DNA of 64,000 nt from a virus (Duplodnaviria > Caudoviricetes), in IMG/VR virus record IMGVR_UViG_2588253904_000003, positions 12,061 to 76,060 of that record, one strand, 5' to 3'. Made by a program: the position numbers and the translations under genes. Numbering within the stretch: the first letter of the stretch is position 1; each line of letters starts with the position of its first letter. The notes below the pieces were generated by a model, which saw only the letters and a list, made by a program, of their open reading frames with translations, was not told where the DNA came from and did no database searches. Below are positions 1-64,000 of this stretch, in pieces.

Positions 1-11
1 AAAAAGCATGG

Positions 12-194
12 TTGGAATTCTATTCAGGTGATCAATTTCTTGGCAGCACAGATCCTATAGATATTAATAGTGGTTCAAAACCATTTACTATTGATATTAA
101 AGGTGTTAAAGAACTGACAATTGTAAGAAATGGAACTGAGTCTGACTATGGATACTTCACCATCATTTATGATTATTTGAATTTAGTTAAATAA
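12..194 (+). CDS. C-terminal part of NPCBM/NEW2-like beta-sandwich protein (gene probably begins before the window)
   Basis: 'PFTIDIKGVKELTIV' resembles the NPCBM/NEW2 C-terminus; at the window edge. Confidence 0.45.
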   Translation: MEFYSGDQFLGSTDPIDINSGSKPFTIDIKGVKELTIVRNGTESDYGYFTIIYDYLNLVK

Positions 195-291
195 TGTTTA
201 AAAACAGTACTCATTTCCATCTGAACTAGATAAATAAGTATTTCCATAAATCAAATGTCTCCAATATATTCATTGCCTTTCTTCACAAGCT

Positions 292-3200
292 ATGAAATGT
301 AATCCTCCACAGATTACAAACATTAATCATATGATATTCAAAACATTTGACAGCAAAAAAAAAACTCCTGAATCAACAAATGATTTTTCAATTCCTGAAA
401 TAGATGCCAGTGATATTTTAAGTGAAATACCTACACCCCAAAAAATACTTACTCAAATTGGCAAAAAAATACTCCAAGCAGTTGGAGCTGTAGTTAACAT
501 GTTTGTTACATGGGCACTTAACAAAGTGATTGATAAAGCTATTGCCGCCCTTGATAACTACATACACAGGCTTGATAAAGCAAAAGAAGCTTTATCCAAT
601 ACTCAATCTGAAATATCATCTATTGAAACAGAAATTAAGAGCTTAAATGATAAAATAAAAGAATTGGAAAATCGTGATCCAGCTTCCCTATCGATTATTA
701 ACAAAGAAGACTTACAAAACCTCAAAGCACAAAACGAAGAACTAAAAATACGCCAACAATATCTAAATCAGGAAAAAAACGATGATCAACAGAAAGTTGC
801 CAATTTGACCAAAGAAAAATACAACCAGCAATATGGCACTTCAAATCAGGAATTAATTGAACAGTATAAATCTCTCTACGAAAATCAACCAGGTCCAAGT
901 AAACCCGTTTCCTCTTACTTAACAGGTGAAAACACCACTCAGACTATATCATATGCTGCTTCCAGCCAGGATACCGGATTAATCCGTGGTTCAGGGGTGT
1001 TAGCTGACCTTATAGCACAATACGAATACTATTCGGATTTAAAAAAAGAGGCCATTGGAAATGATGACTCTGAATCTATTGAAAAATATAATAATAAACT
1101 GAAAGAATTGTCACAAAAGCTTCAAGAAGATAGAAAGAATCTTCAAGAATTTGCTGACGATTTATTAGCCGCGGGAGACGCAAGTCCTGAATTAGACAAT
1201 ATTACTTTACAACTTGAAACAATTGACAATCTTCTATTAGCACCAAAGCAGAACCTTATTGAATTTATTAATAACGATTCTTTATCAGAATCAAAGCAGC
1301 ACTTAATTGATCTTATAAATACTGGCAGCTTAACCCAAAATGAACTATTAACACATTTCCCAGAAATTAATAACTATTTAAAAGAAAATGGACTTACCTT
1401 AGAAGACTTAATTTTAACTGTTAAATTATACAAAGAAGAACTATCTGACAATTCAAATGCAAATTTCCCACTCTCTTCTTCAAAAACAATAAGCAATCTT
1501 AATGCGCAAATTAAGCCTGCATTCGACAGCCTGAAATCAACATGGCAAAACCTCTTTACGGACAATGAACTTAATATAAATAGTGTAGACATCCTATCTA
1601 CCTGCGATTCAATCAAAGCAAAACTTGATGATATGTCAGAAATGGGCTTACAAGTCGATTATTCTGCATATGAGCATTTTATTGATATACTAAATGATTC
1701 AGATTCAGAAGCTGCTGATGTCCAAGACAGTTTCAATCAGCTTGCTATTTCTATCCTGCAAGCCGGAGTATCTGGAACGGAAGATTTTGAAACTTTAAAA
1801 TCTGCCTTAGAAGATCTTGGTGTAGTAAATGAAGAACTGGTAGCTTTTGACGCTTTAATAAGTAATACAGAGATATTAAAAAAGTCAGGATTAGATTTAA
1901 ATTCTGCTACAGAAGAACAGATTGCCTCTTTTGCAAATGAAATGGTATCTGCCGAAAATGTTGCACAAGCTATTTTAATGCTGACCTTCCAAAAGGAATT
2001 ATGCAATCTACAAGGCATGAATACTTCTGGTGAAGTTGCCAACCTGCTTACGCTTGCTGAAAATGCAGCCTATACAGGTGAAATCATTAAAAACTTAACA
2101 GAATTAGAGGGAGTCTATCAGGAAATTGCTAGCGGTACTTTAACTCCCGGCCAACTAGATGCCAAACTGGCAAGAGCTGCAGAACTGGAAAATGCAATAA
2201 AAGAATCAGCAGGTAATATTAAATATGAGCCGCAAATTAATTTTAACAGTATGGGCGGTGCTGCCTCCCATGCAGCAGGTGCCGGAAAATCCGCCGCCGC
2301 AAGCTACATAGAAGCCTTCGAGGAAGAGTTATCTGACTTATCCCAGCTTCGCGACAATGGAGTTATTACTGAAAAGGAATACCTGGACAGTCTCTGCGCG
2401 CTTTATGAGAGATATTTTGCAAACAAGCTGGGGTATGAGAAGGAATATGCCAAATACCAACGGCAATACCTGGAAGGCTATAAATCGCTTTACGAATCCG
2501 CCCTCAGCGGCATTTCCACGCTGCTGGGTAATCAGATTGACGGTTACAAGGATGCCAAAGATGCCGCTGTCTCCTCTCTCACTCAGGAAAAGGATGCCCG
2601 TCTTGAAGTAATTGACGCCCAGAAGGAACAGCTAGAGGCACAAAAAGATCTGATTGACGAGCAGATCGAAGCAAAACAAAAGCTCATAGATGATATTCAA
2701 AATGAAATTGATGCTATGAAAGAAGCCAATTCTGAACGCCAGCGTCAGTTGGATTTGCAAAAAGCACAGTACGAGCTGGAACGGATGCAGCACCAGCGCA
2801 CAATCCTTCAATACAGTGAAGAAAATGGAATGCAGTATGTGCAAAGTGATGAAGGACTGCGGACAGCAAAAGAAAACGTTGACAATGCAAAATTTGAAAT
2901 TGAAATTTCCAATAAGGAAAAAAATATCTCCCTGCTGGAAGATGAAATCAGTCTGTTAGAAGAGCAAAAGGATGCCATTCAAAATCAAATGGACCTTCTC
3001 GACAAGCAGGCGGATCAGATTGAAAGCTACTATTCAAAAATGATTTCTGAAACAGAAGCTTACTATGATTCTCTAATCAATAACATGGAACGCCAGAAAT
3101 CAAAATGGGAAGAAATAGCTGAAATTGAAAACATTGCAAGAGCATATTCCGACTTAGAACAGGTTGCAGGCGGCATGGGCTACAGCGTCCAGGATATCTT

Positions 3201-4441
3201 AAGCGGCAATGAACAGGCTTTTGAAGATTTTAAGTCCAGGTACATTGCTCTGCTAAGCGACCTAAACAATAATTCCAGTTTTTCAGAAGGATTATCTTAT
3301 GCCACATCAGGTATTGCCCAAGACATTGACAACCTGGAAGCTTCTGCTGCCACCGTCAGCGAAAGCACAGGCAAAATAGCCGCCAACATCGGGGAAGTTA
3401 ACACCAGCGCAGAAACCCTAAGCGGCAGTCTGTCCAATATTGGCGACGCCCTCTCCGGCTTTTCTGAGACGGACAATATCACTGCCGCCGCAGACGCCTT
3501 TTCTAAATTGGGGCAGGCAATCCAATCTGTAGCAGATGCACTGAACATAAGCGAAGACGGTACCATAGGCAGTCTCACAGGCGCACTTAAGTCTTTATGC
3601 GAAATACCCCTTTGCCAAACGGATGATGATAAAAATGGCGGTATTCTGTCTAAATTTCAGGCATTAAAGACTGCTGTCACTGACGTAACAAGCGCCATTT
3701 CCGGCGGTGGTTCCTCCGCCTCAGACAGTGGTGACGGGGGAAATTCCTCAAGTCCAGGTACAAGCTCCGGTGCAGCCGGAAACAGTTCTGGCGGACTGGC
3801 AGGCGCCATTGCCTCCCTGAAATCCGCCGCCACTGATGCATTAGGCGGCAATGGAAATGATGAATCAGAAGGACAAAGCGAAGGCTCCGGCATTATCGCC
3901 CAGTTTGGCCAGCTTAAAAATGCAGTAACCGATACCACGGAAGCCATCGGCAGCGGCGACTCAAAACAGAAGAAAAAATCTAAAGGAAACTCAAAAAATG
4001 GAAATCTGATCAGTTCCATCACAAGTCTTGGAAGCACCACCTCAGAAATTCTTACCGGCGACGGTAATGATGAAGATAAATCAGGCGGCGTAATTGGGCG
4101 GTTTGAACAGTTTAAGGATGTCATCGGTGAAGCCAATGAACATGTAACAGGAATTGCCACAGGGTTACACGATATTGATGGCGAAACTGTAGAATGCACC
4201 ATCAAAGTAAATGTTGAACAAAATGGAGAGCTGCCTGCCTATTCCAAAGGCGTCCTGGCTCCCATGAAGTTGGAAAGCGGTGAATATAAGGCAAAATATG
4301 GACGTGCATTTGCAAAGGGATCCGGAAATTACAAAGGACTTCCCAAATCAGAGAAAAATGCGCTTCGCTCTGAATATGGCCAGCCAGAATTAACCGTATA
4401 TCCTGACGGAACTACAGAACTCACCACACAACCTACCATCA
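292..4441 (+). pseudogene. Tape-measure-like protein of outer element, 5' part (interrupted by prophage)
   Basis: 1383 codons of coiled-coil/helical sequence ending ...SEYGQPELTVYPDGTTELTTQPTI. The ORF-track extension to 4593 is read-through into phage DNA. Confidence 0.8.
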
Positions 4442-4467
4442 CCCCTCAGAATGAAAAAGAGAAAACA

Positions 4468-4492
4468 GAGGAGAGCCGGGCAGGCCCTCCTC
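4468..4492 (-). terminator. Rho-independent terminator ending the phage late operon
   Basis: gaggag..ctcctc stem followed on - strand by a T-rich tract, directly after the last lysis gene. Confidence 0.5.
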
Positions 4493-4499
4493 TTTCCCT

Positions 4500-4748
4500 T
4501 TACATTGACAGCCGGATCTTTTTGGCCGCCGCCTGCTCAATGAGCTGCTTTGCCTCTTCCCTGCTGCCACGCTCAGCAGATACCATGATATAACCGGGCA
4601 TATCTTTGGCCGGTTCCACCTTAAAATCCTTCATTTCTGCCGCTTCCAGGCGCTCCTTCAGCTTTTTTGCATAATCTCCACATGCTGCCGGAAACGTGCC
4701 CGCAATCACCCGGATCGGGGCCTCCTTCGTGCTTTTTGTTTCTGCCAT
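4500..4748 (-). CDS. Small SPOR-like protein
   Basis: 'RVIAGTF...AKKLKERL' pattern; follows the endolysin. Confidence 0.5.
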   Translation of the reverse strand: MAETKSTKEAPIRVIAGTFPAACGDYAKKLKERLEAAEMKDFKVEPAKDMPGYIMVSAERGSREEAKQLIEQAAAKKIRLSM

Positions 4749-4761
4749 TGTGTTTCCCTCC

Positions 4762-6402
4762 TTATGATTTCTTTAAATATTCACTACTGGAAAAGCCCTC
4801 TTTGCCATTGTAGGCAATATAAAGCCATTTCACACCTTCCACCATGGTATAGTAACCATAATTCCGCACCGTTGCCCCTTTGGGGATCTCCGTGATAATA
4901 TTCTCACTCTTCAGCACTCCCGGATGGGTTCTCATGTTCAAGTTGGTTGTGGTCTTATAGGCTCCGGCAATTCCCTTGGCAAAACTCTTTGCCCCCACCG
5001 GCTTCAGGGAAGCATTGCCCGCCGTGGCTCCGTTGGCCACATAGGTATAATATTGGCCGCCTGCATTGCTTGTGTAGGCATACCCACATGAAGCGCCCGG
5101 CCATACAATTTTATACCAACCATTGGCCAGGATCTCCAATACCTCCACAGAGGCTCCTTTGGTCACTCCTCCAATGGATCCGGATGCGGTACTGCTGCCG
5201 GTTCTCACATTCATATTGCTTTTGGCCGTTGCGCTGCCTATTCCCTTGCCTACATAGTTTTTATTGCCTGAGGCCGTTGCTGTGCTCTGAGAAGCTCCTG
5301 AGGCCGTTCCTGAGGCCTTTGAGCCCTTACTCAATGCCATAACTACATGAGAGCTTTCCTTCAGGTAAATGCCGCCCCTCTTTGCGTATGCACTGGATCC
5401 AGTGTGGGCAGCATCCGTGTATGCTTTAAATTTTCCGGTTGCCAGGAGAATGCTTTTCATATTGCCGGTGTAGCCACTGGCGGCAATGCTCAGGCCCGCC
5501 AATATGTAACATGCAAGCACCAGGGAGCTGCAATCAAAATCTCCCTTGGCTCCGGCCACCTTCCGGCCATTGTTCACAATCGCATTAAAGCCCTTCCATC
5601 TGTTAGGCTGAGAATAGCCAAAATTATCATTTTTGCATATCTCCTCCATAATTGCGGCGGCCTTGTCTGCCAGGGTATCATCCAGGCATTCCAGGTAAAC
5701 ATTCCACGGCTTACTGTACCATTCCCGGATGCAGATCTCTTTTGTGGTCTGATCCCCCGGTGTTTTCCCCTGAATTGTTCCGTTTTCGTCAATACTTGCA
5801 TGGCCAATCAATACAGCCATCTGATCACTCCTTTCCTCATAGCCCTTTACTGCTGCATATACCGCATCCCTCCGGGCCATATACTTACAGAAAACTTTGT
5901 CACTTTTCGCTGAAGCATAAAGCGCATCCAACGTCTTTCCACCGGCCGCCCTGATAATCCGGGCAGAGGCTCCGGCCCCGCCCTGGTTCTCAATATCGGC
6001 CATGAAAATAATAGCTGCCGGATCTGTTACTCCCAAATTTTTAATATGGGTACAGTATCCGGTAATATCTTTCAGGGCAAGCGCATCCTGGGCCCGCTTC
6101 CCTTCCGTTGTGCTGAGGGCAGCAGATAACCGGCCCGCCTCTTCCGTTGTGGCCTTCCTGCTGCCCCATGAGGTGCCCTTTGCTGTAATTTCCGTATAAA
6201 GGGCCGCCCCCAATATTTCCTTGCCCTTTTGGGCTCCCAGGGCCTCACAAATCTCTTTCATAAGGCCCAGGGCCCTGCCGCCATGCCACTGGACTCTCCC
6301 AACCGATAAAGCCCCGTTATCGTTCTTATTTACCGATCCATAACCCCCTTCATGGGAAAAAATGATCGGAGCCGCCCTCTCAGCAATTTCCTTCAGATTC
6401 AT
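4762..6402 (-). CDS. Modular endolysin: lysozyme-like domain + NlpC/P60-like domain + two SH3b domains
   Basis: HEGGY..N..D.GA N-terminus; FDCSSLV...HV catalytic motif; two 'NVR/NMR...W' SH3b repeats; next to holin. Confidence 0.85.
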   Translation of the reverse strand: MNLKEIAERAAPIIFSHEGGYGSVNKNDNGALSVGRVQWHGGRALGLMKEICEALGAQKGKEILGAALYTEITAKGTSWGSRKATTEEAGRLSAALSTTEGKRAQDALALKDITGYCTHIKNLGVTDPAAIIFMADIENQGGAGASARIIRAAGGKTLDALYASAKSDKVFCKYMARRDAVYAAVKGYEERSDQMAVLIGHASIDENGTIQGKTPGDQTTKEICIREWYSKPWNVYLECLDDTLADKAAAIMEEICKNDNFGYSQPNRWKGFNAIVNNGRKVAGAKGDFDCSSLVLACYILAGLSIAASGYTGNMKSILLATGKFKAYTDAAHTGSSAYAKRGGIYLKESSHVVMALSKGSKASGTASGASQSTATASGNKNYVGKGIGSATAKSNMNVRTGSSTASGSIGGVTKGASVEVLEILANGWYKIVWPGASCGYAYTSNAGGQYYTYVANGATAGNASLKPVGAKSFAKGIAGAYKTTTNLNMRTHPGVLKSENIITEIPKGATVRNYGYYTMVEGVKWLYIAYNGKEGFSSSEYLKKS

Positions 6403-6691
6403 CCTCTTCCTCCTTTCCCGTTTTGCACAAATCCGGGTATTTCTCCGCTATCTTCCCATATACCCACACCCCGATCAGCACCAGGGGGAGAAACGGCCAC
6501 AGCACCGCCGCCAATAAGGAAATAGCGAAAAAGGAGCAGATGGCGATCAAGCCTTCTCCTGCTCCTTCCGGGTATTCCATGTATTTCTCTTCCTCACTCA
6601 ACTCATTCCATGAGCTGCAAAACAGATATAATAAGGCCATGGCCAATATTACAGCCACAGCCACATAAACAATAAGCAGCGCCTTCCACAC
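6380..6691 (-). CDS. Two-TM membrane protein in lysis cassette
   Basis: Two hydrophobic segments. Confidence 0.6.
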   Translation of the reverse strand: MWKALLIVYVAVAVILAMALLYLFCSSWNELSEEEKYMEYPEGAGEGLIAICSFFAISLLAAVLWPFLPLVLIGVWVYGKIAEKYPDLCKTGKEEEDESEGNC

Positions 6692-6693
6692 TT

Positions 6694-7011
6694 TTATGCC
6701 CCCTTACTGTTATTCATAGCAAACACAGCCGCCTCTATCAGGGTTTCAAGCTGAGCATCCGAAATAGAAATATTTTTGGCTGCAAGAATCTCTTTCAAAA
6801 ACTCCGTAACAATGGCCTTTTTCTCAGCGCCGGATCCTGCCTCCTTATTCATCTGCTCTGCCGCCTCCACGGCCTTGGCCACCCACTTCATAACTCCGGT
6901 GAGCTTCATTTCCTCTGCCCACGTTTTGAGCAGCGGGATCCCGTACCTCATAATGAGCGTTACTGCAATAATCACCACAAGCTCAATAACCTTTAATAAA
7001 ATATTATCCAT
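6694..7011 (-). CDS. Phage holin, LL-H-like
   Basis: N-terminal TM, 'AVEAAEQ...GAEKK...IEAAV' signature. Confidence 0.85.
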   Translation of the reverse strand: MDNILLKVIELVVIIAVTLIMRYGIPLLKTWAEEMKLTGVMKWVAKAVEAAEQMNKEAGSGAEKKAIVTEFLKEILAAKNISISDAQLETLIEAAVFAMNNSKGA

Positions 7012-7025
7012 AGAAATATGCCTCC

Positions 7026-7448
7026 TTATCCTTTTGCCGCCTCAGAGGGCCCTTCCTGGCTCTCTGAGCATGTTTCAGGGCCTCTCATTGCCATATCATG
7101 CACAATGCCGCCCTCCGTGTTTTCTTTGGTTGCTTTTGCCGCATAGGCACAGTATGAGATCGCTTCTCCTACCGTGGCCCCGATCAGGCTGTACAGCGCT
7201 GAGAGATCCGCAAAGTGCCACATTGCGGCCATAGAGTAAAGCTGCACCGCCGTACATGATAGGAAGATATAAGCCAGGGCCACCTTGGAAGCGTTTGGCG
7301 GCTTCTTTTTCGGCCAGTATTCCTCCCGCTTCTGTTTCAGCTCTTCCTCCAATAGCTTCCGCTCTCCCTGGATCTCAATCCTCCTCAGCTTCCGCTCATG
7401 CTCCCTGAGCTCTTCCCTGCTTAGCCTCACCCGGCTCACCTCCCACAT
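7026..7448 (-). CDS. Phage membrane protein
   Basis: Two TM segments, lysis region; start uncertain. Confidence 0.6.
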   Translation of the reverse strand: MWEVSRVRLSREELREHERKLRRIEIQGERKLLEEELKQKREEYWPKKKPPNASKVALAYIFLSCTAVQLYSMAAMWHFADLSALYSLIGATVGEAISYCAYAAKATKENTEGGIVHDMAMRGPETCSESQEGPSEAAKG

Positions 7449-7884
7449 AAAAATCCTTTTCTTCCTGGCACTTATGGTAAATCTTCAGAATATACTCATA
7501 TTCTGCTTCATATACACCGTTGGGATCATTCGTCACCTTCAGCAGCTCCTCATATTTCTCATTCTGCTGTATGATATAATTAAATTCACCCTCAGAGTGC
7601 CTCTGCCCTCTTTGGCATTCGTTGTAAAAATTGAAAATCTCTGCTTTGATATTGTCGGCGGCATCTATCGCCCTTTGTATTGCAAGTTCTTCCTGCCTTT
7701 TGGCAATTTCCTCCTGCTCCTTCCTCAGTTCCTTCATTTCTTCCTTCACACTGGCCATCATTTTGTTGCCGATCCACCCAAAAAGGCTGCTCCATGGATT
7801 GATCTTGATCTTGGATACCTCTATGAAGGTGCCCAGGAAGAGAGCCCCGCCTGAAATAGCCGCCACTATTTCTCCTATGCTCAC
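7396..7884 (-). CDS. Phage membrane-anchored coiled-coil protein (lysis-associated)
   Basis: N-terminal TM, 'KINPWS' motif, coiled coil. Confidence 0.65.
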   Translation of the reverse strand: MSIGEIVAAISGGALFLGTFIEVSKIKINPWSSLFGWIGNKMMASVKEEMKELRKEQEEIAKRQEELAIQRAIDAADNIKAEIFNFYNECQRGQRHSEGEFNYIIQQNEKYEELLKVTNDPNGVYEAEYEYILKIYHKCQEEKDFYVGGEPGEAKQGRAQGA

Positions 7885-8096
7885 TCCTGCTCCTCTCCTT
7901 CCTCTTCATTTTCCGGCCCCTGCACTTTGCAGAAAACGCACCGGGAGCATGGCTCTTGGCTGTATGGCATGTAATAACTTTTACATTCCCCACAATTTCC
8001 ATATTCTTTGCACTCCCGGCTGCACTCTTCCAGTGTCCTCCTGCAATATCCCAGGGCCCTATGAGAGCACCTGAAATTATTCCGCTTCGGCTTCAT
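7881..8096 (-). CDS. Cys-rich small phage protein
   Basis: Multiple CxxC pairs; overlaps its neighbours. Confidence 0.55.
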   Translation of the reverse strand: MKPKRNNFRCSHRALGYCRRTLEECSRECKEYGNCGECKSYYMPYSQEPCSRCVFCKVQGPENEEEGEEQE

Positions 8097-8289
8097 CCAT
8101 TTCCTTCAGCATGGCATTGAGCTCATTTTTCCTGGCGGCCATTCTGTCAGATTCAGCGATCTCCTCAGCGTATTCCTCCACCGTGGCCCGCCCCATTGCG
8201 ATCTTGGTGCCTATGTAGTCCTTTTCTCTCATAAGCTGATCCAATCCTCTGATCTCTGCCTCAATCTGTTCTCTTGTCATTGCTTCCAT
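8077..8289 (-). CDS. Small helical phage protein (possible tail-fibre chaperone)
   Basis: Good RBS; 'DY...KIA' motif; downstream of DGR. Confidence 0.55.
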   Translation of the reverse strand: MEAMTREQIEAEIRGLDQLMREKDYIGTKIAMGRATVEEYAEEIAESDRMAARKNELNAMLKEMDEAEAE

Positions 8290-8304
8290 GTTTTTTCTCC
8301 TTCC

Positions 8305-9519
8305 TTATACTGTTTTAGGGATATATGGGATGTACTCCCAATTTTCTATAAATAGCCGGTTGAAAAGGGCATCCATATTCCTGATAGTGTGGTATGCGTC
8401 CTTTTTCCCGGCAAATCCCCGCCATGATTGATATGCCGCCCTGATCTGCTCATAGCTCATGTGGCCCTCAGCATTCAGCTTGGCAAATTTCTTCAGCTTC
8501 CTTCTTTCCCTTGTTACAGAATCCCGGCATATTCTTTTCACTACCTTCCCGGTATCCGTGAGCAGGAAATGTGTTTTTAAGAATGTGAAGCCCCTGCTGA
8601 GCTTCACAATTTTGGTTTTCTTATCATTGAGCCGTATTCCCAATGATTCATATATTTTTCGCACCTCTTCCAGTATCTCCTTCAGGTATTCCTTATCAAT
8701 GTGAATGATATATGAATCATCCATATACCTGGCATATGGCCGGATCCCTTTTTCGTCCTTCACATAATGATCCACTTTATCAGGATAAGAAACGGCACAT
8801 ATTTGGCAGACTTCACTCCCTAATCCCAGGCCCCTGGCATACTCTTCACCGTACTCCATGGCCGCCTCTTTAAATTGTGCCATTTCCTTCATTTTCTCCT
8901 CAGCAAAGGCATCAATAAATTGCTCTGCAAGGTGAATGATCCTCTGATCCGTGAATTTGCTCCGGATCTGCTCCTTCATTTTGTCATGTGGGATACTTGC
9001 AAAATAATCTTTCAGATCTATTTGCAGGATATAGCCCTCATTTCCATATTTTGCATAATGCTCCTGCAAATGAAGCGTGATCCGGTCAATGGCATGGCTG
9101 ATTCCCATACCCTTCCTGGATGCTCCGTTGTCATATATCAGACTATTGGAGAGTACCGGCATGAGTGCATTTTGTGAGAGGCTCTTCTGAGGCACACGCT
9201 CAGAGAAATGCACACTCTGAATATGCCTCAGCTTTCCCCTCTCCACCAAATCAAAGGCAATGAATCCCTTTCGGACATCCTCACCATTGATCAGTGCATT
9301 ATGAGTTTTACAAAGGTTTCTGCTCAGCTCGGATCTGTACCGCTGCACACTGGCTTTTCACCCCACTCCCTTCCTGGCATCCTTGTATGCCTGGTAAAGT
9401 GAGTTATAATCTGCCACCCGTTCAAAATTATCATATTCGGATAGCCTCTCCCTCCGGTGTGCCTCCCTGGCCTCTCTCCTTCGCTGAGCTCTGCCCGCTC
9501 TTCTTTCTTCACTTGTCAT
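8305..9519 (-). pseudogene. DGR reverse transcriptase with an in-frame TGA at codon 54 (9358-9360)
   Basis: Motifs IDLKDYFASIPH, GLGLGSEVCQ, RYMDD. Frame reads from ATG 9519: MTSEERR...KGVG*KASVQRY. Confidence 0.88.
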
Positions 9520-9804
9520 ATAAAATTGTGCCCATCTCCTCCTTGTACGGTATTTGTGCCCCTAACCGCATAATGGTATGGGTATGAAATGCACCTCTGC
9601 ACCTTCTTTTCAGCTCCCTTCCGATTTCTGCACCATGCAAGCAGCGTACACCCACCCAAAACAAGCAAAAACCACCTCTCTGAGCACATGAGAGGCGGCA
9701 AGGTCATTTACACTTTTTTCAAAGTGACGGTCATCCACTCCTTCCTCTACCTGATACAGATTTCTGCCTTTTACAGCGTACTTTGTCGGATCGTTTATGG
9801 TAGT

Positions 9805-9928
9805 GAATCAGACGGGCACCCGGAGAGCGTTGGAGCAACTGTTGTTGTTGGCATTGCCATTGTTGTTGACATTGCAGGCATTGGTAGAATTGCCCGCACA
9901 CACAGACAGCAGCCACCAGTTGGCCCGG
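9805..9928 (-). ncRNA. DGR template repeat (TR)
   Basis: 124 bp with 12 AAY codons; differs from both VRs only at TR adenines; lies between avd and RT. Confidence 0.95.
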
Positions 9929-9960
9929 TGCGAAAAATACAGCGGATAACCGATATTTCA

Positions 9961-10368
9961 TTATTTTCTTTTAACTATTTTCGTGTTGTCCTTCCAATTC
10001 TTCATCTTTCCCTCTTCCTTCAGCATTAAATTCAGGAGCGGATCAAATCGGTTCCAATCCACCGGCAAAGTAGTGGCCAGGTAATTTATGAGATCATAAA
10101 TATCCCGCAAGGTGTCAATGGCCTCCTGGGCCTTTGCCTTCCTCTTCTCCACTAATTCCTCCGTGGTGCTCCATATTCTGTTAGCTGCCCGGATCTGAGT
10201 ATAGAGCTTGTGGCACAGCGCACACATTGGCTTTGCAAATATATCCCGCCACCCTTTAGGCACTATATTGGTATTCCATACCAACCTTGTGGCCTCTGCT
10301 CTTATTTCCTCCGCAAGATCCAACACATCCAATTTCGAGGCGCTCCTGAGCCTTGCCAATACACTCAT
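9961..10368 (-). CDS. avd: DGR accessory variability determinant (Avd-like)
   Basis: 135-aa helical protein between target gene and TR, the canonical position. Confidence 0.8.
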   Translation of the reverse strand: MSVLARLRSASKLDVLDLAEEIRAEATRLVWNTNIVPKGWRDIFAKPMCALCHKLYTQIRAANRIWSTTEELVEKRKAKAQEAIDTLRDIYDLINYLATTLPVDWNRFDPLLNLMLKEEGKMKNWKDNTKIVKRK

Positions 10369-10395
10369 GCTCTTTCCTCACTTTCGCAAATATAC

Positions 10396-10418
10396 CCCGC
10401 CCCTGGGAAGGGGGCGGG
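10396..10418 (-). promoter_or_regulatory. DGR hairpin downstream of VR1
   Basis: cccgcccc/ggggcggg 8-bp stem just after the target stop codon. Confidence 0.75.
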
Positions 10419-10430
10419 ATTGATCCATGA

Positions 10431-11390
10431 TTATTCCGTGATTCGGAAGCAGACGGGCACCCGGAGAGCGTAGGAGCAACTGTAGCTGTCGGCAATGCCA
10501 TTGCCGCTGACATAGCAGGCATAGGTAGAATAGCCCGCACACACAGACAGCAGCCACCAGTAGGCCCGGCTTCCTCCGTCACCGGCCCCCTTGATCCGAT
10601 TCTTCCAACTGTTCGCAAAAATCGGATACTGCACCGCCTGGCCTTCTCCCCATGGCTTTGTTGCCCAAATCAGTGAGCCAAACACTTCATATTCACACGG
10701 GATCCACAGTTTCCCTAAATCCTGCCACCCCCATGAGGTTGAATCATTCAGCTTTCCGGATGCGGAATATCTCTGCTCTAAAAGGAACCGCTTGGAGCTG
10801 ATAACTGCCCGCACCTCTGCCGGGAGCTTTGCCTCTAATCCGGCCAGGAAGCTCTTCACGGTTGACTTGTTATAGGGATAAGGATCCGCTGAGGTTCCGT
10901 TGTTATCGTTTGAAGTGAACCATTGCACAGTATCCGGGTAACAATCTTTTGAGATCCAATCAATATGCCACCCTACCTCCTGATCACAGCACCGTGTATA
11001 TGTATTTATACCGGCAATCTGCATTTTGATCAGATAATTCCCCATGTAAATGGGTATATAGTCCTCTACATGCAGGCCATCAATGTTATGGGCTGCAAGC
11101 CTGGTTTTAATCCACCGCCACGGATCAGAAAATCCGGCAATCTCCTCAGCAAATTCCACTGTAAGATCCCGTCCCTCATAGGTGCGATCTGCTGCCTCTA
11201 TGGCATAATTGGTATGCTTATTCTCAAAATTGATCTGCTCTGCACCGTATTCATCCCCTTCCTGGGTGTACGGTGTTACGTCATTATAGCTCTTGGTGCC
11301 ATCCTCGTTCTGCACCTCTCCAAACTTGCGATCTGCCGCAAGCTCTTTGTTGATCACGTCATCCACATAATCTGTTTTTAATACTGACAT
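10431..11390 (-). CDS. DGR target 1: receptor-binding/tail protein with C-terminal CLec-type (DUF6273-like) domain
   Basis: Last gene of tail module; 'LWIPCEYEVFG...WWLLS' motif; contains VR1. Confidence 0.9.
   Translation of the reverse strand: MSVLKTDYVDDVINKELAADRKFGEVQNEDGTKSYNDVTPYTQEGDEYGAEQINFENKHTNYAIEAADRTYEGRDLTVEFAEEIAGFSDPWRWIKTRLAAHNIDGLHVEDYIPIYMGNYLIKMQIAGINTYTRCCDQEVGWHIDWISKDCYPDTVQWFTSNDNNGTSADPYPYNKSTVKSFLAGLEAKLPAEVRAVISSKRFLLEQRYSASGKLNDSTSWGWQDLGKLWIPCEYEVFGSLIWATKPWGEGQAVQYPIFANSWKNRIKGAGDGGSRAYWWLLSVCAGYSTYACYVSGNGIADSYSCSYALRVPVCFRITE
10446..10569 (-). repeat. DGR variable repeat VR1
   Basis: 13 mismatches to TR over 124 bp, all at TR adenines. Confidence 0.95.
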
Positions 11391-11399
11391 AATGCCCTC

Positions 11400-12170
11400 C
11401 TATTCGTTAAATAAATGATTGCCGCCCAATCTCCTGGGCAGCGTTCTTTTTCTTTTCGGCTCCCGTGGATTCCCAAATGGGAAATATTCACGGCCCGTAA
11501 TTAAAGGCAACCTCCTCTCTCTGATTTCTTTTTCTTCCTCCCGTGGTATCTCCGGATCCTTCAGCGGGAAATACTGATCACCCAACCTGAAGGGAAGCCT
11601 TCTCAATTCTGTTACCACCTGAGGCTCTTCATATGCTGAAGGGGCTTTGAATGGATAATATGCCCCGCCCAACCTTGTGCCCAATCCAAAGGGGAGCCTG
11701 AGCCGCTCCGGCTCTTTTGGCCGTGGTATCCTTGGATTCTTCAAGGGATAATAAAAAGCCCCCAAACGAAAAGGGAGCTTTACTGGCCGTGTGTAGAGGT
11801 TCCACATAACCTCATACAGCTTCAGGCAGGCCGATTCTAACCGGTTTAGATCGTCATAGCCAATAAATGCACCATTCTCCTCATATACCGTTTTTTGGCC
11901 TATCTCGCAATTTACAAAGGCATTGATCGCCTCCAAATTATCTGAAAGAGTGTTTATTTCATCAGCAAAAGGGTATTCCTCATATTTCCGATCCGGCATT
12001 GCCCTCACAAATACCGGCCAAAACTTACGGGCCACGGCCCCCAAAAATTCAATATTATTCTTGATCCGGTTAAAGTCCACGGTGTTGAAATAATCCCCGG
12101 CATAGTTCCCGGCTTCATCCTGCCGGGCCATCCAGTCTGTTTTTGGTGTTATCCATTCCATTTCACACAT
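11400..12170 (-). CDS. Minor tail protein with C-terminal LPFRLG repeats
   Basis: 'WITPKTDW...DFNRIKNN' N-terminus; position in tail module. Confidence 0.7.
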   Translation of the reverse strand: MCEMEWITPKTDWMARQDEAGNYAGDYFNTVDFNRIKNNIEFLGAVARKFWPVFVRAMPDRKYEEYPFADEINTLSDNLEAINAFVNCEIGQKTVYEENGAFIGYDDLNRLESACLKLYEVMWNLYTRPVKLPFRLGAFYYPLKNPRIPRPKEPERLRLPFGLGTRLGGAYYPFKAPSAYEEPQVVTELRRLPFRLGDQYFPLKDPEIPREEEKEIRERRLPLITGREYFPFGNPREPKRKRTLPRRLGGNHLFNE

Positions 12171-14403
12171 GCCTCCTTGCCACCAGTGTGCCGCTCAGGG
12201 CCCCGGAATAGTTCAGGCCTACATCTTCAAGCCTTATCATTAAATTCTCTACATACCGGCTTTCTAGGTATGCAAGATCATTGGTATCCAGGATCGGATC
12301 TCCCCGGTACTTCAATTCATACTGATTGCCGCCCTTGTAGTAGGCCCCCACCCATTCCACCAGGTTCTTAGCGTCCTCTGCTGAGCTTATGAGCGGATTA
12401 TTCCAGGTTTGAATGCTGCCGCTGTTATTCAGCTTTGTGGTTTCCTGAGAAGTGGTGATGTTGTACTCATATCCCCGCACCGTGATCACCGTCTTGGTAT
12501 CCTTGGCCGGGGGCTTTGTGATCCTGACTTTGCACCAGTAAGAGCTACTTTCCACCACCACGGCCCCAAAATCCTGAAGAGCCTCATTTATCATGCACAC
12601 CGCTGAGAGGTTATGCACCGCATTACCGAAATTTATTTCAAATTCCCTCACTTCTCCTGCTGCCAATATGGTTTCTTCCGTTGTGAGATCCTTCAGCTCT
12701 GTGCCTCTTGTGTAGATTGTTCGGATCACCCTCAGCTCCTTCACCTTTTCCAGTTTGGTGCCGTTGGGTGTGGCCGTTAGATCGTCATAGGTGAGCCTAT
12801 AATCCGTCTGACTTCCAAAAAGAATCTGCTTCAGGTGGATCCGGTTATGCGGCTTTGCCCTGGTAAATTCAATTTCTATTTTGTCGGTGTCTATAAAATC
12901 ATAGTAAACTATGGTTTTTTCCGTGATACTCTTACTTTTGAACCGCTTCAGGCGCTTCCCATCGTTGAATGTGGTGATCGTAAATTCCACCGGCTGAATG
13001 CTTCCGAAAAGAAGAGTTAAGTTGTAAAAGGTATAGGCGCTTTCCATGGTGAGGGTGATCACCGGGTTCTCCTCAAAATATCCCTCCTCATTGCTTATGG
13101 ATTCGCTTACATAGCCCACCTCCATGAAATTCTTCCCCCTGGGCATAAAATACTGCTGCCTGCCTACCTGGGAATAATTCTGCTCAAATGCTGCATATTC
13201 AGAATATGGCCGCTCTTTCAGCAGGCACTCAATACTGCCGTACTCTGCCACCTGGTTTGCCGCCACCTCCTTCTCCGGCTCAAAAGAGGATTTCAGCATG
13301 ATAATTCCATCCCGGTTTTGCATCACCACGCTTCTCCCGGCATTGGCAATGAGCTGAAGGCATTCCTTGTGTTTCACCATGGGCAGCGGATTGTATACTA
13401 TAACCTTTTTCAGATATGGATCGATCCAGTACCCCTCCGGGAGCACACCCGCATCCTCAAACACGTCCACCGCCAAATCAAAAAGAGAGATACCTTCAGG
13501 CCGGTACTCTCCCCTTTTATATTCATCATTCATATACTCAAAAATATCCACAGCGCCAAACTTTGCCAGTTTATCATCAGCACTCCACTCCTGCATGAAG
13601 AGAGTGCCTCCCTTTACCCACTCAATGCTTCCATTGTTCAGGGTGTACCCGTAATATACAGCCATTTCCTGGCCGGTTTCCATGTAGTTGATGGCACTGT
13701 CATCATTATCCACATTATAGTATTTATCCATGTTTTCTATGGTCACGCTAAAGTCAACGCTTGGCAGGCTCTCCGATATAGGGGAAATGTGGCTCTTCAT
13801 TTCAGCGCTCACTATCTTCTCATTGTCAAACGTGATTCCGATCCCAAATACGATATTTAGGATCCGGAACCTGGCGATCCCGTTTTTCATTTTCCTTGGA
13901 TATATTTTCATAAATGTGGTGTTGTTGAAGGTGTCCTCTGTCTTGAATGTGGGTGAATCGTTCTCATAGTTGAAAATGCCTTCATCCGTTTCCACCGTGA
14001 GCTCCACCGGGTAAGCCTCCCCCAATTCCAGGGTGAGGCCCTTTATATCCAATGGATCCAGTGTATTGAAATGAATGATAACCACCGGCTGCTGCCCCTG
14101 GCCGCATAATGCCTCTGTTACCATACCGGCATTATAAAAGCTCTTCCCCGGCCCATTCCTGGGCAGGAAATACATGGAGCGATCCACCTTTGAAAAATCA
14201 TTCTCATAGGTTGCATAGATTTTATTCACCGCCTCTGTGCTCAGAGGCTTAATGAGATCGGCAAAATATGTATATCCTACATTCTGCACCTCTGCCGCCG
14301 TTTGGGCCGCCTGGTTTATCAGGCCCAGGCTGATCCTCATATATGATTTATTGCGGGCCGCCTGCTTCATGCCCTCCTTGTACTCGGTACTTACATATTG
14401 CAT
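12163..14403 (-). CDS. Large tail/baseplate protein
   Basis: 746 aa after distal tail gene; internally duplicated 'Y..E..(F/Y)S.V...YF.PR' motif. Confidence 0.75.
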   Translation of the reverse strand: MQYVSTEYKEGMKQAARNKSYMRISLGLINQAAQTAAEVQNVGYTYFADLIKPLSTEAVNKIYATYENDFSKVDRSMYFLPRNGPGKSFYNAGMVTEALCGQGQQPVVIIHFNTLDPLDIKGLTLELGEAYPVELTVETDEGIFNYENDSPTFKTEDTFNNTTFMKIYPRKMKNGIARFRILNIVFGIGITFDNEKIVSAEMKSHISPISESLPSVDFSVTIENMDKYYNVDNDDSAINYMETGQEMAVYYGYTLNNGSIEWVKGGTLFMQEWSADDKLAKFGAVDIFEYMNDEYKRGEYRPEGISLFDLAVDVFEDAGVLPEGYWIDPYLKKVIVYNPLPMVKHKECLQLIANAGRSVVMQNRDGIIMLKSSFEPEKEVAANQVAEYGSIECLLKERPYSEYAAFEQNYSQVGRQQYFMPRGKNFMEVGYVSESISNEEGYFEENPVITLTMESAYTFYNLTLLFGSIQPVEFTITTFNDGKRLKRFKSKSITEKTIVYYDFIDTDKIEIEFTRAKPHNRIHLKQILFGSQTDYRLTYDDLTATPNGTKLEKVKELRVIRTIYTRGTELKDLTTEETILAAGEVREFEINFGNAVHNLSAVCMINEALQDFGAVVVESSSYWCKVRITKPPAKDTKTVITVRGYEYNITTSQETTKLNNSGSIQTWNNPLISSAEDAKNLVEWVGAYYKGGNQYELKYRGDPILDTNDLAYLESRYVENLMIRLEDVGLNYSGALSGTLVARRHV

Positions 14404-14413
14404 ACTGCATCAC

Positions 14414-14785
14414 CTACATTTCAATTAAGTTTACTGTAAAATCTTTATATACCGGCCTCCCCTCCTCATAGGTGTAAATGGGTGTTTTTCTATCCCCGGC
14501 ATACATTTCCAGGCTTCCTCCGGCATTTTGATCCGGTATGAAAAAATTCACGCTCAGCCCAAACTTTTTCTTTATTGCCCGCCTTATTACCATGTATTCA
14601 TCCGGCCTGAGCACGAACCATTTACACTCAATTTTATGCACGTCCTCCCGTATGATCTGAGATACCATTTTCCCGTTGGCATTTCTCTCACTCTCCGATA
14701 TGTCATAATCGGATATAGTCATCTGAGAGGGATCGGGGAGAGATACCCCGCCCACAATCAGAATATTATGATATTTTGCCGCCAT
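14414..14785 (-). CDS. Distal tail protein (DUF6711-like)
   Basis: 'LPDPS...RNANGKM...YAGDR' directly after TMP. Confidence 0.7.
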   Translation of the reverse strand: MAAKYHNILIVGGVSLPDPSQMTISDYDISESERNANGKMVSQIIREDVHKIECKWFVLRPDEYMVIRRAIKKKFGLSVNFFIPDQNAGGSLEMYAGDRKTPIYTYEEGRPVYKDFTVNLIEM

Positions 14786-14803
14786 GCGTTCTCTCTCCCC
14801 TCC

Positions 14804-17800
14804 TTATGCGTTGGCCATCTGATAGCCTTTTCTCCGTCTGTATTTGTCTGTTTGTTCCACCAGTGTTTTACTGTCAAGCAATACGGTTGTGTGAATTGTC
14901 TGCCACTCCTCAGCGCCATCCATTTCTCCAATGATAGCCCTCAGATTCATTGAGATAATTTCCCCAATCCTGGCCGCCACCTTATCCATCCATCCGGTGT
15001 TGTTTTCAAGTGGCACAACCGCCTCCTGCCCGGCCTCTCCTACCATTGCAATAGTGGCCTGGTCTACCACACCGCCCTTTGCAAGCCTTGGAATGGATAT
15101 ATTGCCTATTGTGGAGATATTAAAGCCAAATGTTTTCCCTCCTATCTCCGGCACCCAATCCGGCACATCAAAGCTCAGGTTATTCAGCGCCCGGATCATT
15201 CCGTTAATACCATTGATCACTCCGTTTGCCATTTTCTCAATTCCTCCAATTATGGAATTTATCACCCCTTTTATAGAGCTCCAAATGCCATTGAAGATAT
15301 TGATCACCGTGGTTTTCATGCTCTCCCACATATTACTCCACGTTGTTTTGATACTGCTCAGGGCTGTGCTTATTCCGCTCTGAATCGTTCCCATTATCGT
15401 GGTGATCGTGCTCTTTATAGCATTGAAAATGGTATTTACGGTTGTTTTGATACTATTCAGGATTGTGCTAAAAGTGGTTTTGATACTATTCAGCACAGTG
15501 CTGATCGTAGTGCTCACCGCATTTATGATTGTGGTGATCGTGCTCTTTATGGCATTGAAAACCGTTGTAACTGTATTTTTTATACTTTCCAGTATCGTGC
15601 TGAATGTAGTCTTGATCGCATTCAGTACGGTGCTGAGTGTGGTGCTTATTGTGTTTATGGTTGTGGTTATGAAGGCCTTGATTGCATTGAATACGGTTGT
15701 AACTGTATTTTTTATGCTTTCCAGTATTGTGCTGAATGTAGTCTTGATGATATTCAACACAGTGCTGAGCGTGGTGCTTATGGTATTGATTGTTGTAGTT
15801 ATGAAGGTTTTGATTGCATTAAAAATTGTTGTTACTGTATTCTTTATGCTCTCAAAAATCGTGCTGAAGGTTGTTTTTATCGCATTCAGTACAGTGCTTA
15901 TGATCGTGCTTATCGTGTTGATCGTGGTGCTGATTATGCTTTTTATGGCATTCCACACTGTATTTATGAGAGTTTTGATCGCCTCCCAAATGGTTGAAAA
16001 AATGGTTTTGATTGTGTTCAGCACCGCACTGATAACTGAAGAGATTACTCCCAGGGCCGTGGAAATAATGGCCTTGATCGCACTCCACACAGCGCTCACT
16101 ATATTCTTTATGGCATCCCATATTGCAGAGAAAAAGGTTTTAATTCCTTCCCATGCCCTCTGCCAGTCACCAGTAAACACTCCGGCTATAAAATCAATCA
16201 GGCCGCCCAATGCGTCAAATATATTCCCGATCACATCAGCAACCACACCGGCCACTGTCAGGAAAACACTTCCCACCGTATCCAGGGCCGCCGCTATGTA
16301 CGGGGCCACCGTGGCAATAAACCACTCAATGAATGGCTGAAGCGTCTGCTCCCAAATATCCTTTATTGCATCCGCTATCTTTCCGATCAGTTCCAGGCCC
16401 TTGTTAATTGCGGGCTGTATGTGTTCATCAATCAGCGGCTTCACCTTCGCCTGAAGGCCTTCCAGTACCGGGAGAATATATGAGTTATATGCATCCAGTA
16501 ATTTCCCGGTTATGCTGCTGAGCCCTGCTGCCAGTGAGCTGAACATGGGGGCCACATGCTGATCGTACACCTCATTCGCCTTGCTAAAGGTGTCATCCAC
16601 CACTTGCTTGATATTCCCCAAAAAGCCGCTCAGCACTCCCAGGGTGCCATTCAGGGCCGTTTTAAATTTATCCTGATTATCTATAAAGGGCCTTGTGATT
16701 ATATCCGTTATATCCCGGTACAGCTTAGCCCCGATCTCGGCTGCACCCATGGCCGCATTGGCAAAAATCCCTATTATGTTGGCCGTTACCTGCTGCCCGT
16801 TCTCTCTTCCAAATACAGAGAAGATATTGGCCGCCGCCTGAGCAAAATCCCCCTGCATCTTCACAATTTCTGAGCTTATATCAAACATGCTAACAATGTG
16901 CTGCTTGATCCGCTCTTTGTTCTGATCCAGGTACTTATTCAGGCCGCCCAATAGGTTTGTGGCTATCGTGATCCCTATGCTCGCCGCCGCTCCTGCCTGC
17001 TGCCCCAAAGAATAGGCCCATGTATTCAGGAAATTATTGGCCGCTTGCAATACGGCGGGATCCGTCCAAATCTCTTTCAGGCTCTTCTTAATTCCTTCAA
17101 TGGCCTGCTTTAAAGGCTCCAGGGTTACATCTCCCAGGCCTGCCTTAAATCCCTTCTTGAAGAGCTCGGCAAGCTCCTTCATCCGGTTCCAAATCTTTTC
17201 CAGTACCGGGTTCAGTGTTGCGTCTGCTTCGTTTGCTGCATCCACAATACTCTCTGAGAGCGCTCCTCCTGAAGCTCCTCCTCCACCGCCTCCCCCGGAT
17301 CCGTCGCTTCCGCTGTCCTCTGCTGCCTTTGTAAGGCTGTGAATTTCATCAAAGGAAGCCAGGCCATGAAAAGCCTCCTCTGCCTTTTTTGCGGATTTCC
17401 CGGCCTTATCCGTGGCCCCTGAGAGGCTTCCCGCTGAATCCGTTGCTGAATCCAGGGCCCCTCCCATTTCATTCACTGAGGTTGTGGTTTTGGTATTCTT
17501 TCCGGTGATCTTCGCTATGAAATTGCTGAAGGCATCGGTTACGGTCAAAATCTTTGCAAGTAGCTGATTGAGCACCCGGATCACCGGTGTTAATACAGCA
17601 ATAAGTCCCTGCCCAATGGCCGCCTTTAAAGCATTAAATCTCTCAGTAAGCACCCGCACCTGGTTAGCCCACCCATCTGAAGTGCGGGCAAAATCGCCTT
17701 GTGCGTCCTTTGTCACTGATAACAGATAGTTGTACCTGAGGATCGCCTGCTCCTGCTGTGACATTGCATTATAAGCCTTTGTTATTCCCTGGCTGAGTGC

Positions 17801-18385
17801 GTATGCCTCCATATTGGCCACGGACATATTGATCCCCAACTGCTTCAGCGGTTCGGTTTCTCCTGATATTCCGGCCCGGATCTTCTCAAATGCCGCATCA
17901 TTTTCCAGGTTATAAAAAGAGGCCATATCTGCCGCAAGCCCCGCCATTTCCATAGACATTTCAGCCGCCTGGTTTGTGGCTATTCCCATGGATTTCAGCA
18001 TCGCCCCTAATGTTGAGGTGTACTTCTTTGCGCTTGTTTCAGATAGGCCAAATTGTTCAAGTGCATCCCTGGCAAAATGGTTGATTGTTTCAGACATGGC
18101 CCCAAACGTGACATCCACCACGTTCTGCACCTCTGCAAGGGCAGAGCCCAACTCAATGCAGCTCTTTCCAAAACTGATCAGTGCCGTTACAGAAAAAGCA
18201 ACGGCCACCGCCTTCCCAATCTTGCCAAATGCACTCTTTATTTTTTCTGTTTGTCTTTCAACTGCACTGGTTGCTTTTTTGGTCTGCTGCTGTACTTTTT
18301 GCAGCTCCTCATAGTATGCCCGTGTTTGGGCCTCAATGATTACTTGCAGCCGTTCCAGCGTCATTCCTTCCACTGTTCTCTTCAC
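14804..18385 (-). CDS. Tape measure protein
   Basis: 1193 aa; amphipathic 11-aa repeats; C-terminal 'LAKGGV...GEAGQEAVVPL'. Confidence 0.92.
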   Translation of the reverse strand: MKRTVEGMTLERLQVIIEAQTRAYYEELQKVQQQTKKATSAVERQTEKIKSAFGKIGKAVAVAFSVTALISFGKSCIELGSALAEVQNVVDVTFGAMSETINHFARDALEQFGLSETSAKKYTSTLGAMLKSMGIATNQAAEMSMEMAGLAADMASFYNLENDAAFEKIRAGISGETEPLKQLGINMSVANMEAYALSQGITKAYNAMSQQEQAILRYNYLLSVTKDAQGDFARTSDGWANQVRVLTERFNALKAAIGQGLIAVLTPVIRVLNQLLAKILTVTDAFSNFIAKITGKNTKTTTSVNEMGGALDSATDSAGSLSGATDKAGKSAKKAEEAFHGLASFDEIHSLTKAAEDSGSDGSGGGGGGGASGGALSESIVDAANEADATLNPVLEKIWNRMKELAELFKKGFKAGLGDVTLEPLKQAIEGIKKSLKEIWTDPAVLQAANNFLNTWAYSLGQQAGAAASIGITIATNLLGGLNKYLDQNKERIKQHIVSMFDISSEIVKMQGDFAQAAANIFSVFGRENGQQVTANIIGIFANAAMGAAEIGAKLYRDITDIITRPFIDNQDKFKTALNGTLGVLSGFLGNIKQVVDDTFSKANEVYDQHVAPMFSSLAAGLSSITGKLLDAYNSYILPVLEGLQAKVKPLIDEHIQPAINKGLELIGKIADAIKDIWEQTLQPFIEWFIATVAPYIAAALDTVGSVFLTVAGVVADVIGNIFDALGGLIDFIAGVFTGDWQRAWEGIKTFFSAIWDAIKNIVSAVWSAIKAIISTALGVISSVISAVLNTIKTIFSTIWEAIKTLINTVWNAIKSIISTTINTISTIISTVLNAIKTTFSTIFESIKNTVTTIFNAIKTFITTTINTISTTLSTVLNIIKTTFSTILESIKNTVTTVFNAIKAFITTTINTISTTLSTVLNAIKTTFSTILESIKNTVTTVFNAIKSTITTIINAVSTTISTVLNSIKTTFSTILNSIKTTVNTIFNAIKSTITTIMGTIQSGISTALSSIKTTWSNMWESMKTTVINIFNGIWSSIKGVINSIIGGIEKMANGVINGINGMIRALNNLSFDVPDWVPEIGGKTFGFNISTIGNISIPRLAKGGVVDQATIAMVGEAGQEAVVPLENNTGWMDKVAARIGEIISMNLRAIIGEMDGAEEWQTIHTTVLLDSKTLVEQTDKYRRRKGYQMANA

Positions 18386-18797
18386 CTCGCTCCTTGGCCA
18401 ATCGTTCCCTCATAGCCATGTTGTGCCTGAAGATAAAGTCATCCATTCTTGCCTTGTGTAACTCCATTTCCGGGCTCAGTTTGCGCTTATCCCCTGCATC
18501 TTCCTGCTCGGTGAAATTTGTCTTTTCCTCCTCATTTCCAAATAATTCCGGGTAATATTCTTTCGGGAGCCGGATCGCCACTTTATTATCCATAAGCCTG
18601 CCAACCACATTGCCGATCTGAAGGGCCTGGTTGAAGAGGAGCATGATCTGATCCTTCAGTTCTGCCTCCCGTTTCTTCTGTTCGTGCTCTTTCCTCCTGG
18701 CATAGCTTTCCAGGAGATCGCTCACCTCTCCAAAACTCAGCTCCCAAAAATATTCAGGGCCATACCCGGCATCTAAAAATACCGGATACAGCCCCAT
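18333..18797 (-). CDS. Tail assembly chaperone, second ORF
   Basis: 'P.YFWELSFGEV' motif; lies just before TMP. Confidence 0.7.
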   Translation of the reverse strand: MGLYPVFLDAGYGPEYFWELSFGEVSDLLESYARRKEHEQKKREAELKDQIMLLFNQALQIGNVVGRLMDNKVAIRLPKEYYPELFGNEEEKTNFTEQEDAGDKRKLSPEMELHKARMDDFIFRHNMAMRERLAKERGEENSGRNDAGTAASNH

Positions 18798-18826
18798 TAT
18801 TGCCTCTGATACTGATTCAGGCTCTT

Positions 18827-19330
18827 TTACATGGTTTCCTGTGCCTCCTGAAGGGCCTCCCCCATCTGATTGCTCAGGTTTACAGAGAAAAAACCGCTCA
18901 CTGTGAAAATCTCCATGTATACTGTCATGTAAAATGACAACTGAGAGCCTCCCTCCTCAATGTATCTGTTGAAAATATCCATCACCCCGTTTTTGGTGAT
19001 CCCGTGGTTCCAATCCTTCATAGCCGCATGGGCCACATCCAACATTACAGAGAGAGCGGGCATACCGCCCTGGCCGGATCCCATTATATTCATTAAGTTT
19101 GTTTTATACTTGCTTTCAAGCTCCACAATGGCAGAGGTTTTCAGCTTCAGCTTGTAGCTCTGCCCTCCTACCTCCCACAGTGCAAAGGGCTTTCTTTTGG
19201 GCATTTCAACCACTTTGCTCTCCTCTGCCTCTCCTGCTGCCTCATTCCTCTCCATGGTTTCCTCTTCCTGGTTTGCCGCCTCTACTGCTGCCGCCATTGC
19301 GTTATCATTCTTATTCCCAAATAAATTCAT
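18827..19330 (-). CDS. Tail assembly chaperone (DUF6096-like)
   Basis: 'YKLKLKTSAIVELE...SGFF'; follows the tail tube gene. Confidence 0.75.
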   Translation of the reverse strand: MNLFGNKNDNAMAAAVEAANQEEETMERNEAAGEAEESKVVEMPKRKPFALWEVGGQSYKLKLKTSAIVELESKYKTNLMNIMGSGQGGMPALSVMLDVAHAAMKDWNHGITKNGVMDIFNRYIEEGGSQLSFYMTVYMEIFTVSGFFSVNLSNQMGEALQEAQETM

Positions 19331-19353
19331 TTTTCAATCCTCCTATACTCTTT

Positions 19354-19767
19354 TTATGCCGGATCCGTTGTTACAATCTCACTCTGAAGGGCCATATTGA
19401 GATCCCACTCCATTACACCATTCACACCGCCGCCCGATCTCTTCACAGATACCTGGGCATCGTACTCATACCGGGTGCCATCGGGCAGCTCTTCACAGAA
19501 TGAAAGTACCTCCTTTGTGGCTCCTGCCTTCCTCATTACTCTGTATGGGGAATTTTCTGAGGTATTCTCATACTTGAATTTATAAGTAAGATCACCGGCA
19601 TCTCCTATACCAAATTCATACTGCTTCACCTTATCGGCCAGGCCGGTATTTTCCACTTTTTCAGGATCATCACCTAACTCAGGGATCTCCTTCAGGCCGG
19701 TAAGGTTTGTATAATCCTCAGTAGAGCCCTTCTTTTTATATCCCAGTGTTGCACCATTCGCTAACAT
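19354..19767 (-). CDS. Major tail (tube) protein
   Basis: 'MLANGATLGY...LKEIPELG.DPEKVENT' family pattern. Confidence 0.85.
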   Translation of the reverse strand: MLANGATLGYKKKGSTEDYTNLTGLKEIPELGDDPEKVENTGLADKVKQYEFGIGDAGDLTYKFKYENTSENSPYRVMRKAGATKEVLSFCEELPDGTRYEYDAQVSVKRSGGGVNGVMEWDLNMALQSEIVTTDPA

Positions 19768-19788
19768 AGTTCTTTTACCTCCTTGTTT

Positions 19789-20148
19789 TTAATAATTGTT
19801 GTATACTCTTTCGGTATCCACATCAATAATGCCTTCATACCGCATAACCTTGTGCTTCAGGCCGGACGGATCGGGAACATCACCACATGCAATGCGCTTC
19901 AATCCCAGGGCAGATATGGCCGCATCCACCTTCAGAGCCGCCTCTGAGGTGCTTGCATTGTTCCAAATATCAAACTTATAAAGAAGATGGGCCTTGCTTT
20001 CCTTGTTATCCACCCATTCCACCACAGAATTATCCTCCTCAGTGTACTGGATAGCGGGAAGCACAGCCCACTCCTTTGGGTATGTATCACTCACATTCTC
20101 TGTAATGCCCTGGATTGCCCCATATACCTGATCTTTCACATTGATCAT
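19789..20148 (-). CDS. Tail terminator/completion protein
   Basis: Likely start MINVKDQVY at 20148; neck position. Confidence 0.7.
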   Translation of the reverse strand: MINVKDQVYGAIQGITENVSDTYPKEWAVLPAIQYTEEDNSVVEWVDNKESKAHLLYKFDIWNNASTSEAALKVDAAISALGLKRIACGDVPDPSGLKHKVMRYEGIIDVDTERVYNNY

Positions 20149-20642
20149 TGATTTCCACCAACCTCTCTCATATAATCCTTCACATCTTTTGCTATATTCT
20201 TTGTAACCGTATCCTCCATATCCTTCAATGCAGGATACATAAATGGATGCGCCGGTTGCCCTTCTGTATAATGGAAATCTCCATCCGGATCCTGCCACAC
20301 CCATCCCTCTTGTACGTGTGTTACATTTACATTAGGGGAAGTTCCTGCATGATTTGATTCTCCCACCGGCCCGGTGCCAAACTCCACAAAAACGGCATGT
20401 TTTGCATTGGAATAAACACATCCAATAATAGAGCCCTCTTCTTTTTTTACCACTGTGTGGATGCTTCTCTTTAGCTCCCCTCTCGGCACAAACGGCCAGG
20501 GGCCGGTATAAGTCGGAACATTCAGCACCGCCGCACCTCTTACTAATTCTGTTTGATCACGCATTGAGGCCATTATTGTGGGCTCAATATTCTGCATCCT
20601 CTTAATCTTTCCCATTAAGCTCTGCACACCGTTTACTGCCAT
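20145..20642 (-). CDS. HK97 gp10-like neck protein
   Basis: 'GELKRSI...AVFVEFGTG...GQPAHPFMYPAL'. Confidence 0.85.
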   Translation of the reverse strand: MAVNGVQSLMGKIKRMQNIEPTIMASMRDQTELVRGAAVLNVPTYTGPWPFVPRGELKRSIHTVVKKEEGSIIGCVYSNAKHAVFVEFGTGPVGESNHAGTSPNVNVTHVQEGWVWQDPDGDFHYTEGQPAHPFMYPALKDMEDTVTKNIAKDVKDYMREVGGNQ

Positions 20643-20968
20643 TATATTATCCTTTCCAACTCCATCACCTTCGGGCTGTACTCCGGTTTTATGGAAATGA
20701 TTTTATAATCCGGCCCGGCTTCCGGCCCCACAAACACGCATATGCCATCGCCTTCCTGCATGGCCTCAGCTCCCCCATATTCCATATTTTTGATATAGGT
20801 GAGCCTCTCTCCATACAATTCAGCCTGCACCCTGCCGCTTGCGGGCCATATGGTTGCCTTGATCTCCACCGCTTCCTCATATTCCACAATGGAGCCGCCT
20901 TCACGATCCTTCCCCGTTTTCCTCCTCCTCAGGTGGTAACTCTTCATCAGGCTCCTTCTCATACGCAT
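20642..20968 (-). CDS. Head closure protein
   Basis: Synteny; 'QAELYGERL' motif. Confidence 0.7.
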   Translation of the reverse strand: MRMRRSLMKSYHLRRRKTGKDREGGSIVEYEEAVEIKATIWPASGRVQAELYGERLTYIKNMEYGGAEAMQEGDGICVFVGPEAGPDYKIISIKPEYSPKVMELERII

Positions 20969-21257
20969 GGCCGCCGATCCTCCCTAATCTGTACCGTTTA
21001 ATCACGGTTTCAATATCTTTTGGAATCTCCGCAAATGCTGAAGATATCCCGCCTTCGCTCCGGCTTGTTTCTCCCTGCATCCCCATACGGTTATAGGCCA
21101 CAGTGGCCCATTCTCTCACCGCAGGCTTCAGCGGGTAGATCATTTTTCTCCGGTTTGCCAGGGAGAGCACCTTTTCCTCTGCCATGGACAGCAAAAGGGA
21201 GAGGAGCTCTTCATCCCCCTCTCCCGTTATCTTTTTAAGCATTTCCACATCCGTCAC
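20901..21257 (-). CDS. Head-tail connector protein
   Basis: 'YNRMG.QGETSRSEGGIS' signature. Confidence 0.85.
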   Translation of the reverse strand: MTDVEMLKKITGEGDEELLSLLLSMAEEKVLSLANRRKMIYPLKPAVREWATVAYNRMGMQGETSRSEGGISSAFAEIPKDIETVIKRYRLGRIGGHAYEKEPDEELPPEEEENGEGS

Positions 21258-21272
21258 AGTATCGCCTCCCGC

Positions 21273-21770
21273 TTAATGGTTCATAATCATGGCCACCAGG
21301 GTATCCTTATTCATGTTTGCATACCCCTGGATCCCCATTCCTTTGGCAATCTCCCTCAGCTCAGCCACCTTTTTCCCATTCAGCTCTGCAAGACGTTCAT
21401 CACCGGCACCATTCAGGGGATCATTGCCAGTTTTCTCTTCTCCGGCTCCCTCTTCCGGTTTCCCGCTGCCTTCGCCGGTTCCTTCCTGCTGCTTCTCACC
21501 GCCTTCAGCGCTTCCTCCTGCTGCCTGCTGCCCTCCATTTCCCTCTGTGAGCTTCTCAGCGCCCTCAGGAGCGGCTTTTTCGGGTTCTTTGGTATTTTCC
21601 CCCGCCTCCGGCTTTTTGGGCTCCTCCTGAGGCTTATTTGCCGCCTTCCCTTCAAGCTCCTCCCTGGTTGCTGCTACCAAATAATGATCCGTATCTTTCC
21701 GGCATACCTTAATGGCATCCGCATTATGGCACTCCTGAATGCTTCCGTTTTTCTTGTTATAGATGAACAT
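21273..21770 (-). CDS. Phage protein with C-terminal Rho-N/HeH domain
   Basis: 'KVAELREIAKGMGIQGYANMNKDTLV'. Confidence 0.75.
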   Translation of the reverse strand: MFIYNKKNGSIQECHNADAIKVCRKDTDHYLVAATREELEGKAANKPQEEPKKPEAGENTKEPEKAAPEGAEKLTEGNGGQQAAGGSAEGGEKQQEGTGEGSGKPEEGAGEEKTGNDPLNGAGDERLAELNGKKVAELREIAKGMGIQGYANMNKDTLVAMIMNH

Positions 21771-21786
21771 TATTGGCCCTCCTTCC

Positions 21787-22638
21787 TTAGTTCTTATTTG
21801 CTGTCAATACAGAGATACACTTGGGCTGCAATACCTTGGCACCATACACATGCAGGCCTTTAACAGCGTCAGAGAATCTCTTTTCAGGCCGGTATGCTTC
21901 AGTTTTGAGAATCTGCTCAGCATAGGAGCCTGCTGCATTGGTTCCGGCAATGATCTTGTACTTCTCCCCATCCGTATTCGGCACATTGTTGGAGAGCCAA
22001 ATTCTGAAGCCTGCTGCCACACCGATCTCACCGCCTTCAATGAGGGCTTTATTGTAATCTGTACCATTTCCCACAAATCTGCTATCTTTCAGCAAAAGGC
22101 CGTGATACCATGCCGGAATAACCGCCCATCTCCCAATCGTGGGCACGTTCTTTTCCGTCAAATCCGTGGAAAGATCCACCAGGTAATCATAGGCATTATC
22201 TTTGGCCGGTACAATCGGCGCTGCATCCGTTCCCAGGTTCGTGCCATTGTTCTCAGCTCCCAAATACAAAAGGTTTGCCAGGAAAAGATCCGTTGTATCG
22301 TTCATGGCATACGCTGAGCGCTGCATGGCCGAATCCATGAGTTTAGGGTTCACCTGAGCGGCATCCACATCATCAATGGAAAAGTTGAAATATTTCGCCT
22401 GATCAATGGTGAGTGTGTTCTGATCGCCGTTCAGTTCCTCCGGATCGTCAATATCCTTCCCTTTTGTGTAGTCCTTAATGGTGACATCCCCGATCTGATT
22501 GATTTTTACGGTATCACCATAGTTTTTGATCTCCCCTTCATAATCCCGGTTTACCAGGGCGGCATACACATGTGCCTTGTCAAGGTGTGCCAAAAGCCTG
22601 GCGCTCCAAATTGTGGGGATAAAATTTGCTACTGACAT
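21787..22638 (-). CDS. Major capsid protein
   Basis: 'FIPTIWSARLL...GDTVKI...KGLHVYGAKV'; follows the scaffold gene. Confidence 0.9.
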   Translation of the reverse strand: MSVANFIPTIWSARLLAHLDKAHVYAALVNRDYEGEIKNYGDTVKINQIGDVTIKDYTKGKDIDDPEELNGDQNTLTIDQAKYFNFSIDDVDAAQVNPKLMDSAMQRSAYAMNDTTDLFLANLLYLGAENNGTNLGTDAAPIVPAKDNAYDYLVDLSTDLTEKNVPTIGRWAVIPAWYHGLLLKDSRFVGNGTDYNKALIEGGEIGVAAGFRIWLSNNVPNTDGEKYKIIAGTNAAGSYAEQILKTEAYRPEKRFSDAVKGLHVYGAKVLQPKCISVLTANKN

Positions 22639-22662
22639 TTTTTCTTTCCTCCTTTATTCGCT

Positions 22663-23409
22663 TTATTTTTCTGCCTGCATGGCCGCCTGCACCGCATCCC
22701 AATTCTTATTTATCTCAGCAGGGCTCATTGCCTTAATCTGCTCCATGGTATATGCGGCATGATCTCCGGCCTTTTTCGGCGGCTTCCCACCGCTCAGACG
22801 GTCATTCACCGCCTTTTCAACTGCCTCCTGAAATGCTTTTCCCACAGCCTCTATTGAGGCGCTGCATTCCTCGGCATTGGAATAATTCAGCACAGCGGCC
22901 AGGGAAACGGGGAGCCCCTTCTCTGCAAGCTGCTCCTTTGCCGTTGCTGTGAGCTCTCTTTTGGTGAGAGCCGCTTCTCTGTCGGCAATCTCCTTCTCTT
23001 TCTTTTCCCGCTCATACTGCGCTTTCTGCTCAGCGTTCATTTTGGCCATCTTCTCTGCCTCAGTTACAGCTTCCTGCACCTTGGTATTGAGTTCAGCCTG
23101 CATTTTGCTCCGGCTTGTTTCCAGGGCCTTGCCTACTCTCCGATCAAATTCTGCCTGATTTTTCGGATCCTTTAAAAAATCGTCAAAACTTACGGGAGAG
23201 CCCGCCGCCTGGCCGGTTCCTCCTTCAGCGCCCTGGCCTGCCGCTCCTTCTCCTCCTGCTGCCCCCGGTTCTGCTCCGGTTCCTCCGGCATTTCCTGAGG
23301 TTCCTCCACCTCCGGCCCCACCGGCACCGCCTCCTGCTCCACCGTCCGGCTCAGCAAAAAACTGTAAATTCATGGGCATAGCACAATGCGCCCGGCCAAA
23401 AATCCTGCT
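22663..23409 (-). CDS. Capsid scaffolding protein (DUF4355-like)
   Basis: 'MNLQFFAE' leader, coiled coil; ATG with RBS at 23409. Confidence 0.85.
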   Translation of the reverse strand, partial: SRIFGRAHCAMPMNLQFFAEPDGGAGGGAGGAGGGGTSGNAGGTGAEPGAAGGEGAAGQGAEGGTGQAAGSPVSFDDFLKDPKNQAEFDRRVGKALETSRSKMQAELNTKVQEAVTEAEKMAKMNAEQKAQYEREKKEKEIADREAALTKRELTATAKEQLAEKGLPVSLAAVLNYSNAEECSASIEAVGKAFQEAVEKAVNDRLSGGKPPKKAGDHAAYTMEQIKAMSPAEINKNWDAVQAAMQAEK

Positions 23410-23590
23410 TACTCCATAATGATTGTTCATAAATTTCATATTGTTCTTTTCCTCCTATATGCCCCTGCATTTCCTTTCCAGGCCCCACAGATTCATTATT
23501 TTGGTTTCGCCTGCCTCTTATTTTCGGCCCTTGGCAGCACCGGGCCCGCCTCTCACCCTCGGCATGGGAGATAAAAGGATCACCGCCTTT

Positions 23591-23845
23591 CTACTCTGCT
23601 ATGTGCCAATCCTCTGCAAGCATATCCGCCTGGGACGCAAGCCACCCCATCTGCACTCCACTTGTACCCACAAAAGCAATAGCTTTGTTTCCGATTGCTT
23701 CATGAACACAGTTGACTACATTGCCGCCCGCTCTTGTGTAGCTGATATTGGTTGCAAGCTCAATATACTGCTTTTTCCCATTCCAACCTTCTCTTGCCAC
23801 TTTCTTTCCACTCTTCAGGGCTTCCAGTGCTTCTCCAAAATTCAT
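23591..23845 (-). CDS. DUF2829 / Tad2-like protein
   Basis: 'MNFGEALEALKSGKKVAREGWNGK...W.ASQ.DMLAEDW'. Confidence 0.8.
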   Translation of the reverse strand: MNFGEALEALKSGKKVAREGWNGKKQYIELATNISYTRAGGNVVNCVHEAIGNKAIAFVGTSGVQMGWLASQADMLAEDWHIAE

Positions 23846-23924
23846 GCTCAGATCCTCCTCTCTTATTTTTGTATACAAAAAGAGCCATGCATCTCTGCAC
23901 AGCCCTTCATTGCTTAAAATATTA

Positions 23925-25142
23925 TTATTTTTCCTTTTCATTTGTCTTGGTTTCTTTGTATTGTTTTTTAATCTCTTCCCATTTCTCAGGATTGTTATAT
24001 TTAATTTCCTGAAAATCTTCAAATGATTTTCCGGCTTTCTTTCCCATTACACTCCGATACCTTTCATATTGCTTTTTATCTGAAGAATGGTTTTTTATCT
24101 TCTTTTCCGCTGCCAGTGCCTTGGGATTGTTTGCTATGTTTTTTTTATACCACTCATTATAATTCATGGTTGCCGGTACTTTTTTCCATTCTTCTTTTTC
24201 CGGATCCCATGCATCCCTTTTTAACTTCTTTTTCAGCTCTTCATCCATATGGATCATTGTGGTTGATCTGCAAAATGGATGCATAGGGTTCATATTTACA
24301 CCCGGTTTTGCGTCCTCTATCTTGAATGTTTTCCCATCCAATTCCCTGCAAATCTTTGAAGTTTTCAAATCCAATGTTGCAACAAAATCATATTCTTCTG
24401 ATTTGCACTCCTTATATGCCGCAAGCTGCATCTGCCCTGAAATGAAATTGCTCTCAGTTCTCACAAGCCTCCGGGCCTCAAAGGCTCCCGCTGCATACTT
24501 ATTGGCGATCTCCCTAGCCATTTCCTCCTCACCTTTTCCAGTAAGGAGCCCAATGAGCATCTGCTCCTTCAAATCAGCAGCCACTCCCTTGGTATTTTTC
24601 CATATTCTTTGAGAATAATTTGCCCCGCTCCATTTTGATTCCAAAAGCAAGGCCACCGTTTTGGGATCTACCGCCGAAAAACTAAATTGAAAACCAACTC
24701 TTTTCTGCACATTATAAATTTCCCGGTAATAGGAATTTGTTGCCAGGTCAACATAATGTGAAGTTGTGACTTTCTTTTCCTGCTCAAATACTTCCTGCAT
24801 CATGTGATCTACTTCTGCCTGAAGCTGCTCCAATCTCTCAATGCGGGCCCGGTATGCACCGCTTTCTATCTCTGCCAATAGATCGGCATTCTTTGGATCT
24901 TGTGCAAGGGCCTTTTTTAGCTCTTCTATGTCTGTTTTATTTCTCAAAGTGTTAAGGAGCCGCTTTGCCTCCGCATCCGTCAAATTGTGCTTTGTTTTAA
25001 ATTTATTATATATCTCCTCAATTTCATAATTCAGATGCCGGGAAGCCTTTGCATATATGTCTGCCAGTTCCTTTGATACCGTTTCAGCGTCCTCCATGTA
25101 TTCAAACATGTTTTGTGCCTGCCGGTTTTCCCAATATCCCAC
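23925..25142 (-). CDS. Minor capsid/head morphogenesis protein (SPP1 gp7-like)
   Basis: 'RRLVRTE...ATLD..TS.IC...PMHPFCRST'. Confidence 0.88.
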   Translation of the reverse strand: MGYWENRQAQNMFEYMEDAETVSKELADIYAKASRHLNYEIEEIYNKFKTKHNLTDAEAKRLLNTLRNKTDIEELKKALAQDPKNADLLAEIESGAYRARIERLEQLQAEVDHMMQEVFEQEKKVTTSHYVDLATNSYYREIYNVQKRVGFQFSFSAVDPKTVALLLESKWSGANYSQRIWKNTKGVAADLKEQMLIGLLTGKGEEEMAREIANKYAAGAFEARRLVRTESNFISGQMQLAAYKECKSEEYDFVATLDLKTSKICRELDGKTFKIEDAKPGVNMNPMHPFCRSTTMIHMDEELKKKLKRDAWDPEKEEWKKVPATMNYNEWYKKNIANNPKALAAEKKIKNHSSDKKQYERYRSVMGKKAGKSFEDFQEIKYNNPEKWEEIKKQYKETKTNEKEK

Positions 25143-25147
25143 TCAGA

Positions 25148-26638
25148 TCACCCCTTGCTTCCTGCTGCCTGCTGCTTCTCCTTTTCCTCTTCAGCCTCTT
25201 CTTTGGGTTCCTCTTTGGCCTCCCCATCCGGATCGGTTTCTTCCTCCTCAGGCTCCTCTTCCTCTCCAAATTCAGGCGGCTCATTGGCTCCCATTCCAAA
25301 AAGCTCCTGCTGCCGCTTTACCTCTTCGGCCTTTTGCTTTGTAACCTCTTCAATCTCATAATCCGGATCTTCCACAAATGGCAGGAGCTTCAGCAGCGTT
25401 TTGGCCGATACATTATCTTTCAGATTAGCCACAATCTGAGCCAGTTCCAGGAGATTTTTAGGCAATGCCCGGCTGAAGGTTGCCATGATTGAGCCCGCCT
25501 CCATGAGAATGGCCTTCATGCTGAGGAAATTGCAGTATAGCCGGATCCTCTTCCTGAGGCCCTTTTTATACTGCCTTTCCTTTACCTTCGTGATCATTTC
25601 CAGGCCCAGGAGCTTATACTCCATAGCCACACCGGACACATTACCGGCAAAATTTTCATCCATGAAGTTGGGCACATGGCTGAAATTGTAAATATCTTCT
25701 TTTATGGCCTTCCTGAGCACCTCTGCCCCGTTTTCGTCCATTTGCCTGCTCAGGTATTCCGCTTTTGCGTCCTCAGGCAGTTCCAGGAGCTTATTCTCTC
25801 TCAGCTTCTTTTGTGCCTCCGTGGTTTCCTCTTCGTCATCCCCTAAAATAGCCCCATACAAAACAAGCACCGCATCAATGAATTGCTCTTTATCATTGAT
25901 CCGGTCACTCATTAAAGTGTTGTATGCGTCTATCAAAGGGATCTGCTGCTCAAAATCCCCTATTGCCTCCTTATTGTTCAGATATTCTATGATCTGAGGT
26001 TCACCAAAATAATGCTGCACCGGCTCCTCTGTCACAAGTTGGGAAATATCTGATCCGCTGTCAAGAATATTCAGCACATATGTATAGTTGGCTGTGCTCA
26101 CCGTGGCCACATATGTATATGTATCCTGCACAGAGTTCTTTTTCTTGTAGTAGTACACCCCACAGAGCTCATTTTCTTCTATGGTGTCATCCACCACTAT
26201 GAAGGTGGATAATGGAGAGATATTCTTGGAAACGGGGGCCGCCTCTCCCTCCTTCGTGTACACATATTCATAAGCTAACCCATAAATGCTCATATCTAGG
26301 GCATTATCCGCATCCACGTCATCCACATTGGCATTGTCAAAGGCCGTGAGTAACGGATCAATGTTCTGCTCCCCACTGTTTGAGTATGTGACCGGGTTCC
26401 CCATGAAGTACCCCGTGGCCGTGTCTGAAATATCTTTGGCATGGTTGCATGTTACTTTGCTATTGGGTGCCTCCTTCTCCCGCTTCCGCTCCTCAATTTT
26501 ATGGTGCCCATCATAATACCTTTTATTTTTCAGCAGGCGGGCCATCATGCCCTCATGCTTCTTTACCAACGTGAGAATAATGCTTTTATTTAGGTTTCTT
26601 TCGTCAAATTGTTCTGCCGGATATGTAAAACGTTCCAC
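25148..26638 (-). CDS. Portal protein (SPP1 gp6-like)
   Basis: 'FAGNVSGVAMEYKL' motif; probable GTG start at 26638. Confidence 0.9.
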   Translation of the reverse strand: MERFTYPAEQFDERNLNKSIILTLVKKHEGMMARLLKNKRYYDGHHKIEERKREKEAPNSKVTCNHAKDISDTATGYFMGNPVTYSNSGEQNIDPLLTAFDNANVDDVDADNALDMSIYGLAYEYVYTKEGEAAPVSKNISPLSTFIVVDDTIEENELCGVYYYKKKNSVQDTYTYVATVSTANYTYVLNILDSGSDISQLVTEEPVQHYFGEPQIIEYLNNKEAIGDFEQQIPLIDAYNTLMSDRINDKEQFIDAVLVLYGAILGDDEEETTEAQKKLRENKLLELPEDAKAEYLSRQMDENGAEVLRKAIKEDIYNFSHVPNFMDENFAGNVSGVAMEYKLLGLEMITKVKERQYKKGLRKRIRLYCNFLSMKAILMEAGSIMATFSRALPKNLLELAQIVANLKDNVSAKTLLKLLPFVEDPDYEIEEVTKQKAEEVKRQQELFGMGANEPPEFGEEEEPEEEETDPDGEAKEEPKEEAEEEKEKQQAAGSKG

Positions 26639-26666
26639 TTCAATCCCTCCTAACAAAAAGAGAGCC

Positions 26667-27275
26667 CTATTCAGGGGCTCTCCTACTTCTCCACATTGCT
26701 TTATTTGCACAACTTCTTGAGCAATATCTTACTTTTTTAAATTTATTAGTTAAAAATTCCTTTCCGCAAATTACACATACTCTAGTAACATTATCTAGCC
26801 CGCTTTTTCTCCTCCATTTACTCCTGCAAGCATTGGAACAAAATTTATTATTTCCATGGTATTGCGTTTCATATTCTTTTCCGCACATTTCGCAAATTAA
26901 AGTTCTTTTTCCTGAAAATGTTTCCATCGCATGTTTTGAATGCCACTCTTTCCCCTCCTTGCTTTTGTGCCAATCCTTTGCCGCTTCAACCGCTTTTGCA
27001 AAATTTTTTCTCCCTTCTCCTGGGTGTTCATCATGCCATTTTTGACTATGCATGGATTGATGTTTTCCGGCCTTAATCATTTCAAGGTTTGATATGTCAT
27101 TATTTGCTTTATCTTCATCCTTATGGTGTATATCATACCCTTTTGGAATAGGCCCATTGTAAAATTCCCATACATATCTATGCATCCGCTTTTCTATTGT
27201 GGAATTTAGATAATACCCGGTTTTATCATCCCTTGTGAATTTCAGGCCGTTAAAATATTGGTATTTGCTGCTCAT
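26667..27275 (-). CDS. HNH endonuclease with C-terminal Zn-finger repeats
   Basis: 'HHKDEDKANN..SNL' plus two CxxC...CSxxC units. Confidence 0.85.
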   Translation of the reverse strand: MSSKYQYFNGLKFTRDDKTGYYLNSTIEKRMHRYVWEFYNGPIPKGYDIHHKDEDKANNDISNLEMIKAGKHQSMHSQKWHDEHPGEGRKNFAKAVEAAKDWHKSKEGKEWHSKHAMETFSGKRTLICEMCGKEYETQYHGNNKFCSNACRSKWRRKSGLDNVTRVCVICGKEFLTNKFKKVRYCSRSCANKAMWRSRRAPE

Positions 27276-27529
27276 TTTGCTTTCCTCTGCTCTGCAATTT
27301 TCATAATTTCGGCCATTACTTCAGATTGATTGGTTAAATAATTTAGGAACATGAATGATCTCATGCAATGCATATAATCATCCTGATCTGCCCTTCCTAA
27401 TGCTATTTTATTCAAACTATCAGCCATCTTGTTTAACATGAGGCTCATTGTGTATATGGCTTCATTTTCCGATTTCTTATTTGCTTCCGTGTTATTCCCT
27501 TTCGGTCTAAATTCAATTACTTTACTCAT
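27272..27529 (-). CDS. Hypothetical protein in moron
   Basis: Strong RBS (aaaggag); AT-rich. Confidence 0.6.
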   Translation of the reverse strand: MSKVIEFRPKGNNTEANKKSENEAIYTMSLMLNKMADSLNKIALGRADQDDYMHCMRSFMFLNYLTNQSEVMAEIMKIAEQRKAK

Positions 27530-27652
27530 AGTTATCTCCTTTCAAATTATGCTTGAAAGAAGTTCCATTCTGCTCTATAATGTGTACAGAAGGAAACTTC
27601 TGATATGGAGCAATCGTGATACCGTCCAAAGTGAAACGATTGCTCTTATTTT

Positions 27653-27829
27653 TTACCTATCTTTTACCTCTTCATAGACCTTCTCAATTCCCTTTCTAAC
27701 AATATCTGATTTTGATAAACCAGTTTTTTCACAGCAAAATTCTAAAAGTTCAACTTCCCTATCAGAAAGCCTTATTCTATATTGATTGTTTTTGGGGTCT
27801 TTTGTTGGCCTGCCTGTTCTTGGTGACAC
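27653..27829 (-). CDS. Ribbon-helix-helix DNA-binding protein (58 aa, not in ORF track)
   Basis: GGAGG RBS, GTG start: MSPRTGRPTKDPKNNQYRIRLSDREVELLEFCCEKTGLSKSDIVRKGIEKVYEEVKDR. Confidence 0.75.
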   Translation of the reverse strand: MSPRTGRPTKDPKNNQYRIRLSDREVELLEFCCEKTGLSKSDIVRKGIEKVYEEVKDR

Positions 27830-27885
27830 TTTTTTCCTCCTTTCTTTTGGCTACACATAAATTATATATTTTGCGTAGCCAAAAG

Positions 27886-29157
27886 TCAATAGTGAATCCC
27901 TAATTTCTTTTTTTCTCTTATTTTCGCTTTTTTGTTCATTATTTCGTCAGATATTGCATACCTGGTACAGTCAAGAAAATGGTTGTCTTTATCAGGGTAT
28001 GATCCTTTGAAATTTCCGTTTTTATCCTTTTCCAGTTCATATGAGGAAAATTCACGGGCTGCATTCGGGCACCTCACCGGATCAATAACAATATAATCCA
28101 AATCATTGGCCAGGTAATTGATCCCAAAATCAACGGATCCGGGCCCCTTTTTTGCCGGGTACACCCTCAGGCCTAACTCATTGAAGGAGGATATGGAGCG
28201 GGGTTCCTCGCTGTCTGCTATGATGATCTTGTTATCAGGATTTAGCTTCTTAATCTCCTCCACAGCCTTCCGGGTTTTTAGGTTCACCTGGTAGATCTCA
28301 GCAAAGATGTAAAGCCGCCTCTGCTTCTTATTCAGGTGCATTCTTCCAAATGCAAGCGGATCCGCCGCAAAACCAAAATCCAGGCCTTGCTTAATCTTAT
28401 CAAAGATCGCTATCTCTTCATCCGTGATCTCCCTCAGAATCACATTATCAAATACTTTTCCACCGGTTCCAGTAGCCTCTCCCAGGTACTCATGCCGGTA
28501 TGCCATTCTTTTCCGCTTTTTGAGCTCTTCAGCCTCAATGAAAAATTGCTCTCCCAACCAACTCCTGGGCACTGTCAAATAGGTGGAATGGCTGCACAGC
28601 GTATCCTCCCGCACCTGAAGCACATCCTGATTTACCCATGAATTGAGGCTCTTTGGCGGGTTCCATGTGTAAAATACCACATACTTATCACCGCCACGCA
28701 TTAAGGACTGGTTTATTTTTCTTTCATCTTCATCCCCTTCAAACTCAGCCCTTTCCTCATACCATATGTATTTAAAATAGCCCTTCCTCAGTTTGATTGA
28801 CTTGGACTTGTTAGGATCATCACAGCCCCTAAATACAATCCTTTGCCCTGTTGGCTTATAGGTTAGCCTCAGGGGGGAGAGGGTTATTTTCCATAAGTGG
28901 CTTACTTCCAGGGCATCTATGGCCCACAAAAGCTGCTCAAAAACGCTCTCAGCCAGGGTATTGCCCACCTTCCTGAAACAAGCGGCATTCGCATTGGGAT
29001 CCTGCATCATGCCGTAAATTATTTCCAGGCTCACAAATGAGGATTTAGTGGAGCCTCTGCCTCCGTATAGCTTATAGTGGGTATGTTTACCCTCCAAAAT
29101 ATCCCAATGAATATCATAGAATTGTGGTGCAATGAGATCAGATAGTCTAATCTCCAT
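27886..29157 (-). CDS. Terminase large subunit, PBSX family
   Basis: GGRGSTKS Walker A, 'WYEE' Walker B, GLDFGF nuclease motif. Confidence 0.93.
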   Translation of the reverse strand: MEIRLSDLIAPQFYDIHWDILEGKHTHYKLYGGRGSTKSSFVSLEIIYGMMQDPNANAACFRKVGNTLAESVFEQLLWAIDALEVSHLWKITLSPLRLTYKPTGQRIVFRGCDDPNKSKSIKLRKGYFKYIWYEERAEFEGDEDERKINQSLMRGGDKYVVFYTWNPPKSLNSWVNQDVLQVREDTLCSHSTYLTVPRSWLGEQFFIEAEELKKRKRMAYRHEYLGEATGTGGKVFDNVILREITDEEIAIFDKIKQGLDFGFAADPLAFGRMHLNKKQRRLYIFAEIYQVNLKTRKAVEEIKKLNPDNKIIIADSEEPRSISSFNELGLRVYPAKKGPGSVDFGINYLANDLDYIVIDPVRCPNAAREFSSYELEKDKNGNFKGSYPDKDNHFLDCTRYAISDEIMNKKAKIREKKKLGIHY

Positions 29158-29596
29158 TCGGTGCCCTTGGTATATCGTTTATAATGGTGACGGGCTCTAA
29201 TTTCCCGGTGATCTCCTGCTTATCCACAAATAGCCGGTATCTTTTTCCCAATAGCTCTGCCGCCTTGGTTCTGTCCTGAAGGGAAGGATCCAAATCAAAT
29301 TGATCCCGCTCCTCTCCTCTCATTACCCTTGTGAGATATTGCAGCACCTCCTCAGCGCTTGCCACCCTTTTTTCTTCCAGTTCTGCAAGCCGCAAATCTA
29401 TATATTCTTTTAGGTAAGGTTTTGTCAGGTTTTCGCTTCCCATGGCTTTTGCCGTTTTTTCAGAATATCCGGCCAGTTTTGCGGCCTCCGTGGCATTCAG
29501 CGTGGTAATGTAATGATCACAGAATGCCGCTTGCTTTTCGCTCATTAGCCTCTTCAGTTCCTTCATTCTCTCCATCTGCTGCCCTTCCATGCTCAT
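29147..29596 (-). CDS. Terminase small subunit
   Basis: 'NATEAAKLAGYSEKTA...ENLTKP'. Confidence 0.9.
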   Translation of the reverse strand: MSMEGQQMERMKELKRLMSEKQAAFCDHYITTLNATEAAKLAGYSEKTAKAMGSENLTKPYLKEYIDLRLAELEEKRVASAEEVLQYLTRVMRGEERDQFDLDPSLQDRTKAAELLGKRYRLFVDKQEITGKLEPVTIINDIPRAPNGD

Positions 29597-29810
29597 TCAC
29601 TTCCTTCCACTTGTCTGCCAGGTATTTCAGCAGCTTCACCTTACTGAAGAAAACCTCTCCATCCCGGTTCGGGTGCTCTTCCCATAAAATCAACTTTGTG
29701 CATAGCCGCCCTTGGCTCTCTGAATAAAATTGCTGAGTATTTATCTTGTATACAATGCCCTGCTGCCTCAGGGCCTTCAGTAAATTATTGATTTTCCCTT
29801 GTACGTTCAC
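29517..29810 (-). CDS. Hypothetical phage protein
   Basis: GTG start with G-rich RBS; first late gene. Confidence 0.55.
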   Translation of the reverse strand: MNVQGKINNLLKALRQQGIVYKINTQQFYSESQGRLCTKLILWEEHPNRDGEVFFSKVKLLKYLADKWKEVNEHGRAADGENEGTEEANERKASGIL

Positions 29811-29958
29811 CCTTCCCCCTCCTTTGCACACGAAAAAGGCACCCACGCACAGAGGCGGGATGCCCTTTCCTTCAGGTTTCAATTCATAAGGGGATAAGCC
29901 AACAAATTTTCACCTGATAGCATTATAGATCATTTAAAATGAGAATTGTGAGAAACTT

Positions 29959-30417
29959 TCATTTTTTTCTCTTTTTCTTTTCCGGGTGTTCCTTCAGGTA
30001 CTTAGTGAGCAGCTTCTCCGGGTATGTCCGATCACAGTTCATGGCGGCGGCCACTTTATCCCAGGAGAGCCCCTCTTCATACCTCAGGCTTATAATTCTC
30101 CGGATCCTGCTGTCATTTATGCTCTTTATGTACTGAGATATTTTAAACTCTGCATCCACCGCCTGCTGCCGCCGCTTCAGCAAAAGGAGCTCACTTTCTG
30201 TCAACTCCCTCCGGCGCTTCCGGCTTCCTTTATTGTCTACCCCGGTTATTGTCTTGGTTGTGCGTACATACGGAAAATCGGGCATGGAAGCCTGCACTCT
30301 ATCTGTCACTTTTCCCACCCTTTGCTCCTGCATTTTTTCAACCTTGGCATCCAACTCCTGGATCTCTTTCCTGAGATCCAATAATTGCTCTAACTCACTT
30401 TTAGTCACCCTCAGCAC
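29959..30417 (-). CDS. Late transcription activator (RinA/ArpU-like)
   Basis: C-terminal 'RRIISLRYEEGLSWDKVA' HTH; precedes terminase. Confidence 0.75.
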   Translation of the reverse strand: MLRVTKSELEQLLDLRKEIQELDAKVEKMQEQRVGKVTDRVQASMPDFPYVRTTKTITGVDNKGSRKRRRELTESELLLLKRRQQAVDAEFKISQYIKSINDSRIRRIISLRYEEGLSWDKVAAAMNCDRTYPEKLLTKYLKEHPEKKKRKK

Positions 30418-30420
30418 CTC

Positions 30421-30801
30421 CTAATTGAACGGGAGCCCTTCATATTCTTCAGGCGCTTCCATGTAGCCGCCTGCTGCCGGGCCGGTGTTCCCCTGCTTCC
30501 CGTCACAGAATGTAAAGCCTTCACAGATAAACTCTGTATAATATATCTTGTTTCCATTCTTTTCATAGGAGCCGCTTTCTGCCCTGGCACAAATTCCGAT
30601 CCTCATGCCTCTCTTCAGGTGCTTCTCAACAAATTCACCTCTGCCGCCCAATGCTTTGAAGGTGAGAAAATCTGCCGCCCGCTCCTTTGTCGGTCTGTCT
30701 ACTGCCAGGGTAAACCTTGCCACACATACCGGCTTTTCACCCTGGCTATATCTCACTTCCGGATCCCTTGTGAGCCTCCCTATGAAATTACAGCTATTCA
30801 T
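30421..30801 (-). CDS. ssb: Single-stranded DNA-binding protein
   Basis: 'GRLTRDPEVRY...FTLAVDR', ends LPFN. Confidence 0.9.
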   Translation of the reverse strand: MNSCNFIGRLTRDPEVRYSQGEKPVCVARFTLAVDRPTKERAADFLTFKALGGRGEFVEKHLKRGMRIGICARAESGSYEKNGNKIYYTEFICEGFTFCDGKQGNTGPAAGGYMEAPEEYEGLPFN

Positions 30802-31123
30802 TGCCCACTTCCTCCTCTCTTATAACTTTTTCCTCTTTCACATTACTCAGAGGAATACAAAAAGTGCCCTGAGGTTCCCATTCCTTCCAGTGCTCCTCAA
30901 ATTCTTCAAAAGAATCGTACAAGCACATGCCCGCCTCTGTTTCTGTTTTATACATGGTTTCCATCACGGCTCTTTCCGATTCTTCCGGCCAACTGTAAAG
31001 GTGCCATGATTCGTGATTGTCATAATCCCACAATGAGAGGAGCAGGGTGTGGCCATCTATTGGCCACCCGGTTCCGCTCACCTTCCCCTCAATAATTTTG
31101 GGCATATAGTTCCGCATAGTCAT
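30794..31123 (-). CDS. Hypothetical phage protein
   Basis: Acidic ORF; probable start MTMRNY. Confidence 0.55.
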   Translation of the reverse strand: MTMRNYMPKIIEGKVSGTGWPIDGHTLLLSLWDYDNHESWHLYSWPEESERAVMETMYKTETEAGMCLYDSFEEFEEHWKEWEPQGTFCIPLSNVKEEKVIREEEVGNE

Positions 31124-31695
31124 ACCCCCTTGATCTTGGTTGCTATCATATCCGCTGTATGAGTATAGAGCACATTCGGGCACCGTTTCACAGCTTCCGT
31201 GTAAAACTTCCACTCTTTACTGTCTGTAAAAGCTCCCATGTGATACCGGATACAGAGCTTTTCTTCCACCGTGAGATCAATGTGCCCCATGAGCATGATC
31301 AGGCTCTTATCTCCATGCCCTGGCCACAGCGCCTCCTCATTCCATACCGCCTGCCCTGGCCCATATACCGGCCCGCCGCCCTGGTCTACTGATACAATCT
31401 CCTGCTGTATCACATAATCATCCATTTTACACACATCATGCAGCATACCCACCACGGCGGGGCTCTCTTTCCTCTGCCACTTCAGGCCCAATCTATCAGT
31501 AAGCATGATCAGCTCATGTGTTACCTGAAGGCTGTGATCGAATAGTGAGCCCTCATAGGAAGCATGGTGCTTCATGGAAGCCGGGGCCGTATAATACCCC
31601 ACTTCCTCCAACCAATCCAGGAGCCTGCTGCCGCCCACATTCTCAAAAAACTGCTGCATGATAATCTTTTTACTTTCCATTTTCAGCTCTTCCAA
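31120..31695 (-). CDS. HD-domain phosphohydrolase
   Basis: 'APAS..HH...HS...LHD.CK...HMG...AD'. Confidence 0.85.
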   Translation of the reverse strand: MEELKMESKKIIMQQFFENVGGSRLLDWLEEVGYYTAPASMKHHASYEGSLFDHSLQVTHELIMLTDRLGLKWQRKESPAVVGMLHDVCKMDDYVIQQEIVSVDQGGGPVYGPGQAVWNEEALWPGHGDKSLIMLMGHIDLTVEEKLCIRYHMGAFTDSKEWKFYTEAVKRCPNVLYTHTADMIATKIKGV

Positions 31696-32083
31696 TTTCT
31701 TCCCTCCTATTTCTTCTCAGTCAATGCCTTGGCCACCGCTATGAATAGCGCTATCAGAATCATAAGCACCAGGGCCGCCAATACAATCAGGCACCCGGCC
31801 CCTATCATTTTCAGAATCGTCCACATGATTTCCATTTCGCTCTCCTCCTCTCATAAATTCTGCCGCCGCCATGATCTCCCTTCTCAGTTCTTCCATGCCT
31901 GCCGCCGCATTTAAAGCCGCCTCATGGACTTGGCGGGCCATTTCCTTCAACCCTTCTCCTGCTGCCCTCTGCACCTCTCTCAGGCGCTCATGGAGCAGCT
32001 CAGGCCAGTGCTCTGCCCACCATGCCTCATACTGCTCCGGGTTCATTCCATATATTTTTTTGAATTGCTTTCTTTTCTGCCTC

Positions 32084-32554
32084 CTATTCAATGGCCGCCT
32101 CCCTTCTTGGATCCATGAAGCGCTCCCTCTGCTCCCTGAGGAGCTTTTGCATTTTCTCCTCAAACCTATGGCCCAATACCTTGCAATCAGGAGAGGCGCT
32201 GAAGGAAATGCTCAGGCCTCCATGCTCAGGATCGCCGGTGTCAAAATTGATTAAATACCCACATTCCTCCTTATCATATTCCACAGTACCAGTGAGCCAC
32301 CGCCTGCCATCCTCCCAATCCCGCACCTTTACCACATCACCCTCATAGATCTCATGGCCTTCCATATCCTTCCGGCCAATTTGAAACATGATACAGCCGG
32401 GCCCCATTCGGATCATGCCCTCCCATCTCATATTCCTCAGATCAATTCCGAACACTACCCCATCCCGGTTCAGCAGATAACGGAAAGTATTCTCTGTTAC
32501 GTCCTCCGGCATGAGCATTTTGCCATCCTGCCATATTCTGAATTTATGCCCCAT
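32084..32554 (-). CDS. YopX-family protein
   Basis: 'KFRIW...G.KD..G.EIYEGDVV'. Confidence 0.8.
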   Translation of the reverse strand: MGHKFRIWQDGKMLMPEDVTENTFRYLLNRDGVVFGIDLRNMRWEGMIRMGPGCIMFQIGRKDMEGHEIYEGDVVKVRDWEDGRRWLTGTVEYDKEECGYLINFDTGDPEHGGLSISFSASPDCKVLGHRFEEKMQKLLREQRERFMDPRREAAIE

Positions 32555-33332
32555 GTTGCCTCCTGCTGCCGGGCTTCAACTTTTCAGGCCATTCCTGGAT
32601 CAATGGCTCTCCCCACACATCTGATAGACTATCTTTCATAAATACCGGCTTTTTGTTTTCCCTGCATAACTTCACTATATCCTCTATCCACTCTCTTTCC
32701 GGTATGGCCTTCCCTTTTCTGTTTCCGGTTTCTGCTCCGATAATTACCCAATCAATTTGCCTAAAGAGTATATTGTGCTTTTCAGGCTGAAGATCTTCCA
32801 GTATTGGCTCCATGCTTACAAAAGTGTTAGCCCCTGCCGGTAAATTATTAAAAAGGTGTGCCTCACTTTCTTTTGTTATGCTTACTCCGTACCACATATT
32901 TTCACAGAGAGGTACATGGTATTGACAGTATCTCTTTACATTTTTGGTTAGAAATAAATAATTGTGTTGTGTGGCCCTCTCACATGCCTCAAATACTGCA
33001 TCTATCCACACATCCGGCACCCAATCCCCAAACAGATCCGCCATTGAGCACACAAATATATTGCGGCCTCTCTTCTTTTCATAATCACTCAGCCTTTTTA
33101 TGTGTAATGTTGGTGTGAATTTTTCCGGGTATGGATTAGACGTTTTATAGGCCACCTCCACACATAACTCACCATTCCGGCCCTTTACCGTCTTTATGTC
33201 CGATCCGTCAATTCTGAGAAAATCTCCAAATCTTGCGGCCATCCTTCTTGCATAACAATACTTGCAATCATGGTAACAACCTGTGACCGGGTTCCAGGTA
33301 CTTTCTGCCCATTCTATCCTTGTTTTTTCCAT
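32544..33332 (-). CDS. DUF5131 (gp37/gp68-like) protein
   Basis: 'IEW...TWNPVTGC...C.YCYA', 'SMADLF', 'WVIIGAETG'. Confidence 0.85.
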   Translation of the reverse strand: MEKTRIEWAESTWNPVTGCYHDCKYCYARRMAARFGDFLRIDGSDIKTVKGRNGELCVEVAYKTSNPYPEKFTPTLHIKRLSDYEKKRGRNIFVCSMADLFGDWVPDVWIDAVFEACERATQHNYLFLTKNVKRYCQYHVPLCENMWYGVSITKESEAHLFNNLPAGANTFVSMEPILEDLQPEKHNILFRQIDWVIIGAETGNRKGKAIPEREWIEDIVKLCRENKKPVFMKDSLSDVWGEPLIQEWPEKLKPGSRRQHGA

Positions 33333-33341
33333 TTCTGCCTC

Positions 33342-34085
33342 CTATCTGTAAAAATTGTGATTGCCTACTGTCTTTATGTATTCCAAATTTTCAGAGTGCT
33401 AGGTGTTCTCCCCATTGTATACAGCTTCAAAATATAGGGCCCCTTCACTTTCATCCCATTTATCAATGAGCACCATATCCAGGGCGGCCCAACACTCTGC
33501 ATTAGGCTCCACCCGGTCAAACCGGCCATTTTCTACCGGTGTAAACTGCCCATCCTCAAAAATTACCTCCTCTATGGTATCCGGGAAGGCGCTGCTTTCT
33601 TCTCTATTCAGCACCACCCGGATCACCATTGCCTTCCCTTCTATGCACTCACCCTCTGCTTCAGCCATTGCAAGGCGGGCCAAAAGGTACTCATTGCGGG
33701 AATTTCCGGATCCTGATCGGGTTTCCTGAATAGGCTCCTGCTGTGCCCTCTCAGGCCCCGTGGCCTTATGAGGGAGCTCTCCGGCCTCCGTTTCCTGCTG
33801 AATCTCTTCCACTGGCACCTCCACCGGCTCCTCTGCTGCCATTATTTTGCATATTATGGCCGCCGCAATCAGAATGGCCGCAAATATTACTGCTGCCCTC
33901 CTGGCCGCTCTCAGCCTCTTCCTCCGGATCCTCCGCTTTTTCTTCGCATATGCTACACGCAAAGAATGGCTCCCGGCTTCCCTTAATGAAAAAGCCTTTG
34001 CATTTCCCGCTTGCGTCCTTCTCTGCCCTCTTGCATTTCTCTCCCAGGAGCGGCTCTCCCGGACTTGAATCGGGTAACTTTTCAT
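33342..34085 (-). pseudogene. Cell wall hydrolase (SleB/Hydrolase_2-like) with premature TAG at 33399-33401
   Basis: 'LARLAMAEAEGE...VVLNR...GQF'; frame continues ENT*HSENLEYIKTVGNHNFYR to the stop at 33342. Confidence 0.75.
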
Positions 34086-34312
34086 TGCAAATCCCCTCCA
34101 ATGCTTTCACTACTGCTGCCCCCTTCAAATTTTGTGAGCTCCATCTCCTGCTTCTCCTCATTAAACTGGATACTCAGGAAGGTTTTGCATTGCAGGCAGC
34201 GCCCGGCTCCCTGGTTGATCCCCATTTCCATGAATATACTTTTGCAGATCCACATCTCCCTCCCGCACTCCGGGCATATTCCTTTATACCTTGGCCTTTT
34301 GTCCTGCTCCAT
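34082..34312 (-). CDS. Zn-ribbon protein
   Basis: CPEC...CLQC. Confidence 0.55.
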   Translation of the reverse strand: MEQDKRPRYKGICPECGREMWICKSIFMEMGINQGAGRCLQCKTFLSIQFNEEKQEMELTKFEGGSSSESIGGDLQ

Positions 34313-34324
34313 TGTTTGCGCCTC

Positions 34325-34537
34325 TCAATCTATTTCTTTCTTATCAACTGTTAAAGTCGGGTTTACCAGTTTGATCCACTCTATTGGTATTTTCCCATTA
34401 TTTTCTCTCAGCAGATCATTGATCCCTTGTGCTGCTTCCTCTTTTGTCACATACTGCTCAAATGAAAATTCTATTCTTACCGCTTTAGACACATAATCAT
34501 CCAAAACTACCGGCACCGGATTTTTATATTTTCCCAA
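34325..34537 (-). CDS. Hypothetical phage protein
   Basis: RBS aggagg; TTG start. Confidence 0.5.
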   Translation of the reverse strand: MGKYKNPVPVVLDDYVSKAVRIEFSFEQYVTKEEAAQGINDLLRENNGKIPIEWIKLVNPTLTVDKKEID

Positions 34538-34576
34538 TTTTATTCCTCCTTAAAATTTGCTTGCTTATCCCCTTAT

Positions 34577-34606
34577 AATCCCACCGCCGCAAAAGGCGGC
34601 GGGATT
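34577..34606 (-). promoter_or_regulatory. DGR hairpin downstream of VR2
   Basis: aatccc-a-ccgcc / ggcgg-c-gggatt stem; shares 'ggcgggattgat' with the VR1 flank. Confidence 0.75.
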
Positions 34607-34614
34607 GATATTGA

Positions 34615-35238
34615 TTATTTTTTGATACTGAAGCAGACGGGCACCCGGAGAGCGTAGGAGCAACTGCTGCCGTTGGCAATGCCATCGTAGTTGACATTGC
34701 AGGCATGGGTAGAATGGCCCGCACACACAGACAGCAGCCACCAGTCGGCCCTCTCTCCATCCTTGTCAAATTTCACCCGGTTCCTGGAATCCTTGAAGAG
34801 CTCAAACTGCTGCCCCTCCTCCACTTCAGAGGCCCAACTATCGCCAAATACTTCAAATTCAGACGGGAGCCACAGCTTCAGCATGAAGCGCTCCTCTTTC
34901 CCTTCCACAATCTGAAGGCACTCCCTCTCACTGATCACCGCCTTCAGCTCCTCAGGCAGGATCTCCCACACTCCCTCATTCAGATACCGGCATAAATCCG
35001 ATTCTTTAAAGCCTCCGGTGTTTCTCCCGTTCCCATTCCACACCACACGCTCAGCCAGGAGATCCTTGCTTACAAATTTCACCTCTTCCTCTGTAATATC
35101 TGCCACCACATACACCATTTTCTGCCCGGTGAGCAGATTATCAGAGATTTCATCCCCTACTTTCAAAGAGCCTGCTGCTGCCAGTTCCTTCACCTTGGCC
35201 CAATTTGTTTCCTCTGTTCTTTTCCTTGTGATTTCCAT
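34615..35238 (-). CDS. DGR target 2: standalone CLec-type (DUF6273-like) protein in the early region
   Basis: ATG 35238 with aaggag RBS; 'LWLPSEFEVFG...WWLLS'; contains VR2. Confidence 0.9.
   Translation of the reverse strand: MEITRKRTEETNWAKVKELAAAGSLKVGDEISDNLLTGQKMVYVVADITEEEVKFVSKDLLAERVVWNGNGRNTGGFKESDLCRYLNEGVWEILPEELKAVISERECLQIVEGKEERFMLKLWLPSEFEVFGDSWASEVEEGQQFELFKDSRNRVKFDKDGERADWWLLSVCAGHSTHACNVNYDGIANGSSCSYALRVPVCFSIKK
34630..34751 (-). repeat. DGR variable repeat VR2
   Basis: 11 mismatches to TR over 122 bp, all at TR adenines. Confidence 0.95.
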
Positions 35239-35269
35239 ATGTTTCTTATCCTCCTTATATTTTCTCAGG

Positions 35270-35584
35270 CTATTGGCCGCCTGCTGCCTTCTGTAATTCT
35301 TCCAGGGTTTTCTCTGCTTCCTTATCCTCTGCCCCTGCTGCCACAAGCGCAATATGGATCGCCCTCAGCTTTGCCTCTCCAATCCCTTTTATTTTCCGTA
35401 TTTCTTCCAGTGCCGTGGGGAGATTGAAGGAAGAAGCCGCCTGCTGCCGCCCGGCCTCATATCCTGCTGTATATCCCCGCTCATAATATCCGGCAATATG
35501 GCTCTCCATGGTGCTGTGATCCATTTTCCGGATCCGGTCAAATTCTTTCCGGTTTACCTCAACCGCCTTTTTCTTCTTGGCCAT
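35270..35584 (-). CDS. Hypothetical protein with HhH motif
   Basis: 'IKGIGEAK'. Confidence 0.6.
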   Translation of the reverse strand: MAKKKKAVEVNRKEFDRIRKMDHSTMESHIAGYYERGYTAGYEAGRQQAASSFNLPTALEEIRKIKGIGEAKLRAIHIALVAAGAEDKEAEKTLEELQKAAGGQ

Positions 35585-35596
35585 CCCGCTGCCCTC

Positions 35597-36979
35597 CTAT
35601 GCAAATTTGATCTGCTCTTCGCTACAATCGATCCTCATGTGTGGTATCCGCTCCCCTATTTTCAAGTATCCGCAGTTTGCTTCTACCAATTTCTGAGCCA
35701 TAATTGGCACCACACTATTTCCGATTCTCGCCACCTGCTCCTTCACCGGATACCGCTTGAAATTTATATCACGGTCAATTATGTAATCAGGTGGGAAGCC
35801 CTGCATGATCTTCAGCTCCTCCGGCTTCAGCATTCTCAAAAATATATCATTCAGAACATACTTCTCACCGTTCAGCTCCACAATGGCGCTCACCAGGCCA
35901 AAACGATCCTTTGTCGTAATCGTTCCCAATGGGTTGCTCAATGTCTGCCCGCACCCGGCCCCGTAATATTTGATCAAAAATGCAGTTATCAGGCCAAAAT
36001 GCCCCGGTGAGGTTGTGATTGTGTGAAGCGGCTCATTGCACCCCTGCCCGATCCCTGATTTATAGAATTTTGTTACAAAGGCCGTTACTAGGCCATACCG
36101 GTTGCTTGTGTCAATGGTTTTTATGGGCTCTTTGAGTGTCTGCCCCCTTGCATCCCCTTCTTTCTGCTCCCCGTGATACTGAATCAGAAAAGCATAGGCT
36201 TCACTGTTTTTCACTTCATAGGGATGCGGATTATTCACCACATACTTCAGAAAACCATTGGCAATCCGCTTCATTGTGGCCTCTGCAAGCGGCTTTTTCC
36301 GGTCAAATATGCTTTTTCCCAAATCCGACCAATCAATATATTTCCCGCATTCCTCCCAGGGCTTCAAGCCGCCTGCTGCCCCTTTTGCATGTGTGGGCTC
36401 CGGCCAAATTATTTCCCGGCCATCCCTCCTGAAAATTGCATACCATCGCCGCCTCGTTGTGGGGGCTCCATAATCTGCCGCCACCAGTTCCCTACTGTCA
36501 AACTGATAGCCTAACCCTTTCATGGCATTTATAAACTTTTGATAGTCCTCACCTTCCCGCTCCTTTATCGGGCGGCCATTGTCATCCAGTGGCCCCCATT
36601 TCTGAATCTCTTCCACATTCTCCATAATAACCACATCCGGCCTGATTGCTTTTGCATGTTTATATACTGCCCATGGCAGAATCCTCAGCCCCTTTTTTCG
36701 TGGTTGTGATCCCTTTGCTTTGCTGTGACTTGTGCAGTCAGGGCTTGCCCACATAAGGGAAACATGCCGGCCATTTACATACTTTTTCAGATTTACCTCA
36801 AAAATATCCTCTGTCAGGTGTGTGGTGGTGGGATGGTTTACTGTGTGCATTCTGATCGCCTCCGGATCGTGATTGATTGCTATATCCACAGTTCTCCCTA
36901 ATGCCATTTCAATTCCCACGCTTGCACCGCCACCGCCTGCAAATGCGTCAACTAACAGATCTCTCATTCTTCTCACCAT
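35597..36979 (-). CDS. C5 cytosine DNA methyltransferase
   Basis: FAGGGG, SPDC, ENV, RRRW, IGNSV motifs. Confidence 0.92.
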   Translation of the reverse strand: MVRRMRDLLVDAFAGGGGASVGIEMALGRTVDIAINHDPEAIRMHTVNHPTTTHLTEDIFEVNLKKYVNGRHVSLMWASPDCTSHSKAKGSQPRKKGLRILPWAVYKHAKAIRPDVVIMENVEEIQKWGPLDDNGRPIKEREGEDYQKFINAMKGLGYQFDSRELVAADYGAPTTRRRWYAIFRRDGREIIWPEPTHAKGAAGGLKPWEECGKYIDWSDLGKSIFDRKKPLAEATMKRIANGFLKYVVNNPHPYEVKNSEAYAFLIQYHGEQKEGDARGQTLKEPIKTIDTSNRYGLVTAFVTKFYKSGIGQGCNEPLHTITTSPGHFGLITAFLIKYYGAGCGQTLSNPLGTITTKDRFGLVSAIVELNGEKYVLNDIFLRMLKPEELKIMQGFPPDYIIDRDINFKRYPVKEQVARIGNSVVPIMAQKLVEANCGYLKIGERIPHMRIDCSEEQIKFA

Positions 36980-37532
36980 CTAATTTTCCGACTTCATTCC
37001 CCCAACAATCCCAACCGCTGATATTTTGCCGGGCAAAAAGCTCTATGTAATTCAGATCATCACCCATGAGCTCCTTGATCTTCTTTCGCACAATTCCCGG
37101 CTTTTGGGAATGCTCTTTTATAGTTGCCTCTATAATCTGGCTTACACTATTGCTCTTTCTGCTTGGCTTCCCCCTTACACCAATAAAGCAGGCCTCTGTG
37201 TTCCCTCTAGTCCACCGGCCCAAACCGAAAAACTTTTGCCCGTTTTTCTTATTCAGTTTTATCCACTGAAAACCTATGGTTTTATACTTGAATCCCCATG
37301 CCTCCATGAGCTCAATGCCTTCCTTCAGCATTGGGTATGTGATCCACATGAAAATTACACAATCCTTTGCCGCCAATTCCTTCACGGGAAGATCCTTTAT
37401 ATCCTGAATTTTCATGGTGTCATAATGGAGAGCACATGCTCCATTGCATTTTCTATCCTGGTATCTCCACGGCGGATCTGCATAAATCACATCATACTTT
37501 TTCGCCGGGGAGAAAATATCTATTTCAGCCAT
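36948..37532 (-). CDS. MT-A70 family adenine methyltransferase
   Basis: DPPW, HSQKP, IELFAR. Confidence 0.9.
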   Translation of the reverse strand: MAEIDIFSPAKKYDVIYADPPWRYQDRKCNGACALHYDTMKIQDIKDLPVKELAAKDCVIFMWITYPMLKEGIELMEAWGFKYKTIGFQWIKLNKKNGQKFFGLGRWTRGNTEACFIGVRGKPSRKSNSVSQIIEATIKEHSQKPGIVRKKIKELMGDDLNYIELFARQNISGWDCWGNEVGKLDGEKNERSVS

Positions 37533-37542
37533 GCCTTTCCTC

Positions 37543-37815
37543 CTATCTGAGCCAGGTTTCAGCAATCACCGGATCCTCTCCCTCTGTCCGGGTGAGCCGT
37601 GTTGTGAATCCTGCTGCCCTTATATCTTTTCTTATTTCCTGAAGCGTTTCCCTCTTAATGAGCGTATTTGTGGGCAGATTCCTGGCCCCTTCCCACACCC
37701 TGGCCACATAGGCATCCGGGTAGTCTTTGGGATTTTTATACACCGTTATCACTGGAAAACTCAGATCCGAAAAATCCACCTGCCTCAGGCTCTCCATGAG
37801 CTTCTCCTGCTGCAT
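37543..37815 (-). CDS. Hypothetical phage protein
   Basis: 'P.DYPD.YVAR...D.VI.ETW' pattern. Confidence 0.6.
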   Translation of the reverse strand: MQQEKLMESLRQVDFSDLSFPVITVYKNPKDYPDAYVARVWEGARNLPTNTLIKRETLQEIRKDIRAAGFTTRLTRTEGEDPVIAETWLR

Positions 37816-38158
37816 CCTCTTCCTCCTCTAAATAGTTCTTTTCAAATTCCTGCATCCATTTCTCATGCCCATACTTGGCTTCAAAAGCCCTCTGTGCAAT
37901 CTGCTTCAGCTTCCGATCCACCTCTGCATTATTGTGGGGAGCCTCCGGCCCATACTCATGGTGACGCTCAGCGCACATATAACCCCACAGCCCATAATGC
38001 TCTGCTTTCTTCCTGAAGGCACCAAACCGGCCATATATAAAATGGTGCTTATGCAGGCCGGTGTGCTTCAGCTCTCCATAATATCCACGCTTTTCAGCTT
38101 CCTCCCTGCACAAATAGCACTCCCTGATCCGGGTGTCCTGAATGATACTCTTAGCCAT
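37736..38158 (-). CDS. HNH-like phage protein
   Basis: CYLC...HKHH...C..HH. Confidence 0.65.
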   Translation of the reverse strand: MAKSIIQDTRIRECYLCREEAEKRGYYGELKHTGLHKHHFIYGRFGAFRKKAEHYGLWGYMCAERHHEYGPEAPHNNAEVDRKLKQIAQRAFEAKYGHEKWMQEFEKNYLEEEEDAAGEAHGEPEAGGFFGSEFSSDNGV

Positions 38159-38666
38159 TGAGCACCTCCCTGAGTTCCTTCACAATCTCCTCCTCCGCAT
38201 AGGCCGCCTGATCTTCTGAATAAATCACCGCCATATTTGCTATGGTGATAGGAATGCCCCACTCCTTGGCCTTCAGGAGCTCTCCTTTCATTCCCTCTGA
38301 AATGTTGGTGAAGATCCTCAGCTCCCCGCAATCCTTCAGGAGCTCCAATCCAATCCTCATGCCTGCTGCCCGCTGTGATTTCACATCATCATTGAGCACC
38401 TGGGCATAGAACAAATGAGGGCAAATGGGGATCTTTCCCTCTTCAATCACTGTCATGCAAAAGAATTTTGCAAGCTCCAAATTTGTGGCCTTATCTCCCC
38501 TGCTGCCATATTGTGAGCATATATAAACCCTCTCCATGCTCTCCTCTTTTTCCAGTTCCCTGAGCTTCTCCTCTGCCTCATGGTTGCTCATGCTGTACTT
38601 GGGCCCTCTCAGCCTCAGCAGCTCCTCAGCCGCCTGCCCTGCTGCCCTCATGGTTTTCTCTGTCAT
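38151..38666 (-). CDS. DUF4406/nucleoside deoxyribosyltransferase-like protein
   Basis: 'VYICS.Y...PICPHL...SEGM..E'. Confidence 0.65.
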   Translation of the reverse strand: MTEKTMRAAGQAAEELLRLRGPKYSMSNHEAEEKLRELEKEESMERVYICSQYGSRGDKATNLELAKFFCMTVIEEGKIPICPHLFYAQVLNDDVKSQRAAGMRIGLELLKDCGELRIFTNISEGMKGELLKAKEWGIPITIANMAVIYSEDQAAYAEEEIVKELREVLNG

Positions 38667-38680
38667 TGCTTCTCTCCTTC

Positions 38681-38941
38681 CTACCAACACGGCCTCACCG
38701 TGTAGGGATCCATAAAATCCAATTCATCCGGATCGGCATATGCTATTTGCACCCGGATTCCTGCCCGCACACATTCCACAATGGAATGTACCTCTGTAAT
38801 GCTCCGGTAATTGTCAGCAATGGCCTCCATCACCGCATCGGCCACCTTCTCTGCTGCCTCCGTTACCTTCTCCCGCTCTCCTTCCATATTGGCCAGTACC
38901 GCCTCCATGGTTCTCCTTCTTACTTCTCTGTATTCTTCCAA
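38681..38941 (-). CDS. Hypothetical phage protein
   Basis: Operon context. Confidence 0.5.
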   Translation of the reverse strand: MEEYREVRRRTMEAVLANMEGEREKVTEAAEKVADAVMEAIADNYRSITEVHSIVECVRAGIRVQIAYADPDELDFMDPYTVRPCW

Positions 38942-39396
38942 CTCTCCAACTCCTTCCTGAGTTCTGATTGCATTACATTCTCATATTCGTGGTGATCGTC
39001 TTTCAGGGTGTAGGTGTGGCCCTTCCCCTTTTCAATCAGCATTTTCCACAGCTCAGCATTCTTCACCGGCTTCCCCTTTGCATTGATCCACCCGCTCTCC
39101 TGCCATTCCTTTGGCCACTCCTGCTGCATGGAGATCAAAATGTGGCTGCACTTGGTAAATACTAGGGCTCTGCATGGTTTTTTCAGAATGTAAAAGGCAT
39201 TGATCATAGCCATAAGGTTCCCCTGGGTTTCTGTACCCTCTTTCACATGCACAAATCCCTGCCGGGTATCCAGGCGATCTCCTCTTTTGCATTCCACCAA
39301 CCACATGGCCACCCCATCCCTCCTGGCCGGGCCTCTCCATGTGCTCTCAATGAATATGCTCACCTCATGCATCCCCTGAATCACCTCCTGGATCAA
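38920..39396 (-). CDS. RNase H-like protein
   Basis: 'W...W...GW..AKGKPVKNAELW'. Confidence 0.75.
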   Translation of the reverse strand: MIQEVIQGMHEVSIFIESTWRGPARRDGVAMWLVECKRGDRLDTRQGFVHVKEGTETQGNLMAMINAFYILKKPCRALVFTKCSHILISMQQEWPKEWQESGWINAKGKPVKNAELWKMLIEKGKGHTYTLKDDHHEYENVMQSELRKELESWKNTEK

Positions 39397-40147
39397 TCTT
39401 TCGCATGGTGTAGTGCTGATATGGGAGCCCCGTCACCGGGTTTTCACCATTCACAAGAGAATCCTTCACAATGTACCAACCTTTTTCCGGCTTTGGCTCC
39501 TTCCTCCACCTCCTGCTGTGAATCACTTCCTTTTGCGGCTGAGGTATGATCAGATTCCTACTCCTGGAATATGAGCAGCCCTCCTCCTCTTCCTTGCTTT
39601 CTTTTTTCACTATGTACTCAGCAAGATCCTCAAACTCCCCATCCTCATACAGCGGGTGGAAACTCTTGGATCCATATTGCCAAAACTTCAGCACCAGTTT
39701 TTTGGTGTTCAAATTCTGATCCGCTATATCCTCAATGATCAGGTGGTGGTGACATGCTCCTTGCTTCCCTCTCTCCGTGACAGCTATCCACTTGAAGGGG
39801 ATCCCCGCCTTCTTGTATACCTTCCTCATATCAGACAAGAATTTTCTCAGTTGCTTCTTTGCCTCCTTAAAGGAGCCCGGCCTCTGCTCTTTCTTATAGC
39901 TCAGAATTAAATGCCAATCACCCTCATGGAAATTGGCCAGGATCAACCTCTGCACCTTTTTCTCTCTGTTCGTCTTATTCTGCCGATCTATGTCCTCAGG
40001 TGTCCTCTTTCTTTTTGGCCCCCTCTTCACTCCTGGGGCCCCATAATTACCCGGATAGTATTTTGCAATCTGCTTCACCCATCCCAGGTCATATATTTTT
40101 TTCCAGTACAAACCGTATATCACCCCCATCTTTAATATCTTGATCAA
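39365..40147 (-). CDS. HUH-type rolling-circle replication initiator-like protein
   Basis: 'HLILSY', HUH 'HHHLII', 'LAEYIVK'; start uncertain. Confidence 0.7.
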   Translation of the reverse strand: MIKILKMGVIYGLYWKKIYDLGWVKQIAKYYPGNYGAPGVKRGPKRKRTPEDIDRQNKTNREKKVQRLILANFHEGDWHLILSYKKEQRPGSFKEAKKQLRKFLSDMRKVYKKAGIPFKWIAVTERGKQGACHHHLIIEDIADQNLNTKKLVLKFWQYGSKSFHPLYEDGEFEDLAEYIVKKESKEEEEGCSYSRSRNLIIPQPQKEVIHSRRWRKEPKPEKGWYIVKDSLVNGENPVTGLPYQHYTMRKIDPGGDSGDA

Positions 40148-40191
40148 GTGTTTAACAAGGCCGAAAAGCCTTGATTTTAGCGCCTTTTCAC

Positions 40192-40290
40192 TTGACTTGG
40201 ATGCCCAAAAGTGATATACTGTTTTTAGGTGTAGTATGTCCTTAGGGCATATGTCGGGAGCAGATTTCTCAGATCTGCTCCCATTTTTTT
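40192..40290 (+). ncRNA. Putative antisense RNA (promoter + terminator) upstream of phage rep
   Basis: TTGACT-N17-TATACT at 40192-40220; 10-bp stem 40256-40282 followed by a T run. Confidence 0.6.
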
Positions 40291-40301
40291 ATGTAAACCA
40301 T

Positions 40302-40460
40302 TTACATCACCGCCACCTTCCTGGCAGGCATGGCCGGATCCGGATGGTTCTCCTTCTCCTGGCTCTCCACCCTTTTCCGGGCCACCTGGATGCAGGCTTT
40401 GGTGAAGCGTTCCTCATACCCTTCTGAGAGGGTGATCTTCACCTTTACCTCCCGCCTCAT
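40302..40460 (-). CDS. Small phage protein (52 aa)
   Basis: MRREVKVKITLSEGYEERFTKAC...; ATGA overlap with upstream ORF. Confidence 0.55.
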   Translation of the reverse strand: MRREVKVKITLSEGYEERFTKACIQVARKRVESQEKENHPDPAMPARKVAVM

Positions 40461-40621
40461 GCCATGGCCACCTCCTTCTCTGCTTCTTTTGCAAGCTGAA
40501 TACCAATGATAATGCTTTTAACATGTTGCCTCTCATTGGGTGACAGCATTCCATAAAGCTCTGCAAATTCCTTTGCATCGTCCATCTCGGTTCTCTGAAT
40601 CGGTTTCTCTTTCACTTTCAT
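40457..40621 (-). CDS. Small phage protein (54 aa)
   Basis: MKVKEKPIQRTEMDDAKEFAELY...; RBS ggagg. Confidence 0.55.
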   Translation of the reverse strand: MKVKEKPIQRTEMDDAKEFAELYGMLSPNERQHVKSIIIGIQLAKEAEKEVAMA

Positions 40622-40633
40622 GCCTTTTCCCTC

Positions 40634-41158
40634 CTATCTGCTCTCTAATAATGGTGTAAAGCTCTTTTCCTGAAGGCCTGCCATCATGGCCCACATTCTC
40701 TCTAATCGCTCCATTTCTTCCAGTGTTGGAAGCTCAGCCTCCTCTCCTGAATCCCCAAAAAGCCGGTGCTTTTGTATGAATGCCTCAAAGAGGAGCTCCT
40801 GCTCTTCCTTCAGCAAATCCCGGTAAAACTCAAATTCGATCCGGATCTGTATCTCCTGGGCTTTTGTGCATTCCACAATGAGAATACTCCTGGAGCCCTG
40901 CCCATGCCTCCGGTGGTACTGCCCTTCTTTGTCATTCCTGGCCCGGTATACAATTTGAGAGAGCAACCGCCGCTCAAACTCTCCCCGGTATTTGATTTCA
41001 TACCGGCTCACCCGATCCTCTTCAAGCTCCAACTGATCCACCCCATACTTTGCCATGAGTTGCTTCAGTTTCCTCTCTGCTCCTTCCCTCTCTCCTCCCA
41101 CACCACGCTCTGCAAGGGCCTTCAGCTTTTGCAGGAGAGCCTTTTGCTTCTCATTCAA
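40634..41158 (-). CDS. DUF2786-like protein
   Basis: 'KLKALAERGVGGE...A...L..LMAKYG'. Confidence 0.6.
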   Translation of the reverse strand: MNEKQKALLQKLKALAERGVGGEREGAERKLKQLMAKYGVDQLELEEDRVSRYEIKYRGEFERRLLSQIVYRARNDKEGQYHRRHGQGSRSILIVECTKAQEIQIRIEFEFYRDLLKEEQELLFEAFIQKHRLFGDSGEEAELPTLEEMERLERMWAMMAGLQEKSFTPLLESR

Positions 41159-41657
41159 TCTCTTTCCCTCCTGCTGCCCCTATTGCTTCAAATTCCTCCT
41201 GCATTCCTGCGATCAAGCTATCATCTAATGAATTGAGAAGGGCCACGGCCTCTCCATGCCTTCCTTCAGTGATAAGCTGCACCGCCTTCTCTTCTACCTC
41301 TGCCCGGTGATCCATTTCTGCCTGCATACGTTTGATCAGGCCTATTTTTATATCAATTTTCCCCGTTGCTTCATAAAATGGGAGCCTATTTCCACATACC
41401 GGGCACCCTGCACCCGGCTCCACTTTGTAGAGCACCCACTGATCTCCCTGGGGCGCTTCCTCCTGCCCTTCTTTAGTGCATATTGCCATCACATAATCTC
41501 CATTAAAGCTGCCGTTGTGAGAGTATCTGAGAAAATTTCCTACCTCTGCCAGGCTCAGCTTCCCCTCCTCTTTTTCCAATACCAATATACTGTTATCATG
41601 TGCATCCCGATCCCATACCGCCTCAATTTTCTCTGCTATTACTTCATTCTTTTTCAT
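41151..41657 (-). CDS. Hypothetical phage protein
   Basis: CPVCG motif; probable start MKKNE. Confidence 0.55.
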   Translation of the reverse strand: MKKNEVIAEKIEAVWDRDAHDNSILVLEKEEGKLSLAEVGNFLRYSHNGSFNGDYVMAICTKEGQEEAPQGDQWVLYKVEPGAGCPVCGNRLPFYEATGKIDIKIGLIKRMQAEMDHRAEVEEKAVQLITEGRHGEAVALLNSLDDSLIAGMQEEFEAIGAAGGKEIE

Positions 41658-41661
41658 CCCC

Positions 41662-42042
41662 TTATGCCTCCTCAATCTCAATTCTAATTACTCTGTCTGT
41701 ATATCTGCCCCTTCTCTGCCCTGGCCCGATCCGAAACTCTAACCCCATATCATTCAGAATGGTTATGGCTCTTCTTTCCTCTTCCTCTGAATATGGATTG
41801 AAAAACTTAGATTCCTTCCCGGATACTTCCGGGTATCCTAAAAGAATATTCAGGGTTTTCCCGTTGTCCTTTGTGTGCTCAAATCCTGCTTTTCTCAGGG
41901 CCTCCCTGATTTCATCAACCCTGATCTTCCTGGCCGCCGCTCTCACCGTTTTCATAAAACTTTTTTCCACTTCCTGGAGCTTGCTTTCATCCACCTTCCT
42001 GATTGCGTTCAGGAGCTCCTCAATTTGTTCACTTCTCCTCAT
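41662..42042 (-). CDS. Hypothetical phage protein
   Basis: Operon context. Confidence 0.5.
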   Translation of the reverse strand: MRRSEQIEELLNAIRKVDESKLQEVEKSFMKTVRAAARKIRVDEIREALRKAGFEHTKDNGKTLNILLGYPEVSGKESKFFNPYSEEEERRAITILNDMGLEFRIGPGQRRGRYTDRVIRIEIEEA

Positions 42043-42053
42043 GGCTCTCCTCC

Positions 42054-42626
42054 TCAATCCATTGCCTTTTCAAGAATTTGCTTCAGCTCTTCTCGGTGTG
42101 TAAAAAGCATTTTCTTACTTGTTTCTTTGTCGATCTCCCCATTCGTATAGGTTGTAATGCTATTGAGCAGCTCTTCCATGGCCTCAAATTCCTTTTTGTA
42201 TGCCTTATCAAATGCCGCCTCTAATTCTGCATTTTCCGGCTCAGCCTGGTATGCTTCATCCGCTTTATTGGCGGCGGCCTCCAACTCCTCAAATTTTTCC
42301 AGTTTCTTCAGCAATCCCTTCCCGCTTTTCTTCTCCCGTTCAAATCTGAAAAGAAAATCCTCTCCATCGTTGGTACAGCATCCGAAATAGTCATCTGTGC
42401 GGGTGAAATGGTACTCCACCCCATAAAACTGCTTTACCGCCAATTTGAAGATCTCAAATTGTGCAAATAACCGATCAATGTCTTTTCTCAGCCTCTTGTA
42501 TTTCTCCGGCTCCTGCCACTGGCTTGTATGGCTCTTTTCTTCAAGGTAAAAATCTAATGCCTTTACCGTTTCAACCATCTGCCCGCCAAACTCCGTTTTT
42601 TCAAATCTTGCTTTCACTAATTTCAT
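42054..42626 (-). CDS. Hypothetical early phage protein
   Basis: First gene divergent from the repressor; RBS ggaggg. Confidence 0.6.
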   Translation of the reverse strand: MKLVKARFEKTEFGGQMVETVKALDFYLEEKSHTSQWQEPEKYKRLRKDIDRLFAQFEIFKLAVKQFYGVEYHFTRTDDYFGCCTNDGEDFLFRFEREKKSGKGLLKKLEKFEELEAAANKADEAYQAEPENAELEAAFDKAYKKEFEAMEELLNSITTYTNGEIDKETSKKMLFTHREELKQILEKAMD

Positions 42627-42759
42627 GGCTTATCCCTCCATAATTATTTCATTGTGTTTATAGAATACCACAATGTGTTTAAAAGATCAATAGCTTTTCC
42701 TTGAAAATTATTGCAATGTGTTATTTTTCGTGTTATATTATCCTCAGGAGGTGATTTTT

Positions 42760-43227
42760 TTGGATATTGGGGATAGAATTAAGCTCCTCAGAAAAAGGCT
42801 AAATATGAATCAGGCTGACTTTGCAACCCCTCTCGGCCTCAGACAGTCCACCATCGGAAATTATGAGAGCGGATCTAGGGGGATAAGTGATGCAACCATA
42901 TTGGCCATATGCAGAGAATATGGCGCTAGTGAGGAATGGCTTCGCACCGGCTCCGGTGAAATGTTTGCCACTGTTCCGGCCACCGTAGTTTCTGAATTGG
43001 CCAGGGAGCACGATCTTGACGATATGGATCAGGCCATTATTGCTGAGTATTTGAAATTAGATAAGGGGAGCCGGGCTGTATTGAAAGATTACATAAAAAG
43101 AGTGTACCTTGCTTCAGATCCGGATGCTGCCATTGATAGAGAAGTGGCTGCATACCGCAAAGAATTGGAAGCTGAAAAAGGGGAAAAATCATCAGCCTTA
43201 GACACTATAAGAGAAAAAGAGGCTTAG
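42760..43227 (+). CDS. XRE-family phage repressor
   Basis: 'IGDRIKLLRK...QADFA...QSTIGNYESG...WLRTGSGEMF'; probable TTG start after aggaggtg. Confidence 0.88.
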   Translation: MDIGDRIKLLRKRLNMNQADFATPLGLRQSTIGNYESGSRGISDATILAICREYGASEEWLRTGSGEMFATVPATVVSELAREHDLDDMDQAIIAEYLKLDKGSRAVLKDYIKRVYLASDPDAAIDREVAAYRKELEAEKGEKSSALDTIREKEA

Positions 43228-43245
43228 AATAGGGGGGATTGCTTA

Positions 43246-43824
43246 TTGAACGATAAAGCATATTTTATTATTACCCTTCTTTTCGGATGGTGTGGCGCTC
43301 ACAAATTTATCCAAAAGAAGTACGGTATGGGCCTTCTGTATCTTGTTACTTTCGGATTGTTCGGACTTGGATGGGCCGCTGACTGCTTCCGGGCCCTGCT
43401 GCCGGTGCTCCGTCATAAAAATGGTGCTCCTGCTGCCAGTGCTCAGCATGATAACATTGTGGATCAGCTCTGCCTCTCCCTGGATCCTGAATTTGTTTCC
43501 TTCGTTCTGCCCATGATTAAGGCAGGGCTTTCATGGAATAGAATTGAGCAGGCTTACCGCTCTTCTTTTCCTGATTCAGAATGTGAGGATCTTGCCCTCA
43601 GAATCCAGTATGTTGAAAGTTATTACTCAAATTCTACTGAGATCGCAAGCCTGAAGGAATGCGGGGCCTCAAAGTATCGGATCATTTCAATGCCCGATCA
43701 TGAATTATGTGATATTTGTAAGAGATTCAAAGGCCGTACTTTTCCGGTATCCTCTGCAAGGATCGGCTACAACTGCCCGCCCTTCCACCTTGGATGCCGG
43801 TGTACCACCGTTATAGAAGAATAA
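43246..43824 (+). CDS. TM2-domain membrane protein with C-terminal gp7/MuF-like Cys motif
   Basis: 'FGWCGAHKF...GLLYL.TFGLFGLGW..D'; 'CDIC...PPFHLGCRC'. Confidence 0.75.
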   Translation: MNDKAYFIITLLFGWCGAHKFIQKKYGMGLLYLVTFGLFGLGWAADCFRALLPVLRHKNGAPAASAQHDNIVDQLCLSLDPEFVSFVLPMIKAGLSWNRIEQAYRSSFPDSECEDLALRIQYVESYYSNSTEIASLKECGASKYRIISMPDHELCDICKRFKGRTFPVSSARIGYNCPPFHLGCRCTTVIEE

Positions 43825-43957
43825 TAAAAGCCCCGGTTTTCACCAGGGCCCCATGAGGTAATGCTCATGTATTCCGCAAAATATATTGTAGCATTATCTC
43901 CGGGAGCTTTCAATCAGATTCCGGGCATTTTTATGCCCTTTTTTAGGAGATAATAGC

Positions 43958-45538
43958 ATGAATTTTGGAATATATTGCAGAAAATCATATTTTGTTGATA
44001 CTTCAGAGAGCACACAGATGCAGCTCTCCATGTGTAAAAATCATATAGAGCAGCGCTTTCCTGAGGTTGATTCCCTCGCATTCTATGAAGATGATGGTTA
44101 TGTGCGCTCAGATATGGATCGGCCCGGCATGAACCAACTGAAGGAAGATATTGCAGCAGGCCTCATTGATTGTGTGGTTATTTACAAAATAGATCGGGTG
44201 TGCTCCGATATGATGGACTTTTGCACCTTCTACTCTTACCTGAAGGAGCATGAGATCAAATTTATCACTGTTCAGGATGGCATTGATACCACCACACCCC
44301 TGGGAGAGGCCATGATGTACTTGGCTGTAATCTTTTCCGGCCTGGAAGTTCGCACAGATTCCCTCAGGATCACCGATAATATGAACCACCTGGCGGCAAG
44401 TGGCTTTTGGTGTGGGGGCCGGGCTCCCGTTGGCTATGATATTGCCACTATTGACCTGGGGGCAAAATCCCACAAAACGCTCACATTCAATCAGGAAGAG
44501 ATCGACTATAAAAACAATCTTATTGACATATTCTTAGAGAACGGCTTCAGCCTTCAGAGCATGGAAACATATTGCAAAAACAACCGGATCACCTCTTTAA
44601 AAGGCAGCTTCCTCTCTACAACTCAGTTATACAACCTTTTCACCTCTCCTCATTGTGTTCAGGATACTCCGGCCATGTATGACTATTTTGAAGCTAAAGG
44701 CTGCATGATTGATGAAAATTCCCCCCGTGAGAAGTGGGATGGCCAACATGGGATCATTGTATATGGCCGCACCATGGAAAAGCGGGTGAACGGCAAAAAG
44801 CGCCACTCCCTGGCACCGCCTGAGAAGTGGCGGGTGAGTATCGGCTTTCATAAGCCATATATGACGGATCAGCGCTTCTTTTCCATTATGGCCCAATTCG
44901 GGCATAATACTTTTTCAAAGGTTGCAAAGTATGATCTGCCGCTCCTGAAGGGTGTGCTCCGGTGCAAGTGTGGCCGCACCATGAGCATGAGCCGCAAGCA
45001 AAAAGTGGATGGCTCTGTTTCCACCTGGTACTATTGCCCCAAACGCATGAGGGCCGGTGCTGAGGCTTGCGACATGCGGCAAATTAAGGCCGATCTACTG
45101 GATGGGAAGGTGTTGGACGTGTTCAAAGAAATACAGCACAACCCGGCCACCGTCAAAAAATACCTGAAGGACGGGAAAAAGCCTGCAAGGGATTCCTCTG
45201 CCTCTGTCCGGGCCCAAATGGAAACATGCCAGGAAAAGATCGGGAAGCTCACCGCCGCCCTGGCCGTGAATAATGAATCTGCTGCTGCAAAGTATATTAT
45301 AGGGGAGATTGAAAAACTTGATATAGAATATAATACCCTCAAAAGCAAGCTGCTGAATTTTGCCGCTGAGGAAAGACGGGCCGCCGCCCAAATGAAGAGC
45401 GCTATGGAGAAAAGAGAGGCCATCATTCGGCTTTTGGATAATTTTGATAGTTTCACAGCAAATGAGAGGAATGAGATCGCCAAAAATGTGCTGAAGGAAT
45501 GCACCTGGGATGGGGAAACGCTTTTTATTGTGCTTTAG
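43958..45538 (+). CDS. Large serine recombinase (prophage integrase)
   Basis: 'YCRKS', 'DRPGM', 'YKIDR', Zn-ribbon CKCG...C...C; adjacent to att core. Confidence 0.92.
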   Translation: MNFGIYCRKSYFVDTSESTQMQLSMCKNHIEQRFPEVDSLAFYEDDGYVRSDMDRPGMNQLKEDIAAGLIDCVVIYKIDRVCSDMMDFCTFYSYLKEHEIKFITVQDGIDTTTPLGEAMMYLAVIFSGLEVRTDSLRITDNMNHLAASGFWCGGRAPVGYDIATIDLGAKSHKTLTFNQEEIDYKNNLIDIFLENGFSLQSMETYCKNNRITSLKGSFLSTTQLYNLFTSPHCVQDTPAMYDYFEAKGCMIDENSPREKWDGQHGIIVYGRTMEKRVNGKKRHSLAPPEKWRVSIGFHKPYMTDQRFFSIMAQFGHNTFSKVAKYDLPLLKGVLRCKCGRTMSMSRKQKVDGSVSTWYYCPKRMRAGAEACDMRQIKADLLDGKVLDVFKEIQHNPATVKKYLKDGKKPARDSSASVRAQMETCQEKIGKLTAALAVNNESAAAKYIIGEIEKLDIEYNTLKSKLLNFAAEERRAAAQMKSAMEKREAIIRLLDNFDSFTANERNEIAKNVLKECTWDGETLFIVL

Positions 45539-45565
45539 TTTTCCCTGAATTATTTTGATACCCTC

Positions 45566-46018
45566 AGCGATCTTCCGAAAGGAACCGTTATTTTTAATGA
45601 AGCACAGACAAAAGAAATCTTCCAAAATAAAGCGGATACTATGGGCAGCGTTTCTGCAAGCGGCTCTACAGGACAAAGCATTCCCGGAAAACCCACTCTT
45701 CCTCCGCCTCAGCGCCCTGCCTTTTTGGTGCAGCAGGAATTGCAGGAAGAATGCCTTGCAAAAACAGGCAACATTACGGATAAAATTTTATCTCCCCTAA
45801 ATATGCTTTCCCGCAATTGGAAAGACATGGCCGGCCTGACAGGAAACATAAATCATATCAATCACAATGGACAAAACCAGTCTGTCAATGTAGGCGGCAT
45901 CAATATCACCTGTCCCGGCGTTACCAGTCAGGAAGTGGCCAGACAGTTAGGGACAGAATTAAATCATATTTTCAGCGGATTCCATAACTATGCAGACCAG
46001 CAAAGCAGAGTCAGATAA
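45566..46018 (+). pseudogene. Tape-measure-like protein of outer element, 3' part
   Basis: SDLPKGTVIFNEAQTKEIFQNKADT in frame with ORF 45641-46018 and with the 5' part after excision. Confidence 0.85.
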
Positions 46019-46050
46019 ATCACAAATCATTTATAAGAAAGGCTGTAAAA

Positions 46051-46308
46051 ATGGATTTTAAAACAGAACTTTTAAACGCAATCCAGATCATGGTAAACAG
46101 GAAACTTGACGACTACAAAGCAGACCGCACCTACAAATCTGTAGTAAAAAGCATTACCCAAAAAGGATACATAGTATTGGATGAAGCAGGCAGTGAACGT
46201 ATTGTTCCCTGCTGCATTCCCAATCTAACGCTCAAGGCCGGACAAAACGTCTGGCTTAAAGAGCCTATGGGAGATCTGAAAGGTCTGCATATTTGCGGCA
46301 TTTTATAA
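46051..46308 (+). CDS. Small tail-module protein
   Basis: RBS; follows the tape measure gene. Confidence 0.65.
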   Translation: MDFKTELLNAIQIMVNRKLDDYKADRTYKSVVKSITQKGYIVLDEAGSERIVPCCIPNLTLKAGQNVWLKEPMGDLKGLHICGIL

Positions 46309-46340
46309 CAAAAATTTACTGAAAAAGGAGGTGAGCAAAC

Positions 46341-47558
46341 ATGGCCAAACCCTATATTCAAAAAATAACTCCATTTGATGCCGACAAAGATTATGAAATC
46401 TCTTTATCATGGACCGGAAGCCGCGCCCATGCAAACAGAATCATCATCTACGATAATGATACCAACAACATTTTGTTTGATGATACGGTGTCTTCCTTTG
46501 CACTTAAACATACGATTCCCGCTTATACCCTGACCAATGGCAAAAAATATGTAATTCAGGCGCAAACCTATGACGTGGAAAACCTCCCTTCTCCCCTGTC
46601 AGACAAGGTTTTGTTTTTTACCTTTGAAACGCCTGCGTTTTATTTTAACAATCTTCCTGAAAATCACAGGATTACAAATGCCTCTTTTTCGGCTTCTCTT
46701 ACCTATCATTCCCCTGATTGGGAAGACATCAGCACCTATGTGTTTTCCCTTTATGACTCTACCAAAAAGCTGCTGCTTTCCAGCAGCCCGCTGACAGATT
46801 CCTTTGATATCAGCTATACCTATCGGGGACTTGAAAACAATACCGTCTACTATATCAAATGTACAGGGGTTACGGTTAACGGAATGGAGCTGGATACCGG
46901 CTATCAGGAAATAAGTGTTAAATACGAAAACCCAAATGCCTACTCAAGAATCTACAGTACCGCCATCCCCTCGCAGGGGTGTGTACAGGTTGCCACGAAT
47001 CTGATCATTATTCAATATAATGGGACGGAAACCTTCGAATACCCGGATGGAATGATTGACCTTAGAGACAAAACTCTATATTATGACGAGGGATTTTTGA
47101 TTGAAAACGACTTTACACTGCTGATTCGGGGCACACATCTCTGGCAGAATGCGGACATTCTCAAAATGAGCAGCAAAAAAGCTTCTCTGACGCTAAGCTC
47201 CCATATTTACAGCGGCGGAAAGCTCCGTTTTAAACTGCTTGTTCCAAATGGAGTGAGCAGTTATTTATTATATTCCAAAGAGCAGGTTTTTGAAAATGAA
47301 GATATGGTCACAATTGCGGTGAGGAAAAAAGAGAATATCTATCAGCTAAAGGTTTTTGTCTCTCCCGGCTTTTCTCCGGAGGGTAATCTGTGGTATGGCA
47401 CACAGCGTCCTGATCCTGCCCTAATAAAGATTTATGACAGTTGGATTGATACAGAAGGTTCCACCCATGTTGTTTACAAAGAATCTTTTACTACCTTTTT
47501 AGGAGAAACAGAACCCGTAAATACAGTAACAAGCGACCTATGGTTAGGAGGTGATTAA
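46341..47558 (+). CDS. Tail/baseplate protein with Fn3-like domains
   Basis: 'LTNGKKY.IQ', 'GLENNTVYYI' beta-sandwich patterns. Confidence 0.65.
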   Translation: MAKPYIQKITPFDADKDYEISLSWTGSRAHANRIIIYDNDTNNILFDDTVSSFALKHTIPAYTLTNGKKYVIQAQTYDVENLPSPLSDKVLFFTFETPAFYFNNLPENHRITNASFSASLTYHSPDWEDISTYVFSLYDSTKKLLLSSSPLTDSFDISYTYRGLENNTVYYIKCTGVTVNGMELDTGYQEISVKYENPNAYSRIYSTAIPSQGCVQVATNLIIIQYNGTETFEYPDGMIDLRDKTLYYDEGFLIENDFTLLIRGTHLWQNADILKMSSKKASLTLSSHIYSGGKLRFKLLVPNGVSSYLLYSKEQVFENEDMVTIAVRKKENIYQLKVFVSPGFSPEGNLWYGTQRPDPALIKIYDSWIDTEGSTHVVYKESFTTFLGETEPVNTVTSDLWLGGD

Positions 47559-47563
47559 GGCGC

Positions 47564-48493
47564 ATGTTTTTATGTGGAAGTAATTTCGTTGGAGGAGCAC
47601 TGGCATGTGCCATTACTCCTACCAGCATAGAACCAATTCATTATGTTGAGCTGAAAAACGGAGTCTATGATGATCTGTATCTCAGCAAAGCAGTCGATTT
47701 TGAACTTACAGATACCTGCCCTAATGAATGGAACTTTGACACCATACTTTGGGCAAAATTTAACGGAAATGCCAATGCAGGAAATGTTGACTGGAATCTG
47801 GAAACCACTTCCCACCTTATTTTAAAAAGCAGAAATGAAGGAGAATTTAAATGGAAAACCATTGCAGTAAAAGAAATTCATTCTACCGACGATTTTGTAA
47901 TCAATTATCCTGATTACTTTATTGCCTCCGGCCAGACAGTGGAATATGCGGTGGTAAATGTTTTATATGGCGCAGAAGGCAACTACGCAACCACAAAAAT
48001 CACGCCAAAATTCAGTCAGATGTTTTTAATTGAAAATGGAGTTGTGTGGGGAACGGAAATCACAGACGGAAACTGCAACACTACCCGCTGTATTCCCTCT
48101 TCCACTGTGGAACTGCTAAACAGCCGCTATCCCATTTTTATCAGAAACACTCTTGCTAATTATGACACCGGAAACTGCACAGGCTCATTTGTGCCTCTAA
48201 TGGATGAGGCTGGCTGTGATCTGGCCTATGACGACCAGCACGATTATCAGCGGATCAGATATCAGAAAGAGTTTATGGATTTTCTGGCGGATGGAATCCC
48301 AAAGATACTGAAACTGCCTGATGGCAGGCTTTGGATTATCCAGGTAACACCCAGTCCTTCCGACAGCGCAAAAACCAGATATAATGACAGGGAAATTTCC
48401 TGGTCATGGGTTGAAATTGGAGATGTCAACTCAGAGGAAGATCTATATTACCTGGGATTTTCTGAGGTGTCCCCGGAATGGTGGAATAAATAA
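47564..48493 (+). CDS. Tail/baseplate protein
   Basis: 'FL.DG.PKILK..DGR.W...W.EIGD'; synteny. Confidence 0.65.
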   Translation: MFLCGSNFVGGALACAITPTSIEPIHYVELKNGVYDDLYLSKAVDFELTDTCPNEWNFDTILWAKFNGNANAGNVDWNLETTSHLILKSRNEGEFKWKTIAVKEIHSTDDFVINYPDYFIASGQTVEYAVVNVLYGAEGNYATTKITPKFSQMFLIENGVVWGTEITDGNCNTTRCIPSSTVELLNSRYPIFIRNTLANYDTGNCTGSFVPLMDEAGCDLAYDDQHDYQRIRYQKEFMDFLADGIPKILKLPDGRLWIIQVTPSPSDSAKTRYNDREISWSWVEIGDVNSEEDLYYLGFSEVSPEWWNK

Positions 48494-50319
48494 TGGCGGA
48501 CCAAATTACCCAGGAAGATCTGGTTTTAGTACTTTCTCAATCCGCATCTCCACGGCTTGACCTGAAAATTGAAGTTTTAGACCAGAATCAAAAAATCATG
48601 GAAACCATTCATGGGGTGGTAACTGGCAGTATGTCTGTTTCCGGAGAATCGGAGGTAAGGCGTACTGCCAGCCTGACCGTCCAGCCAACCATAACCGAAA
48701 AACTAAAGCTTACCGAAGACAGTCTGCTTTGGCTTAATAAAGATATCCGTATTTTTATCGGCCTGTATAACTGCAGAACCAAACAATATAAATATTATCC
48801 TTTAGGGTACTATGTCTACACTGATACCTCAGGCTCCTATGATGCTGTATCTAACAGTCTTTCCATTAACTGTGCCGATTTCATGAAAAAACTGGATGGC
48901 ACAAAAAACGGACAATTAGGCCCACTGCTGATCAGCTATCCGGCGTACAAAGAAAATACAGAAACAGGGGAAGTGATAGAATACTATACCATACGCGGTG
49001 CAGTGATTGAAACTCTGGAAAATCTGGCACATATCACCAAGCATCGAATTGACGATATTGGCGAATACAAGGCTATGCCTGAATACAATGACTCCTGGCA
49101 GCAATACCGGGAGGAAAATGAAACCTGGAATGCCATCCCTTTTGATCAGGAATTTTCTTCAGGATGCAGTGTGCTGTCCATTTTAACTGCCTTCCGGGAT
49201 CTGTACCCTAACTATGAAATGTTCTTTGATATGGATACCAACACATTTATCTGCCAGCTTAAGCCTATGTGCTATGAGGATGACCTATACCTGGACAACA
49301 GCTTTTTACAAAAGGTGTTGATCTCTGAAAGCACTTCCGTCGACATGACCTCGGTCAGAAACATTTGCGAAGTGTGGGGAAAGGTGATAGAAACTGACTT
49401 TTACAGTGAAGAATGCACCTATTCCAATCATACTTATTCTGCTTCTATTGCCGGATATGAAGACGGGTATTTTAACGGAGACGTAATTGCCTTAAAAATC
49501 CCGGCTGCAAATCAGGCAGGCTCACAGCTCAACATCAATCAGTTGGGAGCTGTTCCCATCTGCAGCGAGGCAGATGACACACCTATTGCAGAAAATGAAC
49601 TAAAGTCCGGTAATGTTTATGCTTTTAAAATAAAAAGAAGCCGCCCTTCACAAGCTAAACCATCAGCTAAATCAACTGTTAATTTAGCTGCTAATAAAGC
49701 AGGCGGGGGCAAACAGGATGTAATAAAAGCTTATCTACTGGGACAATGGCAGGTACATGCCCTGAATGTTTTAACAAACGGAAGAAAAAGTGGAAAACAT
49801 GTATCTGACTCCCACGGACAGGAATATGAATTATACTCCAAAGAATATTTTCAAAAGTTCTATAACTGCCAAAGAGTAGATATGACGATTATCCCCAATT
49901 CCCCTTTTGTGGTAGAAAAGCTTGGTGAAATACCTGACATCAAAACAGGAAGCGAATATGAAAATATTACTTCTGATGATCTGGCAGCAGACAGAGCCAA
50001 ATGGGAAAACTGGAAAAACTGCCGGCTCACAGATCATATCACCATTACAACCGCTCTCCTGCCCTTCCTTGATGTAAACAAAAAAATATCCTATAAACCC
50101 AGTGATTCGGACAGGGAGTATCAATACATTATCAGCTCCATTTCCCATGATTTTTCAGGCTATACCACCACAATAACCATGTACCGTTTTTATCCTTTGT
50201 ATGAAACACTGCTTAAGGAAGCCGGTACTCATAAGGTTTTATCCGAATTCAGTCATGGGGTTTTAAGTAAGTACACCCATGATGAACTTGCTGCAGTTAT
50301 CAGCGAAGAAGAACTATAG
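48493..50319 (+). CDS. Tail hub-like protein (DUF5048-like)
   Basis: 'SEVRRT', 'LRDLYPNYE.FFD'-like motif; synteny. Confidence 0.65.
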   Translation: MADQITQEDLVLVLSQSASPRLDLKIEVLDQNQKIMETIHGVVTGSMSVSGESEVRRTASLTVQPTITEKLKLTEDSLLWLNKDIRIFIGLYNCRTKQYKYYPLGYYVYTDTSGSYDAVSNSLSINCADFMKKLDGTKNGQLGPLLISYPAYKENTETGEVIEYYTIRGAVIETLENLAHITKHRIDDIGEYKAMPEYNDSWQQYREENETWNAIPFDQEFSSGCSVLSILTAFRDLYPNYEMFFDMDTNTFICQLKPMCYEDDLYLDNSFLQKVLISESTSVDMTSVRNICEVWGKVIETDFYSEECTYSNHTYSASIAGYEDGYFNGDVIALKIPAANQAGSQLNINQLGAVPICSEADDTPIAENELKSGNVYAFKIKRSRPSQAKPSAKSTVNLAANKAGGGKQDVIKAYLLGQWQVHALNVLTNGRKSGKHVSDSHGQEYELYSKEYFQKFYNCQRVDMTIIPNSPFVVEKLGEIPDIKTGSEYENITSDDLAADRAKWENWKNCRLTDHITITTALLPFLDVNKKISYKPSDSDREYQYIISSISHDFSGYTTTITMYRFYPLYETLLKEAGTHKVLSEFSHGVLSKYTHDELAAVISEEEL

Positions 50320-50332
50320 AAAGGAGATCAAA

Positions 50333-50917
50333 GTGGCTACATACACGATTTATAAAAGTCTGGAAAAACCAGTCAGCACAGAGCGGTATAATGTGAACGT
50401 GGCAAATAAAAACTGTGATGTAATTGACGCAGAGCTTCATAAACTTGACTTAAAAAATGAAAGTCAGGATAACCTGCTGGCAACAAAAGAAGCCCTAAAC
50501 GCAAAAGCTGACCAGTCCCTGCTGGATGCTCATACCGGCAATACCGTCATCCATGTAAGCACATCCGATAAGGATAACTGGAATGCTGCCAGTGTCCATG
50601 CGGATTCTGCCCACGCCCGCATAGATGCATCAAAGACAGAACCTTCAGAAATAAATGGCAACATTATGCTAAATGGCATTGAAACCACTGTTTACACCCA
50701 TCCCTCCGGCCCCAATCCCCATAATGTCTCAAAAGAAGACATTGGACTTGGTAATGTGGAAAATAAAAATTCCGCTGCTATAAGAGACGAATTAACAAAG
50801 GAAAATGTAATTGCCGCATTGGGTTACACGCCCTCTGTAACAGATGGCGGCGGCATCTCTTACTCCGATTCAGAACCAGACGTACTATCTTCCGGTATGA
50901 CCTGGATCGGCAATTAA
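50333..50917 (+). CDS. Tail fibre-like protein
   Basis: 'H..N..IHV...DK..WN', 'NPHNVSK..IGLGNVEN'; GTG start after aaggag. Confidence 0.75.
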   Translation: MATYTIYKSLEKPVSTERYNVNVANKNCDVIDAELHKLDLKNESQDNLLATKEALNAKADQSLLDAHTGNTVIHVSTSDKDNWNAASVHADSAHARIDASKTEPSEINGNIMLNGIETTVYTHPSGPNPHNVSKEDIGLGNVENKNSAAIRDELTKENVIAALGYTPSVTDGGGISYSDSEPDVLSSGMTWIGN

Positions 50918-51020
50918 TTATGAAAAAAACGAACTTGTTCGTTTTGCAAATCTTATGCCTGTACAATACGCAAAGCTTGTATGAAAGTTTGCACGGCAAT
51001 GGCAGAAATGGAGGAAAATT

Positions 51021-51350
51021 ATGACAGAATTTTCAAACGAATTTAGCAGCTTTCCTTCCGGGAAGATTACAAAACACAACTTTAAAAATATTGACGACAG
51101 CATTGCATCCGTAATTAATCAGATCAATTCCCTGCGCAGTCAGGGATTATACAATCAGGCTGCCCGCATTATTGAGAATAACTCTGATGTGTTATCTCAA
51201 TATATTGCTGACGCTTCCACTTTCAGAACCTGGGAGGAAGAAATATATAATACCCAGATCTATGCAAAGCAGCAACAGCAATCCATCTATTTTGATGACC
51301 AGGAGCCTGACTGCATTGATGGAGACGTCTGGCTTGGAGGTGATGCTTAG
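51021..51350 (+). CDS. Tail-associated protein
   Basis: Resembles the next gene; C-terminal 'EP...GDVW'. Confidence 0.65.
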   Translation: MTEFSNEFSSFPSGKITKHNFKNIDDSIASVINQINSLRSQGLYNQAARIIENNSDVLSQYIADASTFRTWEEEIYNTQIYAKQQQQSIYFDDQEPDCIDGDVWLGGDA

Positions 51351-51670
51351 TGTTATGTAACCCAGTATCTTACTACCCGGAAAAAATTGATGAAATGACT
51401 TTTTTTCAGGACAATAACATTGAAAATGCGGAAATCATCCACACCTATAACAATTTAATTTCACAAGGCAGCTACAACACCGCAAATGATTTTATCAGCA
51501 AACAGGATGGTATTTATGGCTTTTTTGCTGATTTTCTTAACCTCATTGAAAACCGTATCTACAATCTTCAGGCTTATCTTCTGCAAAAGCCTCCGAAAAA
51601 GCAGCCCTTTGCTACTTTTGATGAGGAAAAAGAACTTCCTGCTATAGATGTAGATACTATTTGGATTTAA
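51350..51670 (+). CDS. Tail-associated protein
   Basis: 'YPEKID...N.IEN...LQ'; C-terminal 'DTIWI'. Confidence 0.65.
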   Translation: MLCNPVSYYPEKIDEMTFFQDNNIENAEIIHTYNNLISQGSYNTANDFISKQDGIYGFFADFLNLIENRIYNLQAYLLQKPPKKQPFATFDEEKELPAIDVDTIWI

Positions 51671-51740
51671 ATATGATTGTATACAGTCCTTGGAGAGGGA
51701 CGATAAACACTACTACTTTATCATACAAGGAGAATAGAAA

Positions 51741-52370
51741 ATGGCAGTTAATGAAACAATTGTAACTGGTAGAAAATTTAGAAAATGCATTGATGCAGCA
51801 ACCAAAGCATGGCAGAGGATATCCTTCTGGACCAAGTCATCTGACGTAGAATTTGAGGACGGAAAAAATGCAGAGACAAAATTGGGCGCTATTGACGGAA
51901 TTACGGATAGTTTAGAGGATACTTCATCACGTATGGCCGCAAGTGCAAAGGCAGTTAGTACTTTAAATAATAATTTAGGCGGATGCCAGCTTGTGCAGGA
52001 AGGAAATGATTTCTATATCGTAGGTGCTGATTCAGTGCGAAAAAAATTGGGTAGTGCATTATATCATCTTGGTAAAACAAAGGCCAACATACAGACGGGG
52101 AAACCATCTGCTACATCAACGACTTTTAATGTGTCTGCAATAAGCGGATATCAAAATTTTACCATAGATAATTTTATTGCATCAGCAAGTGGATATGGAT
52201 TATGTGTAGCAGGCGCTGGATATTATGCATCTGTTTCAAAGTCCTACAATGCCAGCACTGGTGTACTTACCATAAATACACCTGCGACCTATTTTGCACA
52301 AATTAATGGTTATACAATGTTGTTAGGTATAGATGTCTATTTATGCACTGGTGATATTTTAAAATTATAA
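51741..52370 (+). CDS. Shufflon expression gene: 74-aa constant N-terminus + cassette A (tail-fibre/adhesin-like)
   Basis: aaggag RBS; 'AASAKAV..LNNNL' fibre motif; repeat A1 at codon 75. Confidence 0.85.
   Translation: MAVNETIVTGRKFRKCIDAATKAWQRISFWTKSSDVEFEDGKNAETKLGAIDGITDSLEDTSSRMAASAKAVSTLNNNLGGCQLVQEGNDFYIVGADSVRKKLGSALYHLGKTKANIQTGKPSATSTTFNVSAISGYQNFTIDNFIASASGYGLCVAGAGYYASVSKSYNASTGVLTINTPATYFAQINGYTMLLGIDVYLCTGDILKL
51964..51983 (+). repeat. Shufflon repeat A1 (core TAAATAATAATTTAG)
   Basis: 20-bp perfect inverted match to 52739-52758. Confidence 0.9.
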
Positions 52371-52378
52371 TTCCTGTT

Positions 52379-52759
52379 CTAAAACATACCATCAGGATAT
52401 ATAAGTGTACCGGCACTGCTGTTAATATATTCTGGCCCGGCTTTAGTAGTTATTGTTTGTCCGGATTTTAAATTAAACTGGTATAAAAACGACTGTTGAC
52501 CATTATAAGACTGATATCCAATACGTTTACTACTACCGGTAGTCGTAAAAATTATACCATCATAGGTTCCGGTAGATGCGTATGACCAAAAAAACAAATA
52601 GGCAACTCCGTCTCTTATGGCTTTATATGTACCTAAATTTACAGTTTTATAGGTATAGGTGCTACTAAAAGGGATCACTGTATCAGCACCCGGCTTTCTG
52701 TATCCTGGCTTTCCGTCTGCAGTTTCACCGAAGGAATATCCGCCTAAATTATTATTTAG
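52379..52759 (-). other. Silent shufflon cassette B (126 aa: LNNNLGGYSFGETADGKPGYRKPGADTVIPF...)
   Basis: Open frame begins at inverted repeat A2 (52739-52758), with no start or RBS of its own; tail-to-tail with cassette A. Confidence 0.85.
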
Positions 52760-52780
52760 CCATATATCACTTTTGAAACA

Positions 52781-52818
52781 AAAAGAAGAACAGAAATAAT
52801 CATTCTGTTCTTCTTTTT
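52781..52818. terminator. Bidirectional terminator after the recombinase gene
   Basis: aaaagaagaacagaa / ttctgttcttctttt 15-bp stem. Confidence 0.7.
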
Positions 52819-52835
52819 GTATATTATATACTCAT

Positions 52836-53855
52836 TTACCCAGCATATATATTATGTATATATGATATTTTATCATATGATTTTGCCAAATAATGTTTTT
52901 GAGTAGTTTCAAATGAAGAATGTCCTAAAATGTCTTGAATAATTGTCGGATCTACTCCTTTTTTATTTAAATCACTTGCTAACCATCGTCTAAAACAATG
53001 TACTGTAATATCTGGCAGCCCAATTCTGGTTCCTATCTTTTTTATTATTTGATTTATTGTGTCTTTACTTATTTTTCCATATGGTTTTTTTAATGAACAA
53101 AAAAGGTATGAACTAACATTCTGCCCTCTCTCGAACAAATATTCCTGCAAATGTTTTTTACATCTGATAGAAAATGGAACAATTCTGTCTTTTCCTCCCT
53201 TTCCATGTATAATCATTGTCTTTTTATCCCAATCCACTTCTGATAATAATATATTGCTCACTTCACTTACTCTTAGACCAGTTGAGATAAGCAAATCAAT
53301 TATTGCCAGCTCACGCTTATTGATACATGCATCTCTCATGGACTCTATTTCATAGTCTGTATAAAATCTCTTATATTTTAAGTCTTCTTTAATTCTAGGA
53401 ATTTTCTTCACTGGGTTTTTTGCTATATACTCTTCATCTTCCATAAACTGAAAAAACACATTAAGATTTCTCCGACAATTATTCGCTGTAGTTTTACTAA
53501 CAGATTTCTCATAATATAAAAGATATCTTCGTATGTCATCTGTCGTAATATTAGCCAAATCCTTATTATGATAAAAATCAACCAACGAAGAAATGCTATA
53601 AGTGTACTGTTCTAAAGAACTATCCTTTATTCCTCCCATTTTTTTGCATCCAATAAAATTTTTAATAATAAGAGAATTATTACTTGCATCAACAGAAAGC
53701 ATATTTTCAGAAGATATAAAATCAATGTTAGAAAAAACATTAGTAAGAATGTTAATAGATTGCGTCATTTGAATATTGTCAAAATGCATTTCTTCCCCAA
53801 TCATCCTTACAGCTACCTTAAATAAATAATCTTTGTCAATTTTTTTACCCAACAT
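52836..53855 (-). CDS. Tyrosine recombinase (shufflon invertase)
   Basis: TGLRVSE, GKGGKDR, HCFRR, LGH, Y; aaggagg RBS before ATG 53855; flanked by repeats A2 and A3. Confidence 0.9.
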   Translation of the reverse strand: MLGKKIDKDYLFKVAVRMIGEEMHFDNIQMTQSINILTNVFSNIDFISSENMLSVDASNNSLIIKNFIGCKKMGGIKDSSLEQYTYSISSLVDFYHNKDLANITTDDIRRYLLYYEKSVSKTTANNCRRNLNVFFQFMEDEEYIAKNPVKKIPRIKEDLKYKRFYTDYEIESMRDACINKRELAIIDLLISTGLRVSEVSNILLSEVDWDKKTMIIHGKGGKDRIVPFSIRCKKHLQEYLFERGQNVSSYLFCSLKKPYGKISKDTINQIIKKIGTRIGLPDITVHCFRRWLASDLNKKGVDPTIIQDILGHSSFETTQKHYLAKSYDKISYIHNIYAG

Positions 53856-53974
53856 ATATAATTGCCTCCTTACATAAGTGTGTGTAAAACTTATTATATA
53901 TCGAACATTTGTTCGATTCAAGTTTTTTTCAACATATTTATGACTTTTTATTAATTAATATCTTTGTTAACAAG

Positions 53975-54252
53975 TTAAATAATAATTTAGACGGCAAAGC
54001 AAATGGTGCATTTGTTGTTTTAACTGGTACTACACATACAGTTGCCGGACAACAAACAAGCCAAAATTATCCAAGCGGATTTAATCAAAATAATTGTGCA
54101 ATTGCAGGTGTTATGGTAAAACTTGGGCAAAATTGGTATTTTGGTAATTACAGTTCGGGTTATACTTACATAAATGCTCAAGTTATACTTAGTAGCCAGG
54201 TTGGCATTATACCAGCCTCTGGATGGACAAACTGTCAATATAAAATAGTTTT
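53975..54252 (+). other. Silent shufflon cassette C (LNNNLDGKANG...YKIV); last codons displaced to 62564-62579 by the IME
   Basis: Repeat A3 at 53976-53990 begins the open frame. Confidence 0.8.
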
Positions 54253-54953
54253 TTCTATAAAAAGGTTGATTATCTCAAAAAGCCTTGATTTACGGGCATA
54301 CAAGCAGGATTTCAAGCTAAAAATACTACCAATTTACTACTTTTGAGGGAAAGAGCCTTGATATGTTACCCGGAACCCTGCAAGCCCAAAGACCAGATAT
54401 CTGATAAAAAGCCACAATGAAAAGGCAAAAACAAAACGTAGCGTGTCAAGGGGCAAGCGGAGCGATACGCCGTAGGGCAACCCTTGACACAGCGGACGCA
54501 GGCCAAAGAAGAATGGAAAAAGAGGGAATGAAAAGACGCATTATCTTTCATTCCCTCTTGATTGTGTTTTTTGCTGTTTTCCGTTAATATAACCCCTTGC
54601 TAAATTTATACAGTGGCGGTATAATAAAAAAACGAGATAGATAATAAAAGGCAGGATGTAGGGAACGCCAATTCCCTACACCCCTATGCAGGAGAAGCGA
54701 CCTCCCACACAGCATATTATGCGCCAATTCAAGTATAGCGAATTTTCCACACTATTTCAAGTGGAAAACCAGCGTGTATTTGGATTTGTGGTGCTGTATT
54801 TTCAGCGGTGTAGGAAAGAAAAATCCTGCACCGCTTTCTTATTGTTTATCTCGGCAGATTGGCAGAGGGGCATAAACCTATGCCCTCTCTGCTGAACTGT
54901 TCGGGATTTTTCGCTTGTTGTTTTAAAATTTACAAAAAGAGAGGTAATCATGT

Positions 54954-55982
54954 ATGAAAAAAACTGTTTTAATGAAAGTGTTAGCCGGAGTTTTGTCTGT
55001 CGGCATAACAGCGGCTGGTGCGGTAGGTCTGAATATGTCTTCTACGGCTGACGTTTCCGCAGACAATGAGCCTGTTGCAGAGGCATCTGCTGACACAGAG
55101 ACCGAAGATTCTGTGCCGGTGGATGACGACAAACAAGGCGAAAGGGCAGAGAAAGAGAACACGCCTGATGTCCAGTCTGATGAAGATAAGCAGCTTCTTC
55201 TGGCATCCGCAGACACGGAAGACGGCAAGCAGACAGAGGTTCCTGTACAGTCCGTTAAGGTATCCGACAGCAAAAAAAACGCTACAGCTGCTAACTCCGT
55301 GGTACAGTCAACCACAAAGCCCGACAGCACTGCTGTGGCGGGCAATAACATAACGGCTTCTGAAAAGACACAGACTGCAAACACTGATACGACAGCAGTT
55401 GAGAAAGAAGCCGCTGGAAATACAGCCGCTGAGAAAGAAGGGGCTGAAAAGGCAGAGGCTGAAAGACTTGCAGCAGAGCAGGCAAAGAAAGAAGCTGCAG
55501 AGAAAGAGGCAGCTGAAAAGGCAGCAGCTGAGAAAGCAGCCGCTGAAAAGGCAGAGGCTGAGAGACTTGCAGCTGAAAAAGCAGCAGCTGAGAAAGCAGC
55601 CGCTGAAAAGGCAGCCGCTGAAAAGGCAGCAGCAGAGAAAGCAGCAGCAGAGAAAGCAGCAGCAGAGCAGGCAGCAAGAGAAGAAGCAGCAAGACTTGAG
55701 GCTGAAAGACTTGCAGCTGAACAGGCAGAGGCTGAAAGACTTGCAGCTGAAAAGGCTGAGGCTGAAAGACTTGAGGCTGAGCAGGCAGCACAAAAGGATA
55801 AAGACAGTATCGTGGTTCAGGGTGGAGAAGATACGCTTGTACTGGGTGGCGAGCAGCAGAAAGTGGCTCACTATCACTGCAACTGCGGTCATTCCACAAC
55901 CGATTATGATGCATTGAAACAGCATATGAAACAGCATGCTCTTAACGGTGACAGAAACAGCTACTGCACAACCTACGAATAA
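54954..55982 (+). CDS. Secreted protein with (AEKAA)n helix and C-terminal Cys/His motif
   Basis: Signal peptide; 15-bp tandem repeats ~55420-55790; 'HCNCGH...HMKQH'. Confidence 0.8.
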   Translation: MKKTVLMKVLAGVLSVGITAAGAVGLNMSSTADVSADNEPVAEASADTETEDSVPVDDDKQGERAEKENTPDVQSDEDKQLLLASADTEDGKQTEVPVQSVKVSDSKKNATAANSVVQSTTKPDSTAVAGNNITASEKTQTANTDTTAVEKEAAGNTAAEKEGAEKAEAERLAAEQAKKEAAEKEAAEKAAAEKAAAEKAEAERLAAEKAAAEKAAAEKAAAEKAAAEKAAAEKAAAEQAAREEAARLEAERLAAEQAEAERLAAEKAEAERLEAEQAAQKDKDSIVVQGGEDTLVLGGEQQKVAHYHCNCGHSTTDYDALKQHMKQHALNGDRNSYCTTYE

Positions 55983-56148
55983 ATACCATAAGAGTGACAG
56001 CAGAAACATCCTGTTCCTGCTGTTGCTTTTTTGGGGAATTTTCTTTTTCCGGCCCACATACGCGGGCCAGTCTTCCCGGGGACAATCCCCCGTCCCTTCT
56101 AAAACATATGTATACAGAAAAATAAATTTTCTACAAAGGAGACAAGAT

Positions 56149-56790
56149 ATGAACAAAAAAGAAATTTTAGACTGTTTATCTGAAAAGAAAAGACTAACGG
56201 CGCCTGTTGCCACAGCAGAAAATAACGTGAGAGCCGCCGAGAGCAATTATGAAAAAGCACGTAAAAAATGGAAATGGGGGATAGTTATATCAATAGTCTT
56301 TTTGATTCTTTATATTCTGTTTTTTCTGTCAGGTGACAGGGGGCTATTTTCCTTTGACGAACACCATGTTTTGCAGGCCGGTGGTCTTGGCGGGATTATT
56401 CTTTTTGGGGGAATTTTATTTCTTTTACTATATGTAAAAAGCCTGCTTTATACAAATCCGGCAGAAAAGAAGCTGGTAGAAGCACAGAATATTCTCAGAC
56501 AGGAAAAAAGTAAGCCGGATTATATAAACGGTTCAAAAAATTTCCCTGCGAAATTTTACAACTATTCTGACCTTTTTCGCCTGTGGAATATTATTAATGA
56601 AGGAAGAGCCGAAAGTTTAAAAGAAGCGTATAACCTGTTAGAAACGCAACAGTTCCAGCAAGACCAGATGGCAATTCAGGAAGATATCAGACGCTTGCAG
56701 CAGGAAACAGCAACTACATCAAAGATAAATGCCGCCGCTTCTGTAGTAACGGCATATAACACCGCCAAAACAGCAAGAAGATTAAGATGA
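56149..56790 (+). CDS. Two-TM membrane protein
   Basis: aaggag RBS; two hydrophobic helices; 'GRAESLKEA.NL'. Confidence 0.75.
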   Translation: MNKKEILDCLSEKKRLTAPVATAENNVRAAESNYEKARKKWKWGIVISIVFLILYILFFLSGDRGLFSFDEHHVLQAGGLGGIILFGGILFLLLYVKSLLYTNPAEKKLVEAQNILRQEKSKPDYINGSKNFPAKFYNYSDLFRLWNIINEGRAESLKEAYNLLETQQFQQDQMAIQEDIRRLQQETATTSKINAAASVVTAYNTAKTARRLR

Positions 56791-57257
56791 TAAGCTGAAA
56801 GCGGTAAAAGGTTTATTCAATTTTTTATTTCTTCTTACTATAAAAGAGAGGGGTTTTTCACAATCCACTCTCTTTTACATTTCCTTTATCAATCCACTAT
56901 ATTTCAACCTTAATCATTTTTATATTATATGAATGACTCAGACATACGTCTGAGTCACCACGGGGATATCCCCGTTCCCCTTTTTTCTTTTGATAAAAAA
57001 TTACTTCTCAATTTTCCTCTGTCTACCTTCCCATCTTCTTAACCTCTATCTAATGTAATGTTAACATTTTAGGGAAAGTTGTCAAGCGATTTGTCCAAAA
57101 TTTAATAAAAATTTAATAAATTCCATCTTGAAATGATGGTTTCGGTAGTAATGAACACTACCGCCCCGCAGTTGCAAATGCGGAAAACGTCACTGACAAA
57201 TCAGGGTACCCGCCTATAAGAGAAAGTATTATGATGCGCATCATATAGAGTATCTAT

Positions 57258-57656
57258 ATGATTAAAGAACGATTAAGACAACAGATGTTTTTACACCGTG
57301 AAAAACTGGGCCTAAAACAGCGTGAAGTTGCCGAGTTACTTGGCAAGTCTGAAAAGACTTATCAACGGCTGGAATCCACTGGCCGTGGCCTGTCTGATAT
57401 TTTTGACATCCTCGAAATCTTTCAGGTATTGCATTTTTCCACTACAGAAATTGTTAACGTTCTGGGGTTCCCGCCGCTCACATTAAGTGAAGTGACGGAA
57501 CTTTATCAGGACGAAGAAATCCTGAAAAGCATACGAGAAAACGCTATATGCTCCACTATCCGTCAGACGTGTGGAAAAATGGAAACAAGTACAATAGAAC
57601 GTCTGATTTTTACCCTGATGAAAGAACAATGCCAAAGGAAAGGGAACTCTGCCTGA
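57258..57656 (+). CDS. XRE-family HTH regulator
   Basis: 'REKLGLKQREVAELLGKSEKTYQRLE'. Confidence 0.85.
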   Translation: MIKERLRQQMFLHREKLGLKQREVAELLGKSEKTYQRLESTGRGLSDIFDILEIFQVLHFSTTEIVNVLGFPPLTLSEVTELYQDEEILKSIRENAICSTIRQTCGKMETSTIERLIFTLMKEQCQRKGNSA

Positions 57657-57783
57657 GTTTCCCTTCCTCCATGCGGGGTTCAGGCGATAAATGCCTTATA
57701 CTGCGAAGTGGGAAAAAAAGCGGGGTATGCTACCATATCAATGTAACCTAAAACAAATTCAATTTAGAAGGGAGACAAAAGAA

Positions 57784-58137
57784 ATGGCATTAAAGAAATT
57801 AAACCAGTTTTTAAGATTTGACTACGAGGAATTTTCCAAAGACAAGGTGCTTCAGGTCACTGGCATAAGTGAATGGACGGATTTCAACACCAAAGCCCAC
57901 ATGGGAATCAAACTTGAAACGACTATTGTCAAGGACAACACCCTGTATAAGCAGAAAGACGGGGAAAACGTCACGAACCGTTATGAGAAGCTGACCATAA
58001 AGGTGCGTAAGGACGTAAACATCCCGATGAATGCCTTTGTGGTGCCTGTCAATGCGGCCGCTACCGTGTACGGGGATTACCGCAACCAGCTGTCAATAAC
58101 TGCTGACGATGTCCGGGTACTTACACCGAACAAGTAA
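57784..58137 (+). CDS. IME mobilisation accessory protein (OB-fold-like)
   Basis: RBS; directly before the FtsK gene. Confidence 0.6.
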   Translation: MALKKLNQFLRFDYEEFSKDKVLQVTGISEWTDFNTKAHMGIKLETTIVKDNTLYKQKDGENVTNRYEKLTIKVRKDVNIPMNAFVVPVNAAATVYGDYRNQLSITADDVRVLTPNK

Positions 58138-58156
58138 GTGAAGGGAGTGAACCATT

Positions 58157-59515
58157 ATGAACCATTATAAGAAGGGAGTCAGGTATTTTTCCCCCGCCGC
58201 TTGGATTCTTGCGGCGGGGGGATTTCTCCTCTTTTACTCAGCCTTTTTAGGACTGATGAAATATCTGAACCATTCGGACGTGTTCAGCCTGAACCTCTAT
58301 CTCGTGAAAGCCTCTGCCATATCCATGGCAATGGCGGCTGCCCTGCTCACGCTGTCGCTTGCCCTGCATATTAAGGGCGGTGCCGAAAAGCAGATAGAAC
58401 ACCGTGTAAAAAAGAGGCTGTATGACCCAGTGTATGGGAACCCGCTCAGCTTCCGGGAAAGGGAACTGCTCCCGCCCGTCAGGTGCCGGAGGCTCAACAG
58501 CACAACATTTGAAATCTCTGTCAGGGCTGTTTCATGCACAGTAGAAAATTTACTGAACATTGCGCCGGTCATATCGTCTTCCCTGAACGGGAAATACGGG
58601 AAGTATGCGGTTGTCAGCTGTGAAGCGGACGAAGCCTTTAACCGGGTGGCTTACCGGATTGAAGACGTGCTGGCCGACAGGAGCCTGACGGTGAATTCCG
58701 TGGAAGGGCTGAAATCGCCGGACAAAACGAAAATCCCGATTGACATGGAAACCTTTATCGACCTGAAAACCTCCGGCAGTATCCTGGTCGCCGGGAAGAC
58801 AAGGAGCGGGAAGACCACGGGCACCATTACAATCCTGCTTCCGCTCTTACTGTGCGGACGTGATAAGTATGATTCCAATATCTTCATCATTGACCCGAAA
58901 TTGGCGGAACTGTCAATGCTCCCCCATGTTGTGGCCGTAAATCCCAACGGGGATGTCGAACCAGTCATAGCGTTGATGGAAGAATTTGAATCTACGAGAA
59001 AGACCCGGCAGGCAGTATTGAACCGACGTTCACAGGAGACCGGTAATGCCGTGAAATGGTGGGATGCCGGGATGCACCCCAGCATCCTGTTCATTGATGA
59101 ATATGTGGCATTAAAAAGCCTTTTCCCAAAGTCTGCCAGAGGGAACGGGGGATTCAATATATCTGATTTTGAAAGTTTACTGAAACGCATTATAACCATG
59201 GGGGCGTCTGCCGGGTGCTTTGTCATCATCTCCATTGCGGAAGCGTCAGTGGAGGAAGGCGGCCTGCCGTCCATGTTAAAGTCAGCAATGACAACCAAAA
59301 TCCTGTTCAAGCCTACGGTGGAGGAAGCCCGGCTTATCTGGAACAGTGAACGGCTAAGGACCTTTAATGCGGGGCGTGCATATAGAGCCGGAGATTGCCT
59401 GTTTTCCTCCACGGACGGCATACACGACACGCCAGGGTATCTGCATTTCCCGAACATGGAGTTTGAAGTTTATGCGGAACTGGGAAGGCTTCTGGAGGAA
59501 TACTACGCTTCGTAA
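58157..59515 (+). CDS. FtsK/SpoIIIE (TcpA-like) coupling protein
   Basis: Two N-terminal TMs, GKTRSGKT, IIDPK, FIDEY. Confidence 0.85.
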   Translation: MNHYKKGVRYFSPAAWILAAGGFLLFYSAFLGLMKYLNHSDVFSLNLYLVKASAISMAMAAALLTLSLALHIKGGAEKQIEHRVKKRLYDPVYGNPLSFRERELLPPVRCRRLNSTTFEISVRAVSCTVENLLNIAPVISSSLNGKYGKYAVVSCEADEAFNRVAYRIEDVLADRSLTVNSVEGLKSPDKTKIPIDMETFIDLKTSGSILVAGKTRSGKTTGTITILLPLLLCGRDKYDSNIFIIDPKLAELSMLPHVVAVNPNGDVEPVIALMEEFESTRKTRQAVLNRRSQETGNAVKWWDAGMHPSILFIDEYVALKSLFPKSARGNGGFNISDFESLLKRIITMGASAGCFVIISIAEASVEEGGLPSMLKSAMTTKILFKPTVEEARLIWNSERLRTFNAGRAYRAGDCLFSSTDGIHDTPGYLHFPNMEFEVYAELGRLLEEYYAS

Positions 59516-59526
59516 GAATGAAGATT

Positions 59527-59621
59527 CACCACGATTCCGGCCTGCCGGAATCGTGGTGTCAGTGTCAGTTTCTAAAAAAACTGTTGTTTTCTGGCGGTGG
59601 GCTTGTTATACCGCCAGAAAA
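59527..59621. promoter_or_regulatory. Putative dso/oriT hairpins of the IME
   Basis: 15-bp perfect stem 59527-59558 and 12-bp stem 59587-59621, with GTGTCAG repeats, directly upstream of rep. Confidence 0.6.
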
Positions 59622-59687
59622 CCAAAGTGTCAGAGTGTCAGGAACGTTCGGAAACACAGGAAAATCAGGGGAAGGAGTGACACCGGA

Positions 59688-60917
59688 ATGTCAGACAAAG
59701 AAAACTGCCGTGTCAGGTCTAAAAACATGATGTACACACAGCAGATAAGGCACCTGCCAGTCGGAAGCACAGACCAGCTAGTCAGCCGGGTGAAAAAGAT
59801 GGCACCGAAGAGATATGCACTGATTGTGCATGACAGTGATGTCAATGAACAGGGGGAACCCGCAGAAGACCATGTACACGTGATGCTGTCCTTTGAGAAT
59901 GCCCGCTCCATTAACAGCATTGCAAAGGAACTGGGAGACGAGCCGCAGTCCATTGAAATGTGGAAAGGAAAAGCGGAAAACGGCTATTCTTACCTTATCC
60001 ACGCCACAAAAGATTCTGGAAACAAATACCAGTACCCCCCGTCAAGAGTCATAGCGAATTTCAATTATCAGGAAGAGATAAAGAGAATCACGGAAGAGGT
60101 TGAGCGAAGCAGGCAGACGGCAAACAGTAAAATCCTGCTGGATTCCCTCTATAAAGGGGAAATCTCGAAAGAGGAACTGGAAAAACGGTTAAGCGGCAGC
60201 CAGTACGGGAGAATGAGACGCCAGATTGAGGATGTGTGGTGCAAGCACCTGCAATTTCAGGCGGCTAAATGGCGGGAAGAAATGAAAAAGAGTGGGAAAC
60301 GGATAAAAGTCATATGGATTAGCGGAGAAGCGGGAACAGGAAAAACAAGTTTAGCCAAAGAATACGCCGAAAAGTCAGGCCGCCCCTACTTCATCACGGG
60401 AAGCAGCCGGGATATTTTCCAGAATTACTCCGGCGAGCATACCATAATCCTTGACGAGTTTCGGGCTGACATGATGAAATACCCGGATTTGCTGCGCATA
60501 CTTGACCCTTTCGGTAGTCAGGTCATGGCACCGTCCAGATACAATGACAAGCCTCTGGCCTGTGACCTGATTCTCATTACATCACCATATAATCCGGTAG
60601 AATTTTACCGGCAGCTGTTTAGCCGGGCTCCCGCAAATTTTGTTGACAGTCTGGAACAGTTATTGAGAAGAATTTCACTGACCATTGAAATGGACGCATC
60701 CCATATCAGGGCGGTTGAATATGACAAAGAGGCAGAGGCTTACCGGGCTGTGGATAACGCCGAAAAGGAAAACAGATATTCCAGACATTACCGGGAACAG
60801 GACAGCACCGCCAGCAACCCCAAAGAACTGTTTGAATCCATGTTCCGTGAGGCTCCATGCGTGGAACCCGGCAGTCTTGCTTCTGTAGGGAAGGAGGGAG
60901 ATAATGAACAGGACTGA
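59688..60917 (+). CDS. HUH Rep/relaxase (Rep_2-like) fused to SF3 helicase
   Basis: [23 protein letters not shown]. Confidence 0.85.
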
Positions 60918-61107
60918 TGTTCCCATCTGGGAAAAGTACACGCTTACCATTGAGGAAGCGTCCAAGTATTTCCGTATCGGGGAAAACAAGCTGCGCAAAC
61001 TTGCAGGGGAAAACCCCACGGCAGACTGGATATTCTTAAACGGCAACCGCATCCAGATTAAGCGGAAACAGTTTGAAAAAATCATTGACACACTGGACGC
61101 AATTTAG
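60904..61107 (+). CDS. xis: Tn916-type excisionase
   Basis: '[26 protein letters not shown]'. Confidence 0.92.
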
Positions 61108-61194
61108 CCAAAAACAGTGAAAAAGAGCCCTGAATGTGCTATAATAGATATAAGCATATCAGGGCTCTTTCCGACACGGAAAGGAGCAGAAACA

Positions 61195-62391
61195 ATGTCG
61201 GAAAAAAGACGTGATAATCAAAACCGCATTTTGCGTTCAGGAGAGAGCCAGAGAAAAGACGGGAGATATGCTTACAAATATACCGATATTTTGGGCAAAG
61301 TGAGATTTGTCTATGCATGGAAGCTGGTACCCACGGACAAAACCCCGGCCGGGAAGCGAGACGGCATATCCCTCCGGGAAAAGGAAAAAGAGATACGGAA
61401 AGACTTTGAAGACGGGATAGACACAGTTGGAAAGAAAATGACCGTCTGCGACCTTTACGCAAAGCAGATACGGCACCACGGGAACGTAAGGCATAACACC
61501 ACAAAGGGGCGTGAACGGCTGATGAAGCTGCTGGAAGCGGATAAGCTCGGTTCCTGCCCTATTGACAGCGTGAAGCCGTCTGATGCGAAAGAATGGGCGC
61601 TGCGCATGAAAGAAAAGGGGATGTCCTACAAGACCATAAGCAATGACAAGCGTTCCTTAAAAGCTGCGTTCTATACGGCGATACAGGACGACTGCATCAG
61701 GAAGAACCCCTTTGACTTCCAGCTAAACACCGTGATTAAGGATGACACGGAGCCGAAAGTACCCCTCACAGCAAAGCAGGAAGAAAGCCTTTTATCCTTT
61801 ATGCAAAGTGACAGCGTCTACCGGAAATACCGTGACGAGGTTATCATACTGCTGGGAACGGGGCTTCGGGTTTCCGAACTCTGCGGGCTGACCGAAACCG
61901 ACCTTGACTTTGAAGAACGGGTAATCCATGTAGACCATCAGCTTTTACGGAGTGCAGAGACCGGGTACTACATAGAGAAGCCAAAAACACAGAGCGGCAT
62001 CAGGCAGATTCCAATGAGTAAAAAAGTATATGAAGCGTTGGGGCGTGTGTTGAAGAACCGCAGGGGAGCGAAAACGGCCACGGTTGACGGTTACAGCAAT
62101 TTCCTTTTCCTTAACCGGAACGGTTTCCCGAAAACGGCGGCCAGCTATGACAGTATGTTCCGGGGGCTTGCGGAGAAGTACAACAAAAGCCATGAGGAAG
62201 CGTTACCCAGAGTAATGACCCCGCACACCTTACGCCATACGTTCTGTACCAACTTGGCCAATGCAGGCATGAACCCCAAAGCGTTACAGTATATCATGGG
62301 GCATTCCAACATCACTATGACACTGAACTATTACGCACACGCAACATTCGCTTCCGCAAGGGCTGAAATGGAAAGGCTGATTGCAGTATAG
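61195..62391 (+). CDS. int: Tn916-type tyrosine integrase
   Basis: 'MSEKRRD...GESQRKDGRY', TGLRVSE, HTLRHTF, MGH. Confidence 0.93.
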   Translation: MSEKRRDNQNRILRSGESQRKDGRYAYKYTDILGKVRFVYAWKLVPTDKTPAGKRDGISLREKEKEIRKDFEDGIDTVGKKMTVCDLYAKQIRHHGNVRHNTTKGRERLMKLLEADKLGSCPIDSVKPSDAKEWALRMKEKGMSYKTISNDKRSLKAAFYTAIQDDCIRKNPFDFQLNTVIKDDTEPKVPLTAKQEESLLSFMQSDSVYRKYRDEVIILLGTGLRVSELCGLTETDLDFEERVIHVDHQLLRSAETGYYIEKPKTQSGIRQIPMSKKVYEALGRVLKNRRGAKTATVDGYSNFLFLNRNGFPKTAASYDSMFRGLAEKYNKSHEEALPRVMTPHTLRHTFCTNLANAGMNPKALQYIMGHSNITMTLNYYAHATFASARAEMERLIAV

Positions 62392-62758
62392 CCGCAGAAG
62401 GCTTTACTACTTTTTTACTACTTTTGAGAGGGAAAACCTGAAAAGTTATGAGGGTATATGTGAACTTCTCCCCATATCTAAGATGCCGGAAAAGCCCAAA
62501 AATACGGGCTATACCGATATATAAGAACTTCTAAAGAGATAATCTAAAATCACCTATAATTTTATATAAATATCTTTGATATTTTACTGTGTTATGTTAA
62601 AGTAAGCTCCGTATAAATCAGCAAAATAGGGAAAATTGTAGCTGTATATCCTGCTGTTCTATATGGAATTTGTTTTGATCCAACCTGTATACAGGTAACT
62701 TTTATTGAAGAAATAAAGGGTTGAATTTACTTTTGCATTAGGCCAATAATATTTTAAC

Positions 62759-63061
62759 TTATAGCTGCTTGACATTCGTAACTTCAATATATACAGGAAC
62801 CGCAGACCAATTTCCACCAACACCATTTAACTTGCGCACAGTAGATTTACTTTTTAGTCTAAAATTCTCAAAAATAAATTTAACTTCCATCAAAGAATCT
62901 GCATACTTTGAATTGCCTGTATTTAATTGTGTTACTTGAATTACAGTAAATTCAAAATTCCCACTACTAAAAGGGAATACTGTATCAGCACCTGGCTTTC
63001 TGTATCCTGGCTTCCCGTCAGCAGTTTCACCGAAGGAATAGCCTCCTAAATTATTATTTAA
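62759..63061 (-). other. Silent shufflon cassette D (100 aa: LNNNLGGYSFGETADGKPGYRKPGADTVFPF...; not in ORF track)
   Basis: Inverted repeat A4 at 63046-63060; 62964-63060 matches 52662-52758 at 90/97 nt. Confidence 0.8.
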
Positions 63062-63214
63062 TTTACTAAAATCATAATTATGCCTCTTGGCAGGCTTCCG
63101 TAGGAAAAATTTAGGAACTCTAATACTATAAGAGCTCCTTTTGAAATGCTTTTAATTAAAAATTAGTCAAATATCCACACATGCATTATCATTTATTTCC
63201 GGAAAATGCTTGAC

Positions 63215-64000
63215 TCAATCCTTTAACTTAAATATTCTTTCCGTGTTCTTTCTGGCATTCTCCACTAATACCTCTTCTGCAACCTTCATATATTTTGCTA
63301 AATCTTTAACCACATATTTAATATTCTGGGGTACATTTGTCCTGTCAAGACCAGGAACGTTTTTAGGCGTCAGATAAGGTGCATCAGTCTCCACCAGAAT
63401 CCGATCCAGAGGAATCAATCGTACAGCTTCCCTCAATTCTTTCCCACGTCGTTCATCACAAATCCATCCGGTAATTCCGATTGAGAAGCCCATTGACAAA
63501 TATCTGTCCAATGTTGCCTTATCTCCAGTAAAGCAATGTACAACAGATTTTTTACAAATATCAGGATGCTTTTTGAACCTCTTTATAAAATCATCTGCTG
63601 CACTCCTCTCATGCAAAAATAATGGCTTATCTAATTTCTCTGCAAGAACAATATGTTTTTCCAGACATCTTACCTGATTTTCTTTTGTAGAAAACATTCT
63701 ATCATAGTCTAAACCACATTCCCCAACTGCAACTATCTTATTATTTTCAGATAAAATTTTCTCAATTTTTTGAAAGTCTTCCTGCTTTGCCTGGTCCGCA
63801 TTATGAGGATGTATTCCTGCGGTTCCAAAAACTTCATGTCTTTTTACAAATTCATCAATTTTACTATTTTCTTTTGAATCTGTTCCAGTTAAAATACAAC
63901 ATACTCCACTATCTGCTGCATCCTTAATTATTTTTTCAGGTTCCGGAAATTGCCTGCAAAATAAATTTAATCCTATATCATAATATTTTGTATCATGCAT
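63215..64000 (-). CDS. tatD: TatD family deoxyribonuclease
   Basis: GIHPH, VGECGLDY, LHER, HCFTG, ETDAPY. Confidence 0.92.
   Translation of the reverse strand: MHDTKYYDIGLNLFCRQFPEPEKIIKDAADSGVCCILTGTDSKENSKIDEFVKRHEVFGTAGIHPHNADQAKQEDFQKIEKILSENNKIVAVGECGLDYDRMFSTKENQVRCLEKHIVLAEKLDKPLFLHERSAADDFIKRFKKHPDICKKSVVHCFTGDKATLDRYLSMGFSIGITGWICDERRGKELREAVRLIPLDRILVETDAPYLTPKNVPGLDRTNVPQNIKYVVKDLAKYMKVAEEVLVENARKNTERIFKLKD

Follow-up and report, generated by a model that had tools for sequence, protein, structure and literature searches.

Introduction

Elements that encode serine recombinases can disrupt genes by inserting within them, as in the cases of SPbeta in spsM, skin in sigK, and phi10403S in comK. 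The integrases of another class of intragenic elements, the HE-PICIs, are of the tyrosine type. HE-PICIs are described as small satellites within prophage late genes, found at 14 recurrent sites and pointing in the same direction as the helper's late genes; in the available text of this source, the word "serine" does not occur, nor does "tape measure" in its main text (PMC10111431). Larger nested arrangements are reported in E. coli, where a full prophage lies inside another, often defective, prophage, and where the internal attB sites are given as copies of the host chromosomal attB (87% identity to yecE) situated beside effector loci (PMC8112680). Large serine recombinases (LSRs) have been called multi-targeting when one cluster at 90% identity is found in over three clusters of target genes, and DUF4368 is reported in 63% of the LSRs of the multi-targeting clade (PMC10083194).

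Here we describe a Lachnospiraceae genome from the mouse gut in which a complete 41-kb prophage lies exactly within a tail tape-measure gene, the latter belonging to another phage-like element that is head-less. It looks as if a phage normally found in a pilus ATPase gene has here made one of its occasional off-target landings, and the arrangement does not look like a dedicated genetic switch.

The insertion and its junctions

In the window (the whole stretch of DNA analysed, 64,000 nucleotides), the tape-measure gene is split at a TC core by a siphovirus-like prophage of 41,125 bp:

292..4441, plus strand: outer tape-measure gene, N-terminal 1383 codons, colinear with the intact ORF of the congeneric genome G042; 1370 of 1370 residues identical to the intact protein P0144, which begins 13 residues into the tape-measure protein, so that identity refers to the residues covered
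4439..4441, no strand: attL core, TC (4439-4440) plus a coincidentally common A
4442..45563, minus strand for most genes: inner prophage; 41,125 bp gained through the insertion, counted core to core
45564..45566, no strand: attR core, TC (45564-45565) plus the common A
45566..46018, plus strand: outer tape-measure gene, C-terminal 150 codons and stop; 150 of 150 residues identical to P0144 and 95% identical to G042

The left junction reads ...ACCTACCA-TCA(4439-4441)-CCCCTCAGAATG and the right one ...TTTTGATACCC-TCA(45564-45566)-GCGATCTT, in agreement with the letters and coordinates given in a preliminary description of this DNA. In frame 1, the tape-measure part of the left ORF (292-4593) closes with ...TTQPTI, after which the ORF continues for 50 codons of the insert as far as a stop at 4591-4593; the right frame opens at 45539, reads ...SDLPKGTVIFNEAQ, and stops at 46016-46018. 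That description had also predicted a continuous protein of about 1533 residues upon joining at TCA: the two parts do sum to this length (1383 + 150 = 1533), and a 1533-aa form exists as protein P0155. Homologues of the region spanning the site contain PF10145 and bear the name phage tail tape measure protein. On the left, homology to the sister prophage of genome G007 begins at 4442, and on the right, that shared with G002 and G007 at their integrase ends extends to 45565; comparison with the G007 prophage shows the core to be the dinucleotide TC, the third letter A being a coincidence of the tape-measure attB. This 2-bp core is all that attL, attR, attB, and attP share, there is no target duplication, and attP is imperfectly symmetric. 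Because the prophage went in exactly and conservatively, the tape-measure frame would be restored upon its excision. Both halves of the gene have zero amino-acid changes relative to the intact allele P0144, and the integrase is co-oriented with the gene that is interrupted.

The inner element looks like a complete temperate siphophage. Its assigned features, those from the tail to the repressor by PHROGs, are:

4762-6402: endolysin
6694-7011: holin
8305..11390, minus strand: diversity-generating retroelement (DGR)
8305-9348: DGR reverse transcriptase
9805-9928: DGR template repeat
10446-10569: DGR variable repeat, at the 3' end of a DUF6273 gene (10431-11390)
12163-14403: tail
14804-18385: the inner prophage's own tape measure
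18827-19330: tail chaperone
21787-22638: major head
23925-25142: minor head
25148-26710: portal
27886-29157: large terminase
35597-36979: methyltransferase
42718-43227: repressor
43958..45538, plus strand: large serine integrase of 526 aa (Pfam and PHROGs), with its stop codon 25 nt before the attR core

All 13 mismatches between the DGR repeats fall at T on the plus strand of the template, i.e., at A on the coding strand. The integrase matches Resolvase (1.2e-18), Recombinase (1.5e-4), and Zn_ribbon_recom (6.1e-10), all past the curated Pfam cut-offs, as well as the integrase family phrog_95 (3.1e-71); DUF4368 is not among its Pfam hits at E <= 0.01. The attP predicted from the junctions occurs joined in nature, since we observed it directly in run X6 and in loci L046 and L053. 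Its imperfect inverted arms, also described beforehand, are complementary at 7 of 10 mirror positions (-15..-6 and +6..+15 around the core, our own count), and the full arms are symmetric at 14 of 25 positions when counted by hand.

The outer element

The outer element, on G000:C1 at approximately 478.8-545.2 kb, measures about 25 kb once the insert is subtracted and is limited by host genes at the left and by its own integrase at the right. It encodes a GmrSD-like protein, a sigma factor, a YonO-type single-subunit RNA polymerase (RdRP/YonO-like Pfam match at 6.5e-16, tblastn match to SPbeta yonO), a YomU-type tail tube (YomU_Tube, Atlas 0.98, a lead), a holin, a GH25 lysin, the 1533-aa tape measure, baseplate and fibre genes, and a tyrosine integrase. 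The genes to the right of the interrupted one are:

46051..52370, plus strand: distal tail and baseplate genes, eight in number (tblastn, PHROGs, DUF5048, G042 order)
46051-46308, 46341-47558, 47564-48493, 48493-50319, plus strand: distal genes 1-4
50279-50917, 51021-51350, 51350-51670, 51741-52370, plus strand: distal genes 5-8
52836..53921, minus strand: tyrosine integrase at the right end of the element (Pfam Phage_integrase, 1.1e-33)

Three of the distal genes have tblastn matches in Enterocloster phage PMBT24 directly after its tape-measure gene, two of them annotated there as baseplate hub proteins and the middle one as hypothetical, and the region also matches the tail protein family phrog_1887 and DUF5048. 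G042 has the same distal gene order, with 89-98% amino-acid identity for seven of the eight genes and 55% for the last (51741-52370), and the gene order from polymerase to lysis recurs in G030, G025, and G060. The use of PMBT24 as a guide to the limits of the element was rejected, because PMBT24 and this region have in common only the polymerase, three baseplate genes, and a recombinase.

We found no terminase, portal, or capsid gene in the outer element, and no PMBT24-like head gene anywhere in the host genome. All ORFs between the polymerase and the tape measure are of at most 351 aa, and two ORFs (351 and 304 aa) are without firm function. The 351-aa ORF falls in a zinc-ribbon cluster of the Atlas (0.90), which is a lead only. 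With a tube, a tape measure, a baseplate, and lysis genes, and lacking detectable head and packaging genes, the element is by its predicted repertoire one for tails and lysis that has no head, and it is either like a tailocin or a remnant that is stable. SPbeta-like, compact, and head-less, with tail and lysis genes and an RNA polymerase of its own, it is present in several Lachnospiraceae and may represent a new type of tailocin locus.

The empty site and the intact allele

The preliminary description had predicted the empty site ACCATCAGCGAT, and we found exactly this site in a congeneric genome (G042) and in all four mouse-gut or feces metagenomes examined. The G042 contig (G042:C91) has an uninterrupted tape-measure ORF of 1803 aa (1806 aa as an open frame), in which the protein matches of the two halves abut (L014 5078|5079); the left flank is 95.0% identical over 991 nt, with the match ending at window position 4441, the right flank is 95.6% identical over 1007 nt, with the match starting at 45559, and the letters of the empty site, CCTACCATCAGCGATCTTCCG, equal the predicted ACCATCAGCGAT. 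Uninterrupted alleles, a search for which that description had proposed, thus exist, and an identical one is common: P0144, of 1520 aa, is found on 94 contigs. The agreement with G042, with P0144, and with the attP arms is far beyond chance. The four metagenomes, which come from four studies, each have a tape-measure contig that leaves the window after 4441 into GCGATCTTCCGAAAGG..., i.e., the empty attB, and these contigs have 0-5 other letters per kb relative to the window.

The interrupted form has so far proved rare. The tape-measure insertion was seen in one genome (1 of 68 of the genus), and the interrupted form was not found in the four metagenomes, in the other 67 genomes of the genus, or in another 400 genomes of the family; when the attR stretch was searched at the DNA level across the family, 1 of 401 genomes matched, that of the host. 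No contig bridges 4441/4442 in the four metagenomes, where contigs drop rare variants, so that the missing attL is no proof of absence. The exact attP, attR, and attL patterns had no match in viral_contigs, a scan of which with the integrase gave relatives at 56-61% only, and a degenerate attB/attL pattern had no match in metagenome_contigs. Among sequencing runs, those of the source (X1-X3) contain 100% of the words sampled across attL; the fraction is 0.90-0.94 in another 11 runs, DNA or guessed-RNA, that contain most of this sequence (X4-X14), and 0.18-0.56 in the six recorded-RNA runs.

There may be more interrupted copies, given that a contig or ORF boundary lies at or near the insertion point in three other assemblies (P0125, P0141, and G056:C16). 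The last of these stops 9 nt upstream of the serine codon that corresponds by homology, and its partner contig was not found. A 159-aa protein cluster (P0130/P0131) was considered as a sign of recurrent insertion at the homologous point and rejected, because the motif is internal to larger tape-measure frames in related loci (L057, L058, L059, L061, and, in the DLPK form, L056 and L062), whose disruptions fall elsewhere.

The usual target of the phage lineage

The preliminary description proposed a search for related integrases at the same tape-measure site; the relatives were found instead in an ATPase gene or in unrelated sites. The phage lineage usually targets a cpaF-like T2SSE ATPase gene (Pfam T2SSE, 4.1e-55), as in G002, G007, G107, and metagenome loci, and we infer that the main site of the integrase lineage (85-94% identity) is at the RP|D codons of this gene. 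The G007 prophage, of which 35,628 of 41,124 nt (87%) align with the inner prophage at a mean identity of 93.7%, divides the ATPase gene into fragments at 170795-171592 and 210212-210607, and the integrases of G002, G007, and G107 (93, 93, and 85% identical) adjoin the same gene. Among 11 metagenome loci with a readable integrase-side junction, six are of the ATPase type, two are attP, and three are other sites (L044, L045, and L051), whose integrases are of the common allele. One of the latter insertions (L045) is in a hybrid histidine-kinase gene, and the flanks of the other two are too short to name. The targets of the integrase cluster that can be named are therefore the T2SSE ATPase, the tape measure, and the hybrid histidine kinase, in addition to two short unnamed flanks.

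The ATPase site of the host genome itself is intact and empty. It ranks first among 534,515 TC sites under a right-arm matrix, a rank that is partly circular because one of the eight ATPase-type arms behind the matrix is the host site itself; the tape-measure arm ranks 3377 (0.63%) under the same matrix. T+9, C+11, and A+14 are constant in 12 of 12 right arms. The host's ATPase site sequence is seen occupied in metagenome contigs: L042 and L043, with an integrase of 94% identity, have a right arm equal to this site over the approximately 78 nt of flank shown.

Of 44 arm positions, the tape-measure site has 17-19 in common with the ATPase attB sites, where the mean for the genome is 11.1-11.5 (sd 2.9), and 5,229-18,132 other TC sites match them as well or better. 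The likeness is weak, and similarity alone leaves unexplained the choice of this site over a better and empty ATPase site. The argument that the tape-measure gene offers the next-best site was dropped, since neither overall attB similarity nor the right-arm matrix singles it out. The site lies just before the peptide SDLPKGTVIFNE, which is conserved among tape-measure proteins at 40-50% identity and is the kind of target that an integrase could evolve to use.

Origin of the insertion

We favour, with a probability of roughly 0.68, a recent, opportunistic, and reversible insertion of one element into another, at a secondary site of an integrase of relaxed specificity and within a head-less SPbeta-like element. 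The integrase would have recombined attP (...TTTTGATACCC-TC-ACCCCTCAGAATG...) with a TC-centred site in the tape-measure gene. In the integrated state, the tape measure would lack its final 150 residues, which would probably block the assembly of the outer element's tails. Upon induction, the integrase and a phage directionality factor would excise the prophage and restore the gene exactly, presumably as a by-product of conservative serine recombination rather than as an evolved switch. The preliminary description had recognised a serine-integrase prophage nested in the tape measure of another element, and this stands; its suggestion of a dedicated arrangement, either parasitism or an evolved switch, is not supported, for the lineage is usually in the ATPase gene, close relatives of the integrase are also in unrelated sites, the interrupted form was not found in the metagenomes and the other genomes, and the intact allele is common.

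A different account holds that a mosaic integrase allele has been retargeted, now prefers the conserved tape-measure motif, and specifically lands in and disarms resident SPbeta-like tail elements, which would amount to antagonism of a phage towards another element. The integrase differs from the three ATPase-targeting integrases at 31 positions, 30 of which lie within residues 24-395 (the catalytic and DNA-binding parts), where those three are nearly identical among themselves, and an altered site preference is possible given these substitutions. That the best ATPase site of the host is still empty, that the target adjoins a conserved tape-measure peptide, and that the two types of attB are weakly alike overall also speak for retargeting. 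Yet attP is nearly unchanged between this phage and that of G007 (2 differences in about 50 nt), and every segment of the allele recurs in other members of the cluster: among the 31 diagnostic positions, P0166 agrees at the first 17 (24-201) and P0156 at 11, the majority in 180-236, and agreement at 263-348 and 395 is seen in L042/L043, which are in the ATPase gene. Moreover, integrases of the common allele are also in non-ATPase sites (L044, L045, L051), and neither the 68 genomes of the genus nor the 14 metagenome loci nor the four metagenomes yielded a second insertion in a tape measure. We thus hold retargeting to be unlikely. The fuller version, by which the allele moved from the pilus-ATPase codon motif to the tape-measure motif, so that the phage homes into and reversibly disarms head-less, tailocin-like elements of a class not described before, which are driven by a YonO polymerase and whose tails become gated by excision of the parasite, we rate as improbable.

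A switch that has evolved to work through excision, comparable to skin/sigK or SPbeta/spsM, with the outer tails made only upon excision of the inner prophage, would fit the exact, frame-restoring junctions, the co-orientation of integrase and interrupted gene, and the two halves free of amino-acid changes, but zero divergence is equally compatible with a recent event. The interrupted state is not conserved, the intact allele being on 94 contigs, in G042, and in all four metagenomes; the same lineage is in other genes elsewhere; and, the inner element being a full phage with lytic capacity, its excision would normally accompany cell death. Such a switch is very improbable. Finally, a phage contig could have been joined chimerically into the tape-measure gene during assembly, as the nested form is known only from one assembly and the runs marked as its possible source. 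This is barely credible, because the junctions are the reciprocal products of an attP and an attB that were independently observed with the same TC core, every word sampled across attL is present in the source runs, and the insertion lies on a 1.47-Mb contig.

All four att forms have been recovered from nature, attL and attR in the host genome and attB and attP in other samples. A phage serine integrase used a site in a structural gene of another mobile element and left the preferred host site free, which bears on the true specificity of serine integrases, which are tools of genome engineering, and on interference between prophages. It also bears on how split phage genes are read, since the broken tape measure is here not a sign of decay.

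Comparison with known systems

The integrase has the Resolvase, Recombinase, and Zn-ribbon domains seen for SPbeta in spsM, skin in sigK, and phi10403S in comK, and the insertion shares with them the position inside an ORF, the 2-bp core, and the exact restoration expected on excision. Unlike in these three cases, the interrupted gene belongs to a mobile element and not to the host; also, in contrast to skin/sigK and SPbeta/spsM, conservation of the interrupted state is lacking, and there is no evident sign of developmental control. As reported for HE-PICIs, a mobile element sits in a late structural gene of a prophage-like element and the gene is expected to be expressed after excision; the insert differs from those described in being a complete 41-kb phage with virion and lysis genes and a serine integrase, occurring once and with the bulk of its genes in the opposite orientation (PMC10111431). 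One full prophage integrated in another element is also the arrangement described in E. coli, whereas here the tape-measure site is no copy of the ATPase attB (17-19 of 44 positions) and lies within a structural gene (PMC8112680). The outer element resembles the SPbeta-like phages and PMBT24 (OQ326496) in its YonO-type polymerase, YomU-type tube, long tape measure followed by homologous baseplate genes, sigma factor, and DUF262/GmrSD-like gene; it differs from them in size, at about 25 kb against 100-134 kb, and in being without terminase, portal, capsid, and replication genes. The integrase itself departs from the multi-targeting LSRs as described, in that DUF4368 was not found in it, the T2SSE ATPase clearly dominates among its targets, and three targets can be named, and it is like them in that its cluster is found in several unrelated genes, with a degenerate motif in common around a fixed core dinucleotide (PMC10083194).

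A prophage within a tape-measure gene

An open reading frame of 1383 codons, rich in coiled coils, runs from position 292 to ...ELTTQPTI and continues into 50 unrelated codons before a stop at 4593. A second frame, open from 45539, reads FSLNYFDTL-SDLPKGTVIFNEAQ... and stops at 46018. TCA stands at both junctions (4439-4441 and 45564-45566), and the junction letters quoted in the preliminary description match the window exactly. Homologues of the last 354 residues of the joined protein (38-54% identity) frequently carry PF10145, and those with a name are annotated as phage tail tape measure proteins. Directly downstream lie baseplate genes similar to the ones that come after the tape measure annotated in Enterocloster phage PMBT24. 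These homologues and this position support the identification of the split gene as a tape measure. The stop codon of the integrase (TAG, 45536-45538) is in frame with the C-terminal fragment, such that read-through would fuse the two; the shared frame is probably a coincidence.

The insertion adds 41,125 bp. Its content of lysis, tail, head, terminase, repressor, and integrase genes makes it look like a complete temperate siphophage.

Gene content of the inner prophage
Lysis: endolysin, holin
Tail: tail genes, plus a tape measure of the prophage itself (1193 aa)
Head and packaging: major head, minor head, portal, large terminase
Other genes: methyltransferase, XRE-type repressor
Integrase: 526-aa large serine integrase, adjoining attR
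8305-11390: diversity-generating retroelement
8305-9348: reverse transcriptase of the retroelement
9805-9928: template repeat, 124 nt
10446-10569: variable repeat, at the 3' end of a DUF6273 gene

The template and variable repeats differ at 13 positions, each of which is an adenine in the coding strand of the template.

Empty sites in relatives and in metagenomes

The 150-aa C-terminal piece of the tape measure, searched against 101 related genomes, has matches in nine, including the mouse-gut Lachnospiraceae genome under study (G000). The window corresponds to G000:C1:491254-555253. On contig C91 of genome G042, the match (95% identity) lies within an open frame of 1806 aa. The contig aligns with 991 nt of the left flank (95.0%), up to window position 4441, and with 1007 nt of the right flank (95.6%), from 45559 onwards, and the protein matches of the two fragments adjoin at 5078|5079. 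The empty site reads CCTACCATCAGCGATCTTCCG, exactly the allele predicted in the preliminary description, whose refuting condition of a differing empty-site allele in relatives was not borne out. Uninterrupted alleles also occur in the protein collection, as a 1533-aa form (P0155) and as a 1520-aa protein found on 94 contigs (P0144), which agrees with the two fragments residue for residue (1370/1370 and 150/150).

The 800-base stretch over attL reaches a share of 1.00 only in the three sequencing runs marked as a possible source, and 0.90-0.94 in eleven other runs from eight studies (ten listed, with a question mark, as DNA and one guessed to be RNA). We compared contigs from four of these eleven runs, from four studies, with the window. 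In all four metagenomes, the tape-measure contig, which has 0, 0, 5, and 2 other letters in roughly 1 kb, diverges from the window after 4441 and goes on as GCGATCTTCCGAAAGGAACCGTTATTTTTA, the empty attB. None of the four has a contig bridging 4441/4442; since contigs can drop rare variants, this demonstrates the presence of the empty form rather than the absence of the nested one. The phage-side contigs start at 4434-4439, with other sequence upstream: the integrase-proximal phage end, i.e., attP, in X6; the antisense of ...DRIIVGEVRG, from an ATPase gene, in X5; and a motif similar to that of X5 (agreement 0.72) in X9. For X7, two loose-end contexts are listed, one of them a two-contig consensus at 0.68 agreement. 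The insertion by the serine integrase was exact, with all four att forms recovered, and the identical intact allele is common in nature.

Other sequences break near the same point. One collection protein (P0125) consists of three foreign residues and the 150-aa piece, two 125-aa calls on short contigs (P0141, P0140) have their boundary at this point or within a few codons of it, and a contig of another genome terminates 9 nt before the homologous codon (G056:C16:90790-90799). These boundaries could be further insertions or assembly breaks.

The usual target of the phage lineage

The integrase has matches at E <= 1e-60 in 10 of 68 genomes of the genus, G000 included, three of them, in G002, G007, and G107, being 93, 93, and 85% identical. 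In these three genomes, homology to the window ends at 45565 and is followed by a type II/IV secretion ATPase gene in antisense orientation, cut after ...ASLRMRP. G007 has two fragments of this gene 38.6 kb apart, and the prophage between them aligns to 35,628 of 41,124 bases of the inner prophage (mean 93.7%). A comparison of the four junctions reveals a common TC core and nearly identical attP. G000 has its own copy of the ATPase gene on contig C2 (Pfam T2SSE, 4.1e-55), uninterrupted and with its site unoccupied. In G107, the ATPase gene lies directly 3' of a 223-aa ORF.

Scanning metagenomes with the integrase gave 14 loci, 11 of them with a readable integrase-side junction. Of these junctions, six are of the ATPase type and three are at other sites (L044, L045, L051), L045 being in a hybrid histidine-kinase gene; the remaining two are attP (L046, L053). 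The repeated target is the cpaF-like T2SSE ATPase gene, at the RP|D codons just upstream of DRxxVGEVRG. In L042 and L043, which have a 94% identical integrase, the right arm equals the ATPase site of G000 over the approximately 78 nt of flank compared, so this site is used in nature even though it is empty in G000. The ATPase gene is the lineage's main target, alongside several others, and its repeated interruption may mean that a pilus/secretion ATPase is knocked out again and again, or switched.

T2SSE ATPase target loci
G000:C2:10665-11861: empty
G007:C87:170795-210607: occupied
L042, L043, L047, L048, L050, L052: metagenome loci with ATPase-type junctions

Site resemblance and integrase alleles

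We ranked 534,515 TC sites with a right-arm matrix of eight ATPase-type arms. The ATPase site of G000 ranks first, a partly circular result because the L042 arm in the matrix is G000's own site sequence, and the tape-measure arm ranks 3377th (0.63%). T+9, C+11, and A+14 are common to 12/12 right arms. With both arms taken together, 17-19 of 44 positions agree between the tape-measure site and ATPase sites (genome mean 11.1-11.5, sd 2.9), which places the tape-measure site in the top 1-3.4%. As judged from these scores, the resemblance is real but weak, and leaves the choice of site unexplained.

The G000 integrase differs at 31 positions from the three ATPase-targeting integrases of G002, G007, and G107, which are almost identical to one another over residues 24-395, where 30 of the differences lie. 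The G000 allele is a mosaic: of the 31 diagnostic positions, P0166 has the first 17 (24-201) in common with it, P0156 agrees with it at 11, mostly within 180-236, and the integrases of L042 and L043, inserted in the ATPase gene, have positions 263-348 and 395 in common with it. Integrases with the common allele are also found at non-ATPase sites (L044, L045, L051). Recombination has made the family a patchwork of exchanged alleles, different members having different blocks of the 31 positions in common.

The outer element and its neighbours

The split gene belongs to an element of about 25 kb, spanning G000:C1 from about 478.8 to 491.5 kb (covered by loci L016:7500-20000 and L030) and window positions 292-53921 minus the insert.

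Organisation of the outer element and its surroundings
Left of the element: host genes (tRNA U5-methyltransferase, chemotaxis receptor, others)
First in order: GmrSD-like gene, sigma factor; minus strand
Polymerase: YonO-type RNA polymerase, 812 aa, Pfam RdRP hit 6.5e-16
After the polymerase: ORFs of 351, 304, and 267 aa
Lysis: holin, GH25 lysin
After the lysis genes: three small ORFs, then the tape measure
Right part: baseplate and fibre genes, then a tyrosine integrase
54954-62391 (about 54.9-62.4 kb): separate, small integrative element

In tblastn searches, the 812-aa protein matches SPbeta yonO as well as polymerases from Thomasclavelia and Enterocloster phages; the 267-aa ORF is placed in YomU/Tube clusters, a lead with an Atlas score of 0.98. 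The ORFs that separate the polymerase from the tape measure are at most 351 aa long, and no PMBT24-like head gene was found anywhere in the G000 genome. The head-less gene order recurs in G030 (66-94% amino acid identity over common genes), G025, and G060. In the G060 copy the tape measure is missing, so some copies are decaying. The outer element may be a new type of tailocin-like locus; a literature search linking tailocins and YonO found no paper. Farther left, at G000:C1:451254-452950 (L015, positions 1 to about 1700), all six reading frames are open, which is to be expected where the letters are read as N. The element to its right encodes a helix-turn-helix protein, FtsK/SpoIIIE, Rep_OBD plus helicase, and a Tn916-type tyrosine integrase. 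Three mobile elements are side by side in the region.

Consequences of the insertion and known systems

The event in the tape-measure gene was probably a recent integration at a secondary site. From what is generally known of tape-measure C-termini, the truncated protein, deprived of its last 150 residues, would be unable to support tail assembly. Excision upon induction would make the gene whole again, simply as a consequence of the conservative nature of serine recombination. The preliminary description had offered two functional readings, parasitism of a tail element and a switch controlled by excision; both are less probable than a recent secondary-site integration.

The integrase cluster that includes P0003 has 352 members, one with Parablautia intestinalis as recorded source. 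By the criterion of PMC10083194, the integrase cluster may tend towards multi-targeting. In that paper, DUF4368 is present in 63% of the large serine recombinases (LSRs) of the multi-targeting clade; the G000 integrase differs in this respect, a Pfam search having found no DUF4368 in it. Outside subscription journals and supplements, our searches turned up no earlier case of a complete phage with a serine integrase lodged in a tape-measure gene. Related arrangements have already been described: prophages nested within prophages (PMC8112680), and satellites inside the late genes of prophages (PMC10111431).

Follow-up and report, generated by a model that had tools for sequence, protein, structure and literature searches.

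A probable tail-tip shufflon with an embedded Xer-like recombinase in a phage-tail gene cluster of a mouse-gut Lachnospiraceae bacterium

Introduction

Among described systems, the locus studied here comes closest to the Rin shufflon, which is known from prophages of Bifidobacterium and Eggerthella lenta (Mavrich et al. 2018, PMC6109161; PMC8778435). According to these descriptions, the two systems share a tyrosine recombinase with Xer-like domains, a receptor-binding-protein gene whose constant N-terminal part precedes several C-terminal cassettes without promoters, each headed by a short asymmetric repeat, and a gut host, and different arrangements are seen in both, in Rin among prophage and virion sequences (PMC6109161; PMC8778435). 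The 15-bp site of our locus is unrelated to the 11-bp rix site TTCCCTAACCC of Rin (PMC6109161), which is described on one side of its cassette array, whereas the recombinase here lies between two pairs of cassettes and inside an invertible segment. The original prediction for this DNA had named R64 Rci and Gin/Cin as precedents; these are indeed related switches, but Rin (PMC6109161) stands closer. The host belongs to the Bacillota (Lachnospiraceae) and those of Rin to the Actinomycetota, and the carrier, unlike the Rin prophages, has no detected head genes. The likeness of the recombinases is one of descriptions, and no Bifidobacterium phage was found among 23 phage records matching our recombinase.

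The R64/IncI1 shufflon comprises the tyrosine recombinase Rci, sfx sites and pilV tips, with rci outside the invertible DNA. The R64 system is cited in PMC5903667. Our locus resembles it in its tyrosine recombinase, in having several short sites that face both ways, in rearranging by inversion only and in exchanging adhesin C-termini on a constant N-terminus; the site sequences differ, and the target is a phage-tail protein rather than a conjugative pilus adhesin. No Rci family is among the 14 NCBIfam matches listed for the recombinase, and no pilus genes were seen in the cluster, the target of the switch lying in the tail cluster. Phase-variable hsdS genes of Type I restriction systems have a similar layout, with a tyrosine recombinase by or between inverted half-genes and short in-frame repeats, but their target is a DNA-specificity subunit and not a virion or tail protein. 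The hsdS family is mentioned in PMC9881135.

Gin (Mu), Cin (P1), Min (p15B) and the tailocin switches (carotovoricin Er, pantailocins) are described as using small serine invertases in Proteobacteria hosts. Gin, Cin and Min likewise swap tail-fibre C-termini by site-specific inversion, Min with several crossover sites, and the tailocin switches show that the principle works on head-less particles. A preprint on BV01-like phages of Phocaeicola vulgatus (PMC13596623) reports a tail-fibre shufflon with all configurations present in read data. It has in common with our locus a gut phage tail fibre and a multi-cassette shufflon with a recombinase, but it belongs to the Bacteroidota and, as reported there, packs three cassettes into 1.7 kb, with a motif of 10 bp and a recombinase flanking the array. 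Here we describe a switch of a known kind, a probable tyrosine-recombinase tip shufflon, whose host group and layout are both new.

Results and discussion

The locus lies on the last gene of a phage-tail cluster in a mouse-gut Lachnospiraceae bacterium. An exact search of the window (the whole 64-kb stretch of DNA analysed) found four copies of the 15-bp core TAAATAATAATTTAG in alternating orientation (Table 1). With up to two mismatches allowed, the expected number of matches is 0.22, and none of 100 shuffles gave as many as five, the fifth listed match being a near-palindromic self-overlap of copy b. The 16-mer formed by the core and a leading T, which is C in copy b, has three matches in the 4.57-Mb genome, all within the shufflon locus, and no core copy was found in that genome outside the locus. 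A degenerate 15-mer spanning the cores of all relatives matched four times in the window, at the same four sites. Similar to Rin-type shufflons, a short crossover repeat that is rare elsewhere in the genome thus heads every cassette. LNNNL is in frame at all four cores, each of which opens a reading frame, and the exact matches and translations bear out what had been predicted of these sites, including their number, alternation and position at codon 75 of the expressed gene. The conserved core of only 15 bp is short compared with a full Xer-type site. A host TatD gene follows core site d at 63215.

Table 1. Features of the shufflon locus (positions in the window)
Feature	Position	Strand	Remarks
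Constant N-terminal part, 74 aa	51741..51962	+	Start codon and ribosome-binding site; putative receptor-binding/tail-fibre gene
Core site a	51964..51978	+	LNNNL at codons 75-79; crossover site within the expressed gene
Tip cassette A, currently expressed	51979..52370	+	130 aa past core plus stop (52368-52370); 135 aa from core
Tip cassette B, silent	52379..52743	-	126 aa from core; stop 52379-52381
Core site b	52744..52758	-	21-nt perfect inverted repeat with site a (I5)
Terminator-like inverted repeat I12	52778..52820		Consensus match only
Xer-like tyrosine recombinase, proposed invertase	52836..53855	-	339 aa from ATG 53855; inside b-c invertible segment
Core site c	53976..53990	+	Exact core match; X12 joints fall here
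Tip cassette C, 5' part, silent	53991..54248	+	Rest of C at 62560-62579
Tn916-family integrative mobilisable element, 8311 bp	54249..62559	+	Lies within the final codons of C
Native 3' end of cassette C	62560..62579	+	5 codons plus stop 62577-62579; read across empty-site joint
Tip cassette D, silent	62762..63045	-	100 aa from core; stop 62759-62761
Core site d	63046..63060	-	Last feature of the tail element

The expressed gene (51741-52370) encodes 209 aa. In a family alignment, columns 1-79 are highly conserved and conservation falls sharply past residue 79, and an AlphaFold model of the protein, of low confidence (mean pLDDT 63, below 50 over most of residues 59-81), places a helix at residues 63-80 that ends at LNNNL. 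The protein has no match in Pfam, PHROG or NCBIfam, and the low-confidence model has no fold match in the PDB; it is presumably the receptor-binding protein. The tips are beta-rich and 97-135 aa long. One constant N-terminal part is accordingly followed, as in Rin-type shufflons, by several variable promoterless C-terminal cassettes, and the stops of A/B and C/D confirm the predicted tail-to-tail pairs with a tyrosine recombinase gene between them. Cassette D is missing from the list of open reading frames of at least 50 aa and is, as had been noted, invisible to ORF calling. The claim that none of the silent cassettes has a credible start holds strictly for B and D; for C it is a judgement, since a mechanical TTG start exists at 53909, and gene callers annotate such C-slot ORFs in other assemblies (P0003, P0123).

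The recombinase gene corresponds to a mechanical ORF at 52836-53921, most likely starting at the ATG that is preceded by AAGGAGG. The protein has a catalytic domain (PF00589, 1.1e-33) and an N-terminal SAM-like domain (Phage_int_SAM_4), resembles XerA/XerD in NCBIfam yet falls below the curated cut-offs, matches PDB XerA 4a8e at 5.6e-28 and retains the motifs GLRVSE, GKGGKDR, HCFRR, LGHSS and KHY. Judged from these features, it is an intact, Xer-like member of the tyrosine family. A serine-invertase switch (Gin/Cin/Min/Pin) was considered and ruled out, as the recombinase carries PF00589 and no PF00239.

Relatives link this enzyme to the sites by association. All three genome loci whose recombinase is at least 77% identical (the window, L062 and L063) have four sites of alternating orientation and the recombinase gene between the two pairs. 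Among 17 metagenome loci with 70-100% identical recombinases, 13 have at least two sites, with a range of 2-9. In its central bases the site varies from locus to locus (LNNNL, LNNQL, LNNKL, LSNDL, LNSNL) but is uniform within each, the pattern that a requirement for identical overlap regions in strand exchange would produce. The recombinase of the window is oriented, relative to the expressed gene, opposite to those of L062 and L063, as predicted by b × c inversion. For two relatives with two cassettes (L053, L061), no recombinase was found in their available sequence. Overall, the embedded recombinase is probably the enzyme of the inversions.

It might be argued that the recombinase serves mainly as the tail element's integrase, with tip inversion a side activity or performed in trans. 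No other integrase was found in the ~23-kb element, the shufflon end of relative G224 adjoins what we read from its sequence as a putative tRNA gene 3' end, and distant relatives of the enzyme (48-51% identity) lie beside lysis genes with no repeats detected there. The ~65 N-terminal residues, ahead of both domains, have no domain assignment, so that an arm-binding domain is possible. However, the only domains detected are the SAM-like core-binding and catalytic ones, the same pair that Xer proteins have; the gene, enclosed by inverted sites, is itself flipped; and sites that are in frame inside coding cassettes, up to nine of them in relatives, are unlike att sites. We therefore consider the integrase reading very improbable and regard the enzyme, as in Rin-type shufflons, as a tyrosine recombinase with core-binding and catalytic domains that is separate from the integrase of the element.

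Alternative cassette orders, a check proposed with the original prediction, were found. We compared contigs from four (X5, X12, X13 and X15, from other mouse-gut samples) of the 20 sample runs that carry the locus, and among these the A/B and C/D segments occur inverted at the cores. X5 is colinear with the window. X12 combines N-terminus + B with a C/D segment that is inverted, and shows 0 mismatches: its record 2 (4129 nt, 0 other letters) consists of the reverse complement of 51964-52706, then 52759-53974, then the reverse complements of 62560-63061 and 53975-54248, and in its record 1 position 51984 runs on into 52737 of the other strand, giving N-terminus + B. The joints fall at site a (51964/52759 and 51984/52737, between opposite strands) and at site c (53974/63061 and 53975/63062). 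Public protein sets hold further arrangements, namely N-terminus + B (P0025, 99% over 126 aa), N-terminus + C with its native end (P0034, 95% over 97 aa), the C-slot leader + tip A (P0003, 97% identical over 135 aa) and the C-slot leader + D (P0123/P0124, 99-100%), which together need a × b, c × d, b × c and a × d events. An unrelated N-terminus is fused to D in P0125 (100%). A fusion of the N-terminus of our gene to D was not found among the 120 matches listed of 402 homologs, nor when D by itself was the query. The cores undergo site-specific inversion in nature, and, similar to Rin-type shufflons, the alternative arrangements (X12 joints, fusion proteins and the loci L087 and L088) have their breakpoints inside the sites.

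Real but rare rearrangements, fixed per strain and made by homologous recombination or another enzyme, would also leave inverted forms, and such a reading fits the single arrangement per contig, clean in both X5 and X12, as well as an enzyme-site link that is one of association. Against it, the identity shared at the joints is just 16-21 nt, too short for efficient RecA recombination, and the X13 and X15 contigs end at every one of the four cores, with 30-nt overlaps, within single samples; Logan contigs give no switching rates, and we read these breaks as graph branching. Moreover, L087 and L088, whose recombinase is 100% identical, are arranged otherwise, and sites and recombinase occur together in most of the metagenome loci with central bases homogenised per locus. 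Rare, fixed rearrangement is in our estimation improbable, and ongoing inversion by the embedded enzyme is the preferred reading.

The combined results suggest a model in which the locus is, with high probability, an active multiple-inversion switch. Only the codon-75 site lies downstream of a promoter, a ribosome-binding site and the constant part of 74 codons; the other three head the promoterless cassettes B, C and D in two tail-to-tail pairs. The recombinase would pair two sites of opposite orientation and invert the DNA between them. An a × b event would exchange tip A for B, c × d would change the outward-facing member of the C/D pair, a × d would move the distal pair to the expressed slot and b × c would flip the recombinase gene alone. 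Successive inversions could in this way place any of the four tips on the constant stem, at the end of the predicted neck helix, and so alter what the tail binds, the tips presumably differing in specificity. The inverted contigs, the fusion proteins and the intact recombinase linked to the sites in relatives all support the phase-variable receptor-binding tips that had been proposed.

Mobile DNA interrupts the tail element twice in the assembled strain, by insertions that the original prediction had not mentioned. The insert between the two parts of cassette C has the make-up of a Tn916-family mobilisable element, with an integrase bearing an N-terminal DNA-binding domain (61117-62391; PF02920 and PF00589; the second tyrosine recombinase of the region), Tn916-Xis (PF09035), an FtsK-like coupling protein (PF01580), a Rep-like relaxase (Rep_OBD, PF01719) and a precise empty site, and no conjugation (type IV secretion) genes were found among the ORFs tested. 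The joint 54248 to 62560, skipping 8311, is present in all four runs compared: the insert is absent from each of these other samples. Cassettes C and D lie 8.3 kb apart solely on account of this element. It damages cassette C, replacing its last five codons in this assembly (C reads 123 aa as it stands and 97 aa once the insert is taken out), and the native 3' end matches the end of P0034.

Upstream, a 41-kb prophage splits a tape-measure-like gene. In the close relative L054, window position 4441 is joined directly to 45559, from which it follows that the 1433-aa ORF has lost ~150 native C-terminal residues to the insertion. The 526-aa serine recombinase at 43958-45538, the only one nearby, is the integrase of this prophage, which also bears a diversity-generating retroelement (DGR).

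With the tape-measure-like gene split, this strain's particle may be impaired, and the switch could then work on DNA and yet be functionally dead, the choice of tip having no phenotype in the absence of a particle. The L054 junction, the X5 and X12 contigs, which also run into the prophage, and the mobile element in C point in this direction. Conversely, all checked ORFs of the element are open, three of the tips (A, B and D) are undamaged, the Tn916-type insert is confined to the present assembly among the samples compared, and serine-integrase prophages such as SPbeta and skin can excise precisely and restore the target gene. We judge a functionally dead switch possible, though the less probable outcome.

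The carrier element of ~23 kb encodes a tail tube (a fold recognised for a 267-aa protein), a tape-measure-like protein, baseplate and tail proteins, among them one with DUF5048, a holin and an endolysin, and an RNA polymerase; a neighbour gene in a relative has Phage_fiber_rpt, and relative G272 has tape-measure matches. These genes agree with the prediction that a gut Firmicute carries a structure derived from a phage tail. A scan of 18 ORFs, several of them unannotated, which covered all but one ORF of ~200-280 aa, detected no head or packaging family. On this gene content the carrier may be a tailocin. More speculatively, and with some doubt on our part, it could represent no phage but a head-less F-type (non-contractile) tailocin family of Lachnospiraceae, transcribed by its own YonO-like single-subunit RNA polymerase, whose target range would be phase-varied by the embedded Xer-like invertase (four tips here, up to nine sites in sisters). 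In this strain the tailocin itself would be gated by the DGR prophage in the tape-measure gene, the gene being restored only on excision.

Conclusions

Lachnospiraceae are dominant gut commensals, and to our knowledge their phages and tailocins are almost unstudied. The locus offers a concrete, testable receptor-switching device that shows evidence of natural activity and comprises a defined site of 15 bp as well as a small recombinase dedicated to it. Together its relatives make up a family of loci, with 2 to 9 sites, in which the locus-to-locus variation of the central bases is a natural series for the restriction of Xer-like recombination to inversion and for the co-evolution of site and specificity. 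The window holds two independent diversifiers of receptor-binding proteins side by side, the shufflon and the diversity-generating retroelement, and also illustrates the damage that mobile elements do to such loci. Should the carrier prove to be a tailocin, a single strain could use the switch to change which competitors it kills.

Core sites and tip cassettes

Four exact copies of the 15-mer TAAATAATAATTTAG (sites a to d; table) alternate in orientation across the locus, confirming the observation on which the original prediction was built. The chance expectation for the core at up to two mismatches was 0.22, and none of 100 shuffles gave five; the fifth match found at this threshold is a near-palindromic self-overlap of the B copy. 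When the core was extended by its leading T, the resulting 16-mer had three matches in the 4.57-Mb assembly, all three inside the shufflon locus, the B copy being preceded by C instead of T. Translation of all four copies gave LNNNL in frame, each opening a reading frame in the proposed phase. The cassettes form tail-to-tail pairs (A with B, C with D) with a tyrosine recombinase gene between the pairs, again as proposed, and B and D have 97 nt in common at 93% identity just past the core. Cassette D is, as had been claimed, omitted by ORF calling at ≥50 aa in the window. The further claim that the silent cassettes lack a credible start held for B and D, for which none was found, and is a matter of judgement for C, which has a mechanical TTG start. 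Promoter-like sites were not above chance (17 found, 15.7 expected).

Coordinates of the features of the switch, its inserts and related loci (window positions unless a locus or accession is named)
Feature	Position	Strand	Remarks
Core site a	51964	+	codon 75 of the fibre gene
Core site b	52744	-	
Core site c	53976	+	
Core site d	63046	-	
Fibre gene, including cassette A	51741-52370	+	209 aa
Cassette B	52759 to 52382	-	126 aa
Cassette C	from 53975	+	LNNNL frame; TTG start 22 codons upstream of core
Cassette D	63061 to 62762	-	100 aa
Recombinase, likely start	ATG 53855		339 aa; after AAGGAGG
Mobile element	54249-62559		
Mobile element integrase	61117-62391		Tn916 N-terminal DNA-binding domain
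Mobile element ORF	54954-55982		342 aa
Tape-measure-like ORF	292-4593		1433 aa
ORF beyond right end of prophage	45641-46018		
Prophage	4442-45560		41 kb
Prophage large serine integrase	43958-45538		right end of prophage
Prophage reverse transcriptase (RT)	8305-9348	-	diversity-generating retroelement
Retroelement repeats	9805-9928, 10446-10569		
ORF ending in variable repeat	10431-11390		
812-aa protein	L051 11250-13688 (G000:C1:482503-484941)		RdRP two-barrel polymerase domain, PF05183, 6.5e-16
Extra ORF in G224	L048 11175-11879		234 aa
TPELB_ph1 recombinase	L049, PP197244.1 17645-18640		
phiCp-D recombinase	L050, MW478291.1 21639-22616		

An integrative mobilisable element of the Tn916 family takes up the 8.3 kb between C and D and encodes, besides its integrase, an HTH protein, an FtsK/SpoIIIE-like protein, a Rep_OBD protein and Tn916-Xis. 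Contigs of four public runs (X5, X12, X13 and X15), each from a different study, were compared with positions 51000-63400, and in all four 54248 is joined straight to 62560 (8311 skipped, 0 mismatches). This joint sets the limits of the element and shows that other samples of this organism lack it there. Read across the joint, the native end of C is ...KIVLYKYL and the whole cassette has 97 aa; in the window assembly its last five codons are swapped for 31 element-encoded codons. The 342-aa ORF of the mobile element contains ~16 tandem 15-bp (5-residue) repeats, and its sole Pfam match is a weak, low-complexity one to HC2.

Inverted arrangements in samples and proteins

Related sequences were compared for other cassette orders, and inverted forms were found in run X12, among public proteins and at two metagenome loci. 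One X12 contig of 4129 nt reads, with no differing letters, rc(51964-52706) + 52759-53974 + rc(62560-63061) + rc(53975-54248), where rc is the reverse complement, so that, compared with the window, the A/B segment and the C/D segment are each inverted. A second, of 15.3 kb, joins 51984 to 52737 on opposite strands and thereby places tip B behind the constant N-terminus. The X12 joints fall inside 16-21 nt of shared sequence. The X13 and X15 contigs stop at every core with 30-nt overlaps, a pattern that would be expected of mixed orientations in a 31-mer assembly graph, and X5 is colinear with the window apart from the missing mobile element. The X5 contigs are also broken in cassette D at 62803-62811, with loose ends on both sides unlike the window, and may carry a variant or rearrangement in that sample. 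These contigs represent four of the 20 runs containing the stretch and, as contigs, give no frequencies.

At E ≤ 0.001 the 209-aa fibre protein had 402 homologs. The 120 listed include the constant N-terminus with tip B (P0025, 99% over 126 aa), the N-terminus with tip C and its native end (P0034, 95% over 97 aa) and the leader of the C slot with tip A (P0003, 97%). A search with tip D alone returned the C-slot leader joined to D (P0123 and P0124, 99-100%). The same search found tip D at 100% behind an unrelated N-terminus (P0125), so that a different fibre family also makes use of D, through a junction with a similar motif; the unrelated region finishes ...VVVGEVINNL. A fusion of the N-terminus to D was absent from the 120 listed homologs and from the search with D alone. 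At L087 and L088, two metagenome loci with a 100% identical recombinase, the expressed form is the N-terminus with B, and the distal tip pair differs from that of the window. Taken together, the fusion-protein forms require inversions between four pairs of sites: a and b (a x b), a and d, b and c, and c and d.

Of 121 proteins, the 84 with an initial M and the core motif were aligned; residues 1-79 proved highly conserved, with conservation collapsing directly after LNNNL. The AlphaFold model of the fibre protein (mean pLDDT 63, below 50 over most of 59-81) has a helix at 63-80 that ends at LNNNL and is followed by a beta-rich domain; as modelled, this suits a receptor-binding protein built of stem, neck and head, whose crossover lies where neck meets head. 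The protein had no family match, and its model had no PDB match at E ≤ 0.001 in Foldseek. Against BFVD there were three weak matches, with poor TM-scores, to gut-phage proteins, one of them named tail fibre; they were left out of account, and the fold was not placed.

The recombinase and the co-varying sites

The ORF between the cassette pairs matches PF00589 (1.1e-33) and has an N-terminal SAM-like domain. It scores as XerA/XerD-like, though lower than the curated cut-offs, and archaeal XerA structures align with it (4a8e, 5.6e-28). The motifs GLRVSE, GKGGKDR, HCFRR, LGHSS and KHY are all present, which we take to supply the Arg, Lys, His-x-x-Arg, His and Tyr of tyrosine recombinases. Alignments of its relatives begin at the residue encoded by the likely ATG start.

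A fibre-family pattern scan gave 32 loci in species-representative genomes, whose labels are almost all Lachnospiraceae, Acetatifactor, Eisenbergiella or Clostridium MAGs, and one more in viral contigs. A 77-78% identical recombinase is present in two of these 33 loci, L062 (the contig of G224, the closest same-genus genome) and L063. In each, four sites alternate as + - + -, the recombinase lies between the pairs and the cassettes are full-length (109-141 aa); the recombinase is co-oriented with the expressed gene, opposite to the window, exactly as a b x c inversion predicts. The invertible segment of G224 also holds an extra ORF with no Pfam match, between cassette and recombinase. L053 and L061 each have one silent inverted cassette, the recombinase not being found in the available DNA, and other loci have single genes or tandem full paralogues. 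Near-core matches in L058 and L064 were rejected as cassettes, their open frames being only 8 and 13 codons.

Metagenomes searched with the recombinase yielded 30 loci; identity was 70-100% in 17, among which L094/L095 and L097/L098 are near-duplicates. Thirteen of the 17 carry at least two sites, two short contigs carry one, and two carry none. The outer bases of the site are constant (TTAA...TTA); the central bases vary between loci and are uniform within each. The encoded motif is LNNNL in the window, L087, L088 and L091, LNNQL in L063, LNNKL in L100, L102, L108 and L109, LSNDL in L089 (four alternating sites, recombinase between the pairs) and LNSNL in L092-L099. The LNSNL group, with recombinases 70-74% identical and cassettes of 90-133 aa, has seven to nine sites by 12-mer count where contigs are long enough (L092-L095, L097, L098), and two and three on the short or edge contigs L096 and L099. 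Some of its sites stand head-to-head, 45 nt apart, the arrangements of L094 and L097 differ, and 48-52% homologs of the same tail module lie upstream of L092. Central bases that are uniform within a locus and varied between loci are the product expected of a tyrosine recombinase needing identical overlap regions, and this is the main argument, drawn from sequence comparison, that the embedded enzyme is probably the invertase.

Farther afield, one of 67 other genomes of the genus has a close recombinase (G224, 78% identity), and 200 genomes, one per genus of the family, have none, the best reaching 38% identity. Four IMG/VR contigs carry recombinases 48-51% identical, adjoining an endolysin, and a pattern scan of their metagenome twins L105 and L106 did not find the core. 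The phage record collection returned nothing beyond a 63-base match to 7951 bases of the locus, no match to the 209-aa protein and 23 records for the recombinase, every one below 36% identity. Two of those records, Terrisporobacter phage TPELB_ph1 and Clostridium phage phiCp-D, were rejected as shufflons, repeated inverted cores not being found. Each has a 30-34% identical tyrosine recombinase between tail-fibre and lysis genes, on top of another integrase or ParM.

The tail element carrying the switch

A plus-strand module ends with the fibre gene, which comes after a 405-aa protein, a 309-aa protein, a 608-aa tail protein with DUF5048 (phrog_1887), a 212-aa protein with weak tail-collar-fibre matches and two small ORFs; a host TatD gene comes after the last core site. 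An uninterrupted counterpart in an IMG/VR contig has a very large ORF, a small ORF and then 405-, 308- and 564-aa ORFs. In a more distant relative, both its large ORF and a 434-aa ORF match tape-measure families. Upstream in the genome lie a sigma-like gene and genes for a 267-aa 'virion structural protein', a holin and a GH25 endolysin. ESM Atlas gave leads only, the 405-aa protein pointing to viral and LamG-like clusters and a 351-aa protein to zinc-ribbon-like ones; the 267- and 304-aa proteins had no match in a PDB sequence search. Modelled at pLDDT 68, the 267-aa protein resembles siphovirus tail tube proteins, with 13 Foldseek matches at E ≤ 0.001; the best ten are tail-tube, major-tail or phage-neck entries, save one with an uninformative title, and its alignment with the YSD1 major tail protein spans its full length (Z 7.0, 205 residues).

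Without its two inserts the element measures ~23 kb. Capsid, portal, terminase, replication and integration families were absent from the 18 element ORFs scanned, several of which had no annotation; one ORF of ~200-280 aa and small ORFs lay outside the scan. With a tail tube, lysis genes and no head families, a head-less, non-contractile, tailocin-like particle is a serious possibility for the carrier.

At the head of the element, upstream of the window and beside the sigma-like gene, stands an 812-aa protein with an RdRP two-barrel polymerase domain of eukaryotic type. Distant homologs (26-28% identity) occur in three of five related genomes, and the protein presumably resembles the YonO-type phage RNA polymerases (YonO of SPbeta).

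A prophage in the tape-measure-like gene

In L054, a close relative, window position 4441 is joined straight to 45559, so that the DNA between is an inserted siphovirus-like prophage; its genes include terminase, portal, major head, tape measure and holin. This locus served for the empty site alone and was dropped as a shufflon comparison, since its shufflon region has runs of N and looks mis-assembled. CCCTCAG is common to both junctions. The prophage sits in the 3' part of the tape-measure-like ORF, which is uninterrupted in L054, and could be of the gene-interrupting type that restores the gene on excision. It also carries a diversity-generating retroelement whose 124-nt template and variable repeats differ at 13 positions, every one an adenine in the template; an ORF has the variable repeat at its 3' end. 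The window thus holds two different systems that diversify receptor-binding proteins.

Model and relation to known systems

The tail-fibre shufflon interpretation of the original prediction is supported by the sites and their frames, by the inverted forms found and by the association between enzyme and site. In the proposed model, expression signals would lie only in front of site a, and the recombinase would pair oppositely oriented sites and invert the intervening DNA. An a x b event would exchange A and B, c x d would exchange C and D, a x d would bring the distal pair to the expressed slot, and b x c would flip the recombinase gene along with the leader regions. We infer that the embedded enzyme catalyses these events and is restricted to inversion; the tips presumably bind receptors and may differ in specificity.

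The closest precedent is the Rin shufflon of Bifidobacterium prophages, in which a tyrosine invertase of Xer-like organisation is described together with a constant gene for the receptor-binding protein, variable cassettes and sites of 11 bp, and which was presented as the first tyrosine-family invertase encoded by a phage (PMC6109161); it was later noted in Eggerthella lenta prophages too (PMC8778435). Tail-fibre inversion switches are also reported for p15B Min, Mu Gin and P1 Cin (PMC6109161), a tail-fibre shufflon for BV01-like Phocaeicola phages (PMC13596623), and invertase switches for the tailocins carotovoricin Er and pantailocins, and a systematic survey describes tail-fibre genes as enriched among the programmed inversions it found (PMC9881135). 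The principle of tip switching by inversion is already established. The present system differs in host phylum and site sequence, in a recombinase that is embedded between the cassette pairs and itself invertible, in a carrier that is possibly head-less and in a family with up to nine sites. Within the one paper collection searched, no such switch was found in Lachnospiraceae or other Bacillota. The value of the finding lies in the natural evidence of activity, in a well-defined family with co-varying sites and in the unusual carrier.
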